NCBI GenBank assembly: GCA_022072025.1
Contig: JAJVIP010000003.1
Location: forward strand, 1-64,000
Source of the DNA: Elusimicrobiota bacterium
GTDB lineage: Bacteria > Elusimicrobiota > Elusimicrobia > F11
Reading direction: 5' to 3'
DNA length: 64,000 nt
The notes under the pieces are model-generated. The model made no database searches and was not told where the DNA came from. It saw only the letters and a list, made by a program, of their open reading frames with translations. Positions within the stretch are counted from its first letter, which is position 1. The number at the start of each line of letters is the position of its first letter. Of the stretch, positions 1-64,000 are shown one piece after another. The translations under genes and the position numbers were made by a program.

Positions 1-3
1 CCT

Positions 4-249
4 GTGGAGTTTGACTCTGGTGATATTAACAACCTAGTCACTCAATACCAGGTTCACGCCAAGGGCTCACACGGACAGGATGTGGCTAGTAGTACTATCC
101 GCTCATTTTGTGGAGTGATATTGGACAGGGTTATGACAGTAGAAATGTCTAAAGTTCCAGTTAATGAAATTCAAATCACAGAAGTGCCACCAGATGAAAA
201 AACCAAAGAAAAGGGGAAGAGACTTTCTTGGTTCCGCAAAAACAAATAA
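4..249 (+). CDS. C-terminal fragment of an upstream structural protein (position suggests portal)
   Basis: ORF runs off the window start. It lies immediately upstream of the prohead protease, which in HK97-like head modules is normally preceded by portal. No motif recognised. Confidence 0.25.
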   Translation: MEFDSGDINNLVTQYQVHAKGSHGQDVASSTIRSFCGVILDRVMTVEMSKVPVNEIQITEVPPDEKTKEKGKRLSWFRKNK

Positions 250-314
250 TAGACTTGACAAGACCTATAGTATTACATATAGTAGAGTTTGTTAGTATCC
301 TTTAAGGAGTTGTT

Positions 315-1130
315 ATGAAAGATCTTAGTTTATATGTCCAGTTTGCCAAACGGGACGACGATGAACACATCGTAGAGGGTTGGGCTAGTTCGGAAGCCAT
401 AGATAGCCAGGGTGAGGTCATTAAGATCGAAGCCATTGAAAAGGCTCTTCCAGACTATATGAAGTTCGCCAATATTCGTGAAATGCACCAGCTTTCTGCT
501 GTGGGGAAAACAATCGCTGCTTCAATTGATAAGACTAAAAAAGCCCTATACATTGTCGTTAAGGTTGTCGATGACATGGCTTGGAAGAAAGTTAAAGAGG
601 GAGTCTATAATGGATTCTCTATTGGGGGGAGAGTTTTATCTAAAATTGAGAATGTAATAGAAGAGTTATCACTTAACGAAATATCTTTAGTAGACCGCCC
701 AGCTAATCCTCTAGCACTTTTTAGTCTAGTTAAAATTGCTGACGGTAAAGTTGCCGAGGAGGGCAAAATGAAAAAATCAGAAGATGAGCAAATGGGAACT
801 AGCGTATTTTACGCTCAAGAGCTAGTCGAGATGGCCGCAGAAGTAGCACAACTTATTATGTATGCCCGCGGACCAGTAGATAGTAATGGTAAAACAGCAA
901 CTCGCAAAACAGATCACCTTAAGAAGGCTCTTGTTGCCCTCAAAGATGCTGCTACAGTAGAGCTTGCCATGGAAAAGTCTGCAAAGAACGAGGATCTTAA
1001 TAAGGCTAATGACGCTAAAAAAGCCGAGCTCTCATCTATTGCTAAAGATCTTAACGCCCTTATTAAGAGAAAAGACTTTGACCACAACTGGTCAGACTCA
1101 TACTTTGAATCAATGAAAAAGGCGGTGTAA
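315..1130 (+). CDS. prohead maturation protease (HK97/S78-like) with helical C-terminal extension
   Basis: N-terminal 150 aa carries prohead-protease-like motifs (VEGWASSEAIDSQGEVIK, GFSIGG, SLVDRPANP). C-terminal half is charged and helical, scaffold-like. Sits directly before scaffold and capsid genes. Confidence 0.7.
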   Translation: MKDLSLYVQFAKRDDDEHIVEGWASSEAIDSQGEVIKIEAIEKALPDYMKFANIREMHQLSAVGKTIAASIDKTKKALYIVVKVVDDMAWKKVKEGVYNGFSIGGRVLSKIENVIEELSLNEISLVDRPANPLALFSLVKIADGKVAEEGKMKKSEDEQMGTSVFYAQELVEMAAEVAQLIMYARGPVDSNGKTATRKTDHLKKALVALKDAATVELAMEKSAKNEDLNKANDAKKAELSSIAKDLNALIKRKDFDHNWSDSYFESMKKAV

Positions 1131-1251
1131 CTATGAGCCCACAAGGGAAGCCAATGCCTCAACCAAAGGTTGAACCTCAAAAGCCACCAGTGGTCCCCCC
1201 AACACCTACTCCAGAACCACCAAAGGTGATTATTGACGAGGCAAAACAAGT

Positions 1252-1470
1252 TTAACTATATTTGTTAAACGGACGATATATTCCACCAAGATCAATTTTT
1301 TGGCGACGGATTTCATCTTGTTTTCTTTTATACCACTCTCTCCAGATCTCTCTATCCCGATCTGTTCTTTTTTTGCGGTAAGCCAGGAGCTTCTTTCTGT
1401 GCTTAGAATAATATTCTCTGTTATAGGATTCTAGATATTCAGCTTGTTTTTCTGGGTTTTTATATGGCAT
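1252..1470 (-). CDS. small basic hypothetical protein (antisense to the head module)
   Basis: 72-aa Lys/Arg-rich ORF in the 500-bp gap between protease and scaffold genes. No homology recognised; could be spurious. Confidence 0.2.
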   Translation of the reverse strand: MPYKNPEKQAEYLESYNREYYSKHRKKLLAYRKKRTDRDREIWREWYKRKQDEIRRQKIDLGGIYRPFNKYS

Positions 1471-1524
1471 AATACTATTATACCAGATATATCAAATCCA
1501 AAACCAAGAAGTATAATTTGCCTA

Positions 1525-1554
1525 TTGACATAGTATTATAGGGTATGCTATATT
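1525..1554 (+). promoter_or_regulatory. sigma70-like promoter (TTGACA-18-TATATT)
   Basis: TTGACA at 1525-1530 and TATATT at 1549-1554, upstream of the scaffold and capsid genes. Confidence 0.45.
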
Positions 1555-1594
1555 GAACTATAGGTTGGTAAAACCACTATTATGATAGCGGAGT

Positions 1595-1620
1595 ACCACA
1601 GGCTTACCCCTGTGGTTTTT
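1595..1620 (+). terminator. intrinsic terminator-like hairpin (ACCACAGG-CTTACC-CCTGTGGT followed by TTTTT)
   Basis: Perfect 8-bp GC-rich stem followed by a T-run on the + strand, 9 nt before the ATG at 1629. Possible attenuator or processing element. Confidence 0.4.
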
Positions 1621-1628
1621 GTGTAAAT

Positions 1629-2534
1629 ATGACAGACATTATTATAGAAAAGACACCAACTGAAGTTTTGGATGAGATTATTAACTTATTACACAAAAAT
1701 GGGAAGGAGGTGAATAACGAAATGACTAAGAAAACACTCAATAAGTCCGAAGAACCAAAGGTAGAGGAAGTAATAGTAGAGGAAAAGGTTGAAGAAACCC
1801 CAGTAGTTGAAGCTCCTGCCGAGGTTGTAGAGGATAAAGTCGAAGAGGCTGTCGAGACTCCTGCTGAAAAAGTAGAAGACGAAGAGAAGCCCGCCGAGGA
1901 AGCTGTTGAAGCTCCAGCGGAAGAGAAAGTAGAGGATAAAGTCGAGGAAAAACCTGCCGAGGAAACCCCAGCTGAAGAAGTTCCTGCTGAAGAAGCAGAA
2001 ATTGTCGAAGAGGCAAAGGTGGAGACAGATTTAACCAAGGATTTTTCCGCCAAACTCGAAGACTTAACCAAAAAGCTTGATACTATGGCAGAGACATTAA
2101 AGACTCTTGCTGAAGTAGCAGCTGCCAAAAAAGTAGACGAGACTCCAGAAGATGGTGAGGCCGATGAGGATAAACCAGAGGAGGAAGTAAAAGAAAAGGT
2201 TGAAGTAGAGGAGAAGCCAGTTGAAAAAACTGACGAACCTGAAAAAACCAAAGCAGATACTTCTTCAGAAGGAGCCAATGGATTGCTTAAAGCTCTCGGA
2301 GAAATTAAAGAGAGGCTCTTGAAGCTAGAGGCTCAACCAGCCCCTTCAAAAGTAATTGTTTCCCGTGATGGGACTACCACAAAAGTTGATGCTGTCGCAG
2401 GGGAAGACAGACTCAGCGAGATTGAAAAGAGACTTAGCGAGATCGACAAGATCCGCACAGACTCACCACATCTCTATGGCAAAGACCTCATGAATGAAGC
2501 GATTGACCTGATCAAAGAAAAGAAGAATATGTAA
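1629..2534 (+). CDS. acidic, Glu-rich coiled-coil protein, probable scaffolding protein
   Basis: Low-complexity E/K/A/P-rich sequence with C-terminal heptad-like segment. Located between protease and major capsid genes. Confidence 0.4.
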   Translation: MTDIIIEKTPTEVLDEIINLLHKNGKEVNNEMTKKTLNKSEEPKVEEVIVEEKVEETPVVEAPAEVVEDKVEEAVETPAEKVEDEEKPAEEAVEAPAEEKVEDKVEEKPAEETPAEEVPAEEAEIVEEAKVETDLTKDFSAKLEDLTKKLDTMAETLKTLAEVAAAKKVDETPEDGEADEDKPEEEVKEKVEVEEKPVEKTDEPEKTKADTSSEGANGLLKALGEIKERLLKLEAQPAPSKVIVSRDGTTTKVDAVAGEDRLSEIEKRLSEIDKIRTDSPHLYGKDLMNEAIDLIKEKKNM

Positions 2535-2586
2535 AATCTGAAAACTCTAATTACAAATAGTTCCTTTAAAGGAGGTGAAAAATATT

Positions 2587-3597
2587 ATGAACGAAGTAGA
2601 TCAAACACTTAACGATATTAAAGATTTAATCGCTAAGGCAGCAGAAACTAATGCTAGTTATACTTTCTCCCCAGCAACACGCTCAGTGTTCGCTCCTGAG
2701 AACCTTGACGAAGAGATAAGATATTTAGTGCCAATTGACACTCCACTTCGCAATCGCTTTCCCCGCGTCCAAGGATTCGGTCAAGCAGCATCGTGGAAAC
2801 AAATGACATCTAATGTTCACTCTGGCATGCACCCAGCAGCTAATGTTGGACTTGGTACTGCTACTACGATAGCCTTTGCAGACGCAGGCGCTCCTAGCGA
2901 AACTACTCAGACATACAGTATCACCACAGCTGCTTACAAACTTTTGGGCCGCAAGCTCGAAGTTGGTGGCTTGGCACTTGCATCGTCTAAGGGTCGTGAT
3001 GGTCAGCCAGATATGCAAAAGTCTCGCGAACAAATCAAGATGTACGAAGTTATGCTCGGTGAAGAGGAAATGCTTATTGCTGGTGACGCAGCCGCAAGAA
3101 CTAACGAATTCAGTGGTTTAAACAAATTAATCACAACAAATTCAGGTTCTGTAACATTTGTCACAGCTTCAGGCGTTGGATCATGGTGCCAGACACTTTA
3201 CGGTGTAGGTGCTAACCCAACAGTACTTGTAGCCTCAGCCCGTCAATTACAAGCTCTTGCAGACGATCTCGAAAAATCAGGCTCTATTCAAAGAGTTATG
3301 ATTGCTCAAGGTCAGCAGGGTGGAGTAATCGGTGGATTGGCACTCGAAAAGATTGTCAACCCAGTAACAGGATCTCTTATCGAAACTAAGGTGTCACGCT
3401 TTGTAGGATATGGTGGTCTTCTCCTTACCGAGAAGTCTCCAGCAGGCGAAACATGGATTGAAGTGGATCAACTCATCCCAATGAGTCGTGTTGATGTTCC
3501 ATCAAGCACTTTCTCCTATGTCAGCTTTATTCTCGAAGGTTTGGCCCTCAAGCTTATCGGAGAACCATACCAGTTGAAATTCAATACTGGTGCTTAA
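2587..3597 (+). CDS. major capsid protein (HK97-fold-like)
   Basis: About 337 aa, strong SD GGAGGTGA 8 nt upstream of the ATG at 2587. The track's GTG at 2575 lies inside the SD. Position after protease and scaffold and the composition fit a major capsid protein. Confidence 0.7.
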   Translation: MNEVDQTLNDIKDLIAKAAETNASYTFSPATRSVFAPENLDEEIRYLVPIDTPLRNRFPRVQGFGQAASWKQMTSNVHSGMHPAANVGLGTATTIAFADAGAPSETTQTYSITTAAYKLLGRKLEVGGLALASSKGRDGQPDMQKSREQIKMYEVMLGEEEMLIAGDAAARTNEFSGLNKLITTNSGSVTFVTASGVGSWCQTLYGVGANPTVLVASARQLQALADDLEKSGSIQRVMIAQGQQGGVIGGLALEKIVNPVTGSLIETKVSRFVGYGGLLLTEKSPAGETWIEVDQLIPMSRVDVPSSTFSYVSFILEGLALKLIGEPYQLKFNTGA

Positions 3598-3613
3598 AGA
3601 CTAGGCATTGTTT

Positions 3614-3650
3614 CTTACCCCCGTTCATTTCTTTGACGGGGGTAAGGGCA
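3614..3650 (+). terminator. strong stem-loop directly after the capsid gene (CTTACCCCCGT...ACGGGGGTAAG)
   Basis: 11-bp perfect inverted repeat without a clear U-tract. Likely a partial terminator or mRNA-stability element. Confidence 0.3.
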
Positions 3651-3688
3651 AAGAAATAATAATGCTTGGTAATTAAGGAGAACAATAC

Positions 3689-4366
3689 ATGCCAGGAACT
3701 GCTACTCCACTCGGATACTGTGATAAGACCGATCTGGAGAACTTTTTGTTAATGACGATTGATTCGTCGTTCAATACTCAGGTGAATGACTGGATTGCTG
3801 CGGCTGAAAATCAAGCTAATGGTTTCATGGGATATACAACTGCATCAGGGATAATGAATGAGGCGATTGTTGACGAAATCCAGGATGGAACAGTTAATTC
3901 TGATGGAGATCTTATAATCTTCCCAAGAAAATCTCCCCTTAATTCTATTTCAAGCATTTCCCTAATCAAGGGAACTTCCAGTATTACTCTCACCCTAACT
4001 GACTCTAGTGGTTCACCAAAATATAATATCCCCACTCACAGCAGGTCGGTATTATATCCAGGATACGAACTATCTATCACTGGTAGTAGTGTTATCACTA
4101 GCTTCAACGATTTAAGAGCTGGAAAATTCTTTACCAAGATGAGTTATGTTGCTGGATATACTACTGTCCCCGCCGATATTCGCCTCGCCACAGTTAATTA
4201 TGTAGCAGATGTACTCATGAGACATACAAATAAGGAGGCACTAGCGGCAATTACCCAGGGGAAGGTGAGTAAGAGATGGCAGGAGAGAAGGGGCGGAAAG
4301 TCCGACTTTATTCTTGATGCTGAGGATCTTCTCCAGGGATACAGATTGACCCAACGGTGGGTTTAA
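3689..4366 (+). CDS. head-tail connector / adaptor protein (gp6-like)
   Basis: N-terminal TDLENFLLMTIDSSFNTQVNDWIAAAE pattern is typical of phage head-tail connector proteins. Synteny after capsid gene. Confidence 0.45.
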   Translation: MPGTATPLGYCDKTDLENFLLMTIDSSFNTQVNDWIAAAENQANGFMGYTTASGIMNEAIVDEIQDGTVNSDGDLIIFPRKSPLNSISSISLIKGTSSITLTLTDSSGSPKYNIPTHSRSVLYPGYELSITGSSVITSFNDLRAGKFFTKMSYVAGYTTVPADIRLATVNYVADVLMRHTNKEALAAITQGKVSKRWQERRGGKSDFILDAEDLLQGYRLTQRWV

Positions 4367-4367
4367 T

Positions 4368-4697
4368 ATGTCCTTAATCATAGACACTATAGTATCAGTC
4401 AAAAGACTGACGAGAGATTCCGATAACCCCAACAAAGAATCTTATCAGCCAAATTTAGCACTCCAATGTGTAAAATGCCAACTCCAACCAGCCTCCGCTG
4501 AAGATACCGCCATGGCAAATGGAGTATTCGGGCAAACATACACTGGGTTTACCACAGAGTCTGGGGTACTTTCTGGTGATCACCTAACAGTCTCTGGTAC
4601 GGGAAAAACATTTAGAGTAAAGGGAATCCAAGATTGGCAACTCCCAGATCTATCTCCTCATATTGAATGGTCGCTTATTTCTATGGAGGAAGACTAA
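4368..4697 (+). CDS. head-closure / head-tail joining protein
   Basis: 109 aa, start overlaps previous stop (TAATG). Position in neck module. Confidence 0.35.
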   Translation: MSLIIDTIVSVKRLTRDSDNPNKESYQPNLALQCVKCQLQPASAEDTAMANGVFGQTYTGFTTESGVLSGDHLTVSGTGKTFRVKGIQDWQLPDLSPHIEWSLISMEED

Positions 4698-5191
4698 TGC
4701 CTGGACAATATATTGTCACTATCGATGGGGCTGAACAGGTTGTAAAAGACCTGCTCCACATGAGCAGTCGCCTAGGGATGGACTCTGAAAATATGCTTGA
4801 TGGGCTCGCCCAAGAAGCCAGAATGATGTTGTCTGCCAATGCACCAAGAACCCAGGGATACCTCGCAGATAGTATGGATGTTATCTACTCTAATCGGGGA
4901 GAACGCTGGATTGGGGCGGGAGAATCTGGCCCAAGCTCCGAATTCCCACCATCTCACTATATTGACTATGTAGAACAGGGCGGGGGGCCAACCACTACAA
5001 TGCCAAATGTGGAAGACATTATGGCTCGCTTTGGACTAGATCTACGCCAAGCCATTGTATTCTCTAGGTATTTACAAACCTCTGGTAAGGCGGTTCGCCA
5101 AGCTAGTGGTTTTGTCCGTCGCACCGCTGACCAAATACAATCAAACTACTTATCTTCAGTACAACGAATGTTGGATAGGATTATCTTATGA
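4697..5191 (+). CDS. neck / tail-completion protein
   Basis: ATG at 4697 overlaps the upstream stop, with SD GGAGGAAG. Synteny only. Confidence 0.3.
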   Translation: MPGQYIVTIDGAEQVVKDLLHMSSRLGMDSENMLDGLAQEARMMLSANAPRTQGYLADSMDVIYSNRGERWIGAGESGPSSEFPPSHYIDYVEQGGGPTTTMPNVEDIMARFGLDLRQAIVFSRYLQTSGKAVRQASGFVRRTADQIQSNYLSSVQRMLDRIIL

Positions 5192-5607
5192 GTGTAAATA
5201 CTGTTCGTACAAAACTACTTACCGCCCTTAATGATATGCAATCTATTAAGGCCGCCTTTGATTGGGAAACTAGTAATCCAGACGGTAAATATCCATTTGC
5301 CACTCTCACTCTCAGGGAGGGGGATGCTATTTTCCAGTCAACGGCCCATAACTTGAGAAAAGAGGGTTTTCGTATTAGAATATACCAAGAACGCTCTAAA
5401 ATGGGGCAGGGTCCAGAAAGTGCTGAAGATATATCAGCTAATGTCATAGATGAGCTACAAGCTCACCTAGACAGAAACACAACCCTGTCTGGTACGGTGA
5501 AATATGTTCGTCCGATTGGGTGGAGAGCTTCTTATATAGATCGAGAATTGGATAGCAGAATTTTAGAAGTAGATATTGATGCTTACGAAATTGTTAATTC
5601 TTTATAA
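5188..5607 (+). CDS. tail terminator-like protein
   Basis: 139 aa, translationally coupled (ATGA overlap). Synteny before major tail protein. Confidence 0.25.
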   Translation: MSVNTVRTKLLTALNDMQSIKAAFDWETSNPDGKYPFATLTLREGDAIFQSTAHNLRKEGFRIRIYQERSKMGQGPESAEDISANVIDELQAHLDRNTTLSGTVKYVRPIGWRASYIDRELDSRILEVDIDAYEIVNSL

Positions 5608-5627
5608 CCTCGAAAGGAGGTGAAAAT

Positions 5628-6581
5628 ATGAGCATAACTATTGGAAGACTTGGATATTTTGGTCTTGGATTAGAATCCAGCCCTGGTAGTGCTGCATCAG
5701 CAAGTGTTTTCTTGCCTTATACAGACATGTCGCTTCGTGCCCATCACGAACCAATTGAAGATATTGCATCAAAGACCTCTCGCTTGATGGATAAAGATTC
5801 AGTTGTTGGTAAAAAGTGGGGAGAAGGAGATGTTGCAATTAACCTTGATGTAGTAAATTCTGGTTATCTTTGGAAGATGGCACTCGGCAACGAGATGCTT
5901 GAAACTGGGACACCAAATAGTCACACATTCTATGTGACCGCATCTGGAAACACTCCAAAGACTGGTACAGTTATCATGGGTAGAGACACTGATGTAGAAC
6001 AATACACCTTTGCCTCAATCGATGAATTGAATATGGAAGTATCTGATGGGCTGGCAACTTTAACAGCCTCTCTCATGTCCGCATTCCCAACTGTCGGGGC
6101 GACACAAACTGTAACTACAACCTCTGGTTCTATCTTTAGCTTCAAGGATCTTGGAGTTAGATTTGGTTCCACATTGACAACAGCAGCTGCCGCTTCTGCT
6201 ACACCTATTAACGACCTTTCACTCACTATTTCAAACAATATTGAAGTGATCCATCGCTCGGGAAGTGCAGATGTTTCAACAATCAGAACAAAGGGTATCC
6301 GCGTAAGTGGGTCATACACCGTGTTCTTCGATTCAGAAACAGACAAGAATGCCTACTACAACCTAAACAAGCGTTCAATGGAATTGAAGTTTACTGGAAA
6401 CGCCAATGAAGAATTGCGTGTCCGTATTCCTCGCTTCCGTTTGTCAGAGGGAGAAATCTCTACTGGCCTTGATGACTTCTTTGTCATCAGCGCAGAATTT
6501 GTTGCAGAAGATGTAATTGACTCTGGGGTTCGCCTCATTGATGTCAGACTTCAAAACGACAAAGGCACTGTGTACGCATAA
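5628..6581 (+). CDS. major tail (tube) protein
   Basis: 317 aa with strong SD AAAGGAGGTGAAAATATG. Located immediately upstream of the tail chaperone and tape measure. Confidence 0.5.
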   Translation: MSITIGRLGYFGLGLESSPGSAASASVFLPYTDMSLRAHHEPIEDIASKTSRLMDKDSVVGKKWGEGDVAINLDVVNSGYLWKMALGNEMLETGTPNSHTFYVTASGNTPKTGTVIMGRDTDVEQYTFASIDELNMEVSDGLATLTASLMSAFPTVGATQTVTTTSGSIFSFKDLGVRFGSTLTTAAAASATPINDLSLTISNNIEVIHRSGSADVSTIRTKGIRVSGSYTVFFDSETDKNAYYNLNKRSMELKFTGNANEELRVRIPRFRLSEGEISTGLDDFFVISAEFVAEDVIDSGVRLIDVRLQNDKGTVYA

Positions 6582-6612
6582 AATTATTAATTAATTAATT
6601 AAGGAGGAACAA

Positions 6613-6972
6613 ATGAATCCTAATATACCAAGCATTGAATTGGCGTTGCCTGAGACTGGCTATGTGGTTAAAATCCAGAAATGGCTTACCATCGGTCAGT
6701 CTCGGGAGCTCCAAAGAGTTATGTTCGGCGATGCCTCATTCAACCCCGCCGAGGGGAAAATGAGTGATGTTAAGTTGAACACCTTTTTGGACATGCAAGA
6801 AAAAGCGGCTGGAATTATTATCCAATCTATTACTAAGGGAGATGAGACAATCTCATTTACTAAAGAATGGTTGGATTCTCTTCCAATAAAAGATGGCAAT
6901 CTCTTATATGAGAAAGTCAACGAAGTAACTGGAAACGCCAGCCTTTCTGAGGATGCAAGAAAAAAATCCTAA
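6613..6972 (+). CDS. tail assembly chaperone (G-like)
   Basis: 119 aa with SD AAGGAGG. Sits between major tail protein and tape measure and ends in slippery A_AAA_AAA. Confidence 0.6.
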   Translation: MNPNIPSIELALPETGYVVKIQKWLTIGQSRELQRVMFGDASFNPAEGKMSDVKLNTFLDMQEKAAGIIIQSITKGDETISFTKEWLDSLPIKDGNLLYEKVNEVTGNASLSEDARKKS

Positions 6973-7226
6973 AGGAGGTAGTGCCGATCATTTATGGTCG
7001 GGCAGGAAGCTCCGAGACATATCAGAGATATGTAATGTGCAAAACATTTAAATGGGATTTGTATACCTATGAAGCCCAGCCTCTATGGTTCATAGAAGAA
7101 TTACTCCTGGTAATGAATCAGGAGAACCAAAAAAGTAAACAAGAAAACGATAAATCAAGGAATCGAAATTCTTCTATAGCTAGTATCGCGCCGTCTGCCC
7201 GCAGACCCGTGGTTAGGAGAGGATAA
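6613..7226 (+). CDS. tail assembly chaperone GT-like fusion (via -1 frameshift at 6960-6966)
   Basis: Frame analysis done by hand: gene frame start%3=1; -1 frame start%3=0 matches the track ORF 6981..7226. Confidence 0.5.
6960..6966 (+). promoter_or_regulatory. -1 programmed ribosomal frameshift slippery heptamer A_AAA_AAA
   Basis: In-frame codons AGA AAA AAA TCC TAA. The -1 frame is open from 6966 to the TAA at 7224-7226, which overlaps the tape-measure ATG. An SD-like AAGGAGGT lies 5 nt downstream. Confidence 0.55.
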
Positions 7227-9919
7227 TGGACAGACAAATTGCTCTGATCCTAAAGTTTATTGATCAAGCCTCAGCCCCATTACAGGCGGCAGCGGGGGCG
7301 GTTAATAATGCTTTTAAGGGGATGACCTCAGCTACTTCAAGTGCTACTGGATCATTGACTAGTGCGTGGGGAACGGCAGTCGGAAAGATAACTAGTTGGT
7401 TTGGGGAGATGGTTGACAAGGGGAAGTGGGCATCGCTCCTTGTCGGTGGCTATTTAATGAATATAGTCAAAGATCTGATTTCTACTGCTTCCGAGTTTGA
7501 AAAGTTTTCTGTTGCCACGGAATTTTTGACTGGTAGTACCGCAGATGTTACTAAGTTTGCTCAAGCCATTCGTGAAATGGCGGTTGACTCTGTTTTTGGA
7601 CTAGAACAAGTAACTGAACTTGGGAAGAGAATGGTTGGTAATACCAAGGATGTAGATCGCTCCACTGTAGCAATGAAAGCCATGATGGACGCTGTAGCCG
7701 CTACTGGGGGTGGATATTCAGAGTTAGAGGGGGTGGTAAGAGCCTGGATCCAGACAAACTCAAAAGCTAAAGCTTCGTCTGAAGAAATGAATAGACAATT
7801 TTCAAATGCCAACATCCCAGTTTTGCGGGTGTTAGCTGAGAGTATTGTTAATAATGCTGACAATCCCCTCCGCAAATATATCCAAACAGCTGGAGCTACT
7901 GGTGGAGCGAATAAAACCCTCACAAAATCATATGAGACTGCCTCAGATAATATTAAAATATTGGGAGATAAGGTTAAAATAGCCCAACTCAGCCTAGATA
8001 ACTACGAAAAATCAAGCAAAAAAACTGAGGAAGGAGTATTACGCCATAAAGTTGCTCTAGAGTCTGCTCAAAAAGCCCAGGCAAAGGCAAACTCAACCAT
8101 CGCTGAATACACCGCCGCCCAAGCTAAGGCTGGGCAGGCTACAAAAACAACCACTCTGACGGTCGAAGGAGTAATGGCACAACTCCAAGAAATTGGAGAT
8201 CTAAACATCCCTGGTTCAATCGCCGCAGATGCTATTACTAAAGCTCTTAATGAAGCATATGGTGGGGCGAACCAAAGATTAATCCAAACATTTAGCGGAC
8301 AACTCGAAGCCTTTAAAGATCGCATCAAACTAGCAGGACTAGCTTTCCTTGGTCTTGATGAAAACTTTAAAGTCATTGAGGGGTCTGTGTTTCAAAAATT
8401 AACTACATTTTTATCTAATGTTAATAACTGGCTAAAAGAGAATGGAGAGGCTATTGACACATGGGGAAAGAAATTTGGTCAGAGCTTACCACTTGTGTCT
8501 GCCTTTGCAACATTTCTAATCGGAACATTTGCTGGTGCTATTAAAGGAATCCTCGGACCAGCCCTCTTAGTCGGTGCGGCATTCTCAGTTCTTGGTTATG
8601 CTGTGGGGGTACTATTTGATAAACTCAAGGAAGAAACTGGACTTACTGATGAAAAGTTAGTTCCAGCCTACATTGATCTTAACGGACAGCTCCATACCGC
8701 TAATGCTTCCTATAAAGACATGAGTAAGTTTATTGGATCTGCGATGGTTAAACAATCAGATCTGGGTAAAAACATCTCAGATGTAAGAACTGAAACTGAA
8801 AAACAGCATACTGCCCTCAATAATTTAAAAACAGCCTGGGAAGGGGTTAAGTCTGCCCTAGAGGGTTTGGGTGGGGCGTTCTCGGCCTTTGATAAAGCTA
8901 CCACCTCTACTCAAATTCTTAGCAAGTGGTTGACACTAGCCATGTTCCAGTTTGAGCAATCAGTTCTTTGGCTTAGTGCAATGGTATTAAGCATCAGAGC
9001 TCTTGGGGAAGAGATCGGGGCATTCTGGGCAGCGGCGACTGGGGATGATGCGGCGTTTGTGCAACACAAAGCAAATATTGACATTATCAATGGCAAACTT
9101 ACCGAGTTGGAAACTAAATATAAAACTGCTTCTGATAACATCGCAACCACCCTTGCTGGCAACGCTATTACTACTAATACCTGGAAAGATGGGGTGAACG
9201 CATCATTTAATGGTGTCGGTATCAACGCCTCTGAAAATTCAACAAAAATGTCTAGTGGGTTCAATACTGGCATGACTTCCATGGTTACATCTGCCAACAC
9301 AAATATGCCACTCATGTCCTCTTCTGTGGCCACTGGATTTACATCAGCCCAAACCGCCGCGGAAACTTCTTCCAAGGGGATGTATGACTCACTATTTACA
9401 AACTTATCTGCGATGCCACCAATGGCTGAAATCCAATCTAGCTCTATGATGTCTTCATTTAAGGGTGGGATTGAATCTAACAGACCATCTCTTGATAGTA
9501 CGGTGTCAGCAATGATGAAAAGTGTTGATTCTACTCTTGGGAGTGAGGCAAGTAAAGCAAGTGGTCATGGTGGAAGCCTGGTGAGCAACTTTGTTGAGGG
9601 GATAAAGTCTGCCCTTAGAGGACTTGGCGGGATCGCCTCCACTATCGCAGGAAAAATGGGACTCGGAGATCTTAAATTCGAACATGGAGGAATCATCCCA
9701 GGTCCAATTGGTGCTCCAATCCCAGTTATCGCCCACGGGGGAGAAAGAGTTGTTCCTAGATCTGGGGCTGATTCGGGCGGGATGGGCGGAGGAATTGTAA
9801 TCAACTTTAATGGTGGTGTGGTGCTTGACTCTGAGGCTAGAACCCAAGAGCTTGCAGAAAAGATCGGTAGAATGCTTGGAAGACAAAATGAATTAGCTCG
9901 TTATGGAGTAGCTTATTAA
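7226..9919 (+). CDS. tail tape measure protein
   Basis: 897 aa, largely helical and Ala/Gln/Lys-rich, with central hydrophobic segments and a Gly-rich C-terminus. Canonical position after the G/GT chaperone. Confidence 0.85.
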   Translation: MDRQIALILKFIDQASAPLQAAAGAVNNAFKGMTSATSSATGSLTSAWGTAVGKITSWFGEMVDKGKWASLLVGGYLMNIVKDLISTASEFEKFSVATEFLTGSTADVTKFAQAIREMAVDSVFGLEQVTELGKRMVGNTKDVDRSTVAMKAMMDAVAATGGGYSELEGVVRAWIQTNSKAKASSEEMNRQFSNANIPVLRVLAESIVNNADNPLRKYIQTAGATGGANKTLTKSYETASDNIKILGDKVKIAQLSLDNYEKSSKKTEEGVLRHKVALESAQKAQAKANSTIAEYTAAQAKAGQATKTTTLTVEGVMAQLQEIGDLNIPGSIAADAITKALNEAYGGANQRLIQTFSGQLEAFKDRIKLAGLAFLGLDENFKVIEGSVFQKLTTFLSNVNNWLKENGEAIDTWGKKFGQSLPLVSAFATFLIGTFAGAIKGILGPALLVGAAFSVLGYAVGVLFDKLKEETGLTDEKLVPAYIDLNGQLHTANASYKDMSKFIGSAMVKQSDLGKNISDVRTETEKQHTALNNLKTAWEGVKSALEGLGGAFSAFDKATTSTQILSKWLTLAMFQFEQSVLWLSAMVLSIRALGEEIGAFWAAATGDDAAFVQHKANIDIINGKLTELETKYKTASDNIATTLAGNAITTNTWKDGVNASFNGVGINASENSTKMSSGFNTGMTSMVTSANTNMPLMSSSVATGFTSAQTAAETSSKGMYDSLFTNLSAMPPMAEIQSSSMMSSFKGGIESNRPSLDSTVSAMMKSVDSTLGSEASKASGHGGSLVSNFVEGIKSALRGLGGIASTIAGKMGLGDLKFEHGGIIPGPIGAPIPVIAHGGERVVPRSGADSGGMGGGIVINFNGGVVLDSEARTQELAEKIGRMLGRQNELARYGVAY

Positions 9920-9927
9920 GGAGAATT

Positions 9928-10704
9928 ATGGCATTACCAACCTTCGACGGGTTTTCGCTCCAGGACGAAAACTACATTACAGAGGAAATTATCTATCGTT
10001 CAATTCCTGCCCGCTCAGTAGAGATGGAACAAATAACTCGTCGCCCAGGAACAAAAATCATGGGTAGCGAATTTGGAGCTCGTAAAGTAACACTTAAGGG
10101 TCACATTATTGCTGACTCTGCAACAGACCTCCAAAGTAGAGTAGATGCTATTCACTCTAATATTACCCGCAAAGAAGAGGGGGTACTGACTATTGAGTCT
10201 GGTAGAACTGGAACTGCCCTAGTATCTTCTGTCGGCATTATGGATCCACACTATGCTCAGGACTATGTTCCTTTTGAAATTGAAATGATCATGCCAGATC
10301 CATTCTTCTACGGTCCACAACAAACTGTGACCATAACCGTAACCTCTGGCTCATCCTCTGTCTCTGTCAACACCACAATCTCTGGATCGGTATATGCTGA
10401 ACCAACAATTGTTTATTACTCTCCAGGAACCTCTGGCTATACTACAACATCTGGAATTTCAATCGAATATACACCAACTGCCGAGATCCTCACCTGGTCT
10501 GGGACATCTACCAATACTCTCGCCTATAACTCATCAGTAAGCTTTAACTATGCCGACTATTCCATTTTAGAGGGATTGAATGAGGTAGATATTGAAGGAG
10601 TTTTTGCTCGCTGGGAACCAATCACAACAAGTTTTATTGTTACATTCTCTGGAACTGCTCAAGGGGGATCTCTTAACTTTAGCTACCAACCAAGATACCT
10701 ATAA
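9928..10704 (+). CDS. distal tail protein (Dit-like)
   Basis: 258 aa directly after the tape measure. Synteny-based call. Confidence 0.45.
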   Translation: MALPTFDGFSLQDENYITEEIIYRSIPARSVEMEQITRRPGTKIMGSEFGARKVTLKGHIIADSATDLQSRVDAIHSNITRKEEGVLTIESGRTGTALVSSVGIMDPHYAQDYVPFEIEMIMPDPFFYGPQQTVTITVTSGSSSVSVNTTISGSVYAEPTIVYYSPGTSGYTTTSGISIEYTPTAEILTWSGTSTNTLAYNSSVSFNYADYSILEGLNEVDIEGVFARWEPITTSFIVTFSGTAQGGSLNFSYQPRYL

Positions 10705-10716
10705 GGAGAATAATTA

Positions 10717-13242
10717 ATGGCATTAAATAGTTGGCAGAAACTAACTAGAGTTTTACCAGGACAACCCTTTGGTGATGGTGCCGACGGAGCATACTCCTCT
10801 GCCACAGCCCCATCAATGGTTTTTACTGGGATCTCTGGTTCTTCTGGGTCAACATCCCTAACCACCGAGGGGGCAGTCTACTCTAATGGAGATGTCTTAA
10901 TCCTCATGCAAATGAGGGGAACTGGCGTAGGGCAGTGGGAAATCAACAGAGTTTCCTCTGGCGGGGGAACCACCTCTCTTACACTTACTAATGCCCTCCA
11001 ATATACCTACACTGATTCTGGTGCATCTCAGGCTCAAGCAGTTAAGATTTACCGTTATACTAGTGTCACTCAATCTGGGACATGGGATCCAGGAGATTGG
11101 TGGGATGAAAACACTGGCGGAGTATTAATCTTCGCCGCCCAAGACACAACGACATTCTCTGGAACAATAAGTGCTGATATATATGGGTTTATTACTCCAT
11201 CTGCACCAGGACAATATCAATCAGGGAAACAGGGGGAAGGAACTGGGGGGTCGCCAACAACATCTCTCTCGGCTAACGGGAACGGTGGAGGAGGAGGAAA
11301 TACTATTAACTCCACCTCTCGTGGAGGCGGAGCTGGGGGTGGTAATGGTGAAGCTGGGGCGAATGGTCAAAACTATAATTCTGCTACGGGAGGCACCGCA
11401 GGTGCGACGGCGGGCTCGTCTGACCTAAGCTCCATTGTACTTGGTGGTGCTGGTGGGCAGGGTGGAGAGTGGGATGGTTATAACTCACAGGGTGGAAAGG
11501 GTGGAGGCATTATTATCATCTACTCTCGCATTTTTACCCAAAGTGGATCTGGTTTAATCACCTCTGACGGAAGCAATGGTAGTAGCGGAGCAATTGGTCG
11601 GGCAGGATCGGGGGGTGGTGCTGGTGGCTCAGTCCTTATTCTCGCCAACCAAGCCACAATTGGCACAGATAAAATTGGTGTTGTAAATGGTACTGGAGGA
11701 GTTGGAGAAACAGGATACTCTGGAGCGGGAGGAAACGGAGGTAAAGGAAGAATTGCCATCTATTACGGAACCTCCCTTACTGGATCAATATCATCATCTC
11801 TCTATGGCTCCTATACCAATGAGGTAGATGTGACTCTGGCTAGTATTGCCAAAGATAGCTCTGTTAAAGCCAACATTTTAGTCACCAACATTACCAATAG
11901 TAACTCTTCTAAGTCTGATATTCTTGTCCAGAACATTACCAACAACAACTCTACTAAGGCTGAATTATTCTGGCTAGGACAAGAGGGAAACAGTGTTACT
12001 GCTAGTATCTATGCCCAATCACTTCGCAAATATTATCAATATAGGGTCTATGACCAAAATAACCAATTTATAAAATCTTGGTCTAATGAAGTCACCTCTG
12101 AACCCCACTTCCGCTCCACAATCAATAGTGGACCAGGAGACATGACAATCCGTCTTTCTAGAACCTTTGATGACTTTGGAGAGGATGAAGATGTTAAGCT
12201 CTATAACCATGTGGAAGTGTGGTGTTTTGATAGGGAGGCTCGTAATGGGACTCTTATCTATAATGGGTTTATCTCTGGTTATCGTCCAGTTATTGAGGGG
12301 AATAAAGAGTATGTTGAGATAACCCTACTCCACGATATTTCCGAGATGTCTTGGATCATGCTACGCAACGGAGCTGGAGCAACCACGATTACAATGAACT
12401 CTACAGATCCATCAGATATGTTTAAGAATATTATTAATTATTATCGTGCTGATCGCCCTAAAATTAACTATACTGCCAGCTCAGTGGATACCACTGGTAC
12501 TACGGTATCCTATACTTTCCAGACCTATACTATCAGAGAGGCATTAGATAAAGCTATTGATCTAACCCCCGAAAATTGGTACTGGAGAATTGATGCTGAT
12601 AATATTGCCCACCTCCATCTTTCTAACCTAGTAACTCCAGATCATGACTTTTTAATTGGTCGTCATGTTTCTAACATGGAAACCTGGCGTAGAGGAGAAG
12701 ATATTATTAACACAGTTTATTTTGTGGGGCAAGAGTCGGCGGGCGTCCCCATGTATCGTGTGTATAAAAACACTGCCTCTATCGCAACCTACGGTATTCA
12801 CGCAACTAAATTGGTTGACCAAAGAGTTACCCAGACGGCAACTGCTGACCTTATGGCCAATAGAGTAATAGATCAAAAACTCAATCCTGAGATCCGCACT
12901 ACTCTCACCATCCTAGATAGCAACCAAAATCGTCCCAATATCGGATATGACATTGAGTCTATCCGCCCAGGTCAATCTATGCGTATTAGAAATATTAAAC
13001 AAGGAACCAAGACTCTTTCCAGATGGGATATTGCCGAATGGGATGTAGATGTTTGGGATCAAACCCTTTCATATGCAGCTGCTAGTGTTATCCAGATTCA
13101 GTCAATAGATTACTCTCCTGGGAAAATGATTATTGAAGCTTCTTCAAGACTTCCAATCATTGCTAAGCGTGTTGAGGATATTCAAAGAAATCTAGAGGAT
13201 TCCCAGACATGGAATACACCAACTACGCCCACAGCTGGATAA
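10717..13242 (+). CDS. tail tip / fibre protein: N-terminal Gly-rich repeat domain fused to Tal-like tail-tip domain
   Basis: 841 aa. N-terminal 370 aa is paralogous to ORF 13727..14911 (GGxGGxG repeats). C-terminal 470 aa resembles siphovirus tail-associated (Tal / prophage-tail) proteins (YRVYDQNNQFIKSW...DVKLYNHVEVWCFDR...). Confidence 0.55.
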   Translation: MALNSWQKLTRVLPGQPFGDGADGAYSSATAPSMVFTGISGSSGSTSLTTEGAVYSNGDVLILMQMRGTGVGQWEINRVSSGGGTTSLTLTNALQYTYTDSGASQAQAVKIYRYTSVTQSGTWDPGDWWDENTGGVLIFAAQDTTTFSGTISADIYGFITPSAPGQYQSGKQGEGTGGSPTTSLSANGNGGGGGNTINSTSRGGGAGGGNGEAGANGQNYNSATGGTAGATAGSSDLSSIVLGGAGGQGGEWDGYNSQGGKGGGIIIIYSRIFTQSGSGLITSDGSNGSSGAIGRAGSGGGAGGSVLILANQATIGTDKIGVVNGTGGVGETGYSGAGGNGGKGRIAIYYGTSLTGSISSSLYGSYTNEVDVTLASIAKDSSVKANILVTNITNSNSSKSDILVQNITNNNSTKAELFWLGQEGNSVTASIYAQSLRKYYQYRVYDQNNQFIKSWSNEVTSEPHFRSTINSGPGDMTIRLSRTFDDFGEDEDVKLYNHVEVWCFDREARNGTLIYNGFISGYRPVIEGNKEYVEITLLHDISEMSWIMLRNGAGATTITMNSTDPSDMFKNIINYYRADRPKINYTASSVDTTGTTVSYTFQTYTIREALDKAIDLTPENWYWRIDADNIAHLHLSNLVTPDHDFLIGRHVSNMETWRRGEDIINTVYFVGQESAGVPMYRVYKNTASIATYGIHATKLVDQRVTQTATADLMANRVIDQKLNPEIRTTLTILDSNQNRPNIGYDIESIRPGQSMRIRNIKQGTKTLSRWDIAEWDVDVWDQTLSYAAASVIQIQSIDYSPGKMIIEASSRLPIIAKRVEDIQRNLEDSQTWNTPTTPTAG

Positions 13243-13278
13243 TATGTTAAAATACTATAGGTTAATCAAAGGAGCTTT

Positions 13279-13719
13279 ATGGCTATAACACTTAATACTT
13301 TTGCACCAAATACTAAAATGGAATCTGCTAAGGTAAATACTAATTTTAGTAATGTCTCGGACGCAATCCGCCCCACATTTGTATTCACGATTGCTGGAAC
13401 TATGGTGGCTGGAACCAATCAAACCGCAGCTCTCATCGTCCCCGCAGGGATGACCGTAGAAAAGGTCTATGCTTATGCTAAAACCGCCCCCACTGGAGCC
13501 AACCTGATTGTTGATATTAATAAAAACGGCACAAGTATTTGGGCATCTAACCAGGCTAATAGGGTAAATATTGTTGCCTCATCTCAAAGCGGATCCCAAA
13601 CTGCTTTTGACACAACCTCTCTCGTTGAGGGGGATGTAATCACTGTTGATGTTGACCAAATCGGTTCAACAATCGCTGGGGCTGATCTCACAATCCAGAT
13701 TAAATGCAGTACTAACTAG
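13279..13719 (+). CDS. small beta-rich virion protein (possible fibre-associated)
   Basis: 146 aa, T/S/N/A-rich. Between the two Gly-rich paralogs. Confidence 0.3.
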   Translation: MAITLNTFAPNTKMESAKVNTNFSNVSDAIRPTFVFTIAGTMVAGTNQTAALIVPAGMTVEKVYAYAKTAPTGANLIVDINKNGTSIWASNQANRVNIVASSQSGSQTAFDTTSLVEGDVITVDVDQIGSTIAGADLTIQIKCSTN

Positions 13720-13726
13720 GAGATAA

Positions 13727-14911
13727 ATGGCACTAAATAGCTGGCAAAAGATAACTAGAGTTCTCCCCGCCAGACCATTCGGTACTGGGGAAGATGGTGT
13801 TTACTCTTCAACAACAATTCCATCTTTACCTAACCTATCTTGTTCTGGAACCGCAACGAACTCAACTTTGACCGTATCTAGTACTACTCTTGCGAATGGT
13901 AATGTAATTTGTATTCATCAATCTCGTGGTACTGGAGCGGGACAGTGGGAGATCAATAGGATTTCCTCTGGCGGGGGAACTACCTCACTTACCCTACAAA
14001 CCCCCCTTCAATATACCTATACAGATTCGGGGGCGTCGCAAGCCCAGGTAATTAAAATCCCACAATATTCTAGTGTAACGGTTGAGTCTGGTACCTGGAC
14101 TGTCCCTTCTTGGGATGGAAATGTGGGTGGGTTATTCTTCTTTGTCTGTAACGGATTAACAACTATCACTGGCACTCTCTCGGCGGCCGCCCCATCATAT
14201 CTTGCCCCTGGGTTCAATGGGGGCTCAAGTGTTGGTAGAAATACCCAGGGGTGGTGTGGAGAGGGGACTGGGGGATCTAACGCTCAACAATATACGGCTA
14301 ATGGAAATGCGGGTGGCGGAGGACAAGGTGGTGGAGATGCTGGGGGTGGTGCTGGAGGGAGTAATGGAACAGCTGGCACTGCGGGAGAAGCTCAAAATGG
14401 CCACCTGGGAGGAGTTCCTGGATCCACCTCGGGCGACTCTGGATTAACTCTTATGACATTCGGCGGAGCTGGGGGGGCTGGGGGTGGAGACGAAGACGGT
14501 AATGGATCTGGAACAGGTGGAGATGGGGGAGGTATAGTTGCCATCTTCTCTAGAGTTTTAACTGTGACTGGGGGAATTAACGGATACGGCGGATATGGAA
14601 CTGGAGGATCTAACAATGTTGGGACATCTGGTATGGGTGGGGGAGGTGGTGGAGCTGGGGGATCGTTATTAATTTGTGGGCAGATTATTTCAATGGGAGA
14701 AAGCAAAACCAACTTTAATGGTGGGAACCGTGGATTGGGCGGGGGAACTCCACCAGAGAACTTTGGTGGTAAAGGTGGATATGGTGGGGGAGGAAGAATT
14801 GCTATCTACTACGCAACCTCGCTGACTGGCACGGTTTCAAACTACGGAACATACTCAAGCTCACAAGATAACGATCTAAATACAGGAGCAAATTGTCAGA
14901 TTATTTGGTAA
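13727..14911 (+). CDS. Gly-rich repeat tail fibre-like protein (paralog of N-terminus of 10717..13242)
   Basis: Shares MALNSWQK(L/I)TRVLP...GTG(V/A)GQWEINR(V/I)SSGGGTTSLTL...LQYTYTDSGASQAQ and C-terminal GRIAIYY(G/A)TSLTG with the upstream gene. Confidence 0.5.
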   Translation: MALNSWQKITRVLPARPFGTGEDGVYSSTTIPSLPNLSCSGTATNSTLTVSSTTLANGNVICIHQSRGTGAGQWEINRISSGGGTTSLTLQTPLQYTYTDSGASQAQVIKIPQYSSVTVESGTWTVPSWDGNVGGLFFFVCNGLTTITGTLSAAAPSYLAPGFNGGSSVGRNTQGWCGEGTGGSNAQQYTANGNAGGGGQGGGDAGGGAGGSNGTAGTAGEAQNGHLGGVPGSTSGDSGLTLMTFGGAGGAGGGDEDGNGSGTGGDGGGIVAIFSRVLTVTGGINGYGGYGTGGSNNVGTSGMGGGGGGAGGSLLICGQIISMGESKTNFNGGNRGLGGGTPPENFGGKGGYGGGGRIAIYYATSLTGTVSNYGTYSSSQDNDLNTGANCQIIW

Positions 14912-14924
14912 AATAGGAGATACT

Positions 14925-15125
14925 ATGGGACAAACAACACAAGTAGAATATAAGAAAGATTGTGATCATAAATATATAGCATTGGGCTTCGATACCTTCA
15001 GTAAAACTGATGAGGTGGTTGAGGCAGTAGTCGCCATAGCCTGTGAAAAATGTGGGCTATTCCGTACTAAAATATTAACATTCAGGAGAGAACTCACAAA
15101 GGGCTATGAATATGACAAACGATAA
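14925..15125 (+). CDS. hypothetical small protein
   Basis: 66 aa with 4 Cys. Confidence 0.3.
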   Translation: MGQTTQVEYKKDCDHKYIALGFDTFSKTDEVVEAVVAIACEKCGLFRTKILTFRRELTKGYEYDKR

Positions 15126-15315
15126 CGCTAAAGTTTCCCTCAGAGATATCTACCAAGCAATTCAGGAATTCCGCGACGAAGTGCGGGAAACCTATGTTAC
15201 TAAGGCGGAGTTCGCTCCCGTAATGCGGGTTGTGTATGGACTCGTTACCCTTATTATCTCAGCCGTATTTATGGCGATAATTGCTTTGGTGATTAGCAAA
15301 ACCCCCACGATCTAA
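15106..15315 (+). CDS. small membrane protein, holin-like
   Basis: 69 aa with one C-terminal TM helix (VYGLVTLIISAVFMAIIALVI). Follows the tail genes. Confidence 0.3.
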   Translation: MNMTNDNAKVSLRDIYQAIQEFRDEVRETYVTKAEFAPVMRVVYGLVTLIISAVFMAIIALVISKTPTI

Positions 15316-15399
15316 GAAAATGTGTGTGAAAACTGTAAAATAATTTAGCAGTCTCATATGTACAATTGCTTGCAGTAATGGTATAATAATTTTGTACCT

Positions 15400-15843
15400 A
15401 TGCGTCAATACTTTGTTAAGTGTAAGAAGTGTGGGCGGCGAAGAAAAAGACCAAACTTTTACACATTTGTTTGTGAATCGTGTAAACTACCGAATAAACA
15501 CCAAAGCCGCACTTTCTACCACAATAAAAGGATCGTCCTACTCAGGGATTTAAATCGCTGTCAATGTTGTGGGGGCAAAAAAAGACTAGATGCTCACCAC
15601 CTAGACGGAGATCGAAAGAACAATAGTGTCAGCAATCTAATAACCATCTGTCGGGACTGCCACTATCTCCTCCACCTAACCTATACTAAAGAACAGCTCA
15701 GGGCTAGTATTATTTATAACCTGTTCCCCTCCCGCTTTCGCTGGGGGAAACACGGTAAGAAGGCAGTATTTAAGCAACCAGATGATCCAATTGAAATTAG
15801 GCAGAATAGGTTCGGGGGGACTTGTGCTACTAAGCCAAAGTAG
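15400..15843 (+). CDS. HNH endonuclease
   Basis: CQCCGG...HHLDGDRKNNSVSNLITICRDCHYLLH motif with N-terminal Cys pairs. AT-rich flanks and own promoter-like region. Confidence 0.8.
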   Translation: MRQYFVKCKKCGRRRKRPNFYTFVCESCKLPNKHQSRTFYHNKRIVLLRDLNRCQCCGGKKRLDAHHLDGDRKNNSVSNLITICRDCHYLLHLTYTKEQLRASIIYNLFPSRFRWGKHGKKAVFKQPDDPIEIRQNRFGGTCATKPK

Positions 15844-15881
15844 TATAATAATTATAGGTTACAAGTTTTGGAAAGGAGCCT

Positions 15882-16142
15882 ATGGATAAACAAGCTTTCA
15901 TTAAATCTGTGATAGAAGGTTTTAAACAGTTTCTCCGCATTGAACTCATGGCTGTGATCCCAGTTATTCTTATGGGGCTACATGTAGACTTTGTGGCGAT
16001 GACTGCTAGTGTGGACATCAATTGGATGTTTGTGCAAGTAGTAGCTGCAATTGCTGGATTGTCATTTATTGACAAAGCCCTCCACGCATATGGTAAAGAA
16101 ACTGAAAATAAATCGCTAATCTCTGGTTTAACCAGATTTTAA
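15882..16142 (+). CDS. two-TM small membrane protein, holin-like
   Basis: 86 aa with two hydrophobic helices. Followed by a GC stem plus T-run (AAAGCCCC...GGGGCTTTTT) at about 16171-16236. Confidence 0.3.
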   Translation: MDKQAFIKSVIEGFKQFLRIELMAVIPVILMGLHVDFVAMTASVDINWMFVQVVAAIAGLSFIDKALHAYGKETENKSLISGLTRF

Positions 16143-16170
16143 GCACTATATGAGATATATATATAAAATA

Positions 16171-16236
16171 AAGCCCCTCAGACAAGGCTATGCGAGGTTT
16201 TCCTCGAGTAGTATCTAGTCAGTCGGGGCTTTTTGG
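16171..16236 (+). terminator. long stem-loop with T-run (AGCCCCTCAGAC...GTCAGTCGGGGCTTTTT)
   Basis: Inverted repeat followed by TTTTT on the + strand. Confidence 0.35.
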
Positions 16237-16287
16237 AAGGAGAATATCGAAAGAAACCCATAATAACCTAACACAGCGAGGTAAAAT

Positions 16288-17271
16288 ATGACTGGACTCT
16301 ACTACCCTGATGGAGAATATAAATCAAGAGAGGATATAACAATGAAAAACCTGCCACATGATACCGTTGAACACATAACCCCCATCGCATCGGACGATAG
16401 ATCGTTCCGCGAACTGGGGGATCTTTTTGTCCGTAGACAAGCTGAGCGAGAACAAGCTCGGGGGATTCCCGAACATGTAGAGTTTAAGGTCCACACAAAA
16501 TATCCCATCCTTCTCGTCCCATTTGGAGATGTCCATGCGGGGGGAGAAGATGTTGACTATAAGAGGTTCATGGAAGAAATAGAATTTGTTGCTGGAACTC
16601 CTGGGGCTTATGCAATGGCTCTTGGAGATCTCACTGATTCATTCTTTTGGGGGAAAGATGGGCAAGATGGACAGCTCGGGGCTTATGTAGAACAAAATAA
16701 GTTTGCCCGTGCCGCACTCCGCATGTTGGGAGAACAAGAGAAGTTAATCGCCTGCTGGAAGGGAGATCACGATGGCTGGTCTGCATCAATGGGTGAAACC
16801 ATGTATGACGAATTTACCAGCACAGTAAAATCTCACTATTTAGAGGGAGTGTCCTATGTGTCACTTTGGGTTGGAGATCAGGTTTATAAGATCTCAGGAG
16901 CCCATAGACATAACGGCTTCTCTATCTATAATAAAGCACACGCCGCACTCCGCATCTATAGAGATTCGGGTGAGGGATCTGATATCGCCATAACCGCCCA
17001 CAACCATCGTAAAGCCGTGATTACCCAGCCAGTTAAAAGGTTCGGTGGTGATCAGGAAAATGTGACCTACATCGCAGTAGGGGCATATAAAAAGTCTGAT
17101 GGTTGGTTGCGTAAGCAGGGGTATGCGAGACTAGATGATGCTGAGATTGGTCCACAATCGATCCTACTCTGGCCTAATCAAAAGAAAATAGAAACATATT
17201 GGACTGTATCTGAAGGTCTACAAAGACTAGTTTCAGAGAGGTCTAATGGAGAGATTGCTACCGCCAAATAA
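16288..17271 (+). CDS. calcineurin-like metallophosphoesterase
   Basis: Motifs GDVHAG, GDLTD, GDHDG, AHNHR (GDxHG...GDxxD...GNH[DE]...GHxH pattern). Confidence 0.7.
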   Translation: MTGLYYPDGEYKSREDITMKNLPHDTVEHITPIASDDRSFRELGDLFVRRQAEREQARGIPEHVEFKVHTKYPILLVPFGDVHAGGEDVDYKRFMEEIEFVAGTPGAYAMALGDLTDSFFWGKDGQDGQLGAYVEQNKFARAALRMLGEQEKLIACWKGDHDGWSASMGETMYDEFTSTVKSHYLEGVSYVSLWVGDQVYKISGAHRHNGFSIYNKAHAALRIYRDSGEGSDIAITAHNHRKAVITQPVKRFGGDQENVTYIAVGAYKKSDGWLRKQGYARLDDAEIGPQSILLWPNQKKIETYWTVSEGLQRLVSERSNGEIATAK

Positions 17272-17412
17272 GGAAATTGAAGAATCTAGTCTTTGGTGGC
17301 AGATATGGCAAGCCCGCCGTATCCGTCAGGGAAAAATTGATATTGAGAAACCCAAAGAACCTGTCGTGATATACGGCAACAAACACGAATAACAGCAAGC
17401 GTGAGGTAAGCC

Positions 17413-17832
17413 ATGAAAGAACTCCAGCAGATGGTGGGCGATTGGTTATTGGATCGTCCGACCATGTTAGAAAATAACACTTTTCACTCGGTTGTAGACC
17501 TATTGAGGGGAGAGGTTGACGAACTTGTAGAAGCACACCCAAACGGGGACAACAAAGATATAGCCCAGGAGGTGGCAGATGTGTTTATTTTTGCCTTAAC
17601 CCTCGCAAATATCTTAGGGGTTGATGTAGACGCCGAGGTAAAAGAAAAAATGGCCTACAACTTAGCTCGTTATCCAGCATCTAAATTCCAGAGTGGGAGT
17701 TACCAACAATCTAGAGAAGAGTGTCGAGCGTGGGTTAAAGAGACTGGATGGAAGAAAGAATTTTACTCTATCCCCGAAGAAACTCAAGTATCATCTCCCG
17801 TATCCAGCCAGAAAATGTCTTCCCAAGATTAA
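17413..17832 (+). CDS. MazG-like nucleotide pyrophosphohydrolase
   Basis: LRGEVDELVEA...IAQEVADVFIFALTLANILGVD matches the MazG/HisE all-alpha NTP-PPase signature. Confidence 0.7.
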   Translation: MKELQQMVGDWLLDRPTMLENNTFHSVVDLLRGEVDELVEAHPNGDNKDIAQEVADVFIFALTLANILGVDVDAEVKEKMAYNLARYPASKFQSGSYQQSREECRAWVKETGWKKEFYSIPEETQVSSPVSSQKMSSQD

Positions 17833-17898
17833 GAAGTTTATGTCTAAGAGCTAGATACTCATCCTCTGGGATATAAACAGTTATACGCTTCATTGGTT

Positions 17899-19323
17899 TC
17901 ATAACTGAACGGCCTCAATGGTATTGATAAGAGCGTTTCTATCTTGCTCTAGTAATTTCATTACATCAAATACTTTATCTGAGAATCCAGCCATTGCATA
18001 TACATTCTGTTGTGGGAATTCTAGAGTTCCATATCCCTGGAGATCAAATGAGTAGATCCGAGGGTTGGCACCAGTTCTCTTTTTGTAGTCAGCAAATGCT
18101 TTCTTTGGATCATTCCCCCACATATTATCCCCCGCCCATCCCTGCATATCAGAGAGAATTATAATGCGATCATATGGTTGGTTAGCTTTAAGGAATGGTG
18201 CAGCAAAGTTTGTTCCACCAGATTCAAAATCAAAGCTCTCTGCGATGCTAGTGAGTGAATCTTGGGTGTTAATAGAAACATATTTTGCGTTGTCAGAGAA
18301 AACAATTACATCGGCATTGTTTTTCTTAACTAAAATACTAGCAAAAAGTGAGGCAATCTGGGCTGGACGACCCTCCATAGATCCAGATTTATCCACAATT
18401 ACCAGAGTATCACCATCAAACACAGGCACATTATCTAGAGACATTTCAGCCGCCTTGGAGAGTATTGAGATAATCTTGCGGGCATCTTTACCAGATTCTT
18501 CCTTAAACTGCTCAATGGCTGTTTGGAATCTGAATGGTAGGACTAGGGATTTCTTTTGTAGATCTTTGTCTAGCAATATCTCCCCCGCTTTATCCAACAA
18601 CTCTGGAGCCTGCAACATAATGTTGCGAAGGTTTCTAAGTAAGGCAAAGTATCCAATCTTTTTAGATTCTATTAGTTCTGTCCAGGCTTCTTTCTTGGCT
18701 TCATCTTTGTCTTCAGCAGAACCAGTGGCACTAAGTTTTGCCTCCCAGGTATCAACGGACTTAAGTTTATCTTCTATTAATTTCTTAAGAGCAACTTTAT
18801 TTTTCTCGGTAGGAGTTGGGTGAAGAAGATTAACAGCATCAACTAGGGAGATCTCGTTCCCCTCCCCACGGTACTTAGCAAGCTGATACTCATCAAACTT
18901 CCCAAAAGCCATCCCCAATCCTCTTTTGAGTGAGTTTGGTACTGGTTTGCTATAGTTTGATATATAGTAACTGAGAATTTCTGTAATATCGTCAACGCGG
19001 TGGACAACTTTATTATAGAAATTTTTAGTCCACTTCTCACCCTTAACTTTCTTAGCGATCTCAGCCGCTACGACATGGGAGATTGATCTCATCCCGAATT
19101 CTTGGCGAGCATAGACAGCTGTTTTAGCGGCAAATGTTGGGCTAATTTGATCAAGAAGTTCTTTTACTTTTTCAAGCCCCTCAGATTCTGAGCGGTAATA
19201 TTGATCCTTAACAAAGGAGGTCAGCACCATGGTGGCGAACTGGTACTCTGGGGTCATGACATAGGCATCCCCACCAGCCAAGTTCACGGTAGTGTTTGTT
19301 TGTTTACTATTAAATTTAGTCAT
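17899..19323 (-). CDS. rsr: Ro60/Rsr-like protein (TROVE domain + vWA domain with MIDAS motif)
   Basis: N-terminal VNLAGGDAYVM...YYRSE resembles the TROVE N-terminus. C-terminal VIVDKSGSMEG (DxSxS MIDAS) plus a vWA-like segment. SD AAGGAGG 5 nt before the ATG. Confidence 0.6.
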   Translation of the reverse strand: MTKFNSKQTNTTVNLAGGDAYVMTPEYQFATMVLTSFVKDQYYRSESEGLEKVKELLDQISPTFAAKTAVYARQEFGMRSISHVVAAEIAKKVKGEKWTKNFYNKVVHRVDDITEILSYYISNYSKPVPNSLKRGLGMAFGKFDEYQLAKYRGEGNEISLVDAVNLLHPTPTEKNKVALKKLIEDKLKSVDTWEAKLSATGSAEDKDEAKKEAWTELIESKKIGYFALLRNLRNIMLQAPELLDKAGEILLDKDLQKKSLVLPFRFQTAIEQFKEESGKDARKIISILSKAAEMSLDNVPVFDGDTLVIVDKSGSMEGRPAQIASLFASILVKKNNADVIVFSDNAKYVSINTQDSLTSIAESFDFESGGTNFAAPFLKANQPYDRIIILSDMQGWAGDNMWGNDPKKAFADYKKRTGANPRIYSFDLQGYGTLEFPQQNVYAMAGFSDKVFDVMKLLEQDRNALINTIEAVQL

Positions 19324-19850
19324 AGATCCTCCTTGTTTTTTATCAAACTTTAAATAATGTGGACGAGAAAGCCGAACCGAGTAAACCAGATATAGCTCTA
19401 GTTCAAGCCTGAATTTAACCTCGTCATAGAGGGGTTTCTATAGTTCAAGTACTCTCCCTATAGAGGCGTTGCCTTCCAGATTAACAAAAACCCTTTAAGC
19501 AACTTACAAGTTTGCCCGAGGGCAAACCAATCGTAACCCTTTCGGGTGCAGAGACTGTTTAAGTCGAAGTAACTCAAATTCTTACTGCGTCCACACTGTT
19601 AAAGTTCAAAATATTGCAGAGAAAATTGATAAGAGTGACAATGCGTTCTAACACTGAACTACTGAGCTTTCGCCCAGACAGGAATCTAACCTGTGGCCTC
19701 ACATTCCAAAAATGAAGTAACTCTAGTCTCACTACTGCAATATGTTAATGTTCAAAATGGTAGAGAAAATTTGCGAGAGACTTATTATCGGCGAAGTAAC
19801 TCTCACTTCACTACTACCAAATAACATTATAACATAACAACATAATGTTG
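19324..19850. ncRNA. 527-nt noncoding leader upstream of rsr with 3 tandem degenerate ~78-nt repeats and several hairpins; candidate Y-RNA-like sRNA array
   Basis: No ORF of 60 aa or more. Repeats start at 19566, 19714 and 19793 (GAAGTAACTC...CACTACTGC...GTTCAAAAT...). Hairpins GTTTGCCCGAGGGCAAAC (19520-19537), ACCCTTTCGGGT and TCTATAG...CTATAGA. The CUCACUACUGC string recalls the 3' strand of the Ro-binding stem of vertebrate hY1 (from memory). Confidence 0.3.
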
Positions 19851-21735
<1,885 letters not shown>

Positions 21736-21824
21736 TTATCTCCTTAATAATATAACTATTAACCAAAATAGGTTCCAACTAACGACTAAGCCGATTGCCA
21801 CAGCAATTAACTTGAGTAGAAATC

Positions 21825-22118
21825 TCATAGAACCTTTGCTAAAACATCATGAAACTTAATGAGCTTGAGTTTGTCATCTCCCTGCTCAAAGTCTTTCCCA
21901 ACCCATTTTTCAATGAGAATGGTATCGCCCTTCTGACATGGAGCGTCAAATTCTTTTTCTTCCCAGATACCGACTTCCAGGACTAGCCCCACAACCAAGT
22001 CGCGGTTCTTTTCTTCGTCTGGTAAGTAAATTTTGGGGAGCTTATCATCTTTTTTAAGTTCGATTACTTTTACTAGTACCCCGCCAATGCTGGGTAAAAC
22101 TTTTCCAACAACTTCCAT
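21825..22118 (-). CDS. groES: co-chaperonin GroES/Cpn10-like
   Basis: 97 aa immediately upstream of groEL. GDTILIEKWVG...DDKLKLIKFHDVLAKV resembles the GroES C-terminal half. Confidence 0.5.
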   Translation of the reverse strand: MEVVGKVLPSIGGVLVKVIELKKDDKLPKIYLPDEEKNRDLVVGLVLEVGIWEEKEFDAPCQKGDTILIEKWVGKDFEQGDDKLKLIKFHDVLAKVL

Positions 22119-22120
22119 TG

Positions 22121-22366
22121 TTATTCCTCCTCTAACATTTTTTTATTAATTACTGTGGGACTCAGCCCATAGTTCTCTTTGACTAACTGGATTACTAGAG
22201 CGGCATCACTTGGGGGGTAGACTCTCCACCCGCCAGCTGATTTAACACTAGCAAACAACCCTTTTTTCTCAAGCTTATAGAAAGTTACCCGAGTAATTGG
22301 GATCCCTTCTGCTTTGAGAATGTCTAATATTTTTCCTGTGGTAATGTAGGGGAATGCTCTTTTCAT
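22121..22366 (-). CDS. small DNA-binding-like protein
   Basis: 81 aa, basic, helix-turn-helix-like segment. Confidence 0.25.
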   Translation of the reverse strand: MKRAFPYITTGKILDILKAEGIPITRVTFYKLEKKGLFASVKSAGGWRVYPPSDAALVIQLVKENYGLSPTVINKKMLEEE

Positions 22367-22375
22367 ATTACTCTT

Positions 22376-23095
22376 TTAAAATGGTAAATCTTCTACAGCC
22401 ACATATTCTGGATCGCCTGGGTTATTCATACCCTCATCCTCTGGAACATCTACTGGTGTAGAGACACTTGGTTTAATTAATTCTTTTGACTTAGTTTCAA
22501 TTTGCTTACGCAACATAAACTTCTCTGCTGGTTTAAGATCGGTGGCAACTTTAATGAGTTCCTCTATCTTGAGAAGCTCTTCTTTAGTATTTAGTTTATT
22601 AATCTTTTCACTCCATGAAGTAAAGGTTGCCAAGGAGTTTGTTGTTTGTTTGGGTTGGACGGGTTGCGTGGTTTGAGGGGCTTGTGGGGCAGGAGTAGTA
22701 TGACTCCCCTCTTTGTTTTCGTCAGAGTCGGCATCCTTAGTATCGTCAATGGCAAATAGCCCATTCAGGGCATATTTACGGGCATATGAACTAGCGGCTC
22801 CAGTAATCTGAGAGTCATCCATGCCCTTTTTATCAAGAGATTCGCGGGCGAAAGCCGAGGAAGATACATTATTTGTTCCATCAGTAAGGGTGGCGGTTGC
22901 CTTAATATAATATCTTTCTCCTATGAGAACAACCTCATCTTCCAGCTTAATTACCAAATCTCCGACCAGGGGTTTAACAGCGTCTAAAATATCCTCACAG
23001 TTGCGGTAATTATAGTTACCAAATTTGTTGCGCCTAGATTTCGGGGCGTTTAATGTCTTTTGAATTTGTGCGAGTTGTTTAATAAGTTTGTCCAT
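22376..23095 (-). CDS. erf: ERF-family single-strand annealing protein
   Basis: KFGNYNYRNCEDILDAVKPL and GAASSYARKYALNGLFAIDD match the ERF superfamily core. C-terminus is acidic and P/Q-rich. Confidence 0.55.
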   Translation of the reverse strand: MDKLIKQLAQIQKTLNAPKSRRNKFGNYNYRNCEDILDAVKPLVGDLVIKLEDEVVLIGERYYIKATATLTDGTNNVSSSAFARESLDKKGMDDSQITGAASSYARKYALNGLFAIDDTKDADSDENKEGSHTTPAPQAPQTTQPVQPKQTTNSLATFTSWSEKINKLNTKEELLKIEELIKVATDLKPAEKFMLRKQIETKSKELIKPSVSTPVDVPEDEGMNNPGDPEYVAVEDLPF

Positions 23096-23128
23096 AATTT
23101 CTTTATCCTTCCTTATATTATATATTAA

Positions 23129-23338
23129 TTAACTTCTCCTGTCAACACCCCCCTTTTGCATCCACCCTTCCACCGATCTCCAATTAATATACCATGTATT
23201 AAGATATCCCACCCTTTTAGCCTCCCATTCATACTTTTGGGCGAACCGAATAACTGTCCGATAATTAAGGCTCATAATCTGGGCAACTACCCTAGATGGA
23301 AGCCAAAGTGGGTGGTCAATGGGCAGAATATCCATCAT
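23129..23338 (-). CDS. small HTH DNA-binding protein
   Basis: 69 aa, basic, MerR/excisionase-like helix. Confidence 0.3.
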   Translation of the reverse strand: MMDILPIDHPLWLPSRVVAQIMSLNYRTVIRFAQKYEWEAKRVGYLNTWYINWRSVEGWMQKGGVDRRS

Positions 23339-23396
23339 CTTTTATCCTGTCGCCCGATTGCAAACATTATAAGAATCATTATGAATAGAAGTTTGA

Positions 23397-23819
23397 TCAT
23401 ATTGGTTCCACAATAACGATTTTAAGACAGTCTTCTTTTGCCTTAATGCTTTTGGTGACGACAGAATAAATATATTGAGGGGTGTCATCTATTATTATTT
23501 TACTTTCTTTTAATCCATCTATATATAATTTGGCACAAATATTGTCGGGGTCTATGGTTCTAGTCTTATATGCCTCTAAGACTATAGAACAAGTTTTAAC
23601 TGGTTTTATTTTTTGTTGTTTGGTTGCTATCCATATTAATGTGTGTATTTCCTCTGCGAGTTTTTTTCTGTAGATCCAATGATTTTGTGAGTAGAGCTTG
23701 TTCCAGGAAATTGTTTTATGGTTGTCAAGAATAATCTGTTGTATTTTTACTTTAGCACTGGCATCGATCCCGTAAAGAGATAGGAGATTATTATTAGTCC
23801 CTCCATCATGATTAACCAT
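23397..23819 (-). CDS. rusA: RusA-like Holliday junction resolvase
   Basis: RTIDPDNICAKLYIDGLKESKIIIDDTPQY resembles the RusA DxDN...K...D...DD catalytic region. Confidence 0.45.
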   Translation of the reverse strand: MVNHDGGTNNNLLSLYGIDASAKVKIQQIILDNHKTISWNKLYSQNHWIYRKKLAEEIHTLIWIATKQQKIKPVKTCSIVLEAYKTRTIDPDNICAKLYIDGLKESKIIIDDTPQYIYSVVTKSIKAKEDCLKIVIVEPI

Positions 23820-23917
23820 ATAAGTATAAACACAAGCGTAGGCTTGAGTGCCTCTCCCCAGCTGCAGGGAGTTTCTTTCATATTACCTCCTTACTATATT
23901 ATCCTATAATATATTTG

Positions 23918-24238
23918 TCAATATGATTTTGGTTTCATTTTATCTATTTCTTTGGCGAGCTCTCGTCTTACTTCTAGGAGTTCCCAGTTGGGAGCTAGTT
24001 CGGGGATCTCCTCCTGTTTCTTGCGTCTGGCACGGGTGATAGATTCTGGTGTGGGGGAATCTTTAAAAGCCTCCCAGGTCATATACTCTTCTGTTTTAAA
24101 TAGCCCGACTCTTTCTTCTGTAACCAATCCCAATGCTTTATACACCAACCAGATTAATAATTTGTCATCTGTTCTGCTTTTCTTACTCTCCCTTAGTACC
24201 CTCTCAACTATGTCGTACAAACCTATTCGTGGACTCAT
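23918..24238 (-). CDS. hypothetical protein
   Basis: 106 aa. A consensus promoter lies immediately upstream on the - strand. Confidence 0.3.
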   Translation of the reverse strand: MSPRIGLYDIVERVLRESKKSRTDDKLLIWLVYKALGLVTEERVGLFKTEEYMTWEAFKDSPTPESITRARRKKQEEIPELAPNWELLEVRRELAKEIDKMKPKSY

Positions 24239-24279
24239 GGTTTCTCGTTTCCTGCGGTAACAAAATTTCTAATACTTAT

Positions 24280-24308
24280 ATTATATCATACTATGAAAGA
24301 AAGTTCAA
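24280..24308 (-). promoter_or_regulatory. sigma70 promoter TTGAAC-17-TATAAT (minus strand)
   Basis: Plus-strand gttcaa 24303-24308 and attata 24280-24285. One of at least 8 near-identical promoters with a tgaTATAAT -10 region. Confidence 0.5.
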
Positions 24309-24668
24309 CTGCTGGGCGTTCACCGCCTGCCTTATTTCTTCCTTCTTTTCATACTCTTCGGCATTCCACTTGGATTCTATTTTTGTAAAAATCCGCAGGG
24401 GAAGAATGGCGGTATCTTTACCGCTCTTGGCTATATATTTGTCGGAGTGTTCATTATGAAATGTAAGGGCTTCTATGCAGTCGATCTCATAGCTGACTTT
24501 GCGGTTGTCGCCCAAATAACATCTGAAGGTTTTGTTGTTCTGAAGGGCAGAGATAGCAAGTCCGATACAAAGATCTCTCTTCCCTGGAGTGAACTGACCT
24601 TCCCAACACATAAATGGTTTTCGAACAATATGTATTTTCATTTTTTCTCCTTCTTTATCTTCTCCCAA
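24291..24668 (-). CDS. hypothetical protein
   Basis: 125 aa, Cys-containing. Confidence 0.3.
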   Translation of the reverse strand: MGEDKEGEKMKIHIVRKPFMCWEGQFTPGKRDLCIGLAISALQNNKTFRCYLGDNRKVSYEIDCIEALTFHNEHSDKYIAKSGKDTAILPLRIFTKIESKWNAEEYEKKEEIRQAVNAQQLNFLS

Positions 24669-25002
24669 TTTTTCTGTGCTTTAATACATTCTATAAATCC
24701 GTCTATAATTTCTCTCTTCTCGGCGACATACTTTTTGGCTTCCTCGAGCGGGATGGGGAGTTCACATTGAAAGTATAGTATCTGATTAAGATACTGTTCC
24801 TTCATCCGCTCGAGATAGCCTATGGTCATATTAGATTCCCAATAAATATGCGAATCTAGCCACTGCTAGATAGAGCAAAAATTCACCAACCACTAATACC
24901 CAGATCATTTTCCGAGTATTGCGGAAGGCTTCGGCTGAGACAGTAAAAGACTCGGTTGTTAGGCGACCCTTATTATCTCTCTTTCCGACCATGATCATGT
25001 CT

Positions 25003-25371
25003 TTAGACTTTTTCATGTTCCTCCTTTGTATTAATTAATGGTAAGTGTCCACTTCTTCTCCACAACTCCTCAATGGGGAGTCTTTTTGTTTCCTCCATTT
25101 GATCCTTGTTATTACATTCGGCACACCACAATTCTGTTCTCCCCGCTCTAGTTTCCCAGGCTTTCTTTTGTTCCTCTGGAGTTTGAGGGGCGAGCCTTAC
25201 CTCTGGGTGGTAACGATTATTAAGATGTTGGATTGTGGCTAGATCGGGGCGATATTCCTTAAGGTTTTCTCCCCTAGAATTTAGGTACATTAACCTCCCG
25301 CAATGTTTACAATTAGGATCTTGGGCATAGAGCCACTCTTTTCTTTTTCTCATCCTTAGCGTATCTCCCAT
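25003..25371 (-). CDS. zinc-ribbon / HNH-like small protein
   Basis: CKHCGR...H..NNRYH...CAECNNK pattern. Confidence 0.3.
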   Translation of the reverse strand: MGDTLRMRKRKEWLYAQDPNCKHCGRLMYLNSRGENLKEYRPDLATIQHLNNRYHPEVRLAPQTPEEQKKAWETRAGRTELWCAECNNKDQMEETKRLPIEELWRRSGHLPLINTKEEHEKV

Positions 25372-25373
25372 CT

Positions 25374-26414
25374 CTATTCTCCATGTTTTAACAAGTACTC
25401 TGGATTAATACATTTGAATGACAGGCGACCAAGATCTGGATCTCGCGTCTCTAAAACTGGGCGGATAACGATTCCCTCTGCCCAAACTTCTGGATTGAGC
25501 TTCGACTTACGAGTAGCCAGGGCGACTAGTTCATCTACGGTACTGGGGAGTTTAAACATAGGATCTACCCATGGTACAGACTTTAATCCCAAATCTATTA
25601 AGATGTCTGCTAAGGTGGGGGAACTAACATACTCTCCAGTTTGCATATCATAAACATTATAAAAAAGGATTCTCTGACCCTTAAGTTTAAGCCTATTGGC
25701 TTGGATACCTTCCCCAATTAGTTCTCCCTGGAGTGCCCAGCGGGAATCTTTTAGTTTTTCTTTGAGTCCCAACTCGTTGGCTACCTTCCAAAAACTGTTT
25801 CCCTCAGACTCTAGGAGGTTGATAGAGCGGGAGCAAACATTTAATTCTCCATCCTTCCAGTATATGGTCACAGAGGATCCATCTACCTTTTCTGTGATAT
25901 AGAAAGTATCAGTTTGATATCTTTCTAGAATCTCTGGACAACCCTGAATTCTAGGCTCATCTGTCTTAGGAATAAAGCTGGGGAATAACCCTTTGGCTAC
26001 GCCAGCTAACTGGGCGGGCATTGGGGGTTCATATTTATGTACGCCAAGAATACCCGTGACATCATCTCCCTCTTGAAGAAAATCTCTTCCAAGAGATTGG
26101 TGGATAACTGTAATGGGTAGACATAATCCTTGGCTAATTTGCCCCCGCAAGCGGATAGTTCTAAGACGGATCCCCTCTTCTTCTGCCCCATCGATTAACA
26201 TTTTTTTGGTACCATTTTTCTTTAAGAACTCATATCTAAAGTCATCGGCGGGCAAGAATGAGTCCACCTCATAATACACACATAAATCCCCAGGTTTGAA
26301 CTCACCCTTCTTTACCACTACATGCCACCCTAGAACAGTAGCCACCTCAATGGCATCTGCTCCCTCAATGGGTTTGATGTCTATAATCTTTTGGACACTA
26401 GCTAGTTTTCTCAT
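25374..26414 (-). CDS. ATP-dependent RNA ligase, DraRnl/Rnl5-like (nick-sealing family)
   Basis: N-terminal KLASVQKIIDIKPIEGADAIEVATVLGWHVVVKKGEFKPGD OB-like domain. Nucleotidyltransferase motif I EKVDGSS, motif IV EGIVIR, motif V FKCINPEY. Confidence 0.6.
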   Translation of the reverse strand: MRKLASVQKIIDIKPIEGADAIEVATVLGWHVVVKKGEFKPGDLCVYYEVDSFLPADDFRYEFLKKNGTKKMLIDGAEEEGIRLRTIRLRGQISQGLCLPITVIHQSLGRDFLQEGDDVTGILGVHKYEPPMPAQLAGVAKGLFPSFIPKTDEPRIQGCPEILERYQTDTFYITEKVDGSSVTIYWKDGELNVCSRSINLLESEGNSFWKVANELGLKEKLKDSRWALQGELIGEGIQANRLKLKGQRILFYNVYDMQTGEYVSSPTLADILIDLGLKSVPWVDPMFKLPSTVDELVALATRKSKLNPEVWAEGIVIRPVLETRDPDLGRLSFKCINPEYLLKHGE

Positions 26415-26415
26415 A

Positions 26416-26631
26416 TTACCCCTCTATTTTATCTCTGGCTTCCATCCATTGATCGGAGTCAGCCTCGGATATTAATACTTGATTGGTAAATCCATTTGCG
26501 TCATGGATTGTCATCCATGGTCCCATGCCCTTAATAGTAGTTCCGATGTCTGCATAGGCATATCTATTAACCTGCCATGCGGGGAGCTGGACTCTTGTGA
26601 TTCCTAGTTTGTATAATTCTTTTAGTGTCAT
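26416..26631 (-). CDS. hypothetical protein
   Basis: 71 aa. Confidence 0.3.
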   Translation of the reverse strand: MTLKELYKLGITRVQLPAWQVNRYAYADIGTTIKGMGPWMTIHDANGFTNQVLISEADSDQWMEARDKIEG

Positions 26632-26679
26632 ATATTCTCCTTAGCCTAACCCCCCATATGGAGGGGCTAGGTAAAAAGA

Positions 26680-27531
26680 CTATTTAAGTGCTGGTAGGTT
26701 CAACAAAGTTGATCCATTTCCAAGCATATAAACTGGTAGTTTACCATCCCATTTCTCAAGATAGATCTTCTGCAAAAGCTCTGGGGAGATTGTCTCTCTC
26801 TGGAGTCTTTGTGCTTCAGCTTGAGCTTGAGCGTCGGTGATTGCCGCTTGTTTGCGGTAGGTCGCCTGCTCTGCCTTATTCTTTTCAGTGTCAACTTTAA
26901 CAAACTCAATCTGCTTTTGGGAGATTGCATCTGTATAATCTTTGTCAAATCCGAGTTCGCGGATCAACACCGAGTCAAGAATAATACCATTTTCTGCTAA
27001 GACTGCCTGTATAGTTTCAAAAATATCCTTTGCTACCTTTTCACGCCCTGTCCCTACATACAATTCTTCAGCCGAGAAATTGGCTGGAGTTGTACGAGCA
27101 ACACTGCGAGTCTGAGCTCGGATAATCTTGTCTACTAGTGTCTGCTCACTACCAAACTTCTCTACCACCCAAGTTGTCTTGGTTGGATCAATTGAGAAAG
27201 TAATGGTGTAGTACACATTCACTGGTTGACCATCTTTGGTGGTTGTATCTACTGGTCCATCTTTATAGTCAGAATTGGAAGTCTTCATGTCTTCTGGCTT
27301 CATGGTTTCGTAGATCAAGAACTTAGTATTAATATACTTTGTTCCTTCTACAAATGGGGTAATCACGGCGGCTCCTGGTTGGAGAACTCTCCCAGTCACG
27401 GCACCCCACCTTGTTACCACCGCCACCTCACCAGCATCAACTGTGCGGAAACCGAGTAATCCTATGATAAGGATAAATACTCCGATCACTCCTAAACCTA
27501 CTATATTTCGTGCGATTTTTTCTGTGTCCAT
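26680..27531 (-). CDS. SPFH / band-7 (prohibitin/HflK-like) membrane protein
   Basis: N-terminal TM helix, then a typical SPFH core (GEVAVVTRWG...PGAAVITPF...) and a coiled-coil Q/A-rich C-terminus. Confidence 0.7.
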   Translation of the reverse strand: MDTEKIARNIVGLGVIGVFILIIGLLGFRTVDAGEVAVVTRWGAVTGRVLQPGAAVITPFVEGTKYINTKFLIYETMKPEDMKTSNSDYKDGPVDTTTKDGQPVNVYYTITFSIDPTKTTWVVEKFGSEQTLVDKIIRAQTRSVARTTPANFSAEELYVGTGREKVAKDIFETIQAVLAENGIILDSVLIRELGFDKDYTDAISQKQIEFVKVDTEKNKAEQATYRKQAAITDAQAQAEAQRLQRETISPELLQKIYLEKWDGKLPVYMLGNGSTLLNLPALK

Positions 27532-27685
27532 ATTATTTTTTCACCTCCTTCTTTTTCTTTTTATCTAATAATTCTTTTTCCTTATCCTTCATTCCTTCTT
27601 GGTAGACGCTTTTCAGCACCCCAATAATGGCTAGGAAGATAAGAAAATCTAAAATAAATATAACTAATCTCATAAGTGCCTCCTA

Positions 27686-28063
27686 TTAAAATGATCTACT
27701 AGCTCCCCCACCAGAGAATACTCCTCCCCCGAATCCTCCGAAGCCACCAAAGGTGGAAGTGCTGGGGGTGCTATGGAATCCTCCGCTACTGAAGAAGCTA
27801 CTGTCGTCATCGTCATCGTCGCTATCAAACCAGGAGCTAACTTTCTCCCTGATTGTGGGAGTTTGTTCGATGTCACATTTTAGACAATATTGCTCTTTGG
27901 TATCTGGGTTAGAGATACGAACAGCTAGGCGTTTGAGGGTTGTAAGATCTCCCTCAGCTACCTGATCTAGATCAAGATTAACCATCTTGTGTCCGCAGTT
28001 TTCGCACTCCACAACCTCTACGGTTTGTTTTTGTAGTTCTATCATTTCTCCTACTTCTATCAT
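27686..28063 (-). CDS. zinc-ribbon protein with acidic linker and Gly-rich C-terminus
   Basis: CENCGH...CLKCD, a DDDDDD run, and a GGFGGFGGGVFSGGG tail resembling the Gly-rich C-termini of TPM-domain (YgcG-like) proteins. Confidence 0.35.
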   Translation of the reverse strand: MIEVGEMIELQKQTVEVVECENCGHKMVNLDLDQVAEGDLTTLKRLAVRISNPDTKEQYCLKCDIEQTPTIREKVSSWFDSDDDDDDSSFFSSGGFHSTPSTSTFGGFGGFGGGVFSGGGASRSF

Positions 28064-28536
28064 TTTACCTCCTCAATTATTGCAGTTACTCCTGATAATA
28101 CTCCCCCATCCCAGTCTGCATTCTTGAGATAAGGAATCACTTTATTGTCGAGGATTCTACCTGCCTCAGCGTCAGTAAGTTTTTCTTCTAGTCCCCTTCC
28201 CACTTCAATCCTAAGTTTGCGGTCAGTAGTAGCGATAAGAAAAATAACTCCATTGTCTTTCCCCTCATATCCTGGCTTCCACGCCTCGGCTAGGTTAATA
28301 GAGTATTCTTCTATGCTCTCTGCCCCCGTGGAGGGGACGGTTACAACGGCTATTTGAGCTTTTTCATCAAACTCTTTGAGCTGATTACTAACCTTAAGCT
28401 CTGTTTCTTCTGAGAGGACATTAGAGGTATCAACCACATAGCCAGTTGGGGAGGGATAGACAGTTTCTGGTAGTTGTATTTGAGTACATCCTCCGAGTAA
28501 TAGTGCTGCAACTAAGACTACTAGTAAGTATTTCAT
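28060..28536 (-). CDS. TPM-domain lipoprotein (DUF477 / TLP18.3-like)
   Basis: Lipobox LLLGGC, then YVVDTSNVLSEETELKVSNQL...IAVVTVPSTG...GVIFLIATTDRKLRIEVGRGLE, typical of TPM domains. Confidence 0.6.
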   Translation of the reverse strand: MKYLLVVLVAALLLGGCTQIQLPETVYPSPTGYVVDTSNVLSEETELKVSNQLKEFDEKAQIAVVTVPSTGAESIEEYSINLAEAWKPGYEGKDNGVIFLIATTDRKLRIEVGRGLEEKLTDAEAGRILDNKVIPYLKNADWDGGVLSGVTAIIEEVK

Positions 28537-29114
28537 TATTTGACCTCCAAGTTAACACTAGGAGCATATTGGGCGTCCTGTGTTTGGATAGTAAATAGTG
28601 GCTTCTCGTCGAAGTTAAACATCCCAGCTAGGAAGTTGGTTGGGAACTTCTTGATATAGATATTAAAGTCTCTGGCGTCCTCATTATAGCGATCTCTGGC
28701 TACAGTGATCCTATTCTCGGTCCCAGCTAGTTCATCCATTAACCCCTGGACAGTTTGATCCGCCTTTAGATTTGGATAGTTTTCCATGATCACCATTAAA
28801 CGAGAGAGAGCTCCTTCAATTTCTCCAGTTGCTTTTATTCTCTCATCTGATCCCTTATTACTATTATCATAGTGAGCACGGGCGTCGGCGATGGCTTTAA
28901 ATACCGCCTGTTCATGAGCCATATACCCTTTAACCGAGTTTGCTAGGTTGGGGATAAGGTCATATCTACGCTGGTATTGGGTTTCTACTTTTGCCCAAGT
29001 AGTAGACACCTCTTCGTTGCGAGTAACCATTGTGTTGTAGGCACCAGAAACCCAGTTAAAAATTATGATTGCGACTAGGGCAATACTCCCTAAAGTTACT
29101 AAAAGTTTATTCAT
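28536..29114 (-). CDS. LemA-family membrane protein
   Basis: N-terminal TM, then YNTMVTRNEEV...W..VETQYQRRYDLIPNL, the LemA signature. Translationally coupled to the TPM gene. Confidence 0.7.
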   Translation of the reverse strand: MNKLLVTLGSIALVAIIIFNWVSGAYNTMVTRNEEVSTTWAKVETQYQRRYDLIPNLANSVKGYMAHEQAVFKAIADARAHYDNSNKGSDERIKATGEIEGALSRLMVIMENYPNLKADQTVQGLMDELAGTENRITVARDRYNEDARDFNIYIKKFPTNFLAGMFNFDEKPLFTIQTQDAQYAPSVNLEVK

Positions 29115-29213
29115 ATACCCCCTATCTAGTTAATAAGTAAATAATAAAGGCGTTAGCAATTGCTATCCCCACAATGGCTCCGCCGAGCCAATTATTAGAG
29201 ATGTCTAATTTTT

Positions 29214-29666
29214 TCATTTATACTCCTTTGTTATACGATCATAAATAACTATTGATCCTGCGACGGCTACATTCAGACAAAATTGTCCTCCTGGTATTTC
29301 AACTACTGTTTTGTGTTCCATATATTCTTCAGGTAGTCCGTAATCTTCTGCCCCCAAAAGGTAGATTGCTCTTTCGGGATGGACGAAATTATGGAGGGGA
29401 CGGGAGATGGAATTTTTTTCAATACATATGACACTGCATCCTTTTGGTATGTGTCTATCAAACTCTGCAAGTGACTCGTATTCAAATAGGGGGATATGTC
29501 CTGTTGCACCGCTTGTATCGGAAGCTTGGCGATTGTATCTTCTACCGATTGTAAAGATGTGATTGGCATTGAAAGCATGTGCTGTCCTCCAGAGTGTCCC
29601 TATATTACTTGTAGTTTTGGGATGATAAATCCCAATTCCGTAGTAGCCTCTCATTTTATAATCCAT
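29214..29666 (-). CDS. SPOUT-class RNA 2'-O-methyltransferase, TrmL-like
   Basis: 150 aa. YGIGIYHPKTTSNIGTLWRTAHAFNANHIF...YLLGAEDYGLPEE...IPGGQFCLNVAVAGSIVIYDR parallels TrmL/CspR (IVLYEPEIPPNTGNIIR...SMNLSNAVSVVVYEA). Confidence 0.6.
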   Translation of the reverse strand: MDYKMRGYYGIGIYHPKTTSNIGTLWRTAHAFNANHIFTIGRRYNRQASDTSGATGHIPLFEYESLAEFDRHIPKGCSVICIEKNSISRPLHNFVHPERAIYLLGAEDYGLPEEYMEHKTVVEIPGGQFCLNVAVAGSIVIYDRITKEYK

Positions 29667-30174
29667 TTATGGCGGCAAAGATGGCGGAGGCCACTGCTAC
29701 TGACATAATAATTGTTAGTGTGAGCTTGAGAAAGTCTTCTGCCTCCCAGCGGTAAAATGGTTTGTGGGACACTGATTTTTTGAGCCATCTACCAACCTTA
29801 TATACAACTGGTTCGGCTTTGATCCCGCCCTGTACATAGTCTCTCATCTTCCCGATAGTCATATCAGAGGCAAGTTCTTGGCGTTTCTTTACCAAATCTT
29901 TGACTTTAATCTTGTCAATATCTCTGTCGCTCATCCCCCCGACTACTTTGAAGAAGCGGGAGTTTTCTGCAATCTGATCTAGGACACTTTGCTTCTCGTC
30001 CCTGTCCGTAGACTGCATTTGAGTTGGATCGTAGATTTGTAGTTCTCCTGACATATTTCTCCTTTTTATTTTTATTGGTTCTATTGTTTTTATATCTTCT
30101 TCATCTTCTAGCCATTGAGCTGATGGTCTGTCTTCCCAATCGTCGTCATAATACTGGTGCATTAGAGCGGGCAT
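29656..30174 (-). CDS. hypothetical C-terminally membrane-anchored protein
   Basis: 172 aa with a C-terminal TM helix. Confidence 0.3.
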   Translation of the reverse strand: MPALMHQYYDDDWEDRPSAQWLEDEEDIKTIEPIKIKRRNMSGELQIYDPTQMQSTDRDEKQSVLDQIAENSRFFKVVGGMSDRDIDKIKVKDLVKKRQELASDMTIGKMRDYVQGGIKAEPVVYKVGRWLKKSVSHKPFYRWEAEDFLKLTLTIIMSVAVASAIFAAINGL

Positions 30175-30180
30175 ATTGGT

Positions 30181-30579
30181 TTACTTTTTAATTTGTTTAA
30201 CTAACTCAACAGCCTCCAGGATAGCCTTATATTCTGGATTGATTAGGTATGGTAAGGCAGAGTTTAAGAACTCTAATCCCTTCGAGCCAGCCCAAAATCC
30301 CCCCGCGATGAAAATTGCATAGAGGATATATTTGTCCACGGAGTGGATGTCTTCGCTCTTACTTACTTTGCGGATAATACGATAAACAATGGCTGTTAAA
30401 AGGAAAAACCAAATCGAGGTTACTAAATATTGAATTCCGATTACTACCTGTTGTTTAACCAACACGGCATATAGGTGAGACACTACATCTCCAGCGACCT
30501 GTGCTAGGGCGGTAAGAGTAGCTCCAATTCTATCTGAAAGATCGGTGATAACTGATCCTGCTGTTTCAATGAATGTCAT
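30181..30579 (-). CDS. hypothetical integral membrane protein
   Basis: 132 aa with 3 predicted TM helices. Confidence 0.3.
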   Translation of the reverse strand: MTFIETAGSVITDLSDRIGATLTALAQVAGDVVSHLYAVLVKQQVVIGIQYLVTSIWFFLLTAIVYRIIRKVSKSEDIHSVDKYILYAIFIAGGFWAGSKGLEFLNSALPYLINPEYKAILEAVELVKQIKK

Positions 30580-30608
30580 ATTTCTCCTATCAATCTAAAT
30601 ATAATTAT

Positions 30609-30637
30609 ATTATATCACTCTTGTTTGGTTTTGTCAA
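30609..30637 (-). promoter_or_regulatory. sigma70 promoter TTGACA-17-TATAAT (minus strand)
   Basis: Plus-strand tgtcaa 30632-30637 and attata 30609-30614. Confidence 0.5.
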
Positions 30638-30769
30638 GCCACTCTAGTACTTCGATTACCTTGTCTAGAGTATAGTTTTGAATTTCATCAGCCCGAGATC
30701 TCCCAACGGGATTTTTCATTTTTAAAATGGTTTCTTTTATCTCTTCAATTTTTAACATATAAATAGGGG

Positions 30770-31060
30770 CGGCAAGCCAGACCCAGCTTCGTTCTTGCGA
30801 ACTTTCATGTGCGGCGTTTCACAAATGACTACTAACACTTTTCCCAAGAGCCTTTTAGTGACTCAAGGTAGTAATATTCATGTCCTCGTCAAGTTATCTT
30901 ACGATACGCAGTCGGGACCGCAGGGGGGTCGAGGTGTATATCGTTTCAACCATCGCCTTGTTTGCTTGCGGAACATTAAAGGCTCCGATTCTAACGGATT
31001 TTACCCCCAAATAATATTGAGGGCTTCGTGCCTATCCCGATATTCCCACACGCCCCTATT
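30770..31060 (-). ncRNA. about 290-nt GC-enriched noncoding element with complementary ends (GGGGCG...CGCCCC); unknown structured RNA candidate
   Basis: No credible ORF on either strand (stops are dense on the - strand; the + strand ORF 30795..31070 is Cys-rich and low-complexity). A G-U wobble (CCCUC/GGGGG) supports minus-strand RNA. Several local hairpins (UCCG-UUAGAAU-CGGA, CGUG...CACG). Confidence 0.3.
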
Positions 31061-31066
31061 TAGTTG

Positions 31067-31477
31067 TTAAAACTTCTTAAACATGTCATCCATGTTCTTC
31101 ATGGTTTTATCTAGGTTCTTCATGGCGTTATCTAAACTTTTCATCCCAGCATCAAGTCCGTCCATCCCCGCTTTCATACCTGCTTTACCCACTTCTATTG
31201 CCCTATCATACTCTGGGGTTCCCTTCTCCAACTTCTTCCCATTAACCCACACCTCATCATTAATCCTTATTCTGCTAGTCCCACTAGTAAAAATCCTGGT
31301 TCTGTTTTGTTCTTGTTTTTTTTCATACTCTTTTACCTGTCTATCTACCTCATCCCAATCCATACCCAATTTAAATTCTCTCCTCAATTCGTCAAACATA
31401 TCCGAGATATAATGCCCACTGAAAAGGTATTTAAAAAATTTGATGATTAATCCACCTAGTTTTTCTATCATTTGCAC
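31067..31477 (-). CDS. hypothetical protein
   Basis: 136 aa with a repeated AGM..GLDAGMK motif. Confidence 0.3.
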   Translation of the reverse strand: MQMIEKLGGLIIKFFKYLFSGHYISDMFDELRREFKLGMDWDEVDRQVKEYEKKQEQNRTRIFTSGTSRIRINDEVWVNGKKLEKGTPEYDRAIEVGKAGMKAGMDGLDAGMKSLDNAMKNLDKTMKNMDDMFKKF

Positions 31478-31740
31478 TCCACCTTTGGTTGAGAGTAACC
31501 ATTAACTTGTTCTATATTAAACGCTTTTATCCCCGCTGATCCGCAGATTTTATCTGAAGCCAACATCCATTGAGTTGTTTTATCTTTATTCTCTGGTTCT
31601 TCTACAGTGATCTTAGTACACTCTCCGTTTTCTCCGATTAAAATTCTTTCGTGATTATATCTGGCGACTAGCACTAGTCCCCCAATAATTATAATAAGCA
31701 TAACAAAAAAGGTTATCTTTACAAATGTATCATCTCTCAT
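31468..31740 (-). CDS. small membrane-anchored protein
   Basis: 90 aa with an N-terminal TM helix. Confidence 0.3.
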   Translation of the reverse strand: MRDDTFVKITFFVMLIIIIGGLVLVARYNHERILIGENGECTKITVEEPENKDKTTQWMLASDKICGSAGIKAFNIEQVNGYSQPKVECK

Positions 31741-31936
31741 TTTTTGTTCTCCTTTTTGCCAATCTTACCAATCGTTTGGCGGGTAATAATAAATTGTTTT
31801 GCCCCGTGGAGAAAAATTCCTTCTAAAAAGAAGGGAACAAATTCAAATATTACTAAGCTCAAATAACTAATCCAGTAATCTAATTTATTATTAGATTTGA
31901 TTACCCATCCGTTGATATTCTCGTCGTAGAAATACA

Positions 31937-32641
31937 TTATCCCTCCTCCTTTATAAGATGTTGTTCTATATACTGTGGAGCTTGATTAAATCTTGGGATA
32001 TGGAGATCAATCTCCCAGTTGTTATAGAATTCGCTCCTTACTACACAAGATCCCCGCTTTAAGTGATCCTCTACATCATTCCAGTTCAGATTTTTGGCGT
32101 GGATTAAATCATGAAGCTTCTGCGAATCTTGTCCAAGAAGATCTTTATGAGAGTATAGACTTTGAGCGAGCATTTGAAGAGAATTTCTTTCTGCGTCCTG
32201 TTGCCTCCATAGGAAGTAGTTGTTAACCTCGTCTTCTGGCAACACAAATACTCTCGCATCAAAAATAGCCTCTCTCCCCATAAATACCGTAAGGGCAGCT
32301 GAAGCATAACCAGCTGAAACAGATACTATCTTTTGGATCTCGTTTCCAAACCACGGCTGACTATCAAACTTTTTATAGTTGTGGAGTAGGAGAGAAATCT
32401 CATCGCTTTGAATGTAGGCGAGTTCAACTCCTTGGAGTTTTTCACAGAGCCTCCTTGCCACTTCTTGCATGTGGGTGGTAAAGCCTAAATCATATGGCTT
32501 CTGAGCCTTATTAAGTAGGGTATGAAAAGCTTTGCCGTCTAAGCGGATAATTACTGGTAGTCGCAGGGGAAGTCTCGTCAGAAAGGGCGATTCATAATTT
32601 TCTTTCATGCGGTTGCCAAGGGATTTCATTTTCTTACGCAC
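31937..32641 (-). CDS. Thg1-like protein (tRNA-His guanylyltransferase family, 3'-5' polymerase)
   Basis: VIIRLDGKAFHTLLNKAQKPYD...MQEVA...ELAYIQSDEISLLL matches the Thg1 active-site region (RxDGxxFH, SDEIS). Confidence 0.75.
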   Translation of the reverse strand: MRKKMKSLGNRMKENYESPFLTRLPLRLPVIIRLDGKAFHTLLNKAQKPYDLGFTTHMQEVARRLCEKLQGVELAYIQSDEISLLLHNYKKFDSQPWFGNEIQKIVSVSAGYASAALTVFMGREAIFDARVFVLPEDEVNNYFLWRQQDAERNSLQMLAQSLYSHKDLLGQDSQKLHDLIHAKNLNWNDVEDHLKRGSCVVRSEFYNNWEIDLHIPRFNQAPQYIEQHLIKEEG

Positions 32642-32691
32642 TCCAAATTTTTTAAATCTATCTTGTATTATACCATATACCCACTAGATAG

Positions 32692-33093
32692 TCAAGGCTT
32701 TAGACTCGAACCACGGGGAGTAATTTTGATCTCTTTATACGGCATGATATCTCCTAAAGTTCTGCTCTGTTTTTTGCCAAATCTCCCCTCTAGGGCGTAA
32801 CAGGCGAGGATTTCTAGAGCATGATGAGTAGAACAACAAACACAAGAATCCTTACATAGGTGTCCTACAGCTCCACCCCCAGGTGGTAACTTGGTCAACT
32901 CTACCTCACTTTTTGGTTGAAGATATACCTTCCCAGCATCCCAATCAAACCCAATATAAACATCTTTAATCTCTGTCCATTTTGTCCCCGTTACTGGGTT
33001 ATGACTCCCCCCAGAAAATCCAGACAGACTTAAACAAACCTCATCCTCTGGGTTGGCATGAGATAGTTTAGCGATTAAACTCTTAACCTTCAT
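32692..33093 (-). CDS. hypothetical Cys-rich protein
   Basis: 133 aa. Confidence 0.3.
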   Translation of the reverse strand: MKVKSLIAKLSHANPEDEVCLSLSGFSGGSHNPVTGTKWTEIKDVYIGFDWDAGKVYLQPKSEVELTKLPPGGGAVGHLCKDSCVCCSTHHALEILACYALEGRFGKKQSRTLGDIMPYKEIKITPRGSSLKP

Positions 33094-33240
33094 CTTCTTC
33101 CTTTTCTATTTCTTCTTCAAAACTGATTACTACCTCTGGACGGAATAAACTACAGCGGATTACTATCTCGTCTATTGTTTCGTACTCCCCAATGAGAGTA
33201 ACCATTCCATCCCCCCGCTGATCTGTGGCATACATTTTGA

Positions 33241-33828
33241 TCATTTTTCTCCTGGAGCATATCCCAAATTAACTTCGGGATGAACCTTTAATGATTGTCC
33301 CACCCATAGAGAGCTCAAAAGCTTAATAAGTTGGTCCCTAGTGGCTTCGTCTTTTTTAATATAACAAACTGTCATGTGTGGCATATATCCAGAGAAGGTA
33401 TCGATGTGTGGGAGGAACTGGAGGCGAGAATGTCCCTCGAGCAATTTCTCGTCTACCTCAATGTGAGCCACAATACAATAGTAGGGTTCATCCTCATAGG
33501 GCGACTCAAAAAACCCAATGTCCTGAATTTTAACTTCGTCAATACTCCAATCCTTTAACACGGCATGAACCTGGTCGGCCCAAGTATGGGCATTTTCCAT
33601 AAGACCGTAAAGGAGAGTAACATGGGCATTCTTTCCTGCTACCCAACCCTTAATCCATTTGCGATCCTCATTTTGGGCGTAGTACAACATCTCTCCATCG
33701 CCCATCCCGTCTATACTCAACATAGAATCTAGTGGTTCTAGATCTAACATTACACATCCTAATCGATCAACATTTACATTTAAATCTTTATATATACCTT
33801 CGAACATGTGAGAGTTAAGTTGTGGCAT
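33241..33828 (-). CDS. 2H-phosphoesterase superfamily protein (LigT/ThpR-like 2',3'-cyclic phosphodiesterase)
   Basis: Two HxTx motifs, NAHVTLLYG and MPHMTVCYI, about 85 residues apart. This is the defining signature of the 2H fold. Confidence 0.55.
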   Translation of the reverse strand: MPQLNSHMFEGIYKDLNVNVDRLGCVMLDLEPLDSMLSIDGMGDGEMLYYAQNEDRKWIKGWVAGKNAHVTLLYGLMENAHTWADQVHAVLKDWSIDEVKIQDIGFFESPYEDEPYYCIVAHIEVDEKLLEGHSRLQFLPHIDTFSGYMPHMTVCYIKKDEATRDQLIKLLSSLWVGQSLKVHPEVNLGYAPGEK

Positions 33829-34146
33829 CTTTATCCTTTTGTTGAGCTAAGTATAGTTTCATGTGTTTGTGACACAACTGCTTATTATACGCCTTGCGTG
33901 GGCGAGCCTTAGCCCTACAATGACACTTCTCACAATGATGACCACTAAGTTTCATTATCTACCTCCCCACAAAAGCTCCCACCATTCTACTAGCGGCGAT
34001 TTTTTATCTACTTCTTTTACCAACCTTTCAATCGCTACTCTAACCATATCTTTGTCCCACTTACCACCAACTTTGGTTTGTATTATATAGCCATTCTTTG
34101 TGTTCTCTTTGGTGAGGGTGATACTTGCTTTCATGTAGAGATCTCC

Positions 34147-34872
34147 TTAAAAGAGGCGAACATGGTCTTTGCGAGCTTTGAAGTTGATTATCTCTTCTAG
34201 CTGGCGAAGGTAGTCAGATTTAGTGTTCATTCTGACCAGTTGTCTACCATGTACTGCCAATTTGTGTTTGAGGTTGGCAAAAGAGACGGCTCCAGATTCT
34301 TTAAGCTGGATAACAGCAGTAATGAATGATCTGTTCCTTCTTACCACCGCATCAGCAAACTCTGAAAATGCGTCTACCCATTGCATAACCCCATCAGCAT
34401 ATTCGGCGTATTTAATTTTGAACTTACCGCTTTTAATATAATCTTTGTTGCTAGTTCCCCCGACATTAGCGGTTGGTCCAAACATCATTAGACTTCCAGC
34501 TAGTCCATAGGAAATCCCCCACTTCTTTTTAAATTCTTGGAGCTCTATATAGTTTTTGTTACCCAGTTCAATATAACTATTAACAAAATCATCATAAGAC
34601 CACGACTTGGCGGATGTGTTTAGCTTTTGGACAATATCTAGGTTTCCATCGGTTACAACATAAGAAACTGGGACACCAAGCTGTTTGGCGGCCTCTAGGC
34701 GGTGTTGTCCATCAATAACTAATCCATTTTGGTTAACAATAATAGGATTAGATTCTAAGAGATTATTTTTGGCAATGCTTTGAACTAACGATTTAACATG
34801 GTTGGGTTGAAGATCGCGGTTGCCCCGCATGTGAGTGAACTGATCATATTTGGTAGTGCTTTTAATATTCAT
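34147..34872 (-). CDS. ParB-like nuclease domain protein
   Basis: IIVNQNGLVIDGQHRLEAAKQLGVPV is a ParB/Sulfiredoxin-type N-terminal domain. Confidence 0.55.
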   Translation of the reverse strand: MNIKSTTKYDQFTHMRGNRDLQPNHVKSLVQSIAKNNLLESNPIIVNQNGLVIDGQHRLEAAKQLGVPVSYVVTDGNLDIVQKLNTSAKSWSYDDFVNSYIELGNKNYIELQEFKKKWGISYGLAGSLMMFGPTANVGGTSNKDYIKSGKFKIKYAEYADGVMQWVDAFSEFADAVVRRNRSFITAVIQLKESGAVSFANLKHKLAVHGRQLVRMNTKSDYLRQLEEIINFKARKDHVRLF

Positions 34873-34904
34873 ATCTATCCTTTATATTATATAACAATTA
34901 ACAT

Positions 34905-34933
34905 ATTATATCATACTATTATGGTAATGTCAA
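34905..34933 (-). promoter_or_regulatory. sigma70 promoter TTGACA-17-TATAAT (minus strand)
   Basis: Plus-strand tgtcaa 34928-34933 and attata 34905-34910. Confidence 0.55.
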
Positions 34934-35794
34934 CTAGAAATCACCGTAGTCAACTTGTAGACAAGTTAGCCCCAGCGATCTCCACATATCAACCACCTGT
35001 TGGCGATCATCTAAAACAAATAGGACATTATATTTTCCCTTAATCTCAGCGTCATAAATTTCTTTTTTAATAATATTGTCGGTGCGATGATCCCCAGTTT
35101 TTCTCATAAAGAGGGAGATACGATCATCTAAAACAGAATGTTTGGCTAACCAGCGAACTGTTGGTTCACGATCTTTATCCTCTCTTCCAGAAAGATAGAT
35201 CGGGCGGACCCATTGTTTAGCATAATATGTTTTGAGAATATTTATTATTGGTTCGTTTGGCAAATCGTTCTCGCAAGTGGATGCGTCATAAGGATCACGA
35301 CCATTCCCTAGTGCGATGGTCCCATCTAGGTCACAAATGATAACTGTCGCCAGAGCAGGATCGAATGTGGGGCGTTCTACGGCTCTAAATTCTAGTTGAC
35401 GAGCCATCCTTCGGATCACCTTACTACCGACTGAATTTGGGCGGAGCAGATCCCTCTCTATACATGTTTCAACGGGGACATTGGTAAAGTCTTGAGTTTC
35501 AACCTCAGCATTATATTTGGCGGCAATTCTCCACATAGTATTTTTATGTTTACTATGTAGATTTGTATCATCCACAATTATGTCATGACCGCCCTTTAGA
35601 GATTCTTCTACAATAAAATCACGAACTTTCAAAACAAATTCTTCCCGCCCCTTTGAATGTACACCGACATGAAGCATGTCCCGCAAACTATCTTTATTAA
35701 CTCTAACTGTGTTGGGGTTTTGGGTTTGGTACTCTCTCGCCCAAGTTGTTTTACCAGAACCTGGAAGTCCTTTTGTCAATATAATCTTATTCAT
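34934..35794 (-). CDS. pnkp: polynucleotide 5'-kinase / 3'-phosphatase (T4 Pnkp-like)
   Basis: N-terminal P-loop kinase (GLPGSGKTT) and C-terminal HAD phosphatase (ICDLDGTIA, DxDGT motif I). Same domain order as T4 Pnkp. Confidence 0.8.
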   Translation of the reverse strand: MNKIILTKGLPGSGKTTWAREYQTQNPNTVRVNKDSLRDMLHVGVHSKGREEFVLKVRDFIVEESLKGGHDIIVDDTNLHSKHKNTMWRIAAKYNAEVETQDFTNVPVETCIERDLLRPNSVGSKVIRRMARQLEFRAVERPTFDPALATVIICDLDGTIALGNGRDPYDASTCENDLPNEPIINILKTYYAKQWVRPIYLSGREDKDREPTVRWLAKHSVLDDRISLFMRKTGDHRTDNIIKKEIYDAEIKGKYNVLFVLDDRQQVVDMWRSLGLTCLQVDYGDF

Positions 35795-35826
35795 AATAAG
35801 TATTATATACTATGAATAGGATTTTG

Positions 35827-36189
35827 TCAATACTTAACCTCTTCTATCTTTCCACAATACTGACACATTTTCTTAGTTGCTTTTTTGGTTATAGTCTCTG
35901 GATTTGTATTTTGATTTGGTCCACCCCCGCCAGCATTGGGATAATACCCACCCCCACTTCCCCCCGCTACCGTGCCAGTATAGGAATACCCCCCTGGGGT
36001 ATATCTAGTCTCTGTCCACTCCACAATTAACCACAAATGACCACCATCTTTCCCCACAATCTTATTCATGGCATCTCTGGCGGGATCGTCACATCGCAAA
36101 TTATTATTAGTCATGTTCAGGATTTTGTTTCTCCCAGTAGGCTTTAATCCTTTCGGGTAGATTATACTCCCAATGGATATGATCGCCAA
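35827..36189 (-). CDS. hypothetical Gly-rich protein
   Basis: 120 aa. May be partly spurious; overlaps the next ORF. Confidence 0.2.
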   Translation of the reverse strand: MAIISIGSIIYPKGLKPTGRNKILNMTNNNLRCDDPARDAMNKIVGKDGGHLWLIVEWTETRYTPGGYSYTGTVAGGSGGGYYPNAGGGGPNQNTNPETITKKATKKMCQYCGKIEEVKY

Positions 36190-36517
36190 TTTGGGTTCGC
36201 AAATAGGTAAAAGTACAAGCGGGACATTTTATCATTTTTTCTAATTTTTCTACGCCATCTTTATTATTTGCTGTGACCTCAATATAAGAGGGGGTTAGGC
36301 TATTTTTTGAGGAGCTTGGTTTAAGAGCTTCAATTAGTGAATCCATAACTTTTATTTTATCCCAATCTGCGGGAGCCCAAGTCCGACCACATAATCGGCA
36401 TTCACGATTGGGATTCATGGTGCAGTGTCTTTCGTGGCGAGACATGTGGGAAGCACTCAGTCCCTTTTTATTCTTACAAAATTCACAATAGTAAACTTTT
36501 TTAGTCACCGTTTTCAT
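36107..36517 (-). CDS. zinc-finger protein
   Basis: CEFC...HERHC...CRLCG...CPAC motifs. Confidence 0.3.
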   Translation of the reverse strand: MKTVTKKVYYCEFCKNKKGLSASHMSRHERHCTMNPNRECRLCGRTWAPADWDKIKVMDSLIEALKPSSSKNSLTPSYIEVTANNKDGVEKLEKMIKCPACTFTYLRTQIGDHIHWEYNLPERIKAYWEKQNPEHD

Positions 36518-36676
36518 GGGCAGGATCTCCTATTTTGCTTAATAAATCTTCTCGTTTACCATTGCTATCTGGATATGTTATTAGTCCTCCATATCTTTTT
36601 GTGAGATCACGATAATTCAAAGCCCCCAATAAGAAGCCTACTACAAACCCAATAAAAAAAATAATTTCGGGACTAC

Positions 36677-37747
36677 TCATGCTACCGCCTCAGATTGTTG
36701 TTTAAATGGTCGCTCTGCCACGGGGCGAAGCTTCTTCCATATCATATGTGCATAGGGACGCTTATCAAGCATAGAGAATAAGATTGGGGCATACTCTCCA
36801 TCTTTCATAAACTCCATAGCTAGTGTCTTGCGATCTTTCACTCCACTACCAGTAGTGGTTATAAAAAGTGTTTTAGCTATTTGATCAATGGTATTATATT
36901 GGAGAATAAGGTTGTCGGCCGTATCTTTTACCCAGTGGTAAAACTCTTCTGGGACTCTTTCCATCAACTCTCCGAGGTCTTGCCCGTTACGAAGGAGATC
37001 CCAAATAGTCTTTTTATTCACCCCAGTTAATAGTCTGTGTAGGCGTACATATTCGTCAAACTTAAACTTAGTCCTCATCCCCGATTGGAAGCGGATAACA
37101 AACCCTTCACTGTCATTTTTTTGGATTGCCTTAATCTTTTCTAGATCATTTAACCCATCATATCTGCGTACTATTTTCATTTTCCCCGAAAACGCCATCT
37201 GTAGTGTCTCATATGGTACTTCTACACCATCCCTAGTGTTAAAGGCTGTGAGAAGATATAGATCTCTATCTAATCCATAATTAACTACAATCCTATTTTC
37301 TGGATAGATAATTTCGAACAAGTATGTGTATTCTGGGTTAAATTCTACTTGAGAATATTTTTCCTGAAGCATTTTATTCGCCTCAATAGCTTGGTCACTC
37401 TCAAAAGATCCCCGCGTGGCGATAAAGGGTTTCCCCCCAACAAAGTACATAATCCCAAGCGATCCATCCATCTTCTCAAATACTTCGAATGGCTCTGTAA
37501 GTGGTAATTTGGGTAAACCGTTATTTTCTTGATGTTCAGATAAGTTCCAGAACTTCTGGAATGGCCTGGCAACAACCTGGTTGGAAGCGTCCATAATAAG
37601 ACCCCGACAGGTAATTGTCTCGGGAGTCCAAACTTTATCAAATTGAGCTTTTTGGGAATAGTTATAAATCCACAATTCTTCGGTGGGGTGTTTTGTTTTA
37701 TCTATATACTTCTGGTCTATCAACTCTTGTAGTCGAGCGAGATCCAT
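36677..37747 (-). CDS. ATP-dependent RNA ligase (Rnl1/RnlA-like)
   Basis: Motif I EKMDGSLG (KxDG), motif IV EGFVIR, motif V KFKFDEY. 356 aa. Confidence 0.6.
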   Translation of the reverse strand: MDLARLQELIDQKYIDKTKHPTEELWIYNYSQKAQFDKVWTPETITCRGLIMDASNQVVARPFQKFWNLSEHQENNGLPKLPLTEPFEVFEKMDGSLGIMYFVGGKPFIATRGSFESDQAIEANKMLQEKYSQVEFNPEYTYLFEIIYPENRIVVNYGLDRDLYLLTAFNTRDGVEVPYETLQMAFSGKMKIVRRYDGLNDLEKIKAIQKNDSEGFVIRFQSGMRTKFKFDEYVRLHRLLTGVNKKTIWDLLRNGQDLGELMERVPEEFYHWVKDTADNLILQYNTIDQIAKTLFITTTGSGVKDRKTLAMEFMKDGEYAPILFSMLDKRPYAHMIWKKLRPVAERPFKQQSEAVA

Positions 37748-37885
37748 AGTTACTCCTGTGATTGGGTGGGCAAGTCTTTTTCTTCGGTGGCAATTTTGGG
37801 TACTGGAGTCCCGACAATGGCTTGAGTAGAAGCCTCCATAGCCATCCTTTTCCCGTGGATAGCAGAGTCGTGGGCAAAAATCCTT

Positions 37886-38371
37886 TTACCCCTTCTTACT
37901 TGCTGTCTTTTCTTTTCGTGACGAAACTTTTTTTGGGCTTTGCTTAGCATGTTCGCCTCCATATTTGTCTATAAATTCTATTAATGCCTTGATATCTTCT
38001 CTGGGGATTAATGCCTCGGCATGATATACCCTACCCTTGAATAGTTGTTTAATCCAGTGCCAAAAAGTTGATGGTTGATCGTAGGCAGAAATCCATATAT
38101 CTCTAGGTTCATCTTTCCAGTGTGAGAATTCTATAAAACAGGGGTGCCCACAATCACATCTAATAATAAACTTCTTTTGATCTATCATATTAGTCCCATA
38201 AATTATCAAAATATTTGGCAAATAATTGTAATCCTTCTTGTTCAATTTTTTGGAGTTTATCCATTTCTTTGTGATGCTTAATCCAGAAATCATGCTTTTC
38301 TTTTTCAGATAGAGAATCAAAGTTTTCTGGAAGCTTGGGATACATTTCTCCCAACTCATAAGAAATCTCAA
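37886..38371 (-). CDS. hypothetical protein
   Basis: 161 aa. Overlaps ORF 38190..38678; one of the two may be mis-phased. Confidence 0.25.
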   Translation of the reverse strand: MRFLMSWEKCIPSFQKTLILYLKKKSMISGLSITKKWINSKKLNKKDYNYLPNILIIYGTNMIDQKKFIIRCDCGHPCFIEFSHWKDEPRDIWISAYDQPSTFWHWIKQLFKGRVYHAEALIPREDIKALIEFIDKYGGEHAKQSPKKVSSRKEKTASKKG

Positions 38372-38678
38372 ATCCGCGGATCATTTTATCCATTGTCTTG
38401 TCCCAGTCTTTTACGCCCTTTTTAAAGTCTTTGGCTGTTTTTCCTGCAAACTCACAAGGAATCCCGTGTTTATTTTCTTTGAGGAAGCGAAGAGCATCTG
38501 GCATCCAAAGAGAGAGATGATAATCAAGCGACCAGGTATCACAGTCAGCCCATCCCCGAATTCCTCTTTGTATAATGGCGCGGAGATCTTTATACAAGTC
38601 ACGAACAAACTCCCACGGGCGGAGAATATAATACTTCCAGCTATAAGTGAGATAACACCATCCTAAAAATTTACTCAT
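38190..38678 (-). CDS. hypothetical protein
   Basis: 162 aa, W-rich. Promoter TTGTCA-18-TATAAT upstream at about 38683-38712. Confidence 0.3.
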   Translation of the reverse strand: MSKFLGWCYLTYSWKYYILRPWEFVRDLYKDLRAIIQRGIRGWADCDTWSLDYHLSLWMPDALRFLKENKHGIPCEFAGKTAKDFKKGVKDWDKTMDKMIRGFEISYELGEMYPKLPENFDSLSEKEKHDFWIKHHKEMDKLQKIEQEGLQLFAKYFDNLWD

Positions 38679-39473
38679 ATATTGTATTATATCACACTAC
38701 CATTGGGTCTGACAATAGTTTCCATCACATTTAATTTAAGTGCTTCCTGCTTAGCCAAGTTAAAACTATTCGGTTGGATTTTGAATTCAACTGGGAAAGA
38801 GATGGTTGGATTATATCTTTTACCAGTATAGTTAACTGTAGATTTTACTGGAGAATAATCTGGTTGATCGCTAATAAATAATTTATACCCCCTGGGGGTA
38901 TCGGCAATTTTTATATAGGCGCGGATAGTAATTGGTTCTTCTGGAATTAGGTTTATTTGGCTCATATTATTCTGGTAGTAACCATTGGCTATCTATAATT
39001 AATTGTGCTTGTTTCAGCTGGTCCTCGGTTGGCTCCATCTCCTCTGCCACCTTGTCAGCATGACTGTGAGAGCCCCAGTCGCCTTTGTGCTGGGATTTGT
39101 CCTCAGCATCTCTGCCTTCATCTGATTCTTTTTCCTTCGACTTTGGTGCCATACACCAATTTTAATACTAAGTAGTATATTTTGGCATTACCCCTCTGAT
39201 TAATTTTAACTGGGCTTCCCCCACCCCATTAATTCTTAAAATATCTTTATCTTTTGCCACTCTTACAGATCTGATTGAACTAAATCCAGAATTAAAAAGA
39301 TAATTAGTAACTTTTGTGGGGAGATGTGTTGCAGACAGAGGGGCTAGATCGTGGATTCTAATGGGATAATATTTTTGTACGAGAGGGATTAAAAATTCAA
39401 ATCCAGCCAAAACATCTTGTTTAGATGAAAGATCTACTTCTAAAATATTTGTTATTTTCATATTACCCCCGTA

Positions 39474-39794
39474 TTAACTATTAGCTATTTCCAATAGCAC
39501 ATCGGCGTGACACGGCTTGTCTAGGGGACACCAACAGGCCAGGTTGAATCCCCTTAAATCTCTTTTCGCCGCCTGAGAGCGGGTACATGATGTGTCATAT
39601 GCTTGGTCGTGTACTCCTGACATAAGCCATTCTTTATATTTAGCTATCGCCCCTCCCCTACCCAAAACCATAATTCCATTAATTCTATCTCCTTCTTTAT
39701 ATGGGTTTCCCCAGAAGGTTGGTCTTCCTACATAAATTGTATTTGGTGGCATTTTCCACCCCTTAGTGCGTTTACGCTGTACTCGAATCGGCAT
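39474..39794 (-). CDS. DUF4326-like protein
   Basis: YVGRPTFWGNPY...KYKEWL...LRGFNLACWCPLDKPCHADVLLE matches the DUF4326 pattern (GNPf...CwC...CHadvL). Confidence 0.4.
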   Translation of the reverse strand: MPIRVQRKRTKGWKMPPNTIYVGRPTFWGNPYKEGDRINGIMVLGRGGAIAKYKEWLMSGVHDQAYDTSCTRSQAAKRDLRGFNLACWCPLDKPCHADVLLEIANS

Positions 39795-40578
39795 GGATCA
39801 TCTCCATAACTTCATATAATAATTTATTTATTTTAATTCGATTATTTGTATCTGGGATTGTAGAAATTTGATACTCATATTCAAATTTTTGGAAGAGTTG
39901 TTCGGCGAGAGCTTTAACCTGATCTAAACTATATTCTCCGAGCTTAATATCTATTAATTCTTGTCTATCTTCAGTCCGATACACAATCGGAGCACCATCT
40001 CGGAGAAATTCTATCCCCATTTTGAGTAGTCTAACAAGATGGGAAGCATTTTTACTATCATATCCGATTAGATCTACCATTTTTTTTCTCTTTTCGCCCA
40101 TATATCCCCGATATGGGTTAGATTCATTCATTCTTTTGAGCTGAGCCCTAGCATATCCCCCAAAACAGTTGTAAACTAGGTTTTTAGAAACAAAAAGGTG
40201 GCGGTTATCAATCACATACTGCCAAACGGGGGAGATATTAATATAATCCTCTTTCCGCATATAAAGTGTATTGATTACATTGGGGTTCATCCCGCTCAAA
40301 AGCACAAACATTTTGTGGAGCTCATATCCCACCTCATCAATCGCATCTTGTTTAACTTCGTATGTTTCTTTGGCATGGGCATACCCCTCTAGGGTATAGT
40401 AATATTGTTTGGGATAAGCGAATACGGAAATGGTGTCTATGTCATCTGTCCCCCATTTTTCCTCTGGTGGAACATATAAGTTGTGAGCGTGAGATCCCCG
40501 ATATGCAAGCATAAGGGGTATTTTCTCAAACATTTTATTATAAATGCTTTCTGGTTTGCCCAATCTTTCCCTGACCAT
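39772..40578 (-). CDS. Pol-beta superfamily nucleotidyltransferase
   Basis: YRGSHAHNLYVPPEEKWGTDDIDTISV fits the hG[GS]x(9-13)Dh[DE]h signature. 268 aa. Confidence 0.4.
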   Translation of the reverse strand: MVRERLGKPESIYNKMFEKIPLMLAYRGSHAHNLYVPPEEKWGTDDIDTISVFAYPKQYYYTLEGYAHAKETYEVKQDAIDEVGYELHKMFVLLSGMNPNVINTLYMRKEDYINISPVWQYVIDNRHLFVSKNLVYNCFGGYARAQLKRMNESNPYRGYMGEKRKKMVDLIGYDSKNASHLVRLLKMGIEFLRDGAPIVYRTEDRQELIDIKLGEYSLDQVKALAEQLFQKFEYEYQISTIPDTNNRIKINKLLYEVMEMIHADSSTA

Positions 40579-40812
40579 GGTTATGCTCCATATATCTTGC
40601 TAATATATATATAAATATTAATGCTCCAGCAGACAACAGCGTCACGATGGGGGCATAAAGAAAGGAGAAGTGGAACATTATCCCCACCCACAAACAGACA
40701 CTGCCCTTAAAGTATAAACTGTTTCTAAGCGTTCTATTTTGCAACATAGTATCCTAATACACCTAAGATAAGTATTGTAATCACAAAATAATACAAAAGC
40801 AAATCGGCGTGC

Positions 40813-41292
40813 TTATCGCTCGCATTTCTGCCCATCTTTTTTCTCCCACTCTCTTTTATATGCTTCATAAGACTCTTGTGGCACCTGACGGCTATCATGT
40901 CCGACATAGTAAAGCGTAGGATCTTGTACTGGCTTTCTCCAGAAGGCAAGATCTATAAAGTGTGTAAATGTTGGAGTGAGCCTATCGCTATTGCGGCATC
41001 CAACAATGTCTTCGTCTAGTTCCCAGTGGTAATTTTGATCCCACTCTGGCCAATCAGTACATTCGAGTTCTAGATATTTAGTTTGGTCAAAGTGTTTATT
41101 CCCAATACCCAGAAAGAATGTTTCTCTTTGTACTCTGAATGGGACAATTGTGGAAATGTTTAGCGTAGCTTGGCGATAGTCGCCGTTACAGAAAGTTTGG
41201 TAGTTGCGGTTAGCTTCGAAACTCGGCCACTTTACATCAATATATATCCCAAGAATCAAAAAGGTTAAAACTGCTAGAAATAGTTTGTTCAT
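40813..41292 (-). CDS. secreted hypothetical protein
   Basis: N-terminal signal/TM, Cys and Trp-rich. Confidence 0.3.
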   Translation of the reverse strand: MNKLFLAVLTFLILGIYIDVKWPSFEANRNYQTFCNGDYRQATLNISTIVPFRVQRETFFLGIGNKHFDQTKYLELECTDWPEWDQNYHWELDEDIVGCRNSDRLTPTFTHFIDLAFWRKPVQDPTLYYVGHDSRQVPQESYEAYKREWEKKDGQKCER

Positions 41293-41314
41293 GTGTGTCC
41301 CCCGCTATCTATAT

Positions 41315-41343
41315 TATATCATCATTATACTACTAAAATAGAT
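41315..41343 (-). promoter_or_regulatory. sigma70 promoter TTGACA-17-TATAAT (minus strand)
   Basis: Plus-strand tgtcaa 41338-41343 and attata 41315-41320. Confidence 0.5.
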
Positions 41344-41348
41344 TGTTG

Positions 41349-41819
41349 TCAAGTTCTAATGTTATATTTTTCTAATACCAACTGTTCCCCTGCCCAGGCA
41401 CCTATTAGATACGCCGCATAAACTAATGCACGGGGATCGCGACTCTCCATATGGGTAATTACTTCATCGAGCACTTCTGATGGTTTGAATGCCCCCCGTT
41501 TTCTAATTTTAATAGATCGATTAACCTCTAACATGACATTGTTTGCTATAGTTTGATATAGTCCCATGGCTGGGGCTAATTCTTTTTGAGAATGATCAAA
41601 ATCAATCATCATTAAGTCCTTGGATTTTTCTGGGGGGAGGAGGAAAGAAGATGTTTTTGGCGGCAAAGTATTCTTCATTGTCGGCAAGGCCAGCGAGTAT
41701 ATCTGCGGCTTCAACTTTTTTACGCAACTTGGCAAGGGCTTTCTGGATTTGGGGGATTGTTTTTGGTTTTGGGTTTTTGACATTTTCATGTTTCCAATAT
41801 TTTTCTTTACATTCGTCAT
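41349..41819 (-). CDS. hypothetical protein
   Basis: 156 aa. Confidence 0.3.
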   Translation of the reverse strand: MTNVKKNIGNMKMSKTQNQKQSPKSRKPLPSCVKKLKPQIYSLALPTMKNTLPPKTSSFLLPPEKSKDLMMIDFDHSQKELAPAMGLYQTIANNVMLEVNRSIKIRKRGAFKPSEVLDEVITHMESRDPRALVYAAYLIGAWAGEQLVLEKYNIRT

Positions 41820-41895
41820 TACAAAACCATGTCTGAGGATCTCCCTCTGGCAGGTCTGCCTGACAATTATAGCATTTATAAATCATGTAACAAAG

Positions 41896-42231
41896 TTATT
41901 TTTGAGCAGGTTTTTTTAATAATTTATACTCTTTATACAACTCTCTTACCAGAAATAGATAGTTACAAGCGTCTCTAAGCGTATCCTCAAAACTCTCATC
42001 TTTAACTTCGAATAATTCTTTTCTAGCAAAAGTTTCTAAGCGAGATACTTTATCTGAGAATCTTACAAGTGCCCCACGCCAAGCGGGGACTCCAAAGTTC
42101 TCTGACTTACGAAAGTTCCATAATGGATCATCTTGTGATCCTGTATAGTCGTGGTTCTTGGCTAGAAGAATATCCCTCATTGCCCCCACAAACTCATCAA
42201 AATCTTTAGTCATCTGATCTCTGGTGGTCAT
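41896..42231 (-). CDS. hypothetical protein (DUF1599-like)
   Basis: AKNHDYTGSQDDPLWNF pattern. Confidence 0.3.
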   Translation of the reverse strand: MTTRDQMTKDFDEFVGAMRDILLAKNHDYTGSQDDPLWNFRKSENFGVPAWRGALVRFSDKVSRLETFARKELFEVKDESFEDTLRDACNYLFLVRELYKEYKLLKKPAQK

Positions 42232-42270
42232 ATCAATCCTCCCCGTGAATATAAGAAAATTATTATACCA

Positions 42271-42651
42271 CTAATAGTAAATAAATTTGCCCGTGGCGGG
42301 ATCTATCATTCCCTTAGCGTTTAGTTTATCTAACGACTCCCCATCATCTAACTTATATTTCTCCCTCTCCTCTTTAGTGGGTTGTCTTTCATCATCACAC
42401 ATTTTACATACCATTTTTGTATATTTTTTAGGGAAAGTGTGTGATGGTTGATAATTATGTTCGCTCCCGTTTAGACAATCAGCTTTTTCTGCGTCATAAC
42501 TAAAAGATATACTTGTTGTATAAACAAAAGTTTTTCCACAATCCGCACAGTCCTGTCTATAAGTCCTATCTTCTTCATAGCCCACGCCGTCATCGTGATC
42601 TATCTCTTGCCCCTTACCACAATATGGACAATCTACATCTGGATATGACAT
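42271..42651 (-). CDS. zinc-ribbon protein
   Basis: CPYCGK...CADCGK...CKMCDD motifs. Confidence 0.3.
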   Translation of the reverse strand: MSYPDVDCPYCGKGQEIDHDDGVGYEEDRTYRQDCADCGKTFVYTTSISFSYDAEKADCLNGSEHNYQPSHTFPKKYTKMVCKMCDDERQPTKEEREKYKLDDGESLDKLNAKGMIDPATGKFIYY

Positions 42652-43237
42652 ATTATTTCTCCTTTAGTATTTTTTCTATCTTTTCTAATCTAAGCAACAC
42701 TTCAGCGAGTAAAACTCTAGATCGTCTAGCCTCTAGTGCTCCACCAAAAAGCTCAACTGGCTTCTGGATGTTTACATTCACCCAGTCTATAAATCTCTGT
42801 GCTGATATTCCATGTGGTATATTCATTTAGTCCTCCAGTGATTTTCTTTCTCTTTCCTCAAACTCCTCTGTTGATATGTGACCATCCTCCCACCACTTTT
42901 TATCACATGACCAACAAAACCCATATAGCTCAAGATATTTTTTGTCTTGGTAAGACCATAATTCTTGATGACAGTGTGGGCAGGTGTCGGGCATACTATC
43001 TCCTATTCATAGGATTTGCGTATAATATATTATCTATACATGATTGATAAAAGTCGTAGTTCTCAAACTGTGTTCCCTTAAAAGCGGGCTTTGTAAGTTC
43101 CGCCCCATAGCGACAATTTTCTTTAGTTTGTTCGCCTACTGTAGGTGTGTGGTCGCCCAAAAATTTAGTTGTTAGGCGAAAAGTTCCATATCCCACAATT
43201 GCTAAGAACAGAAGAACAACTATTGATACTATTGTCC

Positions 43238-43831
43238 TCATTTAACCTCCAAATATCTCTGATAGTATGTACAGTCTTTTAGATAGATCCCGTTTGGTTT
43301 CCCTTTATTGTAGTAGCATAAAGTCATTGCTAGATTGCCATCAAACCTCTCTAAATTCTCCCTGACCCAGCGTTGTACTCTAGCAGTCCCCTCCTCATGA
43401 GTACTAAAGCAGAATGTACTACTTCCATCTGGGACATTGTATCCATACTCGTTTGATTGCCCCCGCTCCCTACACCAAACATGGTGTCCAGATTTTGCTG
43501 TTCCCCTAGTGCTTTCTAAAGCCCAAATCTTATCTACAACAGCTACTACATCCACCTTTTCACTTGACACTTGAGTGTCAACTGTCAATGGTGATGGTGC
43601 TGGAGTAGAAGCAATGGCATGAGTAGAATGACCAAGCGGAGAGATAATAATAGGTTGAGGAGGATCATCATACAACCATTTAATAGTTGCCCCGAGGGTA
43701 AACAATCCTACAAATAGAATTGTCCCTGCCCAGCGACCCTTTTTATGTTTGTTTCTGCGTCTCATATTAATACCTATATAACTCCATAACTTCATCACTG
43801 CATTTGACAAGTGAGCGAATAACTTTTTCAT
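43238..43831 (-). CDS. membrane-anchored protein with possible lytic transglycosylase-like motif
   Basis: N-terminal TM. WALESTRG resembles the SLT catalytic ES motif. Weak call. Confidence 0.25.
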   Translation of the reverse strand: MKKLFAHLSNAVMKLWSYIGINMRRRNKHKKGRWAGTILFVGLFTLGATIKWLYDDPPQPIIISPLGHSTHAIASTPAPSPLTVDTQVSSEKVDVVAVVDKIWALESTRGTAKSGHHVWCRERGQSNEYGYNVPDGSSTFCFSTHEEGTARVQRWVRENLERFDGNLAMTLCYYNKGKPNGIYLKDCTYYQRYLEVK

Positions 43832-44144
43832 TGCGAACTTTACCTCCCGAGCTTAAAACACGCTCGTAACTAGCTTGTAGGTGCATATCCCCGTCTAAAT
43901 TATCTGCAAGCTCTAAGTTAGCGTCTAGCGAGTGATAGATACACCAATCAGCTATCCCACCACGAAAGATCACTATCTTTACCATTACACTTCTATGATC
44001 ATCTGCGATAAAATCTTTAGCCTGGTTAAACCATGGATGTTCGATAAATCCCTGTCCCTGCCAGAGTACACTATGTGGCTTGGCATTATCCAACATTTCT
44101 TTAGTCAATTCTAAAACTGGTGCTTGTTCTTGCCAATATATCAT
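43767..44144 (-). CDS. hypothetical protein
   Basis: 125 aa. Confidence 0.3.
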   Translation of the reverse strand: MIYWQEQAPVLELTKEMLDNAKPHSVLWQGQGFIEHPWFNQAKDFIADDHRSVMVKIVIFRGGIADWCIYHSLDANLELADNLDGDMHLQASYERVLSSGGKVRNEKVIRSLVKCSDEVMELYRY

Positions 44145-44151
44145 AAATCTC

Positions 44152-45045
44152 CTATCTATTTTTCACTCTACATATTATATCATACTCTATCTGTCCTGTC
44201 AACTTTTCTCCTGTTATATTCTCATATAACCATTTAATATCATTATTGATTACAAACTTGTTTATCCAGCTTCCCCCATCTATAGCCTGTTTAATTTCTC
44301 TGTATGGTAATACAAGTTCTCTAGGAGCTATCACTTCTGGAGATGTCCCCACATCTATCACTATTCGCCCCTCCTCGTCTAATTCGTGTAGCCCCGTGGC
44401 GGTCATCATTAATCCTATCCCCTCTTGGCTATCCCCAAATCGATTCTTTTTAGCCTCTATAAATCTCCCGCCCTCCTCATCTTTACTCACAAAGAATACT
44501 GCATCTACAGTATGCTGTAGTGTTAGAAGTCCAGCGATCATGCCTGACTTAGTAGAGTGTCCGATTATAACTAATACTTTTGGGGTAGGTTTAATGTAAG
44601 ACTGGAGCTCATCTAAACAATATCTCATTTGAGTCGGCGATCCTGGGAGTGCTTTCTTTTTGATTGATCGTAGCATTTGCAAACTATCTACAATTAAGAT
44701 GTCTGCATTAATCTCTTTATCAATAGAGAAGAGATCCTCTAAACTAGTGGTTTCAGTACAGATAATTTTGGGGTCAAGTGTCCCCAATCTATCAGCCCTT
44801 GATTTTACTTGTGGGAGATTTTCTTCCCCACACACATACAATACTTTTTTGTTTCGAATGGCTAGGTTGTGGGACAACTGGAGAAGGAGCGTAGACTTTC
44901 CCACCCCTGGTTCTCCTGCTAACATCACCACTTCCCCAGGCACAAATCCCCCGCCTAGCAGTCTATCTATTGCCGTCATTCCCGTGATAATCCTCTCTTG
45001 TCTCACACTAGGGATACGGTTGATTGACTTTACATTAACTGTCAT
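44152..45045 (-). CDS. RecA-superfamily ATPase (RadA/Sms or DnaB C-terminal like)
   Basis: Walker A GEPGVGKSTLLLQ, Walker B ILIVDSLQ. RecA-like core without a zinc finger. Confidence 0.5.
   Translation of the reverse strand: MTVNVKSINRIPSVRQERIITGMTAIDRLLGGGFVPGEVVMLAGEPGVGKSTLLLQLSHNLAIRNKKVLYVCGEENLPQVKSRADRLGTLDPKIICTETTSLEDLFSIDKEINADILIVDSLQMLRSIKKKALPGSPTQMRYCLDELQSYIKPTPKVLVIIGHSTKSGMIAGLLTLQHTVDAVFFVSKDEEGGRFIEAKKNRFGDSQEGIGLMMTATGLHELDEEGRIVIDVGTSPEVIAPRELVLPYREIKQAIDGGSWINKFVINNDIKWLYENITGEKLTGQIEYDIICRVKNR
44174..44202 (-). promoter_or_regulatory. sigma70 promoter TTGACA-17-TATAAT (minus strand)
   Basis: Plus-strand tgtcaa 44197-44202 and attata 44174-44179. Confidence 0.5.
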
Positions 45046-46031
45046 CTAATCCCCCTTATTTAATCTCTGATAATTTGCGTGCCTCCCAATATAGATCCCT
45101 TTCTACTGGTAGTCCCAGCTTACCCCTTATACTCTCTAATTCTTTCAAACTAAAATACCCCAGCTCTCGCTCTAACCCATCCACCAATCCAAAGAATGTA
45201 TCATCACCATCAAACTCGGTGGCATACCAGGTCCAGCTACTGTCTGGTGTGAAGAATTTAACATAGGCTATAGCTTCCATGCCTTTCTCATCTTGAGAAT
45301 AAAGCGGTGGTAATTTCTTTAGTATTTCTTTAGTCAATAGTTTCATATACTCCTTAGTTATCTAGTTCACGATTATAATAAAATGCGTATGGATTCAACT
45401 TGCTAACTGCTAACCCATATTTTGGGATAGATTTATCTATAATCTTTGTGAGTGTGTCACCCTCCTCGACCACCAATCCCCCTGCCACCGCCCTTTCTAT
45501 AATCTTAGTATGGGGTACATTGCGATAGTTATAATAATCAGATAGCGTTGATAGTTTCATTTTGTATAATCCTTTTCAACTGTAGTATCTAGTTTTCCAT
45601 TCTCATCTATAATCAACCACTCATTATTTTTGAGCGTTTTAGCTCCAAGTAGTCCCCAGTTTGATTTTCCCTTATCCCCACCCCGTAGCACTTTTAGCCG
45701 TATCTCTTTAATCTGTCCGAAGATCCCCCTAACTGCATATATCCCTATAGCATATGATTTTTTGAGTTTTGGCATATTTCTCCTAATCTAATATAATTCC
45801 ATTATATTTTTCATCTGGTTTCAGGTCTGGGTGTACCTCATCACAATATACAGTGTTCCCAGGAGATACCCACAATTTTGCCCCACAATATTTGCACTTA
45901 TAGTCTTTCCCCTTGAGCTCCTGCTCCCCAGTATGCCAGTATGGGGATGTGCGGTAGGCAACTTTTATAGTTTTCATATATTTTTTATTAATTCCTTATA
46001 TAAGTTTATATAATCTTATATATTCGCTATA

Positions 46032-46529
46032 TTATTTTACCTGTCCCGTAGCAACGGCTTTCAAGATTGATCTATCACTAGCGGGCTGATACCACCCCTC
46101 CCCATTACTAAACACGGCGACCCTGACAATCTGGTAGGTGTGGCGAGCATAAACCGCCTCAATCTGGCGTTTAATTTTATCTACCCGATTTTGTAGCGTT
46201 TTATTAAGTTTAATATCCTCGACTTCCTGCAAGTCAATATCAAACATCGCCCCCTGGTAGTATCCGCTTTCTACTATGGCATATATACTCACCCTATCCC
46301 AATCTTTCGACTCTTTATCATAAATAGGTAGATCCCATCTGCAAATTCGCTGTACATCCCGCCCGTGGTAGCCGTCATCATCATAGTGGATTTTTGGCTC
46401 AATCTTAGCTAGATCACTAGCGACATTAGCAATAGCGTCATCAAACTGCCAGCTCTCAAGCTCCTCATTAACCCCGATTGTATAGTGTCTAGGTGCTGTA
46501 CTTGGTAAACTAAAATTGCAGGTACTCAT
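46032..46529 (-). CDS. hypothetical protein
   Basis: 165 aa. Promoter at 46562-46590 (- strand). Confidence 0.3.
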   Translation of the reverse strand: MSTCNFSLPSTAPRHYTIGVNEELESWQFDDAIANVASDLAKIEPKIHYDDDGYHGRDVQRICRWDLPIYDKESKDWDRVSIYAIVESGYYQGAMFDIDLQEVEDIKLNKTLQNRVDKIKRQIEAVYARHTYQIVRVAVFSNGEGWYQPASDRSILKAVATGQVK

Positions 46530-46789
46530 TTTGTCCCCCTTGAGTATTTTATTATAGTTATATTATACCATATTATATAGATAATGTCAAGTTATCTATT
46601 AATAATCTCATCTATATCTGATAATTGATCCCCCGTGAGAGGTAGAATAGTCATAATCATTGTACCTGCTATCAGGGCTCTAGTGTGTTCTGGCGTTCCT
46701 GGTAGAGTAGCGTCTTGCCATTTTGTGATTGCCTCTAGTGCTTTAGCTTGCTCTTTAGTCATTGCTTTCATATATCCCCCCGATATTAA

Positions 46790-47353
46790 TTAAGCGTACC
46801 ATGATCTATATTCTGGTCGCCCGTCCCACTTACTAGCACTAGCGACTTGATTGATATTGACACAATACTGATCTTTATCCTGACTGTAGCACTTGACCAC
46901 TCTAGTTATAGGCTTTGTTTTCAAAAATGCCCCTGGTCGTGGTATTACATAATCAGCCATACTATTCGCCGTGTCCCGATCTGTAGGCTGTAACCCTATT
47001 TCCTGGATGGTGACTGATTTATTTTTAACCTCTAGCACTTGGTAGAAGTCCACATTCGTTTGATCATGTCCCCACGAAGCGGATAGAATATCCCCCACCT
47101 TAGCGGGGTTTATCATCTCCTTGCGAGCTTTCGCCCGATCTAGTTTAGCTTGAGCGTGTGATCTAATATTTGAGATGAAGTTATTGATATAGTTTGTTCT
47201 ATTTTGATCACTTGTAAAGTAGAATGCCTTATAAAATCTATTCCAGGCTTTCTTGGCGTTATTATTATATATGGTTAGCTCATAATGGATTAATCCCCTA
47301 ATCTCTCGATCATTTTTAACAAATTCGTACTTGCCCTCAATTATGCTTGTCAT
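46790..47353 (-). CDS. hypothetical protein
   Basis: 187 aa. GGGGGAU-type SD. Confidence 0.3.
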   Translation of the reverse strand: MTSIIEGKYEFVKNDREIRGLIHYELTIYNNNAKKAWNRFYKAFYFTSDQNRTNYINNFISNIRSHAQAKLDRAKARKEMINPAKVGDILSASWGHDQTNVDFYQVLEVKNKSVTIQEIGLQPTDRDTANSMADYVIPRPGAFLKTKPITRVVKCYSQDKDQYCVNINQVASASKWDGRPEYRSWYA

Positions 47354-47766
47354 TTTATCCCCCCTATAAATAGTTGATATGCCCTACTTGTCAAATTACC
47401 TCTGATATTCCAGATGTTTTCCTCTAGCGTGTCGAGAGGTTTTGGATATATAACCCAGTACTTCTCCCCCACTTCCAGGCGGTTTTCTCTCTTAGCTTTC
47501 CTCAATTTTGCTACATAGGAGCGGGTTTGGCGGGCGACCTTGGCGACTTGTTTTGTTTTCCAGTACTCAATACTATCCACCCCTTGCAAAGCCTCGGCAC
47601 AATCACTACCTACATCGAAGCACTCGCCAGACTCATTCCGAAGGGTGACTACTAGATTAATAGGTAGGTCGCAATTTTGGCAGGTACAGAAGTTGTCGCC
47701 CAGATAATCAGCTTTAATAGCTGTATACTTGCAGTTTATGGGTAGGTGTCCGTCAATCGCTTTCAA
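47350..47766 (-). CDS. hypothetical Cys-rich protein
   Basis: 138 aa. Promoter at 47797-47825 (- strand). Confidence 0.3.
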   Translation of the reverse strand: MKAIDGHLPINCKYTAIKADYLGDNFCTCQNCDLPINLVVTLRNESGECFDVGSDCAEALQGVDSIEYWKTKQVAKVARQTRSYVAKLRKAKRENRLEVGEKYWVIYPKPLDTLEENIWNIRGNLTSRAYQLFIGGIK

Positions 47767-48946
47767 GTTGTCCCCCTTGTTTAATTGATTAATTACATTA
47801 TATCATATTATATATAGATTGTCAAGTATTAGAGATGGTATGATCAGTTTGGAGATTATCCCCCATGGTTTCCACGGTGTACCCATAGCGAAGCACGGTA
47901 TACCAAGCGTGAAGCATACCCCGTATTGACTGGGTAGGTTCGTAGTCATCGGGATCATTGTTTACTATAGGTTGTCCCATAGTATTTGTGGGTTCTATTG
48001 CTTTTATCTCCATAATTGTATTGTATATCATGTTATAACCTCCCCGCTAGAGTGTATATATATTGATCATTATCCCCCGTATAGTATGATCGTGTAACCT
48101 TGCCATATACCCGTATTACCTCTATATGGTCACGGCTTCCCCGTGCTAACTCCCAGATTTTACCCCGTGCAATGTCCACCCCTTGGCTGGGGTTATCCGC
48201 CATTACTTCGATATGCTTGCCTGTAGTTGTGATATATGTATATTGCCTCATAATCCCCCCGTATATATTAACTAAAGTCTCGACCATTTCCGCAGATGTT
48301 ACAGTATCCCCCAGGGTTTTGATGTTCTATCCCATGGCTACACCTCTCCCACTTCTCACCCCGTAACCGCTCCACCTGCATGGCATAATATGAGGATTGC
48401 CACCCTGCACGGGGTTTATCACCTGCTATTAATTCCCTACACCTCGGGCAATTCTGATCATATTTTGAGAATACCCGCTTGCAATTGTCTAGATGTTTAG
48501 TCATATATCCCCCGTGATTATATTATTGACTATCAAACATTTTTTTGAGTCCCTGTACTAGTCTGAATCCTTCGTTAGGTGTGAGGCCGTGATCTAGTGC
48601 AAACTTATCAATTGTTAGATAATCATTGACCCATTCTAGATATAACTCCTGTAATTGTTGATAGATTGTCATATGATCCCCCCTTAGTTATTTTGATAAT
48701 ATTCGATAATGTCCGCTAGTAGTCGCCCTAGTGATCGCCTATGTTGTATGATCTTACCGTCTCGCACTAATTCCGCATTAATACTATAGGATGTTTTCCC
48801 GTCTACCCTCTCCCATGTGCTACCGCTTCGATCTTGGGTTATCTCTATCTTGTGACCGTTTACAATAAACTTGATTATCATATTATCCCCCTATAGCCGT
48901 ATATAATAGATTGGCTATAATCCCGCCACATTATGGCGGGTAATAA

Positions 48947-49303
48947 CTAACCTATCAGATCAAACTCTGACCCCTTGATAAACTTTAGGCCTATAGTTTC
49001 TTGTCCCCATTCTGTCCGCTTAGTCTCGGCTAGTCTCTCAACCTCTCCCCTATGCTTGGCTAGTCCCTCGCTATCTGTACTGCTTGCCACGGTGTGTATA
49101 GTCTCGGTTATATATTCGCCATTATCGGCTATATATCCCCCTGTCACTTTAGTAACTGTCACCCCTCCAAACCATTGACTAAATTGTTTTGCTATCTCAC
49201 TCACTCGCTTGGCTATTGTTGCCTTGCTAGACTTCCCCGCCAGTCCCGTTGTGCTAGGTACATAAAATATAGCTTCCCTGTCTAGTTTTAATATTGTGCT
49301 CAT
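48947..49303 (-). CDS. hypothetical protein
   Basis: 118 aa. One of about 10 small minus-strand genes between 47.8 and 50.2 kb, each preceded by ATCCCCC on the + strand (SD GGGGGAU). Confidence 0.3.
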   Translation of the reverse strand: MSTILKLDREAIFYVPSTTGLAGKSSKATIAKRVSEIAKQFSQWFGGVTVTKVTGGYIADNGEYITETIHTVASSTDSEGLAKHRGEVERLAETKRTEWGQETIGLKFIKGSEFDLIG

Positions 49304-49886
49304 ATAATCCCCCTTTGATATATATTGTTATATTTTGATATGGTTATGCTTCTTTTGCATTCCCCCCGACTGTCACCAGATTAACCCCGTATCGCTTGGC
49401 TTCAGTCTCTACCCGCTTTTGATCGTAGCCGTCTAGTGGCTGATCATTGGCTAGATCAATCTCTGGCGTGAATCCTAGTTGTAGTTTTCTAACTATCTCT
49501 AGTGATAATCCCATATTATCCCCCTTTCCAGGTTATTACCTGGTTACTATATAACTATCTAACTGACTATTGACATATACGGGTATTATACGGGGTTTTG
49601 ATTTTACCCTGACTATAACCCGCTCACGGCGTGATCGTGTTCGCCATGATTTAATTCCCCCGTTGTGGCGATGGTTATATTCTATCTTTTCTTTTATGAG
49701 TTTATAGATTGCATAGATAACACCCCAGATTAATGATAGATAGATGGTCCAGAGTGTAAGAGTTGAAAGTATTTGAGTTGTGTCTATCATGTGTCCCCCT
49801 TGTGTATGTATATCTATATATGATTATATAGTATAGTGGTATAGTGTCAATAGATCAAACTAGATCAATATCTATATCGAACTATA

Positions 49887-50234
49887 TCACTCTGGATCAG
49901 ATGTGGATTTCTCCCCTGTTATTCTCTCGAAGGTATCAAAACACGCTCTAGACTGTGTTATATACCCATATTCACCAGTACACCCTGCAATAAAGTCATG
50001 TACTGATAACAATATCCCCGCCGTCTCGCTATCTTCTGCCCATTTTAACCCGCCGATTATATCCCGTTTTAGTATGGCTTGACTGATGGCATACTCATGC
50101 TGTGAGATATTGATAGTATATGTGGTGTCCGCTGGGACGGCATAACCCCGATTGTAACCGATCTTATACCCGATCAATAGGGATAGACCTATAATAATTG
50201 ACAGTCCTATAACCTTGCGTTTTGGGTAGTTCAT
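49887..50234 (-). CDS. small membrane protein
   Basis: 115 aa with an N-terminal TM helix. First gene of the minus-strand block. Confidence 0.3.
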   Translation of the reverse strand: MNYPKRKVIGLSIIIGLSLLIGYKIGYNRGYAVPADTTYTINISQHEYAISQAILKRDIIGGLKWAEDSETAGILLSVHDFIAGCTGEYGYITQSRACFDTFERITGEKSTSDPE

Positions 50235-50920
50235 ATGTATCCCCCTATATGTATATATTATATATAGTTATATCACAATATATACCCTATGTCAATAGGT
50301 AGGATGTAGTTTGATACTATAGGATATACATATTATAGGGTAGGCTTATAGTTATATTGGCTATGTATGCCACTATACAGGCTGTAGGCAGGGTGTGACA
50401 GGGTGTTAATGTAGAATGACAGGGTAACAGTGGTATATATACAGTTGTAATCTAGTATATAGATGATTGATTAATAGATTGATTATATAGGTAGGTGGCA
50501 TGGTCCTACGGATTGTATATCCTCACCCTATCCCTGTGCTATACGCCCCTCAAATATCCCATGCCTATATTATCCTCACTATATTAAGAGTCCTATAGTA
50601 TTTATACTATGTGTACGGGTATGGTGGGGAGTGTGTATATATACTACTGTACTACTACACTATGTGTATATATTAGATTGATATATCAGTACATTATATA
50701 TACATTAATAATTAATTAATTAGTGTTTAATCTCTGGTTATTTAGTGTCTTACAACATATATTGTGCGACATCGTAGGTATGCCCCCTGGTGTAAAATCT
50801 ATTATAGGTCTATGCCTAGGCGTATCGTACTCTCTTCCCCAAGATAATAAAAAATAAAAACTCTATATTGACTCATCTTATATACCCATAGTATAATAAC
50901 CCCATACTGAGGATTTATAG
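50235..50920. promoter_or_regulatory. 686-bp AT-rich divergent control region / candidate replication origin
   Basis: Strand-switch point. Iteron-like GACAGGGTG x3 (about 50385-50425), direct repeats TAGATTGATTA x2, TACTAC repeats, and a + promoter TTGACT-18-TATAAT at 50868-50897. Confidence 0.4.
50868..50897 (+). promoter_or_regulatory. sigma70-like promoter (TTGACT-18-TATAAT)
   Basis: Drives the rightward gene block starting at 50921. Confidence 0.45.
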
Positions 50921-51214
50921 ATGAAGACCCCTTTTTCAAAAAAAATAAAAAAATTAGTTGAAATTTCTCTCTTCCATAACTTACGACCTGGAGACAGGAT
51001 TATATGGCACTTCAGCAAACATTTGTATGCCGACCCAGACAGAGAAGGTTCTGGATATGGTATACGACATCATGCTACCGTAGTGGAGACAGATCTTGAT
51101 GGCGTTGTTTTAAATAGGGCTATGAGTTCTCCCCGAGATTACCGCTTATGGTCTGAAATAGTAGTAGAGGATGTTAATCCAAAGGATGAATATGGATGGC
51201 TTCACACTAAATAA
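50921..51214 (+). CDS. hypothetical protein
   Basis: 97 aa. Confidence 0.3.
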   Translation: MKTPFSKKIKKLVEISLFHNLRPGDRIIWHFSKHLYADPDREGSGYGIRHHATVVETDLDGVVLNRAMSSPRDYRLWSEIVVEDVNPKDEYGWLHTK

Positions 51215-51503
51215 AGAGGATAAGGATCTTGCTGATTTTCATTTACTCGGGATTATTCCTGTTGGGGCGACCATTGATTTTGAGGTTGTTAAACCTAGCC
51301 CCCAGTGGGGGAACCTAGTCAAGAATTGGTCATACCATACTGGGGTGGTAGATAAAGTTGACCGCATAGAAGGATTTATCCACCTAAGAGAGCGGGAGTC
51401 CCAGGGACCCAACGAAACAGCCCATTATTATCGACTTACTTGCTACGAACTAAGTAAGATCGTAGTTAAAAATATTAATCATCGAAGGGTGTTTCAATAC
51501 TGA
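51171..51503 (+). CDS. hypothetical protein
   Basis: 110 aa. Confidence 0.3.
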   Translation: MLIQRMNMDGFTLNKEDKDLADFHLLGIIPVGATIDFEVVKPSPQWGNLVKNWSYHTGVVDKVDRIEGFIHLRERESQGPNETAHYYRLTCYELSKIVVKNINHRRVFQY

Positions 51504-51558
51504 TGTCTTTTACCTAATATAAGCACACACCTCAACTAGCATCTTAGACTCTTATTAT

Positions 51559-51587
51559 TTGCAATTGTGCATAATCCGTGCTATAAT
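51559..51587 (+). promoter_or_regulatory. sigma70 promoter TTGCAA-17-TATAAT
   Basis: ttgcaa 51559-51564 and tataat 51582-51587. Confidence 0.45.
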
Positions 51588-51626
51588 GCACAGAGAGAAC
51601 CTAAGTTCTTTAAAAGGAGATATAAA

Positions 51627-51803
51627 ATGATCCCAGATCACAGCCTACTTACGATCAAAGAAGTTGCCAAAATACTGCGAGTTTCTACAGATACCCTTAA
51701 ACGCTGGGAGTCGAAGGGGAAATTTAAGTCTGTTCGCCTAGGACCGAGGGGGGATCGGAGATATGAGAGAGACTATATACTTAAATTTATGGAGGAAGCA
51801 TGA
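51627..51803 (+). CDS. excisionase/MerR-type HTH DNA-binding protein
   Basis: LTIKEVAKILRVSTDTLKRWESKGKF is a classic HTH. The start at 51627 has SD AAAGGAG; the track ORF starts earlier at 51567. Confidence 0.5.
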   Translation: MIPDHSLLTIKEVAKILRVSTDTLKRWESKGKFKSVRLGPRGDRRYERDYILKFMEEA

Positions 51804-51954
51804 CCCAACTAGAGAAAGAGACTTGTTGTGTGTGTGGAGAACTAGCGACGGGTAAATGTGGGCATTGTGATAACCCATATTGTGATAAACATTATGGGAG
51901 CGTAGTCTGTACTGGAAATTGTTGTAGGGAAAATGAAAAAGACTGGGAGGAACA

Positions 51955-52281
51955 ATGACGGGGAAATGGTGGGAGGAGCCGATTACTTTTTGGCAGGCTG
52001 AGGCGATTGCTAAACATTATCATATGACTAGGGCTGAGGCAGAGCTTGTTTATCCTACTAAGGGAGAAGCGGTAGCGGCTATCAATGTTAGTTATTTTAG
52101 AAAAGCTCTCCAGAGCTGTATGTTTGATGCTACCCTTGGGAAGCTGACAAGTATTGACCAGGTTAGAGCTTATTTTGTAGATGATAGTGAGGGCGGGGAG
52201 AACCATCTTGGAAAACATAAAGTAGAGGATATTTGGAAATATTTAGAGCCCTACATACGAAAGCCAAATGAGAAAGACTAA
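51955..52281 (+). CDS. hypothetical protein
   Basis: 108 aa. Confidence 0.3.
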   Translation: MTGKWWEEPITFWQAEAIAKHYHMTRAEAELVYPTKGEAVAAINVSYFRKALQSCMFDATLGKLTSIDQVRAYFVDDSEGGENHLGKHKVEDIWKYLEPYIRKPNEKD

Positions 52282-52394
52282 GCGAATTACAATTAAAGAA
52301 CTTGCGATCTACTTTAGGGTCCATCGTAATACAATGGCACAGAGGTTAAGGAATGCGGGGGGAGGGGAGAAGGTTAATCTAGCTGACCCTATGG

Positions 52395-52760
52395 ATGTTA
52401 TTAAGTTTATTAGATTCTTATTTAAGTATGAGTAAGTATAAACTCCAGATGAATCCAAAGAAGACTAAATATGCCGATATTGTTCTAGCTAAGATAATGG
52501 GCAGACCTATTATCCCCAAGGCTGATGATGTTCTAGTTTTACCAGTAAGTGAATATGATTGGTTTGAGTGTAGCATTGGAAATATTGTCGAACATAGTAA
52601 CGAGGGAGTTGTTAAGCGGGCTACTATTTACATTGGTGAAATACTCGGGGGGACAAGTAATTTATGGAGCGATCAATATGACTCTGATGCAATCATGGCG
52701 ATTAACGGACACAAGATTAAGTCCAATAAAGATGCCTGGGATACAATTATCCCCTTTTAA
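52395..52760 (+). CDS. hypothetical protein
   Basis: 121 aa. Confidence 0.3.
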   Translation: MLLSLLDSYLSMSKYKLQMNPKKTKYADIVLAKIMGRPIIPKADDVLVLPVSEYDWFECSIGNIVEHSNEGVVKRATIYIGEILGGTSNLWSDQYDSDAIMAINGHKIKSNKDAWDTIIPF

Positions 52761-52838
52761 TTTTTAAGTAAGTATGGTATAATATGTTTCCAAGCATTGA
52801 ACCCGTGCTCTAGGGGATGAATAACCCAGGGTTCTCTA

Positions 52839-52909
52839 GGCCAGCTAGTTCAGTGGTAGAACATCGGTGTTACATACCGACTATGAGGGTTCGATTCCTT
52901 CGCAGGCCA
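52839..52909 (+). tRNA. tRNA-Val (anticodon UAC)
   Basis: Manual cloverleaf: acceptor GGCCAGC/GCAGGCC (one A-A mismatch), D-arm GUUC-AGUGGUA-GAAC, anticodon stem UCGGU/ACCGA with loop GUUACAU, T-arm GAGGG-UUCGAUU-CCUUC. Confidence 0.55.
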
Positions 52910-53335
52910 CATCGGATACTTAGGAGAGGGTCTTACTGGCCGTAAGCACTTAACCTCTAAGTTGATTAAGCTAACCCGCGTGGAGGCGGTCCATCCCAAC
53001 TGTTTGGACGCTCCCTTGCTAGACTAGGAAGCATGAGCGGTGGAAGGTGTTAAGACCGAAATTGCTAATCAGCTACCTTCGCCTGAGTATCGGATCGCTT
53101 TAGGTCGGGGGGAAACTAGACTGAGTTTTCTCGAGTCTGATATAGCCCCCCGCCCATTTTTCCGAGCTCAGTGGGTGAAAGACACTCGTATGCTAGAGGG
53201 CTATGGAATGTAAGTGGGAATCCAGAAGAGTCCCCTTTTCCTGAAGTGTGGTGCTGGCCGTCGCCTTCCGAGCTAACACCCTTGCTCCTATGAGGAACGC
53301 AGGGTAATGGTAAGTTCTCTAGCACACCCGCACTA
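52910..53335 (+). other. 426-nt noncoding, highly structured spacer inside the tRNA array (unknown RNA element)
   Basis: No credible ORF. Hairpins CCGC-GUGGAG-GCGG and GUCCA...UGGAC. A long composite hairpin GGUCGGGGGG-AAACU-[AGACUGAG-UUUU-CUCGAGUCU]-GAUAUAG-CCCCCCGCC sits near 53115-53170. Confidence 0.3.
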
Positions 53336-53414
53336 GGCGATATGGTGAAATGGTAGACACGCCTGCCTTAAGAGCAGGTCCGCAAGGGTAAAGGTCCGAG
53401 TCCTTTTATCGCCA
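53336..53414 (+). tRNA. tRNA-Leu (anticodon UAA), type II
   Basis: Acceptor GGCGAUA/UAUCGCC, anticodon stem CCUGC/GCAGG with loop CUUAAGA, long variable arm, T-arm AAAGG-UCCGAGU-CCUUU, discriminator A. Confidence 0.65.
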
Positions 53415-53418
53415 CCTC

Positions 53419-53492
53419 GGGCGACTACCCCAATTGGTAGAGGGAACGGTTTTAGAAACCGTGTAGTCAGAGTTCGAATCTCTGGTTGCCCA
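53419..53492 (+). tRNA. tRNA with anticodon UAG (Leu by code) but short class-I variable arm
   Basis: Acceptor GGGCGAC/GUUGCCC (G5-U68 wobble), anticodon stem ACGGU/ACCGU with loop UUUAGAA, 5-nt variable loop, T-arm CAGAG-UUCGAAU-CUCUG. Confidence 0.5.
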
Positions 53493-53497
53493 CATTT

Positions 53498-53568
53498 AGA
53501 TCTCTAGCTCAATGGTAGAGCTGTCGGCTTATACCCGACTGACAGAGGTTCGATTCCTTTGAGATCTA
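53498..53568 (+). tRNA. tRNA-Ile (anticodon UAU), A1-U72
   Basis: Acceptor AGAUCUC/GAGAUCU, D-arm GCUC-AAUGGUA-GAGC, anticodon stem GUCGG/CCGAC with loop CUUAUAC, T-arm AGAGG-UUCGAUU-CCUUU. Confidence 0.55.
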
Positions 53569-53572
53569 CAGA

Positions 53573-53644
53573 GTTCCTATAGTTCAATGGATAGAATAAT
53601 TCCCTTCTAAGGAATAGATTCGGGTTCAAGTCCTGGTGGGAACA
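53573..53644 (+). tRNA. tRNA-Arg (anticodon UCU)
   Basis: Acceptor GUUCCUA/UGGGAAC, anticodon stem AUUCC/GGAAU with loop CUUCUAA, T-loop UUCAAGU. Confidence 0.55.
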
Positions 53645-53680
53645 CTTGTTTCAGTAAAGCAAGTATGTCATAATATATTT

Positions 53681-54091
53681 ATGACAAATTCAAATGAATA
53701 TATGAGGGGATATCTTAAAAAGAGATATCATTCTCGCCGAGAAGGGGCTGTCAAACTTCTGGGGGGATGTTGTTCAAAATGTGGATCTCTAAAAAAATTA
53801 GAACTTGATCATAAAGACTATACAAAAAAATCTTTTGATATTTCTAAGTTGTGGAATATATCTTATATAAAATATAATGAGGAAATAAAAAAATGTCAAT
53901 TATTATGTAAATCTTGTCATATTAAAAAAACAAGAGAAGATTTAGGACAAGAAAACGCAAGAGAAACCCATGGAACCTTATCCGCATGGAGATATTGTAA
54001 GTGTCAATTGTGCCGAGAGGCATTTAATAAATATATGAGAGAATATAAAAGCAGGGTTCATAGCAAAGTGGCTACTGCACTCGCCTCTTAA
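53681..54091 (+). CDS. HNH endonuclease inserted in the tRNA array
   Basis: ELDHKDYTKKSFDISKLWN...LLCKSCHIKKT HNH core with CCSKCG zinc knuckle. Very AT-rich. The track ORF 53636..54091 overlaps the upstream tRNA-Arg and the downstream tRNA-Lys by about 38 nt. Confidence 0.65.
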   Translation: MTNSNEYMRGYLKKRYHSRREGAVKLLGGCCSKCGSLKKLELDHKDYTKKSFDISKLWNISYIKYNEEIKKCQLLCKSCHIKKTREDLGQENARETHGTLSAWRYCKCQLCREAFNKYMREYKSRVHSKVATALAS

Positions 54092-54126
54092 GCGAGATAT
54101 CGACAGTTCGATTCTGTCTGAGCCCA
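54054..54126 (+). tRNA. tRNA-Lys (anticodon CUU)
   Basis: Acceptor GGGUUCA/UGAGCCC (U4-G69 wobble), anticodon stem CUCGC/GCGAG with loop CUCUUAA, T-arm GACAG-UUCGAUU-CUGUC. Confidence 0.55.
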
Positions 54127-54130
54127 CATT

Positions 54131-54207
54131 GGGGTTGTAGCATAGTGGCCTATTGCATCCGCCCTTTAAGCGGAACATCGGTGGTCCGAATCCACCCAGC
54201 CCCACCA
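54131..54207 (+). tRNA. tRNA-Lys-like (anticodon UUU) with C at position 33, CCA encoded
   Basis: Acceptor GGGGUUG/CAGCCCC, anticodon stem UCCGC/GCGGA with loop CCUUUAA (C33 is unusual), T-arm GGUGG-UCCGAAU-CCACC, 3' ACCA encoded. Confidence 0.45.
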
Positions 54208-54209
54208 AT

Positions 54210-54281
54210 GGCCCTGTCGTCTATCGGCTAGGACACCAGGTTTTCATCCTGGTAAGTAGGGTTCAATTCCCTACAGGGTCA
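54210..54281 (+). tRNA. tRNA-Glu (anticodon UUC)
   Basis: Acceptor GGCCCUG/CAGGGUC, D-arm GUCU-AUCGGCUA-GGAC, anticodon stem CCAGG/CCUGG with loop UUUUCAU, T-arm UAGGG-UUCAAUU-CCCUA. Confidence 0.6.
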
Positions 54282-54287
54282 CAAGTT

Positions 54288-54361
54288 CATCCGTTGGCCA
54301 AGCAGTAAGGCGACTGTTTGCAGAACAGTTATCACAGGTGCAAATCCTGTACGGATGTCCA
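54288..54361 (+). tRNA. tRNA-Cys (anticodon GCA), CCA encoded
   Basis: Acceptor CAUCCGU/ACGGAUG, anticodon stem ACUGU/ACAGU with loop UUGCAGA, T-arm ACAGG-UGCAAAU-CCUGU, 3' UCCA. Confidence 0.5.
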
Positions 54362-54368
54362 ATAAATT

Positions 54369-54440
54369 GGTAGAGCCGTCGCGAAGTCGAGACGCCTGTT
54401 TGAAGCACAGGAGAAGTGGGAGCATTACCTACCTCTACCA
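54369..54440 (+). tRNA. degenerate tRNA-like gene (anticodon GAA, Phe) lacking canonical D-loop GG and T-loop TPsiC
   Basis: Acceptor GGUAGAG/CUCUACC perfect, anticodon stem CCUGU/ACAGG with loop UUGAAGC, but D-arm GUC-GCGAAGUCGA-GAC and T-arm GUGGG-AGCAUUA-CCUAC are non-canonical. Confidence 0.35.
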
Positions 54441-54441
54441 C

Positions 54442-54512
54442 TGTGCCTTAGTTCAACGGTAGAATACTGCTCTGATAAAGCGGGGACATAAGTTCAACTC
54501 TTTTAGGCACAA
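54442..54512 (+). tRNA. tRNA-Ile (anticodon GAU), U1-A72
   Basis: Acceptor UGUGCCU/AGGCACA, D-arm GUUC-AACGGUA-GAAU, anticodon stem CUGCU/AGCGG with loop CUGAUAA, T-loop UUCAACU. Confidence 0.5.
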
Positions 54513-54562
54513 CTCATTTCAGAAAAGACAGAAAAAGTGCCTTTAAGTGAAATGAGAATCGT

Positions 54563-54638
54563 GGTGGTATTGATGTAGCGGTAGTCATACTTGGCTGTGA
54601 ACCAAGAAGAGACAGTTCAACTCTGTCATACCACCCCA
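54563..54638 (+). tRNA. tRNA-His (anticodon GUG) with genomically encoded G-1 opposite C73 and encoded CCA
   Basis: G-1 at 54563, acceptor GUGGUAU/AUACCAC, anticodon stem CUUGG/CCAAG with loop CUGUGAA, T-arm GACAG-UUCAACU-CUGUC, 3' C-CCA. Confidence 0.65.
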
Positions 54639-54669
54639 TAGTATGCTAGAATTGGGAAAAAGGAGGAAT

Positions 54670-55098
54670 ATGATTGTATACACGGGCGGGACTTTTGACT
54701 TGTTTCATTGGGGACATATTAATTTTCTTAAAGAGTGTAGAAAATTGGCGGGACCCGAAGGAAAAGTATGGGTAGCTCTCAACACAGATGAGTTTGTTCT
54801 TAGGTATAAACAACAGAAAACTGTGTTTACTTTGGTTGAGCGGAAATTAATGCTTGAAGCGAGTGGTTTGGTGGATAAAGTAATCACCAATATCGGGGAC
54901 GAAGATTCTAAACCAGCCATCGAACATGTTCGTCCAAATATTGTCGCAATTTCCTCTGATTGGGCACGCCGAGACTACTATGGACAAATGAGGTTTACTC
55001 AAGACTGGCTAGATGAGCGGGGTATAATTCTTGCCTACATCCCCCACACTAAGGGAATCTCCTCAACAGAGATCAGATATAGGCTAAAGGCGGTGTAG
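54670..55098 (+). CDS. cytidylyltransferase-family nucleotidyltransferase (TagD-like, HxGH motif)
   Basis: GGTFDLFHWGHINFLKECRKL...ALNTDEFV...ISSDWARRDYYGQ...YIPHTKGISSTEIRYRL parallels glycerol-3-phosphate cytidylyltransferase TagD. SD AAAGGAGG before the ATG at 54670 (track start is 54643). Confidence 0.65.
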   Translation: MIVYTGGTFDLFHWGHINFLKECRKLAGPEGKVWVALNTDEFVLRYKQQKTVFTLVERKLMLEASGLVDKVITNIGDEDSKPAIEHVRPNIVAISSDWARRDYYGQMRFTQDWLDERGIILAYIPHTKGISSTEIRYRLKAV

Positions 55099-55159
55099 TG
55101 TAGTGGTAGCACAATGGGTTCTCAGCCCATTATCTGGAGTTCGAATCTCCACGCCGTCA
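55089..55159 (+). tRNA. tRNA-Glu (anticodon CUC)
   Basis: Acceptor GGCGGUG/CGCCGUC (two G-U wobbles), D-arm GUGU-AGUGGUA-GCAC, anticodon stem AUGGG/CCCAU with loop UUCUCAG, T-arm UGGAG-UUCGAAU-CUCCA. Confidence 0.6.
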
Positions 55160-55216
55160 CAGTTGATTTTTTAGTCAAAATATGCTAAAATAATACGCCA
55201 TAGGGGAGATTTATAT

Positions 55217-55957
55217 ATGTCAAAAACATTATTGATTGACAATCGCATTTTTAACGACTCCTGGTTCTATAGTTTATCTCCAGATTCAAAGCTTTTATTC
55301 CTTTTTTTACTCTTAAATGATGTCTCTAACATTATTGGATGCTATGAGATCCCTATTCAAATTATAATTTCTTATACAGGACTCTCCGATAAGCGACTCC
55401 AAACATGTTTCAAAGAGCTAAAATCAAAGGTAGTTTACCATAATGGGTGGGTAATTGTCAAAAATTACTGCAAATACAACCCAATGAGGAACCCGAGCAT
55501 TGAGGTGGCTCAAAAAAAACTAGAAAAAACACTTCCAGAGGAAATATACACCCTGTACACAGCCTGTGGACACCCTGTGGACACCCTGTACACAGGGTCT
55601 AAGGAACAGGAACAGGAAAAGGAAGATATAAATACTAGTATTAATAATAAAGGGGGTGTGGGGGATCAAGGGTTGGTTCCTTACGAAGAAGGTGAGTTGG
55701 TTGTGGCTAAAAAGAAACATTCATCGGTTGATGATATAACTGCGGAGGATTTAATGACAATCGCTGAAGAATTTAAGGTGCCACTGGATTATGTCGAGAG
55801 ACGGCTCCGTGCTATGAAAAACTGGATGAGTGCCAAGGGTAAAACTTATAAAAACTACTATGCAGGATTAAAAACCTGGATAGAAAAAGATGTTGATGAC
55901 TTCCGTAAAAAAATAGATCCTTACAAGAGGGGCATAGATGCCACAGGATTATCATGA
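55217..55957 (+). CDS. hypothetical protein with internal iteron-like DNA repeats (possible replication initiator)
   Basis: 246 aa. Coding region 55548-55600 contains ACACCCTGT four times (tACACCCTGTacacagcctgtggACACCCTGTggACACCCTGTacacagggtc). Confidence 0.3.
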   Translation: MSKTLLIDNRIFNDSWFYSLSPDSKLLFLFLLLNDVSNIIGCYEIPIQIIISYTGLSDKRLQTCFKELKSKVVYHNGWVIVKNYCKYNPMRNPSIEVAQKKLEKTLPEEIYTLYTACGHPVDTLYTGSKEQEQEKEDINTSINNKGGVGDQGLVPYEEGELVVAKKKHSSVDDITAEDLMTIAEEFKVPLDYVERRLRAMKNWMSAKGKTYKNYYAGLKTWIEKDVDDFRKKIDPYKRGIDATGLS

Positions 55958-56255
55958 GGAGTGGGAAGTAATCGTAGAAAAAGATCGTTTCCTGCTCAAC
56001 GAGAAACAAATCAAAGTTTTAAAAGATGCCATGAACAATGGGATGCGTGGGGTGGTGTGGTTTGATAAGTTCGCAATCTCCATTCCCCATGTAAAGTCTG
56101 CCTATCTGAAGCGTAGGTACTTAGATCAACCCCTAATCGGCAAAGGGGGACCACTGACCCCAGATGAGCTTTATCCTGACGCAGCTAAGGGAAAGCCTTT
56201 AAGGGAAGCAATGGATAAAATCCGTGCCAAACTTAAAGAGATTCAATCTTCCTGA
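55938..56255 (+). CDS. hypothetical protein
   Basis: 105 aa. Confidence 0.3.
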   Translation: MPQDYHEEWEVIVEKDRFLLNEKQIKVLKDAMNNGMRGVVWFDKFAISIPHVKSAYLKRRYLDQPLIGKGGPLTPDELYPDAAKGKPLREAMDKIRAKLKEIQSS

Positions 56256-56351
56256 TATTAGTTCCTAAAATATTACTTCGTAATATTCAGTTTGACTTTT
56301 GTATCCAACTAGTTTATGCTTGTGTCCTATAGCAAAAATTGGAGGGATAAT

Positions 56352-57218
56352 ATGACATTCATCTGCCTACAAGCTGGACACGAAGGAAGAACAAGTGGAT
56401 CTACTGGAGCTCCTGGGGAAATTGAACTCAATGTACGAATTCGCAATAGACTAAGTGAAATCCTTCAAAGTAAGGGTTTTGTTATCCAATTAGTGGCTGC
56501 TGATCCACCCGATTCTGAAATTAACAAAGATTTTGATTTATTTTTATCTCTCCACGGCGACGCTGATATTTACAAGGGCGTTGGTGGCGGGTGTGTTGGA
56601 TCTGGTGATAAGTCGGTTGATCTAATGTGGCAGAGATCTGCCGAGATCAGGGATGCTATCATTGCTGAATATTTTACGCACTCAGGGATTGAACATCACC
56701 CAGAGAGAGTTAATGTCAACATGACCAAATATTACATGTGGTCACGCTTGAGTCCAAAGACTCCGTGTGTTCTTATCGAACAAGGGGTTGTCCAAAATCC
56801 TCACGACAAAGTAATCCTTGCCGACACAAACATTGTCGCTAACGCTATCGCGCGGGGAGTTTGCAGAGCATTTAATGTTCCATTTGATCCTCCTGCCCCA
56901 ACTCCAAATAACCCACCAACTACTCCAACTGTTTTTTCCGATCCCAATACTCAGGTAGATATGGGTGACAAGTGGGGAGTGATGTCGCTTGGTGACGCTC
57001 GCAAATGGCTCAATGATATGACCTACAAACTTGGGGTATGTGAATCTAAGCCCCCAGTGATTAAGGAAGTTCCAGTTGAGGTAATCAAGGAAGTTATCAA
57101 AGAGGTGCCAAAAGAAGTTTATATTAACGACCCAGTTCGCCAGCAAATTAAAGATATTTTCTCTGGTGGTGGGTGGTGGTGGGTTAAATACGCCAAGATT
57201 AAATCTCTAATCGGGTAA
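56352..57218 (+). CDS. N-acetylmuramoyl-L-alanine amidase (Amidase_3) endolysin
   Basis: FICLQAGHEG...FDLFLSLHGDA matches the Amidase_3 DAGHGG...SIHAN/D zinc-ligand pattern. SD GGAGGG before the ATG at 56352. C-terminal repeats (KEVPVEVIKEVIKEVPKEV) and GGGWWWV may form a wall-binding tail. Confidence 0.6.
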   Translation: MTFICLQAGHEGRTSGSTGAPGEIELNVRIRNRLSEILQSKGFVIQLVAADPPDSEINKDFDLFLSLHGDADIYKGVGGGCVGSGDKSVDLMWQRSAEIRDAIIAEYFTHSGIEHHPERVNVNMTKYYMWSRLSPKTPCVLIEQGVVQNPHDKVILADTNIVANAIARGVCRAFNVPFDPPAPTPNNPPTTPTVFSDPNTQVDMGDKWGVMSLGDARKWLNDMTYKLGVCESKPPVIKEVPVEVIKEVIKEVPKEVYINDPVRQQIKDIFSGGGWWWVKYAKIKSLIG

Positions 57219-57342
57219 TTGACAATACCCCTATAGTTTGATATAATATATCAACTATGACATTGATATTTTATCTTCTTCTTTGTTTTTTTTCTGATGT
57301 TGAATTTAGTTGGTTTTGGTTTCTTATTGCGGTATTACTGTC

Positions 57343-57633
57343 ATGATAAAAGAATATTCTTGCAACTGCCATGCAAAAATAGGAGAAAATCACGAGGATT
57401 ATTGTAATTCCAATTACTGTCCGATCTGTGGGACCCTAAAGGCAATCCGCAATCCAACGGGGTGGTGTGATCACCTTTACTACCCGAATAATCGGGGCAA
57501 GGGGGAAAAGCCAAAGTGTTTGAATTGTGGTAAAACCTTAAAGACCACAAAGAACGAAGTAACTGGTAGAATCGAACCATATACTTGGTGGTGTCCCTGT
57601 ATGCCAAAAAACTTAAGGATCTCAATCGGATGA
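57343..57633 (+). CDS. Cys-rich zinc-binding protein
   Basis: CNCH...CNSNYCPICG...CDH...CLNCG...CPC. Lies upstream of the methyltransferase. Confidence 0.3.
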   Translation: MIKEYSCNCHAKIGENHEDYCNSNYCPICGTLKAIRNPTGWCDHLYYPNNRGKGEKPKCLNCGKTLKTTKNEVTGRIEPYTWWCPCMPKNLRISIG

Positions 57634-57732
57634 TTAATATACTTTTGATAGCCCTCACAATTTTTGGAGTAGTGGTCCTCGGGCTTTTGGCTGTTATAAT
57701 TCTTCTACTCTTAGCATTCCAAAAGGCTTATA

Positions 57733-59055
57733 TTGAGTGGGAGAGAGATCATGAGTCAGATTAAATATATAGATTTGTTTGCAGGAGTGGGGGGATTCCA
57801 CTATGGAATTGACAAAGCCTTTTATGATAAACAGGCCGAGAGGTTATTATCGTGGGAACCCAACGATGGACTACTCCCCGACACTCAGCAAGAACAGTTG
57901 GCAACAAAACCACTTTGTGTGTATTCCAGCGAGTGGGATAAATATGCAAATTCAGTCTACAGGAGGCACTATGGAGAATGTGACATCAGAGATATTAGAA
58001 AAGTCGAGCCAGAAGAAATCCCAGATTTTGACTTACTCTGCGGGGGATTTCCTTGCCAAAGTTTCAGCGTTGCTGGAAAGCGGGGAGGATTTGAAGATAC
58101 CCGAGGTACTATGTTTTTTGAAATCGCACGGATTGTCAAACAAAAACAACCACGCCTACTTCTCCTCGAAAATGTCAAAGGCCTACTCAATCACGACCAA
58201 GGAAGAACTTTCGGAGTTATCCTCTCCACGCTGGATGAGCTTGGGTATGATGTGCAATGGCAAGTGCTTAACAGTAAGAACTTCGGAGTTCCCCAAAACA
58301 GAGAGCGAGTGTTCATTATCGGACATCTTAGAGGAACACCCAGACCAGAAGTATTTCCTCTCACCAGCTTTAACCCAAAGGCTCTTGAGTACGCTGGGGG
58401 AATCCTCAGTGAAAAAGCCAAGCTCTGGCTAGATAACGGTAAAACTTTCTCTCGTAATTTTCCTCAAGGATCTCGCGTCTATAAAGACAGCGGGGTTTCT
58501 TCTACGCTTGCGAGCCAAGCGGGGGGATTAGGTGCCAAAACTGGGCTTTATATGGTGGACGATCCGTCTAGGAAAGATGGGGTAGAAGATAAAAATCTTA
58601 GCCCTACCCTTCGTAGTGAGTCTCATGGAAATCTACCATCGGTTGTGATCCCCGTATTAACTCCAGATCGTGTTACTAAGCGACAAAATGGTAGAAGATT
58701 TAAGGAGAACGGGGAACCAAGTTTCACCCTAACGGGACAAGATAGGCATGGAATCCTCGTTAATATGGGAGAATTAAAAATAAAAGATCAAGCAAACACC
58801 CTTGATGGGAATTATCACAAGGGGTTAGACAACCATGGTCAGAGAACTGGAGTTTTTGATGGGCTTACTATCCGCAAACTTACCCCAGTAGAATGTGAAC
58901 GACTTCAGGGTTTCCCCGATGGCTGGACTGCCCTCGGCCATGGGGATACCCCAATGTCGGACTCTCAAAGATATAAAATGATGGGTAATGCCGTCACCAC
59001 CAATGTGGTTACTGAGATTGCGAAGAAACTACTATGGACACCAAATCAGCTCTAA
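57733..59055 (+). CDS. dcm: DNA (cytosine-5)-methyltransferase
   Basis: Motif I IDLFAGVGGFHYG, motif IV GGFPCQSFSVAGKRGG, motif VI LLENVKGL, motif X QRYKMMGNAVTTNV. Confidence 0.9.
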   Translation: MSGREIMSQIKYIDLFAGVGGFHYGIDKAFYDKQAERLLSWEPNDGLLPDTQQEQLATKPLCVYSSEWDKYANSVYRRHYGECDIRDIRKVEPEEIPDFDLLCGGFPCQSFSVAGKRGGFEDTRGTMFFEIARIVKQKQPRLLLLENVKGLLNHDQGRTFGVILSTLDELGYDVQWQVLNSKNFGVPQNRERVFIIGHLRGTPRPEVFPLTSFNPKALEYAGGILSEKAKLWLDNGKTFSRNFPQGSRVYKDSGVSSTLASQAGGLGAKTGLYMVDDPSRKDGVEDKNLSPTLRSESHGNLPSVVIPVLTPDRVTKRQNGRRFKENGEPSFTLTGQDRHGILVNMGELKIKDQANTLDGNYHKGLDNHGQRTGVFDGLTIRKLTPVECERLQGFPDGWTALGHGDTPMSDSQRYKMMGNAVTTNVVTEIAKKLLWTPNQL

Positions 59056-59282
59056 AAGATATAATATGTTCTCATCCAGATTTAAGGATGGATCTTGAGG
59101 GGGTACCTTGTTCTGGTACCGCTGGTCGCCTAAGTATTAATATTCATCCCAAACCCAAAACTAAAATTTACTGTATGAAGTGTGGGAGAGTTTTCAGATA
59201 TTCTCAAAGAATGCTAATGAGGTGTATCTCTCAACCACAATATGCCTTTACTGCTAAAATGTTTGGGATGCAAGCCGTATGA
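59034..59282 (+). CDS. hypothetical Cys-containing protein
   Basis: 82 aa. Confidence 0.3.
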   Translation: MDTKSALKDIICSHPDLRMDLEGVPCSGTAGRLSINIHPKPKTKIYCMKCGRVFRYSQRMLMRCISQPQYAFTAKMFGMQAV

Positions 59283-59551
59283 TAAATACTAGAGATTTTT
59301 TGAATGATTTAGTCTGCGACCATATTTGGTCATATCAAATTATGGATCCAATCCAGCCAGGAGAGGGCTATATCCCAGTTGTTTGTAAGAAGTGTAAAAG
59401 AAAACAAAATAAGCTAGTCAAGTATTCCTATACCCCTGCGGGGATGGTGGTAATTCTCCATGGACAAGAGTGGAAGTTCGCTGAACCCTTTGCAACAAGT
59501 ATCAAGTGGACCATGGAGTGGCCAAACAACGCATTAAGGGAGTTACAATGA
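59279..59551 (+). CDS. hypothetical protein
   Basis: 90 aa. Confidence 0.3.
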   Translation: MINTRDFLNDLVCDHIWSYQIMDPIQPGEGYIPVVCKKCKRKQNKLVKYSYTPAGMVVILHGQEWKFAEPFATSIKWTMEWPNNALRELQ

Positions 59552-60096
59552 AACTAACTGACCAAGTATTTGTTACATCGGATCATCACTTTGGTCACGC
59601 CCGTATGGTGGAGTGGGGGTATCGTGAATTGGGATGGGAAGAAGTGGCTGTAGAAGAGTGGAATAGTGTAGTTCGTGACCAAGATATAGTATTACATCTC
59701 GGGGATTTGGCTCTGTGTCGCGTTGAAACAGCACAAAATTGGCTTCCACGCCTCAACGGGCGTAAATACCTAGTTCTTGGCAATCACGATAGGTTTAATG
59801 AGTCCGCATATACCAATTTTGGCTTTACTGTGATACCCAATCCAGTTTTTTTCAATTGGAATCACGGAGAACCCATAATTTTTACTCACAAACCGTATGA
59901 AAATTTACCAACTGGTTGGTGGAACTATCACGGACACCTACACGGAAATAAACATCATCAAATAAATTCGCTCACCAATAGACACATTGATTGTGGAGTG
60001 GATGTTTGGGGACTTAAGCCCCGTAAAATAAGTGAAATCTATAGTTATATTAAATTACAACAACAGAAAACCTCTGGTGAATTACTAAAGTTATAG
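59548..60096 (+). CDS. small calcineurin-like metallophosphoesterase
   Basis: SDHHFGH, GDLAL, GNHDRF, HGHLHG motifs. The start at 59548 has SD AAGGGAG (track start is 59506). Confidence 0.65.
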   Translation: MKLTDQVFVTSDHHFGHARMVEWGYRELGWEEVAVEEWNSVVRDQDIVLHLGDLALCRVETAQNWLPRLNGRKYLVLGNHDRFNESAYTNFGFTVIPNPVFFNWNHGEPIIFTHKPYENLPTGWWNYHGHLHGNKHHQINSLTNRHIDCGVDVWGLKPRKISEIYSYIKLQQQKTSGELLKL

Positions 60097-60243
60097 AAAA
60101 TAAATAACTAACGCTTCCTAATATAAGCACAACTCGAGGTGGGACATTTTCATATATATAAGAAGTTTAGTGTGATTTATAACGCTATCGTAAACTATGC
60201 TCTGATTGATTAATAGTTTAATCTCTTCCTAATATTAGGAGAG

Positions 60244-60297
60244 TTACTACGAGAGAGTATTTTATATATTTATATATAAAATACTCTCTCGTAGTAA
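60244..60297. repeat. 54-bp near-perfect palindrome (25-bp arms, 4-nt centre)
   Basis: TTACTACGAGAGAGTATTTTATATA-ttta-TATATAAAATACTCTCTCGTAGTAA. Immediately preceded by a second palindrome TCCTAATATTAGGA (60228-60241). Lies at the convergence of + genes and the - tRNA array. Confidence 0.6.
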
Positions 60298-60304
60298 GGG
60301 TTTG

Positions 60305-60385
60305 CGGAGGGTATAGGAGTTGAACCTATTACGCCTTTCGGCGACGGGTTAGCGACCCGTTGTATTACCGTCCTACCCACCCTCC
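60305..60385 (-). tRNA. tRNA-Ser (anticodon GCU), type II, C33
   Basis: Acceptor GGAGGGU/ACCCUCC, anticodon stem ACGGG/CCCGU with loop UCGCUAA, long variable stem CGCC-GAAA-GGCG, T-loop UUCAACU. Confidence 0.55.
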
Positions 60386-60389
60386 AGAG

Positions 60390-60471
60390 CGGAAGGGACA
60401 GGATTCGAACCTGCACGCCCTTTCAGGCAGTTGTTTTCAAGACAACCGAGCTACCACTGCTCAACCCTTCC
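60390..60471 (-). tRNA. tRNA-Ser (anticodon UGA), type II
   Basis: Acceptor GGAAGGG/CCCUUCC, D-arm GAGC-AGUGGUA-GCUC, anticodon stem GUUGU/ACAAC with loop CUUGAAA, long variable arm, T-loop UUCGAAU. Confidence 0.6.
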
Positions 60472-60475
60472 AATG

Positions 60476-60559
60476 TGGCCACTGTAGGAATCGAACCCAC
60501 CTAGTCCGAGGGACAAGTGCTTTACAGGCACCCTGGAACACCAGTTCCTTATAATGGCC
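60476..60559 (-). tRNA. tRNA-Tyr (anticodon GUA), type II
   Basis: Acceptor GGCCAUU/AGUGGCC, anticodon stem GGUGC/GCACU with loop CUGUAAA, long variable arm GUCC-CUC-GGAC, T-arm GUGGG-UUCGAUU-CCUAC. Confidence 0.5.
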
Positions 60560-60563
60560 AATG

Positions 60564-60634
60564 TTTCGGGAGAAGGGTTCGAACCTCCGTTAGCTGGGTC
60601 AAAGCCAGCTGTCCTACCACTAGACGATCCCGAA
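60564..60634 (-). tRNA. tRNA-Gln (anticodon UUG), U1-A72
   Basis: Acceptor UUCGGGA/UCCCGAA, D-arm GUCU-AGUGGUA-GGAC, anticodon stem GCUGG/CCAGC with loop CUUUGAC, T-arm GGAGG-UUCGAAC-CCUUC. Confidence 0.55.
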
Positions 60635-60639
60635 TCGTG

Positions 60640-60711
60640 TGCCCCCAGAAAGAATCGAACTTTCATTATCTGTTTCGTAGACAGACATCCTATCCGTTAA
60701 ATGACAGGGGC
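60640..60711 (-). tRNA. tRNA-Arg (anticodon ACG)
   Basis: Acceptor GCCCCUG/UGGGGGC, anticodon stem UCUGU/ACAGA with loop CUACGAA, T-arm GAAAG-UUCGAUU-CUUUC. Confidence 0.55.
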
Positions 60712-60716
60712 TTGTG

Positions 60717-60788
60717 TTGCGAGAGATGGGTACGATCCACCATCTCAACTTTCAGAGAGTTGTGTCCTACCTGTTAGACGATCTCGCA
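60717..60788 (-). tRNA. tRNA-Gln (anticodon CUG), U1-A72, slightly degenerate T-loop
   Basis: Acceptor UGCGAGA/UCUCGCA perfect, D-arm GUCU-AACAGGUA-GGAC, anticodon stem CAACU/AGUUG with loop CUCUGAA, T-arm GGUGG-AUCGUAC-CCAUC. Paralog of the UUG tRNA-Gln. Confidence 0.5.
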
Positions 60789-60793
60789 TTGTG

Positions 60794-60867
60794 CTCTAGG
60801 AGAGGGACTCGAACCCCCGACCCCTCGATTAACAGTCGAGTGCTACCACCAGCTGAGCTACCCTAGA
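60794..60867 (-). tRNA. tRNA-Asn (anticodon GUU), U1-A72
   Basis: Acceptor UCUAGGG/UCCUAGA, anticodon stem CUCGA/UCGAG with loop CUGUUAA, T-arm GGGGG-UUCGAGU-CCCUC. Confidence 0.5.
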
Positions 60868-60872
60868 TTGGG

Positions 60873-60946
60873 CGGGATTGAGCAGATTCGAACTGCCGAT
60901 TTCTCGCGTGACAGGCGAGTGGAATGAGCCACTATCCTACAATCCC
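60873..60946 (-). tRNA. tRNA-Asp (anticodon GUC)
   Basis: Acceptor GGGAUUG/CAAUCCC, anticodon stem CUCGC/GCGAG with loop CUGUCAC, T-arm GGCAG-UUCGAAU-CUGCU. Confidence 0.55.
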
Positions 60947-61332
60947 ATTTTATAAATACGATTAGATGTTCTTATGGCATGACAGTTAGAACAAACCAAA
61001 TCACATTTTTTTATTTCACTTTTAATCTTTTCTATACTCGCAGATTTTTGGACCAGGGCGGAGATAGAATGGTAGATGTCCTTTTTAGGTATTCTGTGAT
61101 CAAATTCCATACAGCATGACGGGAAAATACCACCACAATCAAGACAAGGTTTCCCCAGTTTATACTCTTCAATAAATTTAATATTTCTTGCCACATATGA
61201 AGGTCTGTGTGATTTTCTATTGGCACGATATTTTTCTTTGTTGTTTTGATAATGTTTTTGTTGATAAGCTTTTTGCTTAAGTTTGTCTTTGTATCCCATA
61301 GACACATTATATGTTAAAGTTCTATTCTCCAC
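60937..61332 (-). CDS. HNH endonuclease
   Basis: CLDCGG...CCMEFDHRIPKKD...LVCSNCHAIRT HNH/zinc motif. Its 3' end overlaps the tRNA-Asp 5' end by 10 nt. Confidence 0.7.
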   Translation of the reverse strand: MENRTLTYNVSMGYKDKLKQKAYQQKHYQNNKEKYRANRKSHRPSYVARNIKFIEEYKLGKPCLDCGGIFPSCCMEFDHRIPKKDIYHSISALVQKSASIEKIKSEIKKCDLVCSNCHAIRTSNRIYKMGL

Positions 61333-61352
61333 AATAGAGAATCGTACTTATG

Positions 61353-61424
61353 TTGCGGAGAACAGAGTCGAACTGTTTCCCCCTGCTTATGAGACAGGTG
61401 TGCGAGCCGTCACACTCCCCCGCA
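61353..61424 (-). tRNA. tRNA-Met (anticodon CAU; elongator or lysidine-Ile type), U1-A72
   Basis: Acceptor UGCGGGG/CUCCGCA, D-arm GUGU-GACGGCUC-GCAC, anticodon stem CCUGU/GCAGG with loop CUCAUAA, T-arm AACAG-UUCGACU-CUGUU. No initiator features. Confidence 0.55.
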
Positions 61425-61426
61425 TA

Positions 61427-61457
61427 CTAAAAAACCCCTCTTCGGGGTTCTTTTTTG
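61427..61457. terminator. bidirectional terminator-like hairpin AAAAAACCCC-TCTTC-GGGGTTCTTTTTT
   Basis: 6-bp GC stem flanked by an A-run and a T-run. Lies between the minus-strand promoter (61536-61564) and tRNA-Met, so it may be an attenuator or a + strand terminator. Confidence 0.45.
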
Positions 61458-61535
61458 TTTCCACAAGAAAAGATACCCCGTTAGGCGTAATCTTGATTCT
61501 GGTAGGAACGCGACATTGATTTCATTTGCTTGGAC

Positions 61536-61564
61536 ATTATATCACAATTAGGTTACAATTGCAA
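61536..61564 (-). promoter_or_regulatory. sigma70 promoter TTGCAA-17-TATAAT (minus strand) for the tRNA-Met/HNH/8-tRNA operon
   Basis: Plus-strand ttgcaa 61559-61564 (palindromic) and attata 61536-61541. Same tgaTATAAT -10 context as the other minus-strand promoters. Confidence 0.5.
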
Positions 61565-61608
61565 CTGCACATTCACAACAGAACAGTGGGGTCAAGTTAG
61601 GAGGAGTT

Positions 61609-61977
61609 ATGTCAAGTTCAGTTAATAGTATGTCCAGAGATCAATGGCCATTTACTAGGTTAAGTAATGCAATCCAGTCCCAGACAACCTGGAACTCGAA
61701 TTTAGAGGGTAAGATGCTCACCCTTGTCGATGCGGTAATCGCAGACAAAGAACAACGAGCGGCAATAAAGTCGCTCATGAAACAGAGCATCAGAGACTAC
61801 TACCACGATCAGAACTATCAGGTAGAGTCAATGATCAACCAGTTTACCGACGCTTTTGAAGGAGAAAAAATCGAATATACCGATTTTGTCCCTGGGCTTG
61901 GGACACCTGGTGCCGACATTAGAAAAGCGTACGATGGGACCGTTCCACCATCAACAAATTTATTTAAAAAGAATTAA
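61609..61977 (+). CDS. hypothetical protein
   Basis: 122 aa with SD AGGAGG. Confidence 0.35.
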   Translation: MSSSVNSMSRDQWPFTRLSNAIQSQTTWNSNLEGKMLTLVDAVIADKEQRAAIKSLMKQSIRDYYHDQNYQVESMINQFTDAFEGEKIEYTDFVPGLGTPGADIRKAYDGTVPPSTNLFKKN

Positions 61978-62012
61978 GATCCAGATTTAAATTGGTTAAA
62001 TATTAGTTAAAT

Positions 62013-62041
62013 TTGTCCCCACTGTTTTATTGTGATATAAT
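62013..62041 (+). promoter_or_regulatory. sigma70 promoter TTGTCC-17-TATAAT driving the tmRNA
   Basis: ttgtcc 62013-62018 and tataat 62036-62041. The predicted start falls on G 62049, the first base of the tmRNA. Confidence 0.5.
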
Positions 62042-62048
62042 ATACAAA

Positions 62049-62433
62049 TCGGGGGCGACTTGCTTTGACAGGTTTCTCTCAGAATAATCTGCATGTCGGC
62101 TTTGACCAAGAGCCGTTAAACAGGGTTAAAAAACAAATGCTAAATTTTTGAAGCATATAGCAAATAAAGTTACCGCTATCCTTGACGGGATATGGGACGC
62201 TTTATCTGTTCCTTCAGTTACAGCTTTCGCTTAACTGACGGCGTTCGACATGAACTTGCTTGTGGGAAAGTGTCGGGCGAGAATACACACAAGATCAGCT
62301 TTTGATTGAGCATAATATCAATCACAACCACAGGCGTAGTGGTTAAAACGCTGGCGTCCTCAACGGATGAAAAACATGTAGACGGTTATTTTGTGAAGGT
62401 CTGGACGGGATGTCACTCATCCCCGCCTCCACC
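62049..62433 (+). ncRNA. ssrA: tmRNA (SsrA), one-piece, about 385 nt
   Basis: 5' GGGGGCGACUUGCUUUGACAGG... resembles E. coli GGGGCUGAUUCUGGAUUCGACGGG. 3' end GGAC-GGGAU-GUCACUC-AUCCC-CGCCUCC-A-CC forms a T-arm plus acceptor that pairs with the 5' GGGGGCG, including the G3-U70 Ala identity pair. Internal CUGCAUGUCGG is like the E. coli pseudoknot-1 GGUGCAUGCCGAGG. Candidate tag ORF GCA AAU AAA ... GCU UUC GCU UAA (ANKVTAILDGIWDALSVPSVTAFA) at about 62160-62234. Confidence 0.65.
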
Positions 62434-62435
62434 CC

Positions 62436-62660
62436 ATGCTAACCAGCGAACAAAAAACCAGAGTCTCTGGATGGCTTGATATGGTTGAGTCTGGAAAGGT
62501 GTTAGAACCTGAACCAGAAACTCTTGTTGAGTTAATCCAAGACTATATTTTGTCTTGTGGTATGGTTGAACATACTGTCGGTGGGGAATTGCATAATTTT
62601 CACTTAGGAAGAGCTGCTTTTATCGAGGAGTTTTTTGGGAGATTGACAGAATCTAGTTAA
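62436..62660 (+). CDS. hypothetical protein
   Basis: 74 aa. Confidence 0.3.
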   Translation: MLTSEQKTRVSGWLDMVESGKVLEPEPETLVELIQDYILSCGMVEHTVGGELHNFHLGRAAFIEEFFGRLTESS

Positions 62661-62677
62661 GATGATATAATATAGAC

Positions 62678-62869
62678 ATGAGTGATAATTCGTATTATTT
62701 AATTAACAAGCGAACTTTCGAGGTTACTCGAAATGACGCTGATTCTGATGAAGTAATATCGAAACTTGGTAAAGGTAAAGACTTAATTTCCGCGATTGAA
62801 TTGGCTGAAGCAGATTATCCCCCCGCTGAATATGGAATCCATTTTTATACTGATTTGAAGGAACTATGA
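62678..62869 (+). CDS. hypothetical protein
   Basis: 63 aa with a promoter-like GATGATATAAT upstream. Confidence 0.3.
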   Translation: MSDNSYYLINKRTFEVTRNDADSDEVISKLGKGKDLISAIELAEADYPPAEYGIHFYTDLKEL

Positions 62870-63503
62870 CAGCCTCAGAACAGAAAGTAACCAAAGCTAG
62901 GGGAGAGAAGATATGAAAATAAAATGCGATTGGTGTGAAGATGGAATGATTACAATAGGCTCAGAGAAACATAAAAAATATAATGAGTATAACTTAGTAG
63001 ATAACCTACACACCCAAACACTGGGGGAGGAGGATAAATGATTTATTATGGTGCACATAGCAATGTTAAAGAATATCTAGATGCGGCTTCACAACTTTAT
63101 TCCCTTAAAACTAATTTTGACCCAGATGCAGGAATAGAAGTATCCAAAATAATTGTAGAAATAGCCAAGATGTTACAGTCCGAGAGCCATCATTATGAGG
63201 ATACTCAAAACCAACATTGACACTCGTGATATAATTAAATTAATGTGACAACAAAATAAGGGTGGCCAACCAACCTGTCACGAAAAGTAGTAGCCACAAA
63301 CCTGGCACGGGGGAGATAGGACTCTCTGATAACCCTGGTTGGTATTGGGGAGAGACACTCCCCCAAAGGTTTAGATATGAAGAAGACATATAAAACTTAT
63401 CCGTTAAAAACTCCAGTTGAATTTTTTGTAGGTTGTGGGACACTTGTTTGTGAACAGTTTTCTAAGCTTGGATATATAGTAACCAAGATAAAGAGGAATA
63501 AAA

Positions 63504-63956
63504 ATGGACGAAAATAATGCCCTAGCAACCAAATCCCAAATGTTTGCCGAGCTAAAGGCTCTAAAACAAAACTTTGACAACCAGCTCAGTAAATCAACCA
63601 CCATTGATAACAACCAATATAACATCCCCAAATTTAACACTCCCTATTATGGCGATCCAGACTTTGATCGTATAGAGAAAGACTGGCAACCAAAGGTGGA
63701 CGACTGGGCAGAAAAGTTTGATCCATATAGGTGGCCAAAACCCTATGATGATCCCTTTAAAAAAGTGCCCGTTCCCAGTAAGGGGTTGGATGAAGACATA
63801 GAAAAAGCAATTAAAAAAATCCTCGCCGATAGATATAAAAAAACTCAACCTCTCCCCAAACCAAAGAAACCCAAAGTCCCCGAAATTACTCCAGATGAAG
63901 TGTTTGACAGAATGGTAAAAAAAGCTTTAGAAAAAATTAAAGCTAAAAAGAAATAG
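63504..63956 (+). CDS. hypothetical Lys/Pro/Asp-rich protein
   Basis: 150 aa with SD AAGAGGAA. Confidence 0.3.
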   Translation: MDENNALATKSQMFAELKALKQNFDNQLSKSTTIDNNQYNIPKFNTPYYGDPDFDRIEKDWQPKVDDWAEKFDPYRWPKPYDDPFKKVPVPSKGLDEDIEKAIKKILADRYKKTQPLPKPKKPKVPEITPDEVFDRMVKKALEKIKAKKK

Positions 63957-63998
63957 GGATCTACGGGCTGGTGTGAGTTCGACTCTCACGGATCCCAG
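63954..63998 (+). other. tRNA-like minihelix (acceptor + T-arm only) at the window edge
   Basis: GGGAUCU-ACGGGCUGGU-GUGAG-UUCGACU-CUCAC-GGAUCCC-A is a 7-bp acceptor-like stem plus a canonical T-arm with no D or anticodon arms. Possible tRNA 3' fragment, att core or tRNA-like structure. Confidence 0.25.
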
Positions 63999-64000
63999 AT

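What the first reader, a model, noticed from the sequence alone, without database searches (positions are those of the whole stretch)
17899..19850. Ro60/Rsr-like TROVE+vWA protein with a 527-nt structured, repeat-bearing leader: candidate phage Y-RNA locus
ORF 17899..19323 (-) has a TROVE-like N-terminus (NLAGGDAYV...YYRSE) and a vWA MIDAS motif (VIVDKSGSMEG). Bacterial rsr genes are typically flanked by Y RNA genes. The adjacent 19324..19850 region has no ORF and contains three tandem degenerate ~78-nt units (starts 19566, 19714, 19793; core GAAGTAACTC...CACTACTGC...GTTCAAAAT...) plus perfect hairpins (GTTTGCCCGAGGGCAAAC, ACCCTTTCGGGT, TCTATAG..CTATAGA). The string CUCACUACUGC matches the 3' strand of the Ro-binding stem of human Y1 RNA as I remember it. 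Ro60 with Y RNAs scaffolds 3'-5' exoribonucleases in bacteria, so in a phage that also carries tRNA arrays and repair enzymes this could be a structured-RNA quality-control or trimming module. I could not find the canonical GGUCCGA/UUGAC Ro-binding helix, so the RNA identity is unresolved.
Basis: partly seen in the sequence, partly recalled or inferred. Interest (0 to 1): 0.85.

Follow-up and report, generated by a model that had tools for sequence, protein, structure and literature searches.

The report
Phage Ro60 gene with Y RNAs
A phage carries a Ro60 (Rsr) RNA-binding protein gene preceded by three small Y RNAs, one of which mimics a tRNA. This is a real but ordinary example of a system already described in bacteria and phages.

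Summary
ORF 17899-19323(-) is a Ro60/Rsr protein: it matches TROVE and the Ro60-type vWA domain, keeps the MIDAS DxSxS motif, and its predicted fold matches only solved Ro60 structures.

The 527-nt "leader" appears to be three Y-type RNAs on the rsr strand, behind a perfect sigma-70 promoter (19854-19826).
- Unit A (19822-19755) is a short hairpin Y RNA. It scores 52.7 bits, E=9e-12, against a model built only from other loci.
- Unit B (19743-19611) is a YrlA-type Y RNA with the permuted tRNA-like V-T-acceptor-D arms. It scores 98.3 bits, E=1e-21, on an independent clade model, but only 32.3 bits on Rfam YrlA (threshold 69).
- Unit C (about 19604-19348) has the same closing stem around a roughly 180-nt lineage-specific insert and ends 14 nt before the rsr ribosome-binding site. 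It is the least certain.

The human-Y1 string lies antisense to the RNA.

All 306 clade-model hits in 153 related rsr loci lie on the rsr strand, nearly all upstream of rsr, in arrays of up to six. YrlA next to phage Ro60 was published in 2014, so this is a new member of a known kind.

The parts
19826..19854 (-). Sigma-70-type promoter: -35 TTGACA (19854-19849), 17-nt spacer, extended -10 TGTTATAAT (19834-19826). The predicted start is about 19820-19818, at the first bases of unit A.
   Evidence: One search gives 12 of 12 consensus matches with a TG extension. The promoter is conserved in relative L002. Activity was not tested.
19755..19822 (-). Unit A, a short hairpin Y RNA (YrlB-like, about 68 nt). 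It has basal helix UGGUAG/CUACCA, loop GUAGUGA opposite UUUUCUC, a second helix GAGAG/CUCUC, and GUUACUUC.
   Evidence: Model R1, built from 24 short units of other loci with the window excluded, gives 52.7 bits, E=9e-12, full length. R2 gives 54.5 bits. The fold is -18.1 kcal/mol, z=-2.7. Unit A is absent from relative L002.
19611..19743 (-). Unit B, a YrlA-type Y RNA (about 133 nt).
- Basal helix: 19741-19735 with 19619-19613.
- GUAGUGAG: 19735-19728.
- Second helix: 19727-19721 with 19635-19629.
- GUUACUUC: 19721-19714.
- V arm: about 19714-19700.
- T arm: 19694-19678.
- Closed acceptor-like hairpin with GAAA loop: 19677-19662.
- D arm: 19659-19645.
   Evidence: Rfam YrlA gives 32.3 bits, E=4.5e-5. 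Independent clade model R2 gives 98.3 bits, E=1e-21. In the 24-sequence alignment 91.6% of cells are paired, against 65.6% when shuffled, and 23 of 30 pairs change on both sides. L002 shows compensatory changes. The tertiary pair 19:56 covaries.
19348..19604 (-). Unit C, a large Y-like RNA (about 257 nt).
- 5' strand GUGGACGCAGUAAGAAUUUGAGUUACUUC: 19596-19566.
- 10-bp closing helix: 19597-19588 with 19365-19356.
- Second helix: 19581-19572 with 19382-19371.
- 3' strand: CUUUCUCGUCCAC.
- These enclose a roughly 180-nt insert with hairpins ACCCGAAAGGGU, GUUUGCCCUCGGGCAAAC and UCUAUAG..CUAUAGA.
   Evidence: The 5'-half profile hit has E=0.0054 and is one of only three hits below 5 in the window. 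One search reports the long-range inverted repeat (I2). The two-sequence consensus keeps both helices with compensatory changes. The fold is -87.8 kcal/mol, z=-5.1. Neither covariance model detects it, and the insert is found only in L002. This is the least certain part.
19328..19334 (-). Ribosome-binding site AAGGAGG of rsr, 4 nt before the ATG at 19323 and 14 nt after the end of unit C.
   Evidence: Sequence read directly. Conserved in L002.
17899..19323 (-). rsr, a Ro60 ortholog of 474 aa: TROVE HEAT-repeat ring plus a vWA domain with MIDAS motif DKSGS.
   Evidence: Pfam TROVE 71.3 bits and vWA_Ro60 36.2 bits. PDB sequence match to Thermus phage phiLo Ro60 at E=1.3e-23. AlphaFold model with pLDDT 84. 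The top 13 Foldseek hits are all Ro60 structures, TM 0.65-0.74.
17768..17902 (-). 44-aa ORF whose start overlaps the rsr stop (ATGA), probably co-transcribed. It may be a ribbon-helix-helix-like protein.
   Evidence: One search lists the ORF. One search gives only a weak NikA-like match (20.4 bits, below the cutoff of 27). Its role is unknown.

Best explanation
This appears to be a phage Ro60/Y RNA operon. One strong promoter probably drives a single transcript carrying three Y-type RNAs followed by the rsr mRNA.

Each RNA is closed by pairing of its own 5' and 3' ends. Each presents the same internal loop and helix (5' GUAGUGA...GAGUUACUUC, 3' ...CUC...UUUUCUC), which is the likely docking site for the Ro60 ring. 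By analogy with M. smegmatis, host nucleases would cut the precursor between units at the conserved spacer UUUGAACNUUAACA, and bound Rsr would protect the mature RNAs.

Unit B carries a circularly permuted tRNA-like module with V, T, closed acceptor and D arms. In characterised systems the Y RNA tethers Ro60 to the 3'-5' exoribonuclease PNPase, so that structured RNAs are threaded through the ring and degraded. The phage version most likely recruits the host PNPase in the same way.

What is shown: the protein's identity, the RNA architecture, its covariation, and its position and strand. What is inferred from homologous systems: co-transcription, processing, Rsr binding and PNPase recruitment.
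For: **Protein.** TROVE and vWA_Ro60 both exceed the Pfam cutoffs. The closest solved relative is phage phiLo Ro60. The predicted fold matches only Ro60 structures.

**RNA.**
- Rfam YrlA hits 19610-19741(-) at E=4.5e-5.
- Models built only from other loci score unit B at 98.3 bits and unit A at 52.7 bits. Nothing outside this locus scores comparably in 64 kb: the short-unit model's next hit has E=0.52, and the YrlA model's other hits are weak partial matches (at most 32 bits) on the window's tRNA genes.
- Covariation is strong in both family alignments. The score is 0.741 against 0.236 shuffled for the YrlA type, and 0.856 against 0.207 for the short units.
- Relative L002 (Rsr 79% identical) has compensatory changes in the basal helix, V arm and D arm.
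- The elbow tertiary pair G19:C56 becomes U:A in the window and A:U in L002.

**Context.**
- The promoter matches the consensus at 12 of 12 positions, and no terminator is predicted before rsr.
- In 73 metagenome loci and 80 species genomes, all 306 hits of the clade YrlA model lie on the rsr strand, and nearly all lie upstream of rsr.

**Precedents.** YrlA was reported next to rsr in 254 bacteria and 22 phages, and two Y RNAs are processed from one precursor upstream of rsr in M. smegmatis (PMC4201824). In phage phiLo, Ro60, two upstream Y-like RNAs and host PNPase form a complex (PMC12135203).
Against: - No expression data exist. Transcript ends, processing and Rsr binding are all unobserved.
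- Rfam's curated YrlA threshold is not reached (32.3 against 69 bits).
- The published GNCGAA(N)G motif is present only as the variant GUAGUGA(A/G).
- Unit C is not detected by either covariance model. It rests on a marginal 5'-half profile hit, helix complementarity and a single relative.
- No PNPase gene was identified among the window proteins scanned, so the effector is assumed to be the host's.
Confidence: 0.88

Rival explanations
1. Part of the region, above all unit C, is a cis-acting 5' leader of the rsr mRNA and not a free RNA. Rsr would bind the Y-like stem that ends 14 nt before its own ribosome-binding site and so control its own translation or mRNA stability.
For: - No terminator lies between the units and rsr.
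- The closing helix of unit C ends at 19348, next to the RBS at 19334-19328.
- Unit C is unusually large and strongly folded, with z=-5.1.
- It is retained in L002, while unit A is not.
Against: - In related loci the last Y unit often lies close to the rsr start as well (several matches end within about 10 nt of it), and those units are ordinary short or tRNA-like ones.
- In M. smegmatis, upstream Y RNAs are released from the precursor (PMC4201824).
- This reading is compatible with the main explanation and does not replace it.
Confidence: 0.2
2. The repeats act at the DNA level, as operator or iteron-like protein-binding sites between two genes, and the RNA folds are incidental.
For: The 11-nt core occurs three times within 260 bp. 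A small DNA-binding-like ORF follows rsr (weak).
Against: - Base pairing, not sequence, is what is conserved. Most helix pairs change on both sides across loci.
- All hits share the rsr strand.
- The core always sits at a fixed distance within a helix-loop-helix RNA architecture.
Confidence: 0.03
3. Unit B is a decayed tRNA gene or tRNA fragment left over from the phage's tRNA arrays.
For: The Rfam tRNA model gives a weak partial match (18.7 bits, E=0.44). The clade YrlA model cross-hits real tRNA genes weakly.
Against: - ARAGORN calls no tRNA here.
- The arms are in permuted order, with T before D.
- The acceptor stem is closed by a GAAA loop.
- The termini form a long Y-type stem.
- The architecture is conserved with covariation beside rsr in 150+ loci.
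Confidence: 0.02

Closest known systems
YrlA-type bacterial and phage Y RNAs (Rfam RF02553; Chen et al. 2014, PMC4201824)
   Same: - Encoded just upstream of rsr on the same strand.
- 5' and 3' ends pair into a long stem with an internal loop.
- Four stem-loops in the order V, T, acceptor-like, D mimic a permuted tRNA.
- More than one Y RNA per locus.
- Already reported in 22 phages.
   Different: - Scores only 32.3 bits on the Rfam model (threshold 69).
- The presumed Ro-binding motif is GUAGUGA(A/G), not GNCGAA(N)G.
- It belongs to a subfamily marked by the nearly invariant GUUACUUC and UUUUCUC.
- The elbow pair 19:56 is U:A instead of G:C.
Thermus phage phiLo Ro60 with Yrl1 and Yrl2 (PMC12135203; PDB 9KOP, 9L5Y)
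   Same: A phage Ro60 with Y-like RNAs directly upstream. It is the closest solved homolog (E=1.3e-23; about 24% identity in the Foldseek structure alignment). It is the precedent for recruiting host PNPase.
   Different: - The protein is distant.
- phiLo has two RNAs, identified through a CGAA motif.
- This window has three.
- One of the three has a full tRNA-like module.
- One has a roughly 180-nt insert.
M. smegmatis YrlA/YrlB and S. Typhimurium rsr-yrlBA-rtcBA locus
   Same: - Y RNAs lie upstream of rsr and are processed from one precursor.
- A tRNA-like Y RNA is accompanied by a short hairpin Y RNA.
- The locus is associated with RNA-repair enzymes.
   Different: - Here the repair genes are T4-type (Rnl ligases, PNKP) plus Thg1-like, a 2H phosphoesterase and RlaP, not RtcB/RtcA. 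They lie 6-20 kb away and are not in the same operon.
- The 6-bp acceptor hairpin is shorter than the 7 bp that allows RNase P cleavage in M. smegmatis.
Metazoan Y RNAs (Rfam RF00019, e.g. human Y1)
   Same: The overall logic is the same: a stem formed by the RNA's two ends that binds Ro60. The sense RNA shares the strings GGUAGU/GUAGUGA and GAGUUA with the 5' strand of human Y1 (GGUAGUGAGUUAUC).
   Different: There is no covariance-model match at E<=10 and no GGUCCGA bulged helix. The shared string falls in the upper stem of Y1, not in its Ro-binding site, so the resemblance is probably chance.

Membership tests
Ro60/Rsr protein | TROVE (HEAT-repeat ring) domain above the Pfam curated cutoff | tested here: met
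   PF05731 scores 71.3 bits against a cutoff of 23, E=1.2e-19.
Ro60/Rsr protein | C-terminal Ro60-type vWA domain with MIDAS motif DxSxS | tested here: met
   PF25045 scores 36.2 bits against a cutoff of 27.7. In VDKSGSM, D311, S313 and S315 are invariant across 41 homologs.
Ro60/Rsr protein | Overall fold matches solved Ro60 rings | tested here: met
   The AlphaFold model has pLDDT 84.3 and pTM 0.80. Foldseek's top 13 PDB hits are all Ro60 (phiLo, human, D. radiodurans 2NVO, Xenopus 1YVP), with TM 0.65-0.74 over the full length.
Ro60/Rsr protein | Binds Y RNA and misfolded RNA | not testable with these tools
   Needs co-immunoprecipitation or gel-shift assays.
YrlA Y RNA (RF02553) | Score at or above the Rfam gathering threshold | tested here: not met
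   32.3 bits against 69. E=4.5e-5 in the 701-nt scan. Absent from the whole-window gathering scan.
YrlA Y RNA (RF02553) | Encoded within 4 kb of rsr on the same strand (criterion of Chen et al. 2014) | tested here: met
   Unit B ends 288 nt upstream of the rsr ATG, on the same strand.
YrlA Y RNA (RF02553) | Terminal stem plus four stem-loops in the order V, T, acceptor-like, D (permuted tRNA mimic) | tested here: met
   - The independent clade model gives 98.3 bits, E=1e-21, full length.
- Five helices are 91.6% paired, and 23 of 30 pairs change on both sides.
- The V arm shows two compensatory changes against L002.
- The tertiary pair 19:56 covaries.
YrlA Y RNA (RF02553) | GNCGAA(N)G motif near the 5' end (proposed Rsr contact) | tested here: inconclusive
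   The window has GUAGUGAG (B), GUAGUGAA (A) and GCAGUAAG (C) at that position. The clade consensus is GUAG(C/U)GA, so only part of the motif is shared.
YrlA Y RNA (RF02553) | Stable RNA bound by Rsr in vivo | not testable with these tools
   No transcript or binding data are available.
Short hairpin Y RNA (YrlB / Yrn2-like) | Long hairpin carrying the same Ro-binding stem, encoded beside rsr together with a tRNA-like Y RNA | tested here: met
   Unit A scores 52.7 bits, E=9e-12, on a model of 24 short units from other loci. That family is 95.6% paired, with covariation 0.856 against 0.207 shuffled.
Metazoan Y RNA (RF00019) | Covariance-model match and the GGUCCGA bulged helix | tested here: not met
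   No hit at E<=10 on either strand. The helix is absent from the sequence.
tRNA | Cloverleaf with an open acceptor stem, detected by tRNA finders | tested here: not met
   ARAGORN finds none at this site. The Rfam tRNA model gives 18.7 bits against a threshold of 29, and only a partial match.

The most novel reading that the evidence does not exclude
The phage Ro60/Y RNA particle could be one arm of a phage-borne RNA damage-control system, working with the nearby tRNA-repair genes (two RNA ligases, PNKP, Thg1-like enzyme, 2H phosphoesterase, RlaP), 21 tRNAs and a tmRNA to survive host anticodon-nuclease defences.

Within that reading, the 257-nt unit C would be a new class of large Y RNA with two roles. 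It would act as a Ro60-sensing leader that couples Y RNA processing to rsr translation. It would also carry a lineage-specific effector-docking module in place of the tRNA mimic.
Probability: 0.15. Interest if true: 0.6.

Novelty: new member of a known kind. Interest (0 to 1): 0.3.

Why it matters
It adds a well-supported Ro60/Y RNA locus from a tRNA-rich phage whose contig NCBI labels as an Elusimicrobia MAG with the gene as "hypothetical".

It also has a practical consequence. A large, widespread subfamily of YrlA-type and short Y RNAs is missed by Rfam's YrlA threshold. Its hallmarks are GUAG(C/U)GA, GUUACUUC and UUUUCUC, and it occurs in arrays of up to six upstream of rsr in Bacteroidota, Verrucomicrobiota, Chloroflexota and phages.

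The two clade models built here could annotate these RNAs. The double substitutions at the tRNA-elbow pair 19:56 are direct evolutionary evidence that the L-shaped tRNA mimic is functional. None of this changes the current picture of what Ro60 and Y RNAs are.

Tried and rejected
- The whole-window Rfam scan at gathering thresholds found only tRNAs and the tmRNA.
- Tandem Repeats Finder found no tandem array in the leader.
- A viral-contig scan with the protein found no relative.
- An Rfam scan of the huge-phage relative LR745206 (L001) gave only chance snoRNA-like hits. The clade models later found one short Y-like unit there, at 29-32 bits.
- My first script for closing helices was too permissive. 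Decoys closed in 71 of 104 cases against 99 real ones, so I dropped it in favour of covariance models.
- nhmmer with unit C found its insert only in L002.
- The 3'-half profile is T-rich and uninformative (unit C E=41).
- Neither covariance model spans unit C.
- I first took the hairpin between GUUACUUC and the T arm for a novel anticodon-like arm. It is the V arm already described by Chen et al. 2014.
- I rejected the human-Y1 string as evidence, because it lies on the wrong strand and has no model support.
Full report
**What is there.** ORF 17899..19323 on the minus strand encodes 474 aa.
- It matches Pfam TROVE (71.3 bits, E=1.2e-19) and the Ro60-specific vWA domain (36.2 bits). Both exceed the curated cutoffs.
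- The MIDAS motif DxSxS (VDKSGSM) is invariant across 41 homologs.
- The best solved relative by sequence is the Ro60 of Thermus phage phiLo (E=1.3e-23, residues 12-467).
- An AlphaFold model (pLDDT 84.3, pTM 0.80) has only Ro60 structures as its top 13 PDB matches: phiLo, human, D. radiodurans Rsr and Xenopus, with TM 0.65-0.74.

The protein is a Ro60/Rsr ortholog.

**The setting is a phage.** The window encodes a tape-measure protein, a minor tail protein, a siphovirus tail protein, an XkdF-like protease, Erf and an amidase. NCBI holds the identical protein as a hypothetical protein of an "Elusimicrobia bacterium" MAG. About 100 deposited phage genomes carry Ro60 homologs. The best of these is a 634-kb uncultured phage at 51% identity.

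**The upstream region.** On the minus strand a perfect sigma-70 promoter is found: TTGACA, a 17-nt spacer, then TGTTATAAT (19854-19826, 12 of 12 matches). No intrinsic terminator is predicted before rsr.

It is not a tandem repeat. Read on the minus strand, each copy is the end of a shared 5' strand (basal helix, then G(U/C)AGU(G/A)A, then GAGUUACUUC). Each is matched further downstream by a shared 3' strand (CUC, then UUUUCUC, then the complement of the basal helix).

**Unit B is a YrlA-type Y RNA.** A permissive Rfam scan of 19250-19950 returns two hits. YrlA matches 19610-19741(-) at 32.3 bits, E=4.5e-5, below the gathering score of 69. A weak partial tRNA match lies inside it.

I fetched 80 metagenomic loci encoding Rsr proteins 52-62% identical, plus a closer relative, L002, at 79%. 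GTTACTT recurs one to six times within about 500 nt upstream of rsr on the same strand in most of these loci.
- *Covariation.* I aligned 24 tRNA-like units and imposed a five-helix structure. Cells are 91.6% paired, against 65.6% when shuffled and about 45% when the partner columns are slid. Pairs changing on both sides number 23 of 30. The covariation score is 0.741 against 0.236.
- *Independent model.* A covariance model built from 22 of these units, with the window and L002 excluded, scores unit B at 98.3 bits, E=1e-21, full length at 19743-19611.
- *Closest relative.* Against L002 the basal helix changes from UUGCAG/CUGCAA to UGGUAG/CUACCA. The V-arm stem changes from CAU/AUG to CGC/GCG. 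The D stem changes from GUUC/GAAC to GUCU/GGAC.
- *Tertiary pair.* At the tRNA-elbow pair 19:56, 20 of the 22 other units have G:C and the other two look like one-column alignment shifts. The window has U:A and L002 has A:U. This argues that the L-shaped tRNA mimic is under selection.
- *Architecture.* The arm order V, T, closed acceptor-like, D is exactly the YrlA architecture of Chen et al. 2014.

**Unit A is a short hairpin Y RNA.** I aligned 24 short units (65-80 nt) from other loci. They are 95.6% paired, with covariation 0.856 against 0.207. The model built from them scores 19822-19755(-) at 52.7 bits, E=9e-12. Unit B gets a local match (24.7 bits), and nothing else in the 64 kb scores below E=0.5. 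L002 lacks unit A but keeps the promoter.

**Unit C is the least certain.**
- *For.* Its 5' strand is the third and last significant hit of a 5'-half profile in the whole window. The E-values are 7.9e-6 for B, 1.5e-4 for A and 5.4e-3 for C; the next hit is at 5.3. A 10-bp helix AGUGUGGACG/CGUCCACAUU joins 19597-19588 to 19365-19356 (I2). The 3' strand reads CUUUCUC immediately before that helix. A second helix, GAAUUUGAGU/ACUCGGUUC, is kept in L002 with UG-to-AU and UG-to-UA changes. The 262-nt stretch folds at -87.8 kcal/mol, z=-5.1.
- *Against.* Neither covariance model spans it, and its roughly 180-nt insert has a detectable relative only in L002.
- *Context.* The clade YrlA model matched stretches of 190-230 nt in other loci, so long units may not be unique to this lineage. 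Their insert content was not examined.
- *Position.* Unit C ends 14 nt before the rsr Shine-Dalgarno sequence.

**How typical this is.**
- The short-unit model gives 129 hits in 75 loci.
- The YrlA model gives 132 hits in 73 metagenome loci.
- The YrlA model gives 174 hits in 80 species-representative genomes.
- These genomes include Saprospiraceae, Chitinophagales and Verrucomicrobiota (among them the isolate Prosthecobacter fluviatilis), Chloroflexota and Patescibacteria bins.
- Every hit is on the rsr strand and nearly all lie upstream of rsr. Arrays of three to six units are common (for example L016, L021, L023, L087).

A three-unit array is therefore ordinary for this clade.

**Mechanism.** The following are shown: protein identity, RNA architecture with covariation, promoter consensus, and conserved position and strand. 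The remaining steps are inferred from characterised systems.
1. One transcript is made and is cut between units. The spacer UUUGAACNUUAACA recurs at the A-B and B-C junctions and in L002.
2. Rsr binds at the GUAGUGA/UUUUCUC loop-helix and stabilises the RNAs.
3. The complex tethers the host PNPase so that structured RNA is degraded.

The window also holds a dense RNA-repair toolkit, 21 tRNAs and a tmRNA. This parallels the bacterial linkage of rsr with RNA-repair genes. Any functional connection is speculative.

**Comparison with the known, and verdict.** YrlA RNAs beside Ro60 were reported in 254 bacteria and 22 phages, usually with a second Y RNA (PMC4201824). A phage Ro60 with two upstream Y-like RNAs and host PNPase has been studied structurally (PMC12135203). 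This locus is a new member of that kind. It belongs to a divergent subfamily that Rfam's threshold misses, and it has a motif variant (GUAGUGA instead of GNCGAA).

The details of strand, repeat structure and Y1 homology are not. The novelty is modest.

Noticed in passing
window 25374-26414(-), 31937-32641(-), 33241-33828(-), 34934-35794(-), 36677-37747(-), 39772-40578(-): A dense RNA-repair toolkit:
- an RNA ligase with a PHA02142 OB domain;
- a Thg1-like tRNA-His guanylyltransferase;
- a 2H/2'-5' RNA ligase superfamily protein;
- PNKP kinase-phosphatase;
- a T4 Rnl1-type RNA ligase;
- an RlaP nucleotidyltransferase.

The set looks like a counter-measure to host anticodon nucleases.
   Followed up: partly
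window 52839-55160(+), 60304-61424(-), 62051-62434(+): Two tRNA arrays totalling 21 tRNA genes, plus a tmRNA gene at 74.6 bits.
   Followed up: no
window 20137-21732(-) and 21825-22118(-): Phage-encoded GroEL (531 aa) and GroES (97 aa) lie immediately upstream of the Y RNA promoter.
   Followed up: no
window 19851-20171(-): A 106-aa ORF with a Cys/His-rich, HNH-like sequence and no Pfam match. Its start overlaps the groEL 3' end, and its stop codon lies inside the -35 box of the Y RNA promoter.
   Followed up: no
whole window / protein P0001: NCBI holds the identical Rsr protein as a hypothetical protein of an 'Elusimicrobia bacterium' MAG on a 104-kb contig. The gene content here is phage-like, with tail, tape-measure and Erf genes. 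The contig is probably a mis-binned phage or a prophage.
   Followed up: partly
L087, L084, L094, L099, L122 (genome contigs): Close Rsr homologs with Y RNA arrays of up to six units sit on short contigs binned as Patescibacteria/Saccharibacteria, and even as Nanoarchaeia. These may also be phage or mis-binned DNA.
   Followed up: no
window 19597-19623 and 19743-19769 (+ strand coordinates): The inter-unit spacer UUUGAAC(A/U)UUAACA is repeated after unit A and after unit B, and is conserved in L002. It is a candidate processing site.
   Followed up: partly
window 19530-19540(-) within unit C: The single-stranded 11-mer UUACGAUUGGU lies between two hairpins of the unit C insert. It is identical in L002, although the flanking hairpins have diverged. 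Its role is unknown.
   Followed up: no
window 60245-60296: A 52-nt AT-rich palindrome next to the minus-strand tRNA array scored weakly on both strands with the short Y RNA model (E about 0.5-0.8). This is probably a chance hairpin or a terminator.
   Followed up: no
window 17413-17832(+), 26680-27531(-), 28536-29114(-): A MazG-like pyrophosphohydrolase converges on the rsr operon and is also next to rsr in L002. An SPFH/Band-7 protein and a LemA protein lie nearby.
   Followed up: no

Follow-up and report, generated by a model that had tools for sequence, protein, structure and literature searches.

Phage origin of the DNA

The window analyzed here, a stretch of 64,000 nt, represents approximately 60% of a siphovirus-like phage genome of ~104 kb. 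It encodes a head protease, a capsid protein, a tail tube, a tape measure and a Sipho_tail protein, and this gene content identifies the DNA as that of a phage of an uncultured lineage, bearing out the phage assignment made in an earlier note on the sequence. Identical proteins, almost all annotated as hypothetical, are filed in GenBank under an "Elusimicrobia" MAG, and this binning implies that the genes belong to a cellular Elusimicrobia chromosome. Such an origin is extremely improbable given the virion genes. Moreover, contigs 103,985 and 103,872 bp long are broken at different positions, consistent with a circularly permuted replicon of ~104 kb, and no genes of cellular housekeeping type were found in the examined parts of that genome.

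Putative RNA-repair genes on the leftward arm

Eight minus-strand ORFs that the earlier note had attributed to an RNA-repair toolkit lie exactly where it placed them. All eight score above the Pfam curated cut-offs for the families it named, and every motif that it quoted is present in the translations. The first is a T4-type polynucleotide kinase-phosphatase (Pnkp; 34934..35794) with an N-terminal P-loop kinase and a C-terminal HAD phosphatase (Pfam AAA_33 and HAD_PNKP, 8e-48; motifs GLPGSGKTT and DLDGT), which matches Pnkp1 (PDB 4xrp, 2e-53) and, over its full length, T4 Pnkp (1ltq, 2e-41). An Rnl1-type RNA ligase with a KMDG motif (36677..37747; Pfam RNA_lig_T4_1, 73 bits, 4e-20) aligns with T4 Rnl1 (2c5u) at 3e-18 over residues 23 to 314, although it falls below the NCBIfam T4 RnlA equivalog cut-off (94 versus 242 bits). 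The second ligase (25374..26414), of the Rnl5 (DraRnl/NgrRnl) type, combines an N-terminal OB domain (PHA02142, 2e-37) with a nucleotidyltransferase domain (RNA_ligase, 3e-23; motif KVDG); it passes the NCBIfam equivalog TIGR02306 RNA_lig_DRB0094 (188 bits, cut-off 151) and matches the Naegleria RNA ligase 5cot along its full length (2e-68).

A nucleotidyltransferase at 39772..40578 belongs to the RlaP (RNA-ligase-associated Pol-beta) family (Pfam 45 bits, cut-off 23, 1e-11; motifs GS and DxD). The earlier note had cast it as a 3'-end rebuilding enzyme, a description that is too general, as RlaP proteins extend the 3'-OH of damaged RNA by 1 to 2 nucleotides (PMC12776372). The nearest solved relatives of the repair proteins carry names matching the proposed activities (T4 Pnkp and Pnkp1, T4 Rnl1, NgrRnl and, for the Thg1-like protein described below, BtTLP). 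These assignments support a predicted core for end healing and sealing that resembles that of T4 (Pnkp plus Rnl1), to which the phage adds Rnl5, RlaP and a Thg1-like protein of bacterial type.

The repair genes are scattered among ~35 ORFs, many of them unknowns, with SPFH, LemA and TPM membrane proteins and a ParB-like nuclease among the others. Allowing at most one mismatch, 17 sites match the sigma-70 promoter consensus where 0.84 would be expected, and 11 are perfect; such promoters lie directly 5' of the Pnkp gene (35802-35830, perfect), the Thg1-like gene (32667-32695), the ParB-like gene and a Y-RNA-like array. The repair genes do not form one operon: other genes are interspersed with them, and several separate strong promoters precede them. 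The many promoters on this long leftward arm suggest early, host-polymerase-dependent expression, and the arm appears to carry an arsenal of counter-defence genes centered on a true multi-enzyme set for RNA repair.

Thg1-like protein

The protein encoded at 31937..32641 on the minus strand is a bacterial-type Thg1-like protein (TLP) of the 3'-5' polymerase family (Pfam Thg1, 84.5 bits, 8e-24) with RLDGKAFH and SDEIS motifs. Translation probably begins at the ATG at 32629, and gene callers on the source contig favor a shorter, 230-aa form. A Thg1-like homolog occurs in 162 phage records. Many of these annotate it as tRNA-His guanylyltransferase, and the phage encodes a tRNA-His(GUG), so one might suppose that the enzyme matures this tRNA by G-1 addition and takes no part in 5'-end repair. 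We regard this role as unlikely. The phage tRNA-His gene already encodes G-1, C73 and CCA; in the bacterial arrangement, a G at -1 lies opposite C73 and is left in place by RNase P. In addition, the protein is nearest the Bacillus thuringiensis TLP (BtTLP; 4kgk, 1e-54), and TLPs are described as extending truncated tRNAs at the 5' end in a template-dependent manner (PMC4820378).

SPOUT methylase

At 29214..29666 on the minus strand lies a minimal SPOUT protein of the SpoU/TrmH class, a putative RNA 2'-O-methyltransferase (Pfam SpoU_methylase, 71 bits, 1e-19), for which gene callers on the source contig favor a slightly shorter start (146 aa). It matched no PHROG family and has 3037 homologs, mostly on phage or mobile-element contigs. 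The earlier note took it to be a TrmL-like enzyme and drew a single linear repair pathway ending in wobble 2'-O-methylation that immunizes tRNA-Leu(UAA). The protein does have the size of TrmL, some automatic pipelines label its relatives TrmL, and the phage encodes a tRNA-Leu(UAA). Furthermore, the nearest relative of the phage Pnkp is Pnkp1 (4xrp), which belongs to a Pnkp1-Rnl-Hen1 complex. A bacterial precedent for repair-coupled 2'-O-methylation, Pnkp/Hen1, is cited in PMC12776372. Nevertheless, the NCBIfam TrmL model gives 22.6 bits, its cut-off being 190.6, and is outscored by RlmB, which is itself far below its cut-off; the methyltransferase domain of TARBP1 (7e-7) precedes TrmL (8e-6) as the best sequence match in the PDB; and other pipelines label relatives "guanosine 2'-O-methyltransferase." No link was found between the SPOUT enzyme and tRNA-Leu. 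The TrmL assignment is thus not supported, and we consider the pathway as drawn very unlikely.

2H phosphoesterase and DUF4326

The 2H phosphoesterase (33241..33828, minus strand; Pfam 2_5_RNA_ligase2, 32.6 bits, 1e-7; slightly shorter start, 188 aa, favored by gene callers on the source contig) carries the motifs AHVTL and PHMTV, and both HxT motifs are invariant in 31 homologs. In Foldseek searches with its AlphaFold model (mean pLDDT 92.2), the top 43 matches were all 2H enzymes. The best was the penguinpox cGAMP phosphodiesterase (PDE; TM 0.72), followed by Usb1, a phage PDE, a plant CPDase, Acb1 and LigT; the matches include a PDE from a Burkholderia phage, and the TM for LigT is only ~0.4. 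The modeled protein thus resembles viral cyclic-nucleotide PDEs no less than it does enzymes of RNA end healing. The family and the two HxTx motifs proposed earlier stand, but cyclic-phosphate removal was overstated, as a role against host signaling rivals it. DUF4326 (39474..39794, minus strand; Pfam 86 bits, 2e-24) belongs to the family named, but its inclusion as an RNA enzyme is not supported: the phosphatase activity predicted for it in the literature has ADP-ribose derivatives, rather than RNA, as substrates.

These properties suggest an alternative in which only the T4-like core (Pnkp, Rnl1 and perhaps RlaP and Rnl5) repairs RNA, and the other proteins serve separate counter-defence pathways that share the early-gene arm: the 2H protein would destroy cyclic-nucleotide immune signals like Acb1, DUF4326 would process ADP-ribose-derived signals, and the SPOUT enzyme would modify RNA for an unrelated reason. 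Viral use of LigT-like PDEs against immunity is established, 2H homologs also occur without an RNA-repair neighbor (e.g., on L033), only 3 of 7 contexts examined for the SPOUT clade contain RNA-repair genes, and the separate promoters described above are in keeping with separate roles. On the other hand, a 2H homolog on L034 follows a Pnkp of bacterial type (Metallophos and PNKP_ligase) at a distance of ~4 kb; the same SPOUT methylase shares 10 kb with Rnl5, Rnl1, RlaP and Pnkp on L039, a metagenomic phage contig of ~102 kb; and the start of the DUF4326 gene here shares 23 nt with the end of RlaP, and the same RlaP-then-DUF4326 order is found on viral contig L024. We view this narrower alternative as a serious contender, though with somewhat less than an even chance.

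tRNAs, tmRNA, metallophosphoesterases and Ro60

ARAGORN and Rfam identify a plus-strand array of 12 tRNAs (52839..55160; Val, two Leu, two Ile, Arg, two Lys, two Glu, Cys and His), within which lies a cytidylyltransferase-like ORF (54643-55098; Pfam), and a minus-strand array of nine (60304..61424; two Ser, Tyr, two Gln, Arg, Asn, Asp and Met). ARAGORN thus finds 21 tRNAs in the window rather than the 22 claimed. The tmRNA gene (62051..62434, plus strand), which ARAGORN did not call, is confirmed by Rfam (RF00023, 74.6 bits, gathering score 47, full model length). Two metallophosphoesterases had also been proposed: that at 59506..60096 (plus strand) is recovered by Pfam (Metallophos, 29.5 bits; DHH and GNHD motifs) as a calcineurin-like enzyme that might conceivably heal 3' ends, whereas evidence for the other (16288-17271) is limited to a PHROG match and GDxH/GDxxD motifs.

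The claimed Ro60 homolog (17899..19323, minus strand) is likewise present, with TROVE (1e-19) and vWA_Ro60 (7e-9) domains by Pfam and a match to the TROVE protein 9l5y (1e-23); its closest phage relative, 51% identical, is in the huge uncultured phage LR745206.1. Directly 5' of it on the same strand is a Y-RNA-like array (19350..19854), comprising a perfect sigma-70 promoter (19826-19854) and three tandem stem-closed units, A (about 19745-19835), B (19610-19741, YrlA-like with a tRNA-like module) and C (about 19350-19600), with fold z-scores of -4.0, -2.6 and -4.3. The array runs up to the ribosome-binding site of Ro60. One of the three units matches Rfam YrlA over the full model, scoring 32.3 bits where the gathering score is 69 (E = 0.004 over the whole window, 4e-5 locally). 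The units share the motif GAGUUACUUCG and repeated terminal-stem halves; in LR745206.1, the gap 5' of Ro60 contains two copies of GAGUUACUUCG, and a 44-bit YrlA match lies 5' of the Ro gene of Gordonia phage Trax.

Proposed RNA repair in this and other phages

Partial repair sets share one neighborhood on unrelated viral contigs: RlaP with Thg1 (L027 and L007), Thg1 with Rnl5 (L006), RlaP with SpoU (L028) and Thg1 with Pnkp (L009 and L017). We count these, with L039 and L024, in favor of an RNA-repair reading. Gordonia phage Trax has a PNK, a ligase, a nucleotidyltransferase, Ro and tRNAs within 9 kb. The earlier contrast with T4, said to use only Pnkp plus Rnl1, is overstated, since T4 also has an RlaP-family gene and the 2H enzyme Acb1.

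Taken together, the best explanation, which we hold to be probable, is a phage counter-defence arm built round a multi-enzyme RNA-repair set, with tRNAs, tmRNA and Ro60 acting in parallel. It is founded on the genes present, the families they belong to, their catalytic motifs, the promoters and the partial sets in other phages; for every biochemical step, and for the order of steps, we infer from the established biochemistry of each family. Pnkp would remove the 3' phosphate and phosphorylate the 5' end, RlaP would then replace the one or two nucleotides lost on the 3' side of the break, and Rnl1 would next seal breaks in tRNA loops. The Rnl5 ligase would seal nicks in duplex regions, and the Thg1-like enzyme would refill 5'-truncated acceptor stems with the 3' strand as template. 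In parallel, the 21 phage tRNAs would replace depleted species, tmRNA would release ribosomes that have stalled, and misfolded or damaged RNA would be handled by Ro60 together with the neighboring Y-like RNAs. Plausible further members are the 2H esterase, which may open cyclic phosphates or destroy cyclic-nucleotide immune signals; DUF4326, which may remove phosphate from ADP-ribose or RNA-derived products; and the SPOUT methylase, which may 2'-O-methylate some RNA position. The dispersal of the repair genes behind separate promoters counts against their co-regulation as one pathway.

The earlier note had called the toolkit far more elaborate than any phage system its author could name and perhaps undescribed. 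That claim is overstated, as Iyer et al. (2021) cataloged phage sets combining tRNAs, RtcB/Rnl1/Rnl2, Ro/TROVE, PNK-HAD, 2H, RlaP, CCA enzyme, Thg1 and PTH2 (PMC7824862), for which they cite Burroughs and Aravind (2016). In sum, the toolkit is a rich new example of a type of system known from large phages and does not constitute a new type, and published syntheses give the same repair logic for large phages (PMC7824862).

Genome and lineage of the phage

The plus-strand genes between 315 and 17000 encode a head protease, an SU10-like capsid protein, a tail tube, a tape measure and Sipho_tail proteins, and the sequence is therefore that of a tailed phage. Its lineage could not be placed because the capsid protein found no match by tblastn among 50,697 phage records; megablast of the 15 kb toolkit region against the same 50,697-record collection likewise returned no nucleotide match. 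GenBank lists proteins identical to those of the window in an "Elusimicrobia bacterium" MAG (contig of 103,985 bp; MCG3203938-MCG3203984), where all of the toolkit proteins that we looked up are labeled hypothetical except the SPOUT enzyme. This binning is no evidence of a host. Independent Logan assemblies contain a 103,872 bp contig with a different break point and a 64,473 bp contig, and because the 103,985 and 103,872 bp contigs break at different points, they suggest that the phage genome is circularly permuted and about 104 kb long. We examined about 84 kb of it, the window and a 10 kb flank on each side. The flanks hold no additional RNA-repair gene; an exact-pattern scan of a contig collection for the remainder of the genome found nothing. 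Queried in their longest-ORF form, the Thg1 and Pnkp proteins had no identical entry; their sequences came to light through searches for homologues and exact look-ups of clusters.

Genes for a GroEL-type chaperonin, an ERF single-strand annealing protein, a C5 cytosine DNA methyltransferase and a candidate amidase_3 endolysin are likewise present in the window (20137-21732, 22376-23095, 57733-59055 and 56316-57218).

Predicted core repair enzymes

An earlier note had read a dense phage toolkit for RNA repair and tRNA maintenance into the minus strand between 25374 and 40578. All eight ORFs that it named there were recovered with exactly the boundaries it gave them; profile searches assigned Pfam families to all eight, each scoring above the curated cut-off for its named family, and the catalytic motifs it quoted are present in the translations. 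The assignments below refine these calls, and they differ in how specific they can be made.

The ORF at 34934-35794 (minus strand) is predicted to encode a T4-type Pnkp, with an N-terminal P-loop kinase (AAA_33, residues 5 to 135, motif GLPGSGKTT) followed by a C-terminal HAD phosphatase (HAD_PNKP, residues 151 to 286, 8e-48, motif DLDGT). The solved structures nearest to it in sequence are Pnkp1 (2e-53) and, over the full length, T4 Pnkp (1ltq, 2e-41); both activities are predictions from this architecture. Two RNA ligases are encoded on the same strand. The product of 25374-26414 is an Rnl5 (DraRnl/NgrRnl) type ligase by family: its OB domain (PHA02142, residues 4 to 101) precedes the nucleotidyltransferase domain (RNA_ligase, residues 170 to 335), it passes the DRB0094 equivalog model TIGR02306 (188 bits, cut-off 151), and its nearest solved structure is Naegleria NgrRnl, matched over the full length (2e-68). 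The product of 36677-37747 is assigned to the Rnl1 family by profile (RNA_lig_T4_1, 73 bits, cut-off 28.3) and by its KxDG lysine motif, here KMDG. It matches the T4 Rnl1 structure at 3e-18, in an alignment that stops at residue 314 of 356, and scores 94.4 bits with the NCBIfam T4 RnlA equivalog, below the cut-off of 242.

The nucleotidyltransferase encoded at 39772-40578 (minus strand) belongs to the RlaP family on three counts: the profile (PF10127, 45.1 bits, cut-off 23), the GS and DxD motifs (RGSHAH...DDIDT), and association with an RNA ligase, given that Rnl1 lies 2 kb away and that relatives adjoin Thg1 or SpoU genes. [quoted passage not shown]

Thg1-like protein, tRNAs and tmRNA

The protein encoded at 31937-32641 (minus strand) carries the motifs RLDGKAFH and SDEIS and scores 84.5 bits with Pfam Thg1, consistent with a Thg1 palm domain that retains the catalytic carboxylates (the D of RxDG and the DE of SDE). 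Among PDB sequences it matches the Bacillus thuringiensis Thg1-like protein BtTLP (4kgk) at 1e-54, human Thg1 (3otb) at 2e-8 and 3wbz, annotated as "likely histidyl tRNA-specific guanylyltransferase," at 3e-11, which places it in the bacterial TLP subgroup rather than with the eukaryotic Thg1 that adds G-1. Thg1 homologues are found in 162 phage records.

The phage tRNA-His gene (54563-54638, plus strand) has G-1 opposite C73 and encodes its 3' CCA. An encoded G-1 with C73 is the bacterial arrangement, in which no posttranscriptional addition of G-1 is needed. The idea of the Thg1-like enzyme as a supplier of G-1 was set aside since the tRNA-His gene itself carries this nucleotide; with G-1 encoded in the genome, the enzyme would be dispensable for ordinary tRNA-His maturation.

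We found 21 tRNAs, one fewer than the 22 previously counted, and they include those for Lys, Glu, Gln, Tyr, His, Asn, Asp and Arg. Known anticodon nucleases classically target the tRNAs for these eight amino acids. A tmRNA at 62051-62434 (plus strand) is matched by Rfam at 74.6 bits, while ARAGORN made no call; its presence in the window, like that of a Ro60 gene at 17899-19323, bears out the earlier reading. The two metallophosphoesterases claimed with them are unequally backed, one (59506-60096) by a Pfam match and the other (16288-17271) by a PHROG match and motifs only.

Inside the tRNA array, between the genes for tRNA-His and tRNA-Glu, lies a cytidylyltransferase-like (HxGH) gene (54643-55098, plus strand), and genes like it are found close to the SPOUT homologue of one compared contig (L042) and in Vibrio phage phiKT1024. 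Beside the array, both strands of a stretch of some 54 nt (60244-60297) match a model of miRNA precursors, hinting at a hairpin or palindrome that is close to perfect; the stretch may mark a terminator or processing signal.

A SPOUT methylase with a looser tie to repair

The protein encoded at 29214-29666 (minus strand) falls in the wider SpoU/SPOUT family, judging by its Pfam match (SpoU_methylase, 71.3 bits). The narrower call of TrmL did not survive: TIGR00185 gave 22.6 bits against a cut-off of 190.6, RlmB scored higher (33.7 bits), and the best match among PDB sequences is the methyltransferase domain of TARBP1. The wobble methylation of tRNA-Leu(UAA) that had been proposed for this enzyme is speculation.

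Homologues of the protein have repair genes nearby in three of the seven contexts examined, a weaker link than that of Pnkp, the ligases, RlaP and the TLP. It is a long shot, in our estimate, that a phage and mobile-element clade of SPOUT enzymes serves as a working partner of Pnkp, Rnl1, Rnl5 and RlaP, methylating the junction or nuclease site against renewed cutting. If this were true, the SPOUT enzyme would be the phage counterpart, on an unrelated methylase fold, of the "repair and immunise" strategy of bacterial Pnkp-Hen1, and RlaP and DUF4326, with their coupled translation, could contribute a further, new step of end processing.

2H phosphoesterase and DUF4326

Two further members of the set are secure as families and less so as repair enzymes. 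The protein encoded at 33241-33828 (minus strand) matches Pfam 2_5_RNA_ligase2 and has no match among PDB sequences. In an alignment of 31 of its 316 homologues, H62-x-T64 and H144-x-T146 do not vary. Its AlphaFold model has a mean pLDDT of 92, and each of the top 43 Foldseek matches is a 2H enzyme; the protein belongs to the 2H superfamily, whose hallmark is a pair of HxT/S motifs in a duplicated alpha/beta fold. The best structural match is the penguinpox cGAMP PDE (TM of 0.72), with LigT at 0.42 to 0.45 and Acb1 at 0.38 to 0.44; a Burkholderia phage phosphodiesterase is matched too. That the protein may act against cyclic-nucleotide immune signaling is a serious rival to RNA end healing: its predicted structure is nearest to the poxvirus enzyme and matches phage Acb1, with E. 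coli LigT matching less well, and viruses are well known to use LigT-like enzymes against such signaling (PMC11410667). On the side of RNA end healing, one of the two homologue contexts (L033 and L034) has a repair neighbor, a bacterial-type Pnkp about 4 kb upstream, so the link to repair genes is again weaker than that of Pnkp, the ligases, RlaP and the TLP.

The DUF4326 protein encoded at 39474-39794 (minus strand) is well supported by its profile (PF14216, 86.2 bits, cut-off 25). Its inclusion as an RNA-repair part fits poorly with the literature, which predicts that the family acts on the phosphates of ADP-ribose derivatives (PMC9503650).

Ro60 and candidate Y RNAs

Ro60 (17899-19323, minus strand) combines TROVE and vWA domains. 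Homologues occur in 100 phage records; a single-sequence scan of viral contigs found no relatives. The gap 5' of the gene is 528 nt long, starts with a perfect promoter (19826-19854) and contains an array of three tandem units that the earlier note does not mention (19350-19854 together with the promoter, minus strand), each closed by a terminal stem and each bearing the motif GAGUUACUUCG, with fold z-scores of -4.0, -2.6 and -4.3. The middle unit, on the same strand as Ro60, matches YrlA of Rfam at 19610-19741. At 32.3 bits the match falls short of the gathering score (69), yet it spans the whole model and takes in a T-arm (GGUUAGAUUCC) as well as a hairpin resembling a D-arm.

The nearest Ro60 locus, that of the 635 kb uncultured phage LR745206.1 (51% identity), has a gap of similar size (19420-20005 in our extract, L001) with two copies of GAGAUACUUCG, and its terminal stems, compared by eye, differ from those of the window yet still pair. 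Gordonia phage Trax, too, has a YrlA match directly 5' of its Ro gene, at 44 bits and likewise subthreshold. No YrlA match was found near the Ro60 genes of LR745206.1 or Vibrio phage phiKT1024, although LR745206.1 has the short motif. Speaking for the subthreshold YrlA call are its place directly 5' of Ro60 behind a perfect promoter, the paralogous units beside it and the counterpart at the related locus. The phage Ro60 probably has its RNA partners in these Y-like elements. Like the bacterial Rsr(Ro60)/YrlA RNP, the window pairs a TROVE and vWA protein with a neighboring tRNA-like candidate Y RNA; it differs from the bacterial RNP in that the YrlA match is below the gathering score and in that there are three tandem units, not one or two. 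Neither rtcB nor rtcA is near the Ro60 gene of the window.

Organization and promoters of the arm

The toolkit genes are all confined to the minus strand, from about 17.9 to 50.3 kb, and are not contiguous: interspersed with them are genes for SPFH/Band7, TPM and LemA membrane proteins, a ParB-like nuclease and zinc-ribbon proteins, as well as many family-less ORFs. RlaP and DUF4326, which overlap by 23 nt, are the sole case of translational coupling among the named genes.

Allowing one mismatch, TTGACA-N17-TATAAT occurs at 17 sites in the window, of which 11 are perfect, against a mean of 0.84 in shuffled sequence. Examples are 23117-23145, 30609-30637, 34905-34933, 35802-35830, 41324-41352, 44174-44202, 46562-46590 and 47797-47825 on the minus strand and 57219-57247 and 62643-62671 on the plus strand. 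Promoters lie directly upstream of Pnkp, the ParB-like gene, Thg1, ORFs 30181-30579 and 40813-41292, and the gap adjoining Ro60, and 7 of the 11 perfect ones have an extended -10, with TG 1 nt upstream of the -10 hexamer. This set suggests dependence on a host polymerase of the sigma-70 type, and the promoter type may aid in narrowing down the host. Early genes of phages are typically read by the host polymerase, and we infer that the arm consists of short transcription units read in this way.

The membrane-protein trio SPFH/Band7-TPM-LemA occupies 26680-29114 (minus strand), between the Rnl5 and SPOUT genes. LemA and TPM genes recur on an unrelated Logan contig, L039 (13822-15398), about 3.4 kb downstream of its SPOUT gene and past TerF/TerD/TerC, and Band7 adjoins RlaP on another compared contig, L024. 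The ParB-like nuclease-domain gene (34147-34872, minus strand; DGQHR motif, phrog_12305), between 2H and Pnkp, has its own perfect promoter, and a homologue with 43% identity is encoded at 1010-1462 of L033, 8.5 kb from the 2H homologue of that contig.

Recurrence in other phages and known systems

Subsets of the toolkit recur within 10 kb on viral contigs whose proteins are only 27 to 60% identical to those of the window. The closest parallel of the module is L039 (Logan SRR29078149_57361, 101,898 bp), where Rnl5 (51%), Rnl1 (38%), RlaP, Pnkp (47%) and SpoU (60%) lie within 10 kb, followed by the LemA and TPM genes. Unlike the window, L039 has no Thg1, 2H, DUF4326 or Ro60 in the 20 kb seen, and it has Fic, DUF4258 and TerF/TerD/TerC genes in addition; the ORF after its RlaP, tested as a divergent DUF4326, showed no similarity. 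Smaller combinations are found on other contigs: RlaP with Thg1 (L027 and L007) or with SpoU (L028), Thg1 with Rnl5 (L006), with Pnkp (L009 and L017) or with DUF4326 (L013, L014 and L015), and Band7, RlaP and DUF4326 together (L024). The recurrence of these subsets within 10 kb supports a function common to Pnkp, both ligases, RlaP and the Thg1-like protein.

Phage T4, which sets Pnkp and Rnl1 against the anticodon nuclease PrrC, has in common with the window phage the Pnkp architecture, an Rnl1-family ligase and tRNAs of its own. It also has an RlaP-family gene of unknown function (preprint PMC12776372) and encodes the 2H enzyme Acb1 (PMC11410667). Beyond the repair system of T4, the window phage has Rnl5, the Thg1-like protein, Ro60 with Y-like RNAs, tmRNA, the SPOUT methylase and DUF4326, and it further differs from T4 in being siphovirus-like, with a capsid that has no detectable similarity to records of the phage collection. 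In the Aeromonas T4-like phages 44RR2.8t and Aes508, rnlA, a DRB0094-family (Rnl5) ligase gene and pseT lie within 6.5 kb, and just these three are there.

A further precedent is the RNA-repair complement of jumbo phages, which comprises many tRNAs, multiple ATP-dependent RNA ligases, PNK-HAD, 2H and RlaP proteins and, sporadically, Thg1 and Ro/TROVE (PMC7824862, which names Burroughs and Aravind 2016 as the underlying survey). The window phage shares the logic and most of the parts of these complements (Iyer et al. 2021); it differs in being about 104 kb and not jumbo and in having Rnl5 and the SPOUT methylase, while RtcB, Rnl2, a CCA-adding enzyme, KptA and PTH2 were all missing from the 84 kb that we examined. 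The term SPOUT does not occur in PMC7824862. Since such phage complements are described there, the suggestion that the repertoire is more elaborate than that of any phage system that could be named, and perhaps undescribed, was overstated.

The exact combination of nine protein parts (Ro60, Rnl5, SPOUT, Thg1-like, 2H, Pnkp, Rnl1, DUF4326 and RlaP) may well be unreported. When the nine proteins were concatenated and searched by tblastn against the phage collection, with records ranked by their best single place only, no record had more than four of the nine in one place. The best was Gordonia phage Trax (MK967378), with 45% coverage in one place. Some 9 kb of its genome combine a tRNA cluster with genes for PNK, an RNA ligase, an RlaP-like nucleotidyltransferase and a Ro-like protein; it differs in having only these four of the nine protein parts, at identities of 28 to 33%, and in its added NAD-salvage genes. 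Vibrio phage phiKT1024 was considered as a carrier of both Thg1 and Ro60, on a misleading overlap of genus names between the two sets of phage records, and rejected, as its whole genome has only Ro60, GroEL and Rnl1, two of the nine.

Proposed mechanism and significance

Going by the established biochemistry of each family, Pnkp would heal both ends of a cleaved RNA, RlaP would restore one or two nucleotides at the 3'-OH where a nuclease took a base, and the two ligases would divide the sealing, Rnl1 acting on loop breaks and Rnl5 on nicks in duplex RNA. The Thg1-like protein would rebuild 5'-truncated acceptor stems in a template-dependent manner. Around this core, the 21 phage tRNAs could replace depleted species, tmRNA would free ribosomes stalled on damaged RNA, and Ro60, together with the Y-like RNAs, would deal with misfolded RNA.

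The phage adds a new and unusually full case to a known class, the phage arsenals for RNA repair and translation protection, and it leaves unchanged the known picture in which large phages counter tRNA-targeting defenses with repair enzymes and spare tRNAs. What is mildly new is the setting in a non-jumbo, siphovirus-like genome of about 104 kb, the recurring SPOUT enzyme, the RlaP-DUF4326 coupling and the three tandem Y-like RNAs. With nine protein families, candidate Y RNAs, tmRNA and 21 tRNAs, the set is among the fullest in a mid-sized phage, and it belongs to a lineage without cultured or annotated relatives that has been in GenBank unrecognized inside a bacterial MAG. It offers compact, testable material on how Rnl5 ligases, Thg1-like proteins and RlaP may act jointly on cleaved tRNA, on the possible coupling of SPOUT enzymes to repair, and on the role of phage Ro60 and multiple Y-like RNAs in infection.

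Follow-up and report, generated by a model that had tools for sequence, protein, structure and literature searches.

The 64,000-nt stretch analyzed here (the window) belongs to a contig that was binned in an Elusimicrobia MAG, and its source is a large (~104 kb) tailed phage with at least three tRNA gene clusters, one of which is the plus-strand array described below (Table 1). Twelve of its tRNAs were called by both ARAGORN and Rfam (RF00005, 54.5 to 67.7 bits against a gathering score of 29). The remaining member, a Phe-like element with the anticodon GAA, was recovered by ARAGORN in mitochondrial mode (-mt) and by its cloverleaf fold. The original prediction of a 13-member array is thus borne out, with the same anticodons for the 12 called genes, 3' ends within 1 to 3 nt, CCA encoded in three genes and two interrupting protein genes. 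At least 7 of the 22 tRNAs in the window break "universal" positions, an unusually high share. tRNA-Val has G32, as does its counterpart in a related phage contig (L031), and an A5·A68 mismatch; tRNA-His has a genome-encoded G-1 (position 54563, read from the sequence) facing C73.

Table 1. Features of the tRNA array and its immediate surroundings, in window coordinates
Feature	Position	Strand	Evidence and remarks
Extended -10-like element TGgTATAAT	52775..52783	+	Read from sequence; 56 nt upstream of tRNA-Val
tRNA-Val(UAC)	52839..52910	+	ARAGORN; Rfam 59.1 bits
GC-rich non-coding block, 425 nt, three predicted domains	52911..53335	.	
Conserved motif in block, GGGGGG-AAACUAG-(GAC..GUC hairpin)-CUGAUAUAG-CCCCCC	53102..53154	+	Fold z -3.8
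tRNA-Leu(UAA), 81 nt	53336..53416	+	ARAGORN; Rfam 59.2 bits
tRNA-Leu(UAG), type I, 75 nt	53419..53493	+	ARAGORN; Rfam 54.5 bits; family alignment and covariation
tRNA-Ile(UAU)	53498..53569	+	ARAGORN; Rfam 67.7 bits; orthologues in L031 and L046
tRNA-Arg(UCU)	53573..53645	+	ARAGORN; Rfam 62.9 bits
HNH-like endonuclease gene, 136 aa	53681..54091	+	Gene call; Pfam HNH 15.3 bits, below cut-off of 21.4
tRNA-Lys(CUU), body A	54054..54127	+	ARAGORN; Rfam 63.7 bits
tRNA-Lys(UUU), body B	54131..54207	+	ARAGORN; Rfam 58 bits; CCA encoded
tRNA-Glu(UUC)	54210..54282	+	ARAGORN; Rfam 55.5 bits; 96% identity to L041
tRNA-Cys(GCA)	54288..54361	+	ARAGORN; Rfam 56.9 bits; CCA encoded
Cryptic non-canonical tRNA-Phe(GAA)	54369..54440	+	Cloverleaf fold; ARAGORN -mt; synteny
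tRNA-Ile(GAU)	54442..54513	+	ARAGORN; Rfam 60.2 bits
Predicted spacer hairpin UCAUUUCA...UGAAAUGA between Ile(GAU) and His	54514..54555	+	RNAfold -9.5 kcal/mol, z -2.8
tRNA-His(GUG)	54563..54638	+	ARAGORN 54564..54638; Rfam 55 bits; CCA encoded
Cytidylyltransferase-family gene, 142 aa, FHWGH motif	54670..55098	+	Pfam CTP_transf_like 67.4 bits
tRNA-Glu(CUC)	55089..55160	+	ARAGORN; Rfam 61.9 bits

The array contributes to a near-complete set of decoders: at least 27 tRNAs were identified in the window and ~2 kb past its end, none of them a tRNA-Trp. Phage GC3 is 0.37, and CUA accounts for 20% of Leu codons, AUA for 22% of Ile codons and AGA for 37% of Arg codons, a usage that fits the UAG, UAU and UCU tRNAs. 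The window also encodes Pnkp, an Rnl1-like ligase, a second RNA ligase, a 2H phosphoesterase, a Thg1-like protein and a SpoU 2'-O-methylase, as well as a tmRNA and Ro60 with an adjoining YrlA-like (Y-RNA-like) RNA, whose gene is 33 kb from the array. Two close relatives only were found, L031 and L041, both short contigs. Background frequencies refer to 225 tRNAs on 21 other phage contigs, a non-random sample chosen via shared tRNA patterns.

A possible promoter for the array is the extended -10-like element upstream of tRNA-Val, at the matching place of which L031 has TGgTATACT; the element was not among the results of a consensus promoter scan, which required a -35 hexamer. The longest break in the array, overlooked in the original prediction, is not a gene but the non-coding block downstream of tRNA-Val, which has a GC content of 0.51 to 0.54 compared to ~0.40 in its flanks and fold z scores of -2.8 (plus strand) and -3.1 (minus strand). 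The block had no Rfam match at E ≤ 10, no tRNA or tmRNA in any ARAGORN mode and no GNCGAA Ro-binding motif. Its conserved motif is repeated in L031 (3272..3325), where the outer stem has two compensatory pairs, and was not found in IMG/VR or JGI metagenomes.

Both interrupting genes run into tRNA genes. The HNH-like open reading frame has a CxxC...DH...CxxCH motif and 72 homologues, one of them named HNH endonuclease by NCBI, and it ends inside tRNA-Lys(CUU), sharing that gene's first 38 nt. Homologues in L031, L045 and L046 likewise overlap a tRNA-Lys gene, and L041 lacks the gene; it is probably a mobile insertion of the homing type, associated with tRNA-Lys. The cytidylyltransferase-family gene, which scores 68.9 bits against TIGR01518 (cut-off 165.4), overlaps tRNA-Glu(CUC) by its last 10 nt. 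It has homologues of ~65% identity in cellular polysaccharide gene clusters, from which it was probably captured as an auxiliary gene.

The Phe-like element gave no Rfam tRNA match even at E ≤ 10 and was missed by ARAGORN in bacterial mode down to -ps80; the -mt mode called mtRNA-Phe(gaa) at 54369..54441. Folded alone (RNAfold), it forms a perfect cloverleaf (MFE frequency 0.62, z -2.84) with a 7-bp acceptor stem (GGUAGAG/CUCUACC) and A73, a D arm GUC(G)/(A)GAC, a standard anticodon loop (UUGAAGC), the variable region AGAA and a T stem GUGGG/CCUAC. Its D loop, CGAAGUCG, and T loop, AGCAUUA (A54 G55 C56 A57 U58 U59), lack GG and TPsiC, respectively, as originally described. C8 and C14 stand in place of U8·A14, and the D arm may give way to an extended hairpin, so that the RNA may poorly serve RNase P, the CCA-adding enzyme and PheRS. 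The element occupies the slot between Cys and Ile(GAU) in which L031 and L041 carry a canonical tRNA-Phe. Its acceptor stem is exactly that of the Phe gene in L041, the closest relative, and its T stem differs by one G·U. Double compensatory pairs number three against L041 and seven against L031, and none of the pairs is broken. Since the stems differ from those of the orthologues by compensatory pairs only, the gene does not appear to be decaying. It also carries G34, A35, A36, A73 and U59, the Phe identity set (PMC9976931), and is the only Phe decoder among the at least 27 tRNAs of a phage in which Phe codons make up 3.4% of the total. These features argue against the earlier proposal of a pseudo-tRNA or structural mimic and point to a tRNA-Phe orthologue under structural selection. 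The same T-loop class (A54 G55 C56 R57 U58, together with a D loop that has no GG) is found in the Phe genes of L007, L005 and L006 and in Thr and Asn genes of L045; ARAGORN in bacterial mode calls the L045 genes and misses the Phe gene of L007.

Related changes affect the elbow of other members. tRNA-Cys has C1-G72, U73, the D loop AAGCAGUAA (A18 G19, no GG) and the T loop UGCAAAU with G55. The A18/G55 elbow is shared with L041, whereas Cys in L031 is canonical (GG and UUCGAAU, with G18 opposite U55). The T loops of Leu(UAA) and Lys(UUU), UCCGAGU and UCCGAAU, have C55, which the latter shares with Lys(UUU) of L041, and the minus-strand Gln(CUG) has A54/U58. The original prediction had overlooked this C55, the Cys features (G55, C1-G72 and the non-GG D loop) and the Gln change. 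Across the background tRNAs, G55 occurs only with D loops that lack GG (11/11 compared to 6/215; Fisher 8e-15), and U58 is accompanied by A54 in all 13 tRNAs that have it. Pairs of A19 with U56 and of C19 with G56 also occur in the sampled phages. The elbow changes (G55/A18, A54/U58 and C55) follow tertiary-pair covariation.

Both leucine tRNAs have a short variable region. Leu(UAA) has a variable arm of 10 nt, and the UAG tRNA, in agreement with its first description, has a variable loop of just 5 nt (GUAGU). The accompanying expectation that it would be an abnormal LeuRS substrate is not supported. Its 3-bp D stem, D loop CAAUUGGUAGA (A14, A15, G18G19, A20a), U48 and A73 retain every leucine determinant defined experimentally in E. 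coli, where the long arm is dispensable for LeuRS (PMC9976931), and a type-I tRNALeu of Streptomyces coelicolor is charged by LeuRS (PMC6614811). Leu tRNAs of 74 to 78 nt make up 19 of 33 in the sampled phage contigs. Eight short Leu(UAG) sequences show compensatory change at 17 of 23 pairs with none broken, as well as conservation of A73 and of the D loop AAUUGGUAGA. The UAG tRNA belongs to this covarying, probably functional family of short Leu tRNAs, which phage arrays commonly contain.

The two lysine tRNAs carry changes in the anticodon arm. Lys(UUU) has C33 in the loop CCUUUAA, as originally noted, and Lys(UUU) of both L045 and L046 has the same loop, each time on a different anticodon stem. 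It was absent from the four Lys(CUU) genes compared, and C33 was not found in Lys(UUU) of L031 or L041. C33 was also confirmed in the minus-strand Ser(GCU) (loop UCGCUAA), which has a reduced D arm. Among the background tRNAs, 10 of 225 have C33, across many isoacceptors. PrrC cleaves 3' of U33, a break repaired in T4 by Pnk and Rnl1 (PMC2610378), and C33 therefore lies at the PrrC cleavage junction. By alignment, the anticodon arm of Lys(CUU) (body A) equals that of body B in L031, the Lys arms being swapped between the two bodies. Cys differs from its L041 counterpart at 10 of 17 positions in the anticodon arm and at 4 of 56 in the rest of the molecule (p 2e-5). All pairs are preserved, and this arm too was replaced relative to L041.

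The analysis shows the presence of the genes, their structures, synteny and covariation, the repeated occurrence of C33 and the setting among repair genes. We consider it probable that the array supplies working, host-charged phage tRNAs whose coordinated re-codings keep them functional while the host tRNA pool is destroyed. All 13 genes, including GAA, would most likely yield tRNAs charged by host synthetases according to their anticodons, which would read the A/U-ending codons of the phage. The non-canonical features would represent coordinated re-coding of invariant positions with the L-shape kept rather than decay: G18·U55 to A18·G55, U54·A58 to A54·U58, U55 to C55, loss of the Leu variable arm with the D-loop and A73 identity set retained, and exchange of whole anticodon arms between genes. 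That the genes are expressed, that their tRNAs are charged and that evasion of nucleases selected for the changes is our inference, the likeliest selection being that these tRNAs must function while host defense tRNases or phage-induced turnover destroy host tRNAs. C33 in Lys(UUU) would alter the nucleotide at a PrrC-type junction, replacement of the anticodon arm would alter the surface read by stem-directed nucleases, and elbow re-coding would remove the T54/Psi55 sites; a T-loop-cutting tRNase exists (PMC9086364). The original suggestion of nuclease-resistant substitutes is therefore plausible, given that CCUUUAA recurs in Lys(UUU) of three diverged phages and that Pnkp and an Rnl1-like ligase are encoded. 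Phage tRNAs as nuclease-insensitive replacements are already in the literature (PMC10264068, PMC11464382, PMC11555353), and few substitutions let them escape tRNases (PMC10264068, PMC11464382, PMC12409363, PMC11555353).

A simpler but rather less likely explanation is that the array only supplements codons and that its odd nucleotides reflect drift that is neutral or mildly deleterious, with no evasion of defense. Drift would be tolerated because phage tRNAs have to function for a short time only, and do so at high copy, and C33, C55 and G55 could be such tolerated changes in genes needed for one infection cycle. The match of the tRNA set to phage codon preferences agrees with this, as do the variation of odd positions by lineage (the window, L041 and L046 each carry C55 in different tRNAs), the almost fully canonical L031 and the spread of C33 over isoacceptors of other phages with no obvious tie to a known nuclease. 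Drift does not, however, predict the strict coupling of G55 to non-GG D loops and of U58 to A54, one CCUUUAA loop in three Lys(UUU) genes with diverged stems, or divergence concentrated in anticodon arms with every pair kept. That the phage carries seven or more genes for repairing or modifying tRNA also argues for genuine pressure from tRNA damage.

It is improbable that the GAA element acts outside translation as a tRNase decoy or Ro60 ligand or is simply a dying gene, a reading that might extend to Lys(UUU)-C33 and Ser(GCU). The invisibility of the GAA element to Rfam and to ARAGORN in bacterial mode, its lack of U8, A14, G18, T54 and U55 and the presence of Ro60 with a tRNA-mimicking YrlA-like RNA (PMC4201824), which places tRNA mimics in the repertoire of the phage, would fit such a role. 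A decoy would need no preserved anticodon or discriminator, yet the element has four intact stems with compensatory changes, a standard anticodon loop with the Phe identity set and the sole capacity to decode Phe in a near-complete set, and its T-loop class recurs in L045 Thr and Asn and L007 Phe. Least credible of all is that the UAG tRNA carries an amino acid different from leucine, with CUN being reassigned during infection. A leucine anticodon on a class-I architecture is unusual, and a class-I tRNA does reassign CUN in yeast mitochondria. The full Leu D-loop and A73 signature is identical to that of long-arm Leu(UAG) in other phages, however, the short family is widespread next to ordinary tRNA sets, and CUN makes up 66% of phage Leu codons, so that reassignment would be catastrophic.

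The short Leu(UAG) shares its architecture with other LeuRS substrates that lack the long variable arm, namely animal mitochondrial tRNALeu and the type-I tRNALeu(CAA) of S. coelicolor, whose variable loop is likewise 5 nt long (PMC6614811, PMC9976931). Unlike these, the phage family, whose charging is predicted, retains a class-II-type D arm (3-bp stem, loop as above) and A73 and is spread over unrelated phage contigs. Mitochondrial-type tRNAs also resemble the elbow variants in having lost G18G19 and T54-Psi55-C56 while keeping the cloverleaf stems, and the GAA element is detected in the mitochondrial mode of ARAGORN only. The phage variants differ in keeping a 7-nt T loop, C56, G19 and normal overall length, and in replacing positions pairwise (A18 with G55, A54 with U58) rather than losing the interaction. 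YrlA Y RNAs are tRNA mimics bound by Ro60/Rsr (PMC4201824), and the Ro60 and YrlA-like RNA encoded here suggest that the phage does use tRNA-like non-coding RNA. Unlike YrlA, array members have genuine anticodon arms, and their acceptor stems carry discriminators.

Beyond single tRNAs, there is no sequence similarity to deposited phages. In organization, the array resembles the tRNA clusters of large lytic phages (T4, T5/BF23, KVP40, mycobacteriophage cluster C1), which are tight, with spacers of 2 to 10 nt, cover most amino acids with a bias to the codons of the phage itself, are interrupted by small HNH-type mobile genes and occur in genomes with Pnkp/RNA ligase repair genes (PMC2610378, PMC10264068). 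It departs from them in its high share of rule-breaking members, one of them invisible to standard predictors, and in its long, structured non-coding spacers. The closest functional parallels are the nuclease-insensitive tRNAs of T5 (tRNA-Lys(UUU) against PARIS AriB and tRNA-Tyr against Retron-Eco7) and of mycobacteriophages (against VapC), in which escape involves a few anticodon stem-loop substitutions at or beside the cleavage site (PMC11464382, PMC12409363, PMC11555353, PMC10264068). C33, arm exchange and elbow re-coding are not among the escape mutations described for these tRNAs in the same papers. The array would instead combine U33 to C at a PrrC-type junction, exchange of whole anticodon arms and T- and D-loop re-coding as putative means of resistance, and Lys(UUU) is a focus in T5 and in the array alike.

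The best-supported reading of the plus-strand array is that it would be a working, near-complete decoder set of the phage, with unusual members that are putative compensated variants rather than pseudogenes or recoding devices. Of the 21 tRNAs that ARAGORN called across the window, 12 lie on the plus strand from 52839 to 55160, and these 12 standard genes scored 54.5 to 67.7 bits with the Rfam model RF00005, all above its gathering threshold of 29. Both tools thus confirmed the 12 genes, and the coordinates and anticodons of the array are those of the original prediction. Several details that it gave were also borne out: the tRNA with anticodon UAG is 75 nt long with a variable loop of 5 nt, Lys(UUU) has C33, CCA is encoded in three genes (Lys(UUU), Cys, and His), and C33 recurs in a minus-strand Ser(GCU), a 78-nt tRNA with a reduced D arm and a U3.U70 mismatch. 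The array is interrupted, as had been noted, by an HNH-like gene and a cytidylyltransferase-family gene; a third interruption that had gone unmentioned is a 425-nt GC-rich noncoding block. Other unusual features were likewise new: G32 and an A5.A68 mismatch in Val; C at position 55 in Leu(UAA) (T loop UCCGAGU) and Lys(UUU) (UCCGAAU); a Cys with T loop UGCAAAU (G55), a D loop, AAGCAGUAA, that lacks GG, and C1-G72 as its first pair; and a Gln(CUG) with T loop AUCGUAC (A54, U58). Scans for promoters and terminators gave counts not above the shuffled expectation.

Comparisons were made with two syntenic relatives, the only ones found, both through proteins of the array: L031, an 8.9-kb ENA contig with about 70 to 80% nucleotide identity to the window, and L041, a 1.6-kb Logan contig whose cytidylyltransferase is 85% identical. 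The HNH family also occurs in two more distant phages, L045 (a 106-kb NCBI contig, GCA_009772455.1 WNFI01173772.1) and L046 (32 kb). BLASTN of the region against 50,697 phage records returned single-tRNA matches only. Searching IMG/VR with the cytidylyltransferase gave seven loci at 45 to 48% identity, none with tRNAs, and its closest non-phage homologues (about 65% identity) lie within cellular polysaccharide gene clusters and were rejected as phage relatives. The downstream 246-aa protein had no match in IMG/VR, and its homologues in two further contigs, L032 and L033, are without nearby tRNAs. The background set comprised 225 tRNAs called by ARAGORN in 21 unrelated IMG/VR contigs, picked via shared anticodon-arm patterns.

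Locations of the features discussed, in window positions unless a contig is named
Feature	Location	Strand	Remarks
Ro60/Rsr orthologue	17902..19323	-	TROVE and vWA_Ro60 domains
YrlA-like Y RNA (tRNA mimic)	19610..19741	-	directly upstream of Ro60; 32.3 bits over the full Rfam model, below gathering score 69; E 5.5e-5
GroEL (Cpn60)	20140..21732	-	
Second RNA ligase	25377..26414	-	PHA02142 OB domain
SpoU 2'-O-methyltransferase	29217..29666	-	
Thg1-like protein	31940..32641	-	
2H phosphoesterase	33244..33828	-	
Pnkp	34937..35794	-	kinase and HAD phosphatase
Rnl1-like ligase	36680..37747	-	
425-nt noncoding block	52911..53335		
55-nt motif	53102..53154		within the 425-nt block
tRNA-Leu(UAG), type I	53419..53493	+	
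HNH-like gene	53681..54091		ends within 5' part of a tRNA-Lys gene
HNH-like gene, L031	L031 4092..4502		ends within 5' part of a tRNA-Lys gene
HNH-like gene, L045	L045 10001..10417		ends within 5' part of a tRNA-Lys gene
HNH-like gene, L046	L046 4992..5438		ends within 5' part of a tRNA-Lys gene
tRNA-Lys(CUU)	54054..54127	+	body A
tRNA-Lys(UUU)	54131..54207	+	body B
Cryptic tRNA-Phe(GAA)	54369..54440	+	
Cytidylyltransferase-family gene	54670..55098		
Second array, nine tRNAs	60304..61424	-	Ser GCU, Ser UGA, Tyr, Gln UUG, Arg ACG, Gln CUG, Asn, Asp, Met
Second HNH-like ORF	60940..61332		between Asp and Met; CxxC..DH..CxxCH motif, no Pfam match
tmRNA, full-length	62051..62434	+	Rfam 74.6 bits, E 3.8e-27; uncalled by ARAGORN
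Third tRNA group	L030 19221..20227		contig sequence just past the window end; Leu(AAG), Pro(UGG), Ala(UGC), Thr(UGU), Gly(UCC)
Cys-Phe spacer, L031	L031 5061..5137		
Cys-Phe spacer, L041	L041 384..469		
230-nt element, L031	L031 3600..3836		

The remaining member of the array, a Phe-like gene with anticodon GAA, had no RF00005 match even at E ≤ 10 and was left uncalled by ARAGORN in bacterial mode from -ps95 to -ps80, the last setting adding only false antisense calls; mitochondrial mode (-mt) reported it as mtRNA-Phe(gaa) at 54369..54441. Alone, it folds to a four-arm cloverleaf whose MFE structure makes up 62% of the ensemble (frequency 0.62; z -2.84), with a canonical length of 72 nt plus discriminator, a 7-nt loop, UUGAAGC, U33, and a purine at 37. 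It departs from the conserved tertiary set (U8, A14, G18, G19, T54, U55, C56, A58) in having C8, C14, AG for GG, A54, G55, and U58, with G19 and C56 retained; at 18/55 and 54/58, the substitutions belong to the covarying type found in other phage tRNAs. Bacterial PheRS recognizes G34, A35, A36, and A73, to which E. coli adds U20 and U59 (PMC9976931). By sequence, the gene appears to carry this identity set, with anticodon GAA, A73 at 54440, U59 in the T loop AGCAUUA, and, plausibly, U20 in the D loop CGAAGUCG.

The original prediction had described the gene as degenerate and a possible pseudo-tRNA, and the replaced tertiary positions could be taken for decay. A canonical tRNA-Phe(GAA) lies between Cys(GCA) and Ile(GAU) in each of the relatives L031 and L041, with 65.2 Rfam bits for the L031 copy. 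The acceptor stem GGUAGAG/CUCUACC is common to the cryptic gene and L041 Phe, the T stem differs by a single G.U, and every difference in the D and anticodon stems is a double compensatory change (11-24, 29-41, and 31-39). Compared with L031 Phe, the stems carry seven such double changes (acceptor, four; anticodon, two; T, one), and all pairs are intact; the D arms are homologous (GUC...GAC), with GGUCA in the loop replaced by AGUCG and the T loop UUCGACU by AGCAUUA. Read on the alignment, these loop changes are apparently G18 to A with U55 to G, plus U54.A58 to A54.U58. Because a decaying pseudogene would not hold all of its stems paired through so much change, we rejected that explanation, and we conclude that this is a putatively functional, structurally re-coded tRNA-Phe overlooked by standard tools. 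It is the only Phe decoder among the at least 27 tRNAs in the examined stretch, and Phe makes up 3.4% of phage codons. Similar Phe genes occur in three unrelated phage contigs (L005, L006, and L007), with an identical anticodon arm, D loop AGAUAG.., and T loops of the form xGCxxxx, and two of the three are uncalled by ARAGORN. A pattern scan of IMG/VR for the noncanonical Phe module returned L007 only, plus three chance matches. The T-loop class of the cryptic gene, A54 G55 C56 R57 U58, is also found in Thr(UGU) and Asn(GUU) of L045, both of which ARAGORN calls.

Similar exchanges run through other tRNAs. The conserved elbow contacts are U54-A58, G18-U55, and G19-C56, and no tRNA modification is more universally conserved than Psi55 (PMC7912444). 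Among Cys orthologues, L031 combines the D loop AAGAGGCAA with the T loop UUCGAAU, and the window and L041 combine AAG(C/U)AGUAA with UGCAAAU. In the background set, D loops without GG accompany G55 in 11/11 tRNAs, which have YAG or similar instead, versus 6/215 with U55 (Fisher 8e-15), and U58 is always found with A54 (13/13). Other combinations of D and T loops exist, such as GA with UUU (A19, U56) and GC with UUG (C19, G56). Since the contacts 54-58, 18-55, and 19-56 covary, the elbow changes appear to be compensated substitutions rather than a loss of the elbow. C55 occurs in two tRNAs of the window, 2/9 in L041, 5/13 in L046, and 1/15 in L045, compared to 0/225 in the background, and looks specific to this phage group.

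The short variable arm of the UAG tRNA had led to the proposal that this tRNA would be no normal substrate of LeuRS. Its variable loop of 5 nt does place it outside class II (a stem-loop of 10 nt or more as variable arm), and in the adjacent Leu(UAA) the arm is reduced to 10 nt. Leu identity in E. coli requires A73, the A15-U48 Levitt pair, G18G19, and A20a, and the elbow pairs G18.U55, G19-C56, and U54.A58 are also among the identity elements of E. coli-type LeuRS; the anticodon and long variable arm of tRNA-Leu are not essential, and armless variants are still active (PMC9976931). The UAG tRNA has a D loop, CAAUUGGUAGA, above a 3-bp D stem, a variable loop, GUAGU, whose U48 faces A15, a canonical T loop, UUCGAAU, and discriminator A, and so presents the Leu identity set. 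Its D loop equals that of E. coli tRNALeu, GAAUUGGUAGA, apart from position 13. A natural type-I tRNALeu is known in S. coelicolor, where it likewise has a 5-nt variable loop and is charged by the organism's own LeuRS (PMC6614811). In the sampled phage contigs, 19/33 Leu tRNAs are 74 to 78 nt long, and the Leu(UAG) of L045, at 75 nt, shares this D loop. When short and long Leu(UAG) genes are aligned, D loop, anticodon arm, and A73 are the same, the sole large difference being the variable arm, where a gap spans about 10 nt; in the consensus cloverleaf of eight short Leu(UAG), compensatory change affects 17 of the 23 pairs and no pair is broken. CUN codons account for 66% of phage Leu codons. 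Given the identity elements, the dispensable arm, the covarying short family, and CUN use, the claim of an abnormal substrate is unsupported.

The Lys genes point to changes of another kind. The loop CCUUUAA, with C33, recurs in the Lys(UUU) genes of three phages (the window, L046, and L045), within stems that have diverged (UCCGC, CCCGC, and AAUGC, respectively) and on bodies that have diverged too, L045 being the most divergent row of the Lys alignment. It is present in 0/4 Lys(CUU) genes and absent from Lys(UUU) of L031 and L041; C33 occurs in 10/225 background tRNAs. PrrC cuts tRNALys 3' of the canonical U33, and phage T4 reverses the cut via Pnk and Rnl1 (PMC2610378). The C33 of the window Lys(UUU), seen in three phages, falls at this junction, and the gene is a candidate for a nuclease-insensitive phage tRNA, a term for one substituted at or beside a known tRNase cleavage site relative to the host isoacceptor (PMC10264068). 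Whole anticodon arms also differ in placement: in the window, CUCGC-CUCUUAA-GCGAG is on body A (Lys(CUU)) and UCCGC-CCUUUAA-GCGGA on body B (Lys(UUU)), and in L031 the arms are on opposite bodies. Between the Cys genes of the window and L041, 10/17 anticodon-arm positions differ versus 4/56 elsewhere (p 2e-5), with every pair kept. Anticodon arms therefore look like exchangeable modules. An AriB-type nuclease reads the anticodon arm, and two anticodon-stem substitutions in T5 tRNALys block cleavage (PMC12409363, PMC11464382). The most plausible driver of C33 in Lys(UUU) and of the arm exchange would be evasion of tRNA-directed defense, which would also be a reasonable explanation for the elbow variants.

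The HNH-like ORF scores 15.3 bits (E 0.022) with Pfam PF01844, below the cut-off of 21.4, so its label rests on the beta-beta-alpha-metal motif CxxC ... DH ... N ... CxxCH (CSKCG...LDHKD...CKSCH) and on a homologue named HNH endonuclease by NCBI. The overlap of this family with tRNA-Lys in four phages, together with its absence from L041 at the equivalent junction, suggests a mobile element that would home next to tRNA-Lys. For the cytidylyltransferase, the description "TagD-like" is fair at the family level, but the score with TIGR01518 (TagD; 68.9 bits) misses the equivalog cut-off of 165.4, and RfaE domain II gives 58.2 bits; only superfamily models are passed (PF01467, 67.4 versus 21 bits; TIGR00125, 54.9 versus 27.7 bits), and an FHWGH motif is present. 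Because the TagD and RfaE-II scores are low, we assign it only to the HxGH nucleotidyltransferase family and to no particular substrate.

The 425-nt block has a tRNA-like GC content, no long ORF, and three predicted domains. Rfam scanning of 52700..55300 at E ≤ 10 gave it no family, and the only non-tRNA matches there were spurious tRNA overlaps (such as Plastid-ycf2 antisense, mascRNA, and a 16-bit YrlA fragment); a scan of L031 at E ≤ 10 likewise found no family. ARAGORN found no tRNA or tmRNA in the block in any mode, and with introns allowed and in tmRNA mode it found no split or intron-containing tRNA or tmRNA there or in the L031 spacers. Its 55-nt motif, GGGGGG-AAACUAG-hairpin-CUGAUAUAG-CCCCCC, is shared with L031, with two compensatory outer pairs (n = 2 sequences), as is the closing stem of the first domain (ATCGGAUA...UAUCGGAU). 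The motif is absent from IMG/VR, a scan of JGI metagenomes gave seven chance matches without the G/C stem, and a fuzzy search of all fetched loci returned the window and L031 only. Several known classes were rejected: RNase P RNA (no GGAAAGUCC-type P4 sequence), group I intron, tmRNA, ROOL, and GOLLD (no Rfam matches), Y RNA (GNCGAA motif missing), and hammerhead ribozyme (CUGAUA/GAAA-like loops flanked by only two helices). A protein-coding role was also rejected, the longest ORFs (57 and 69 aa) lying in sequence whose GC richness is not typical of the phage. In phage T4, the tRNA cluster includes a stable RNA co-transcribed with the tRNAs, and the block may be such an RNA.

Further conserved elements lie between tRNAs in the relatives. 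The Cys-Phe spacer is conserved between L031 and L041, with identical blocks of 20 and 25 nt and a rod-like fold with two compensatory pairs in its closing stem; in the window it is deleted to 7 nt. A 230-nt element of L031 is closed by a perfect 18-bp stem (AGAUAUAAGACACUGCGG/CCGCAGUGUCUUAUAUCU) and starts with a tRNA-Leu-like D arm (GCG-GAAUAGGUAGA-CGC); no tool recognizes a tRNA in it, even with introns allowed.

The window comes from a tailed phage, encoding SU10-like major capsid, tail tube, and tape-measure proteins, that appears heavily invested in keeping tRNA and translation intact. The RNA ligases, SpoU, Thg1-like protein, 2H phosphoesterase, and Pnkp form an RNA repair and modification gene cluster. 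Counting the third tRNA group, at least 27 tRNAs of the phage lie in the window and the roughly 2 kb beyond it, a stretch in which Trp was not seen. Y RNAs next to Ro60 are known in phages (PMC4201824). Near the tRNAs of L045 (1..11000) are NAMPT, NUDIX, an NMNAT-like protein, RNA ligase, PNKP, HD, and RlaP, and near those of L032 (10615..16189) are RtcB, Fic, and RNA ligase; L045 also encodes GroEL and GroES. The repair and modification context is in line with the view, already published, that phage tRNAs oppose host defenses that deplete tRNA (PMC10264068, PMC11555353).

Phage tRNAs have recently been shown to beat tRNA-cutting immunity, and the escapes described are a few substitutions in the anticodon stem-loop. 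The locus and its relatives offer candidates for other routes of escape, in a phage with a full tRNA repair kit: C33 in Lys(UUU), replaced anticodon arms, re-coded T- and D-loop pairs, and the armless Leu. A functional-looking tRNA missed by ARAGORN and Rfam affects counts of phage repertoires and analyses of codon usage, and the changes from G18.U55 to A18.G55 and from U54.A58 to A54.U58 are natural experiments on translation-compatible elbows, of use in the design of orthogonal tRNAs. We speculate further, and hold it unlikely, that a second, undescribed "immune-evasive" layer would lie outside the anticodon loop, in which alternative elbows (A18.G55, A54.U58, C55, A19-U56) would keep the L-shape and delete the T54/Psi55/G18 recognition and modification sites, alongside an armless type-I Leu family and modular exchange of anticodon arms. 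Phage tRNA repertoires would then be systematically undercounted, because re-coded genes such as Phe here are partly invisible to standard finders, and the 425-nt block, with the other conserved spacers, would constitute a novel RNA class, structured and co-transcribed with phage tRNAs. In the literature searched, the cryptic Phe, the recurrent C33-Lys, the classes of elbow covariation, and the widespread type-I Leu are undescribed; the kind of system to which they belong, the phage tRNA array, is a known one.
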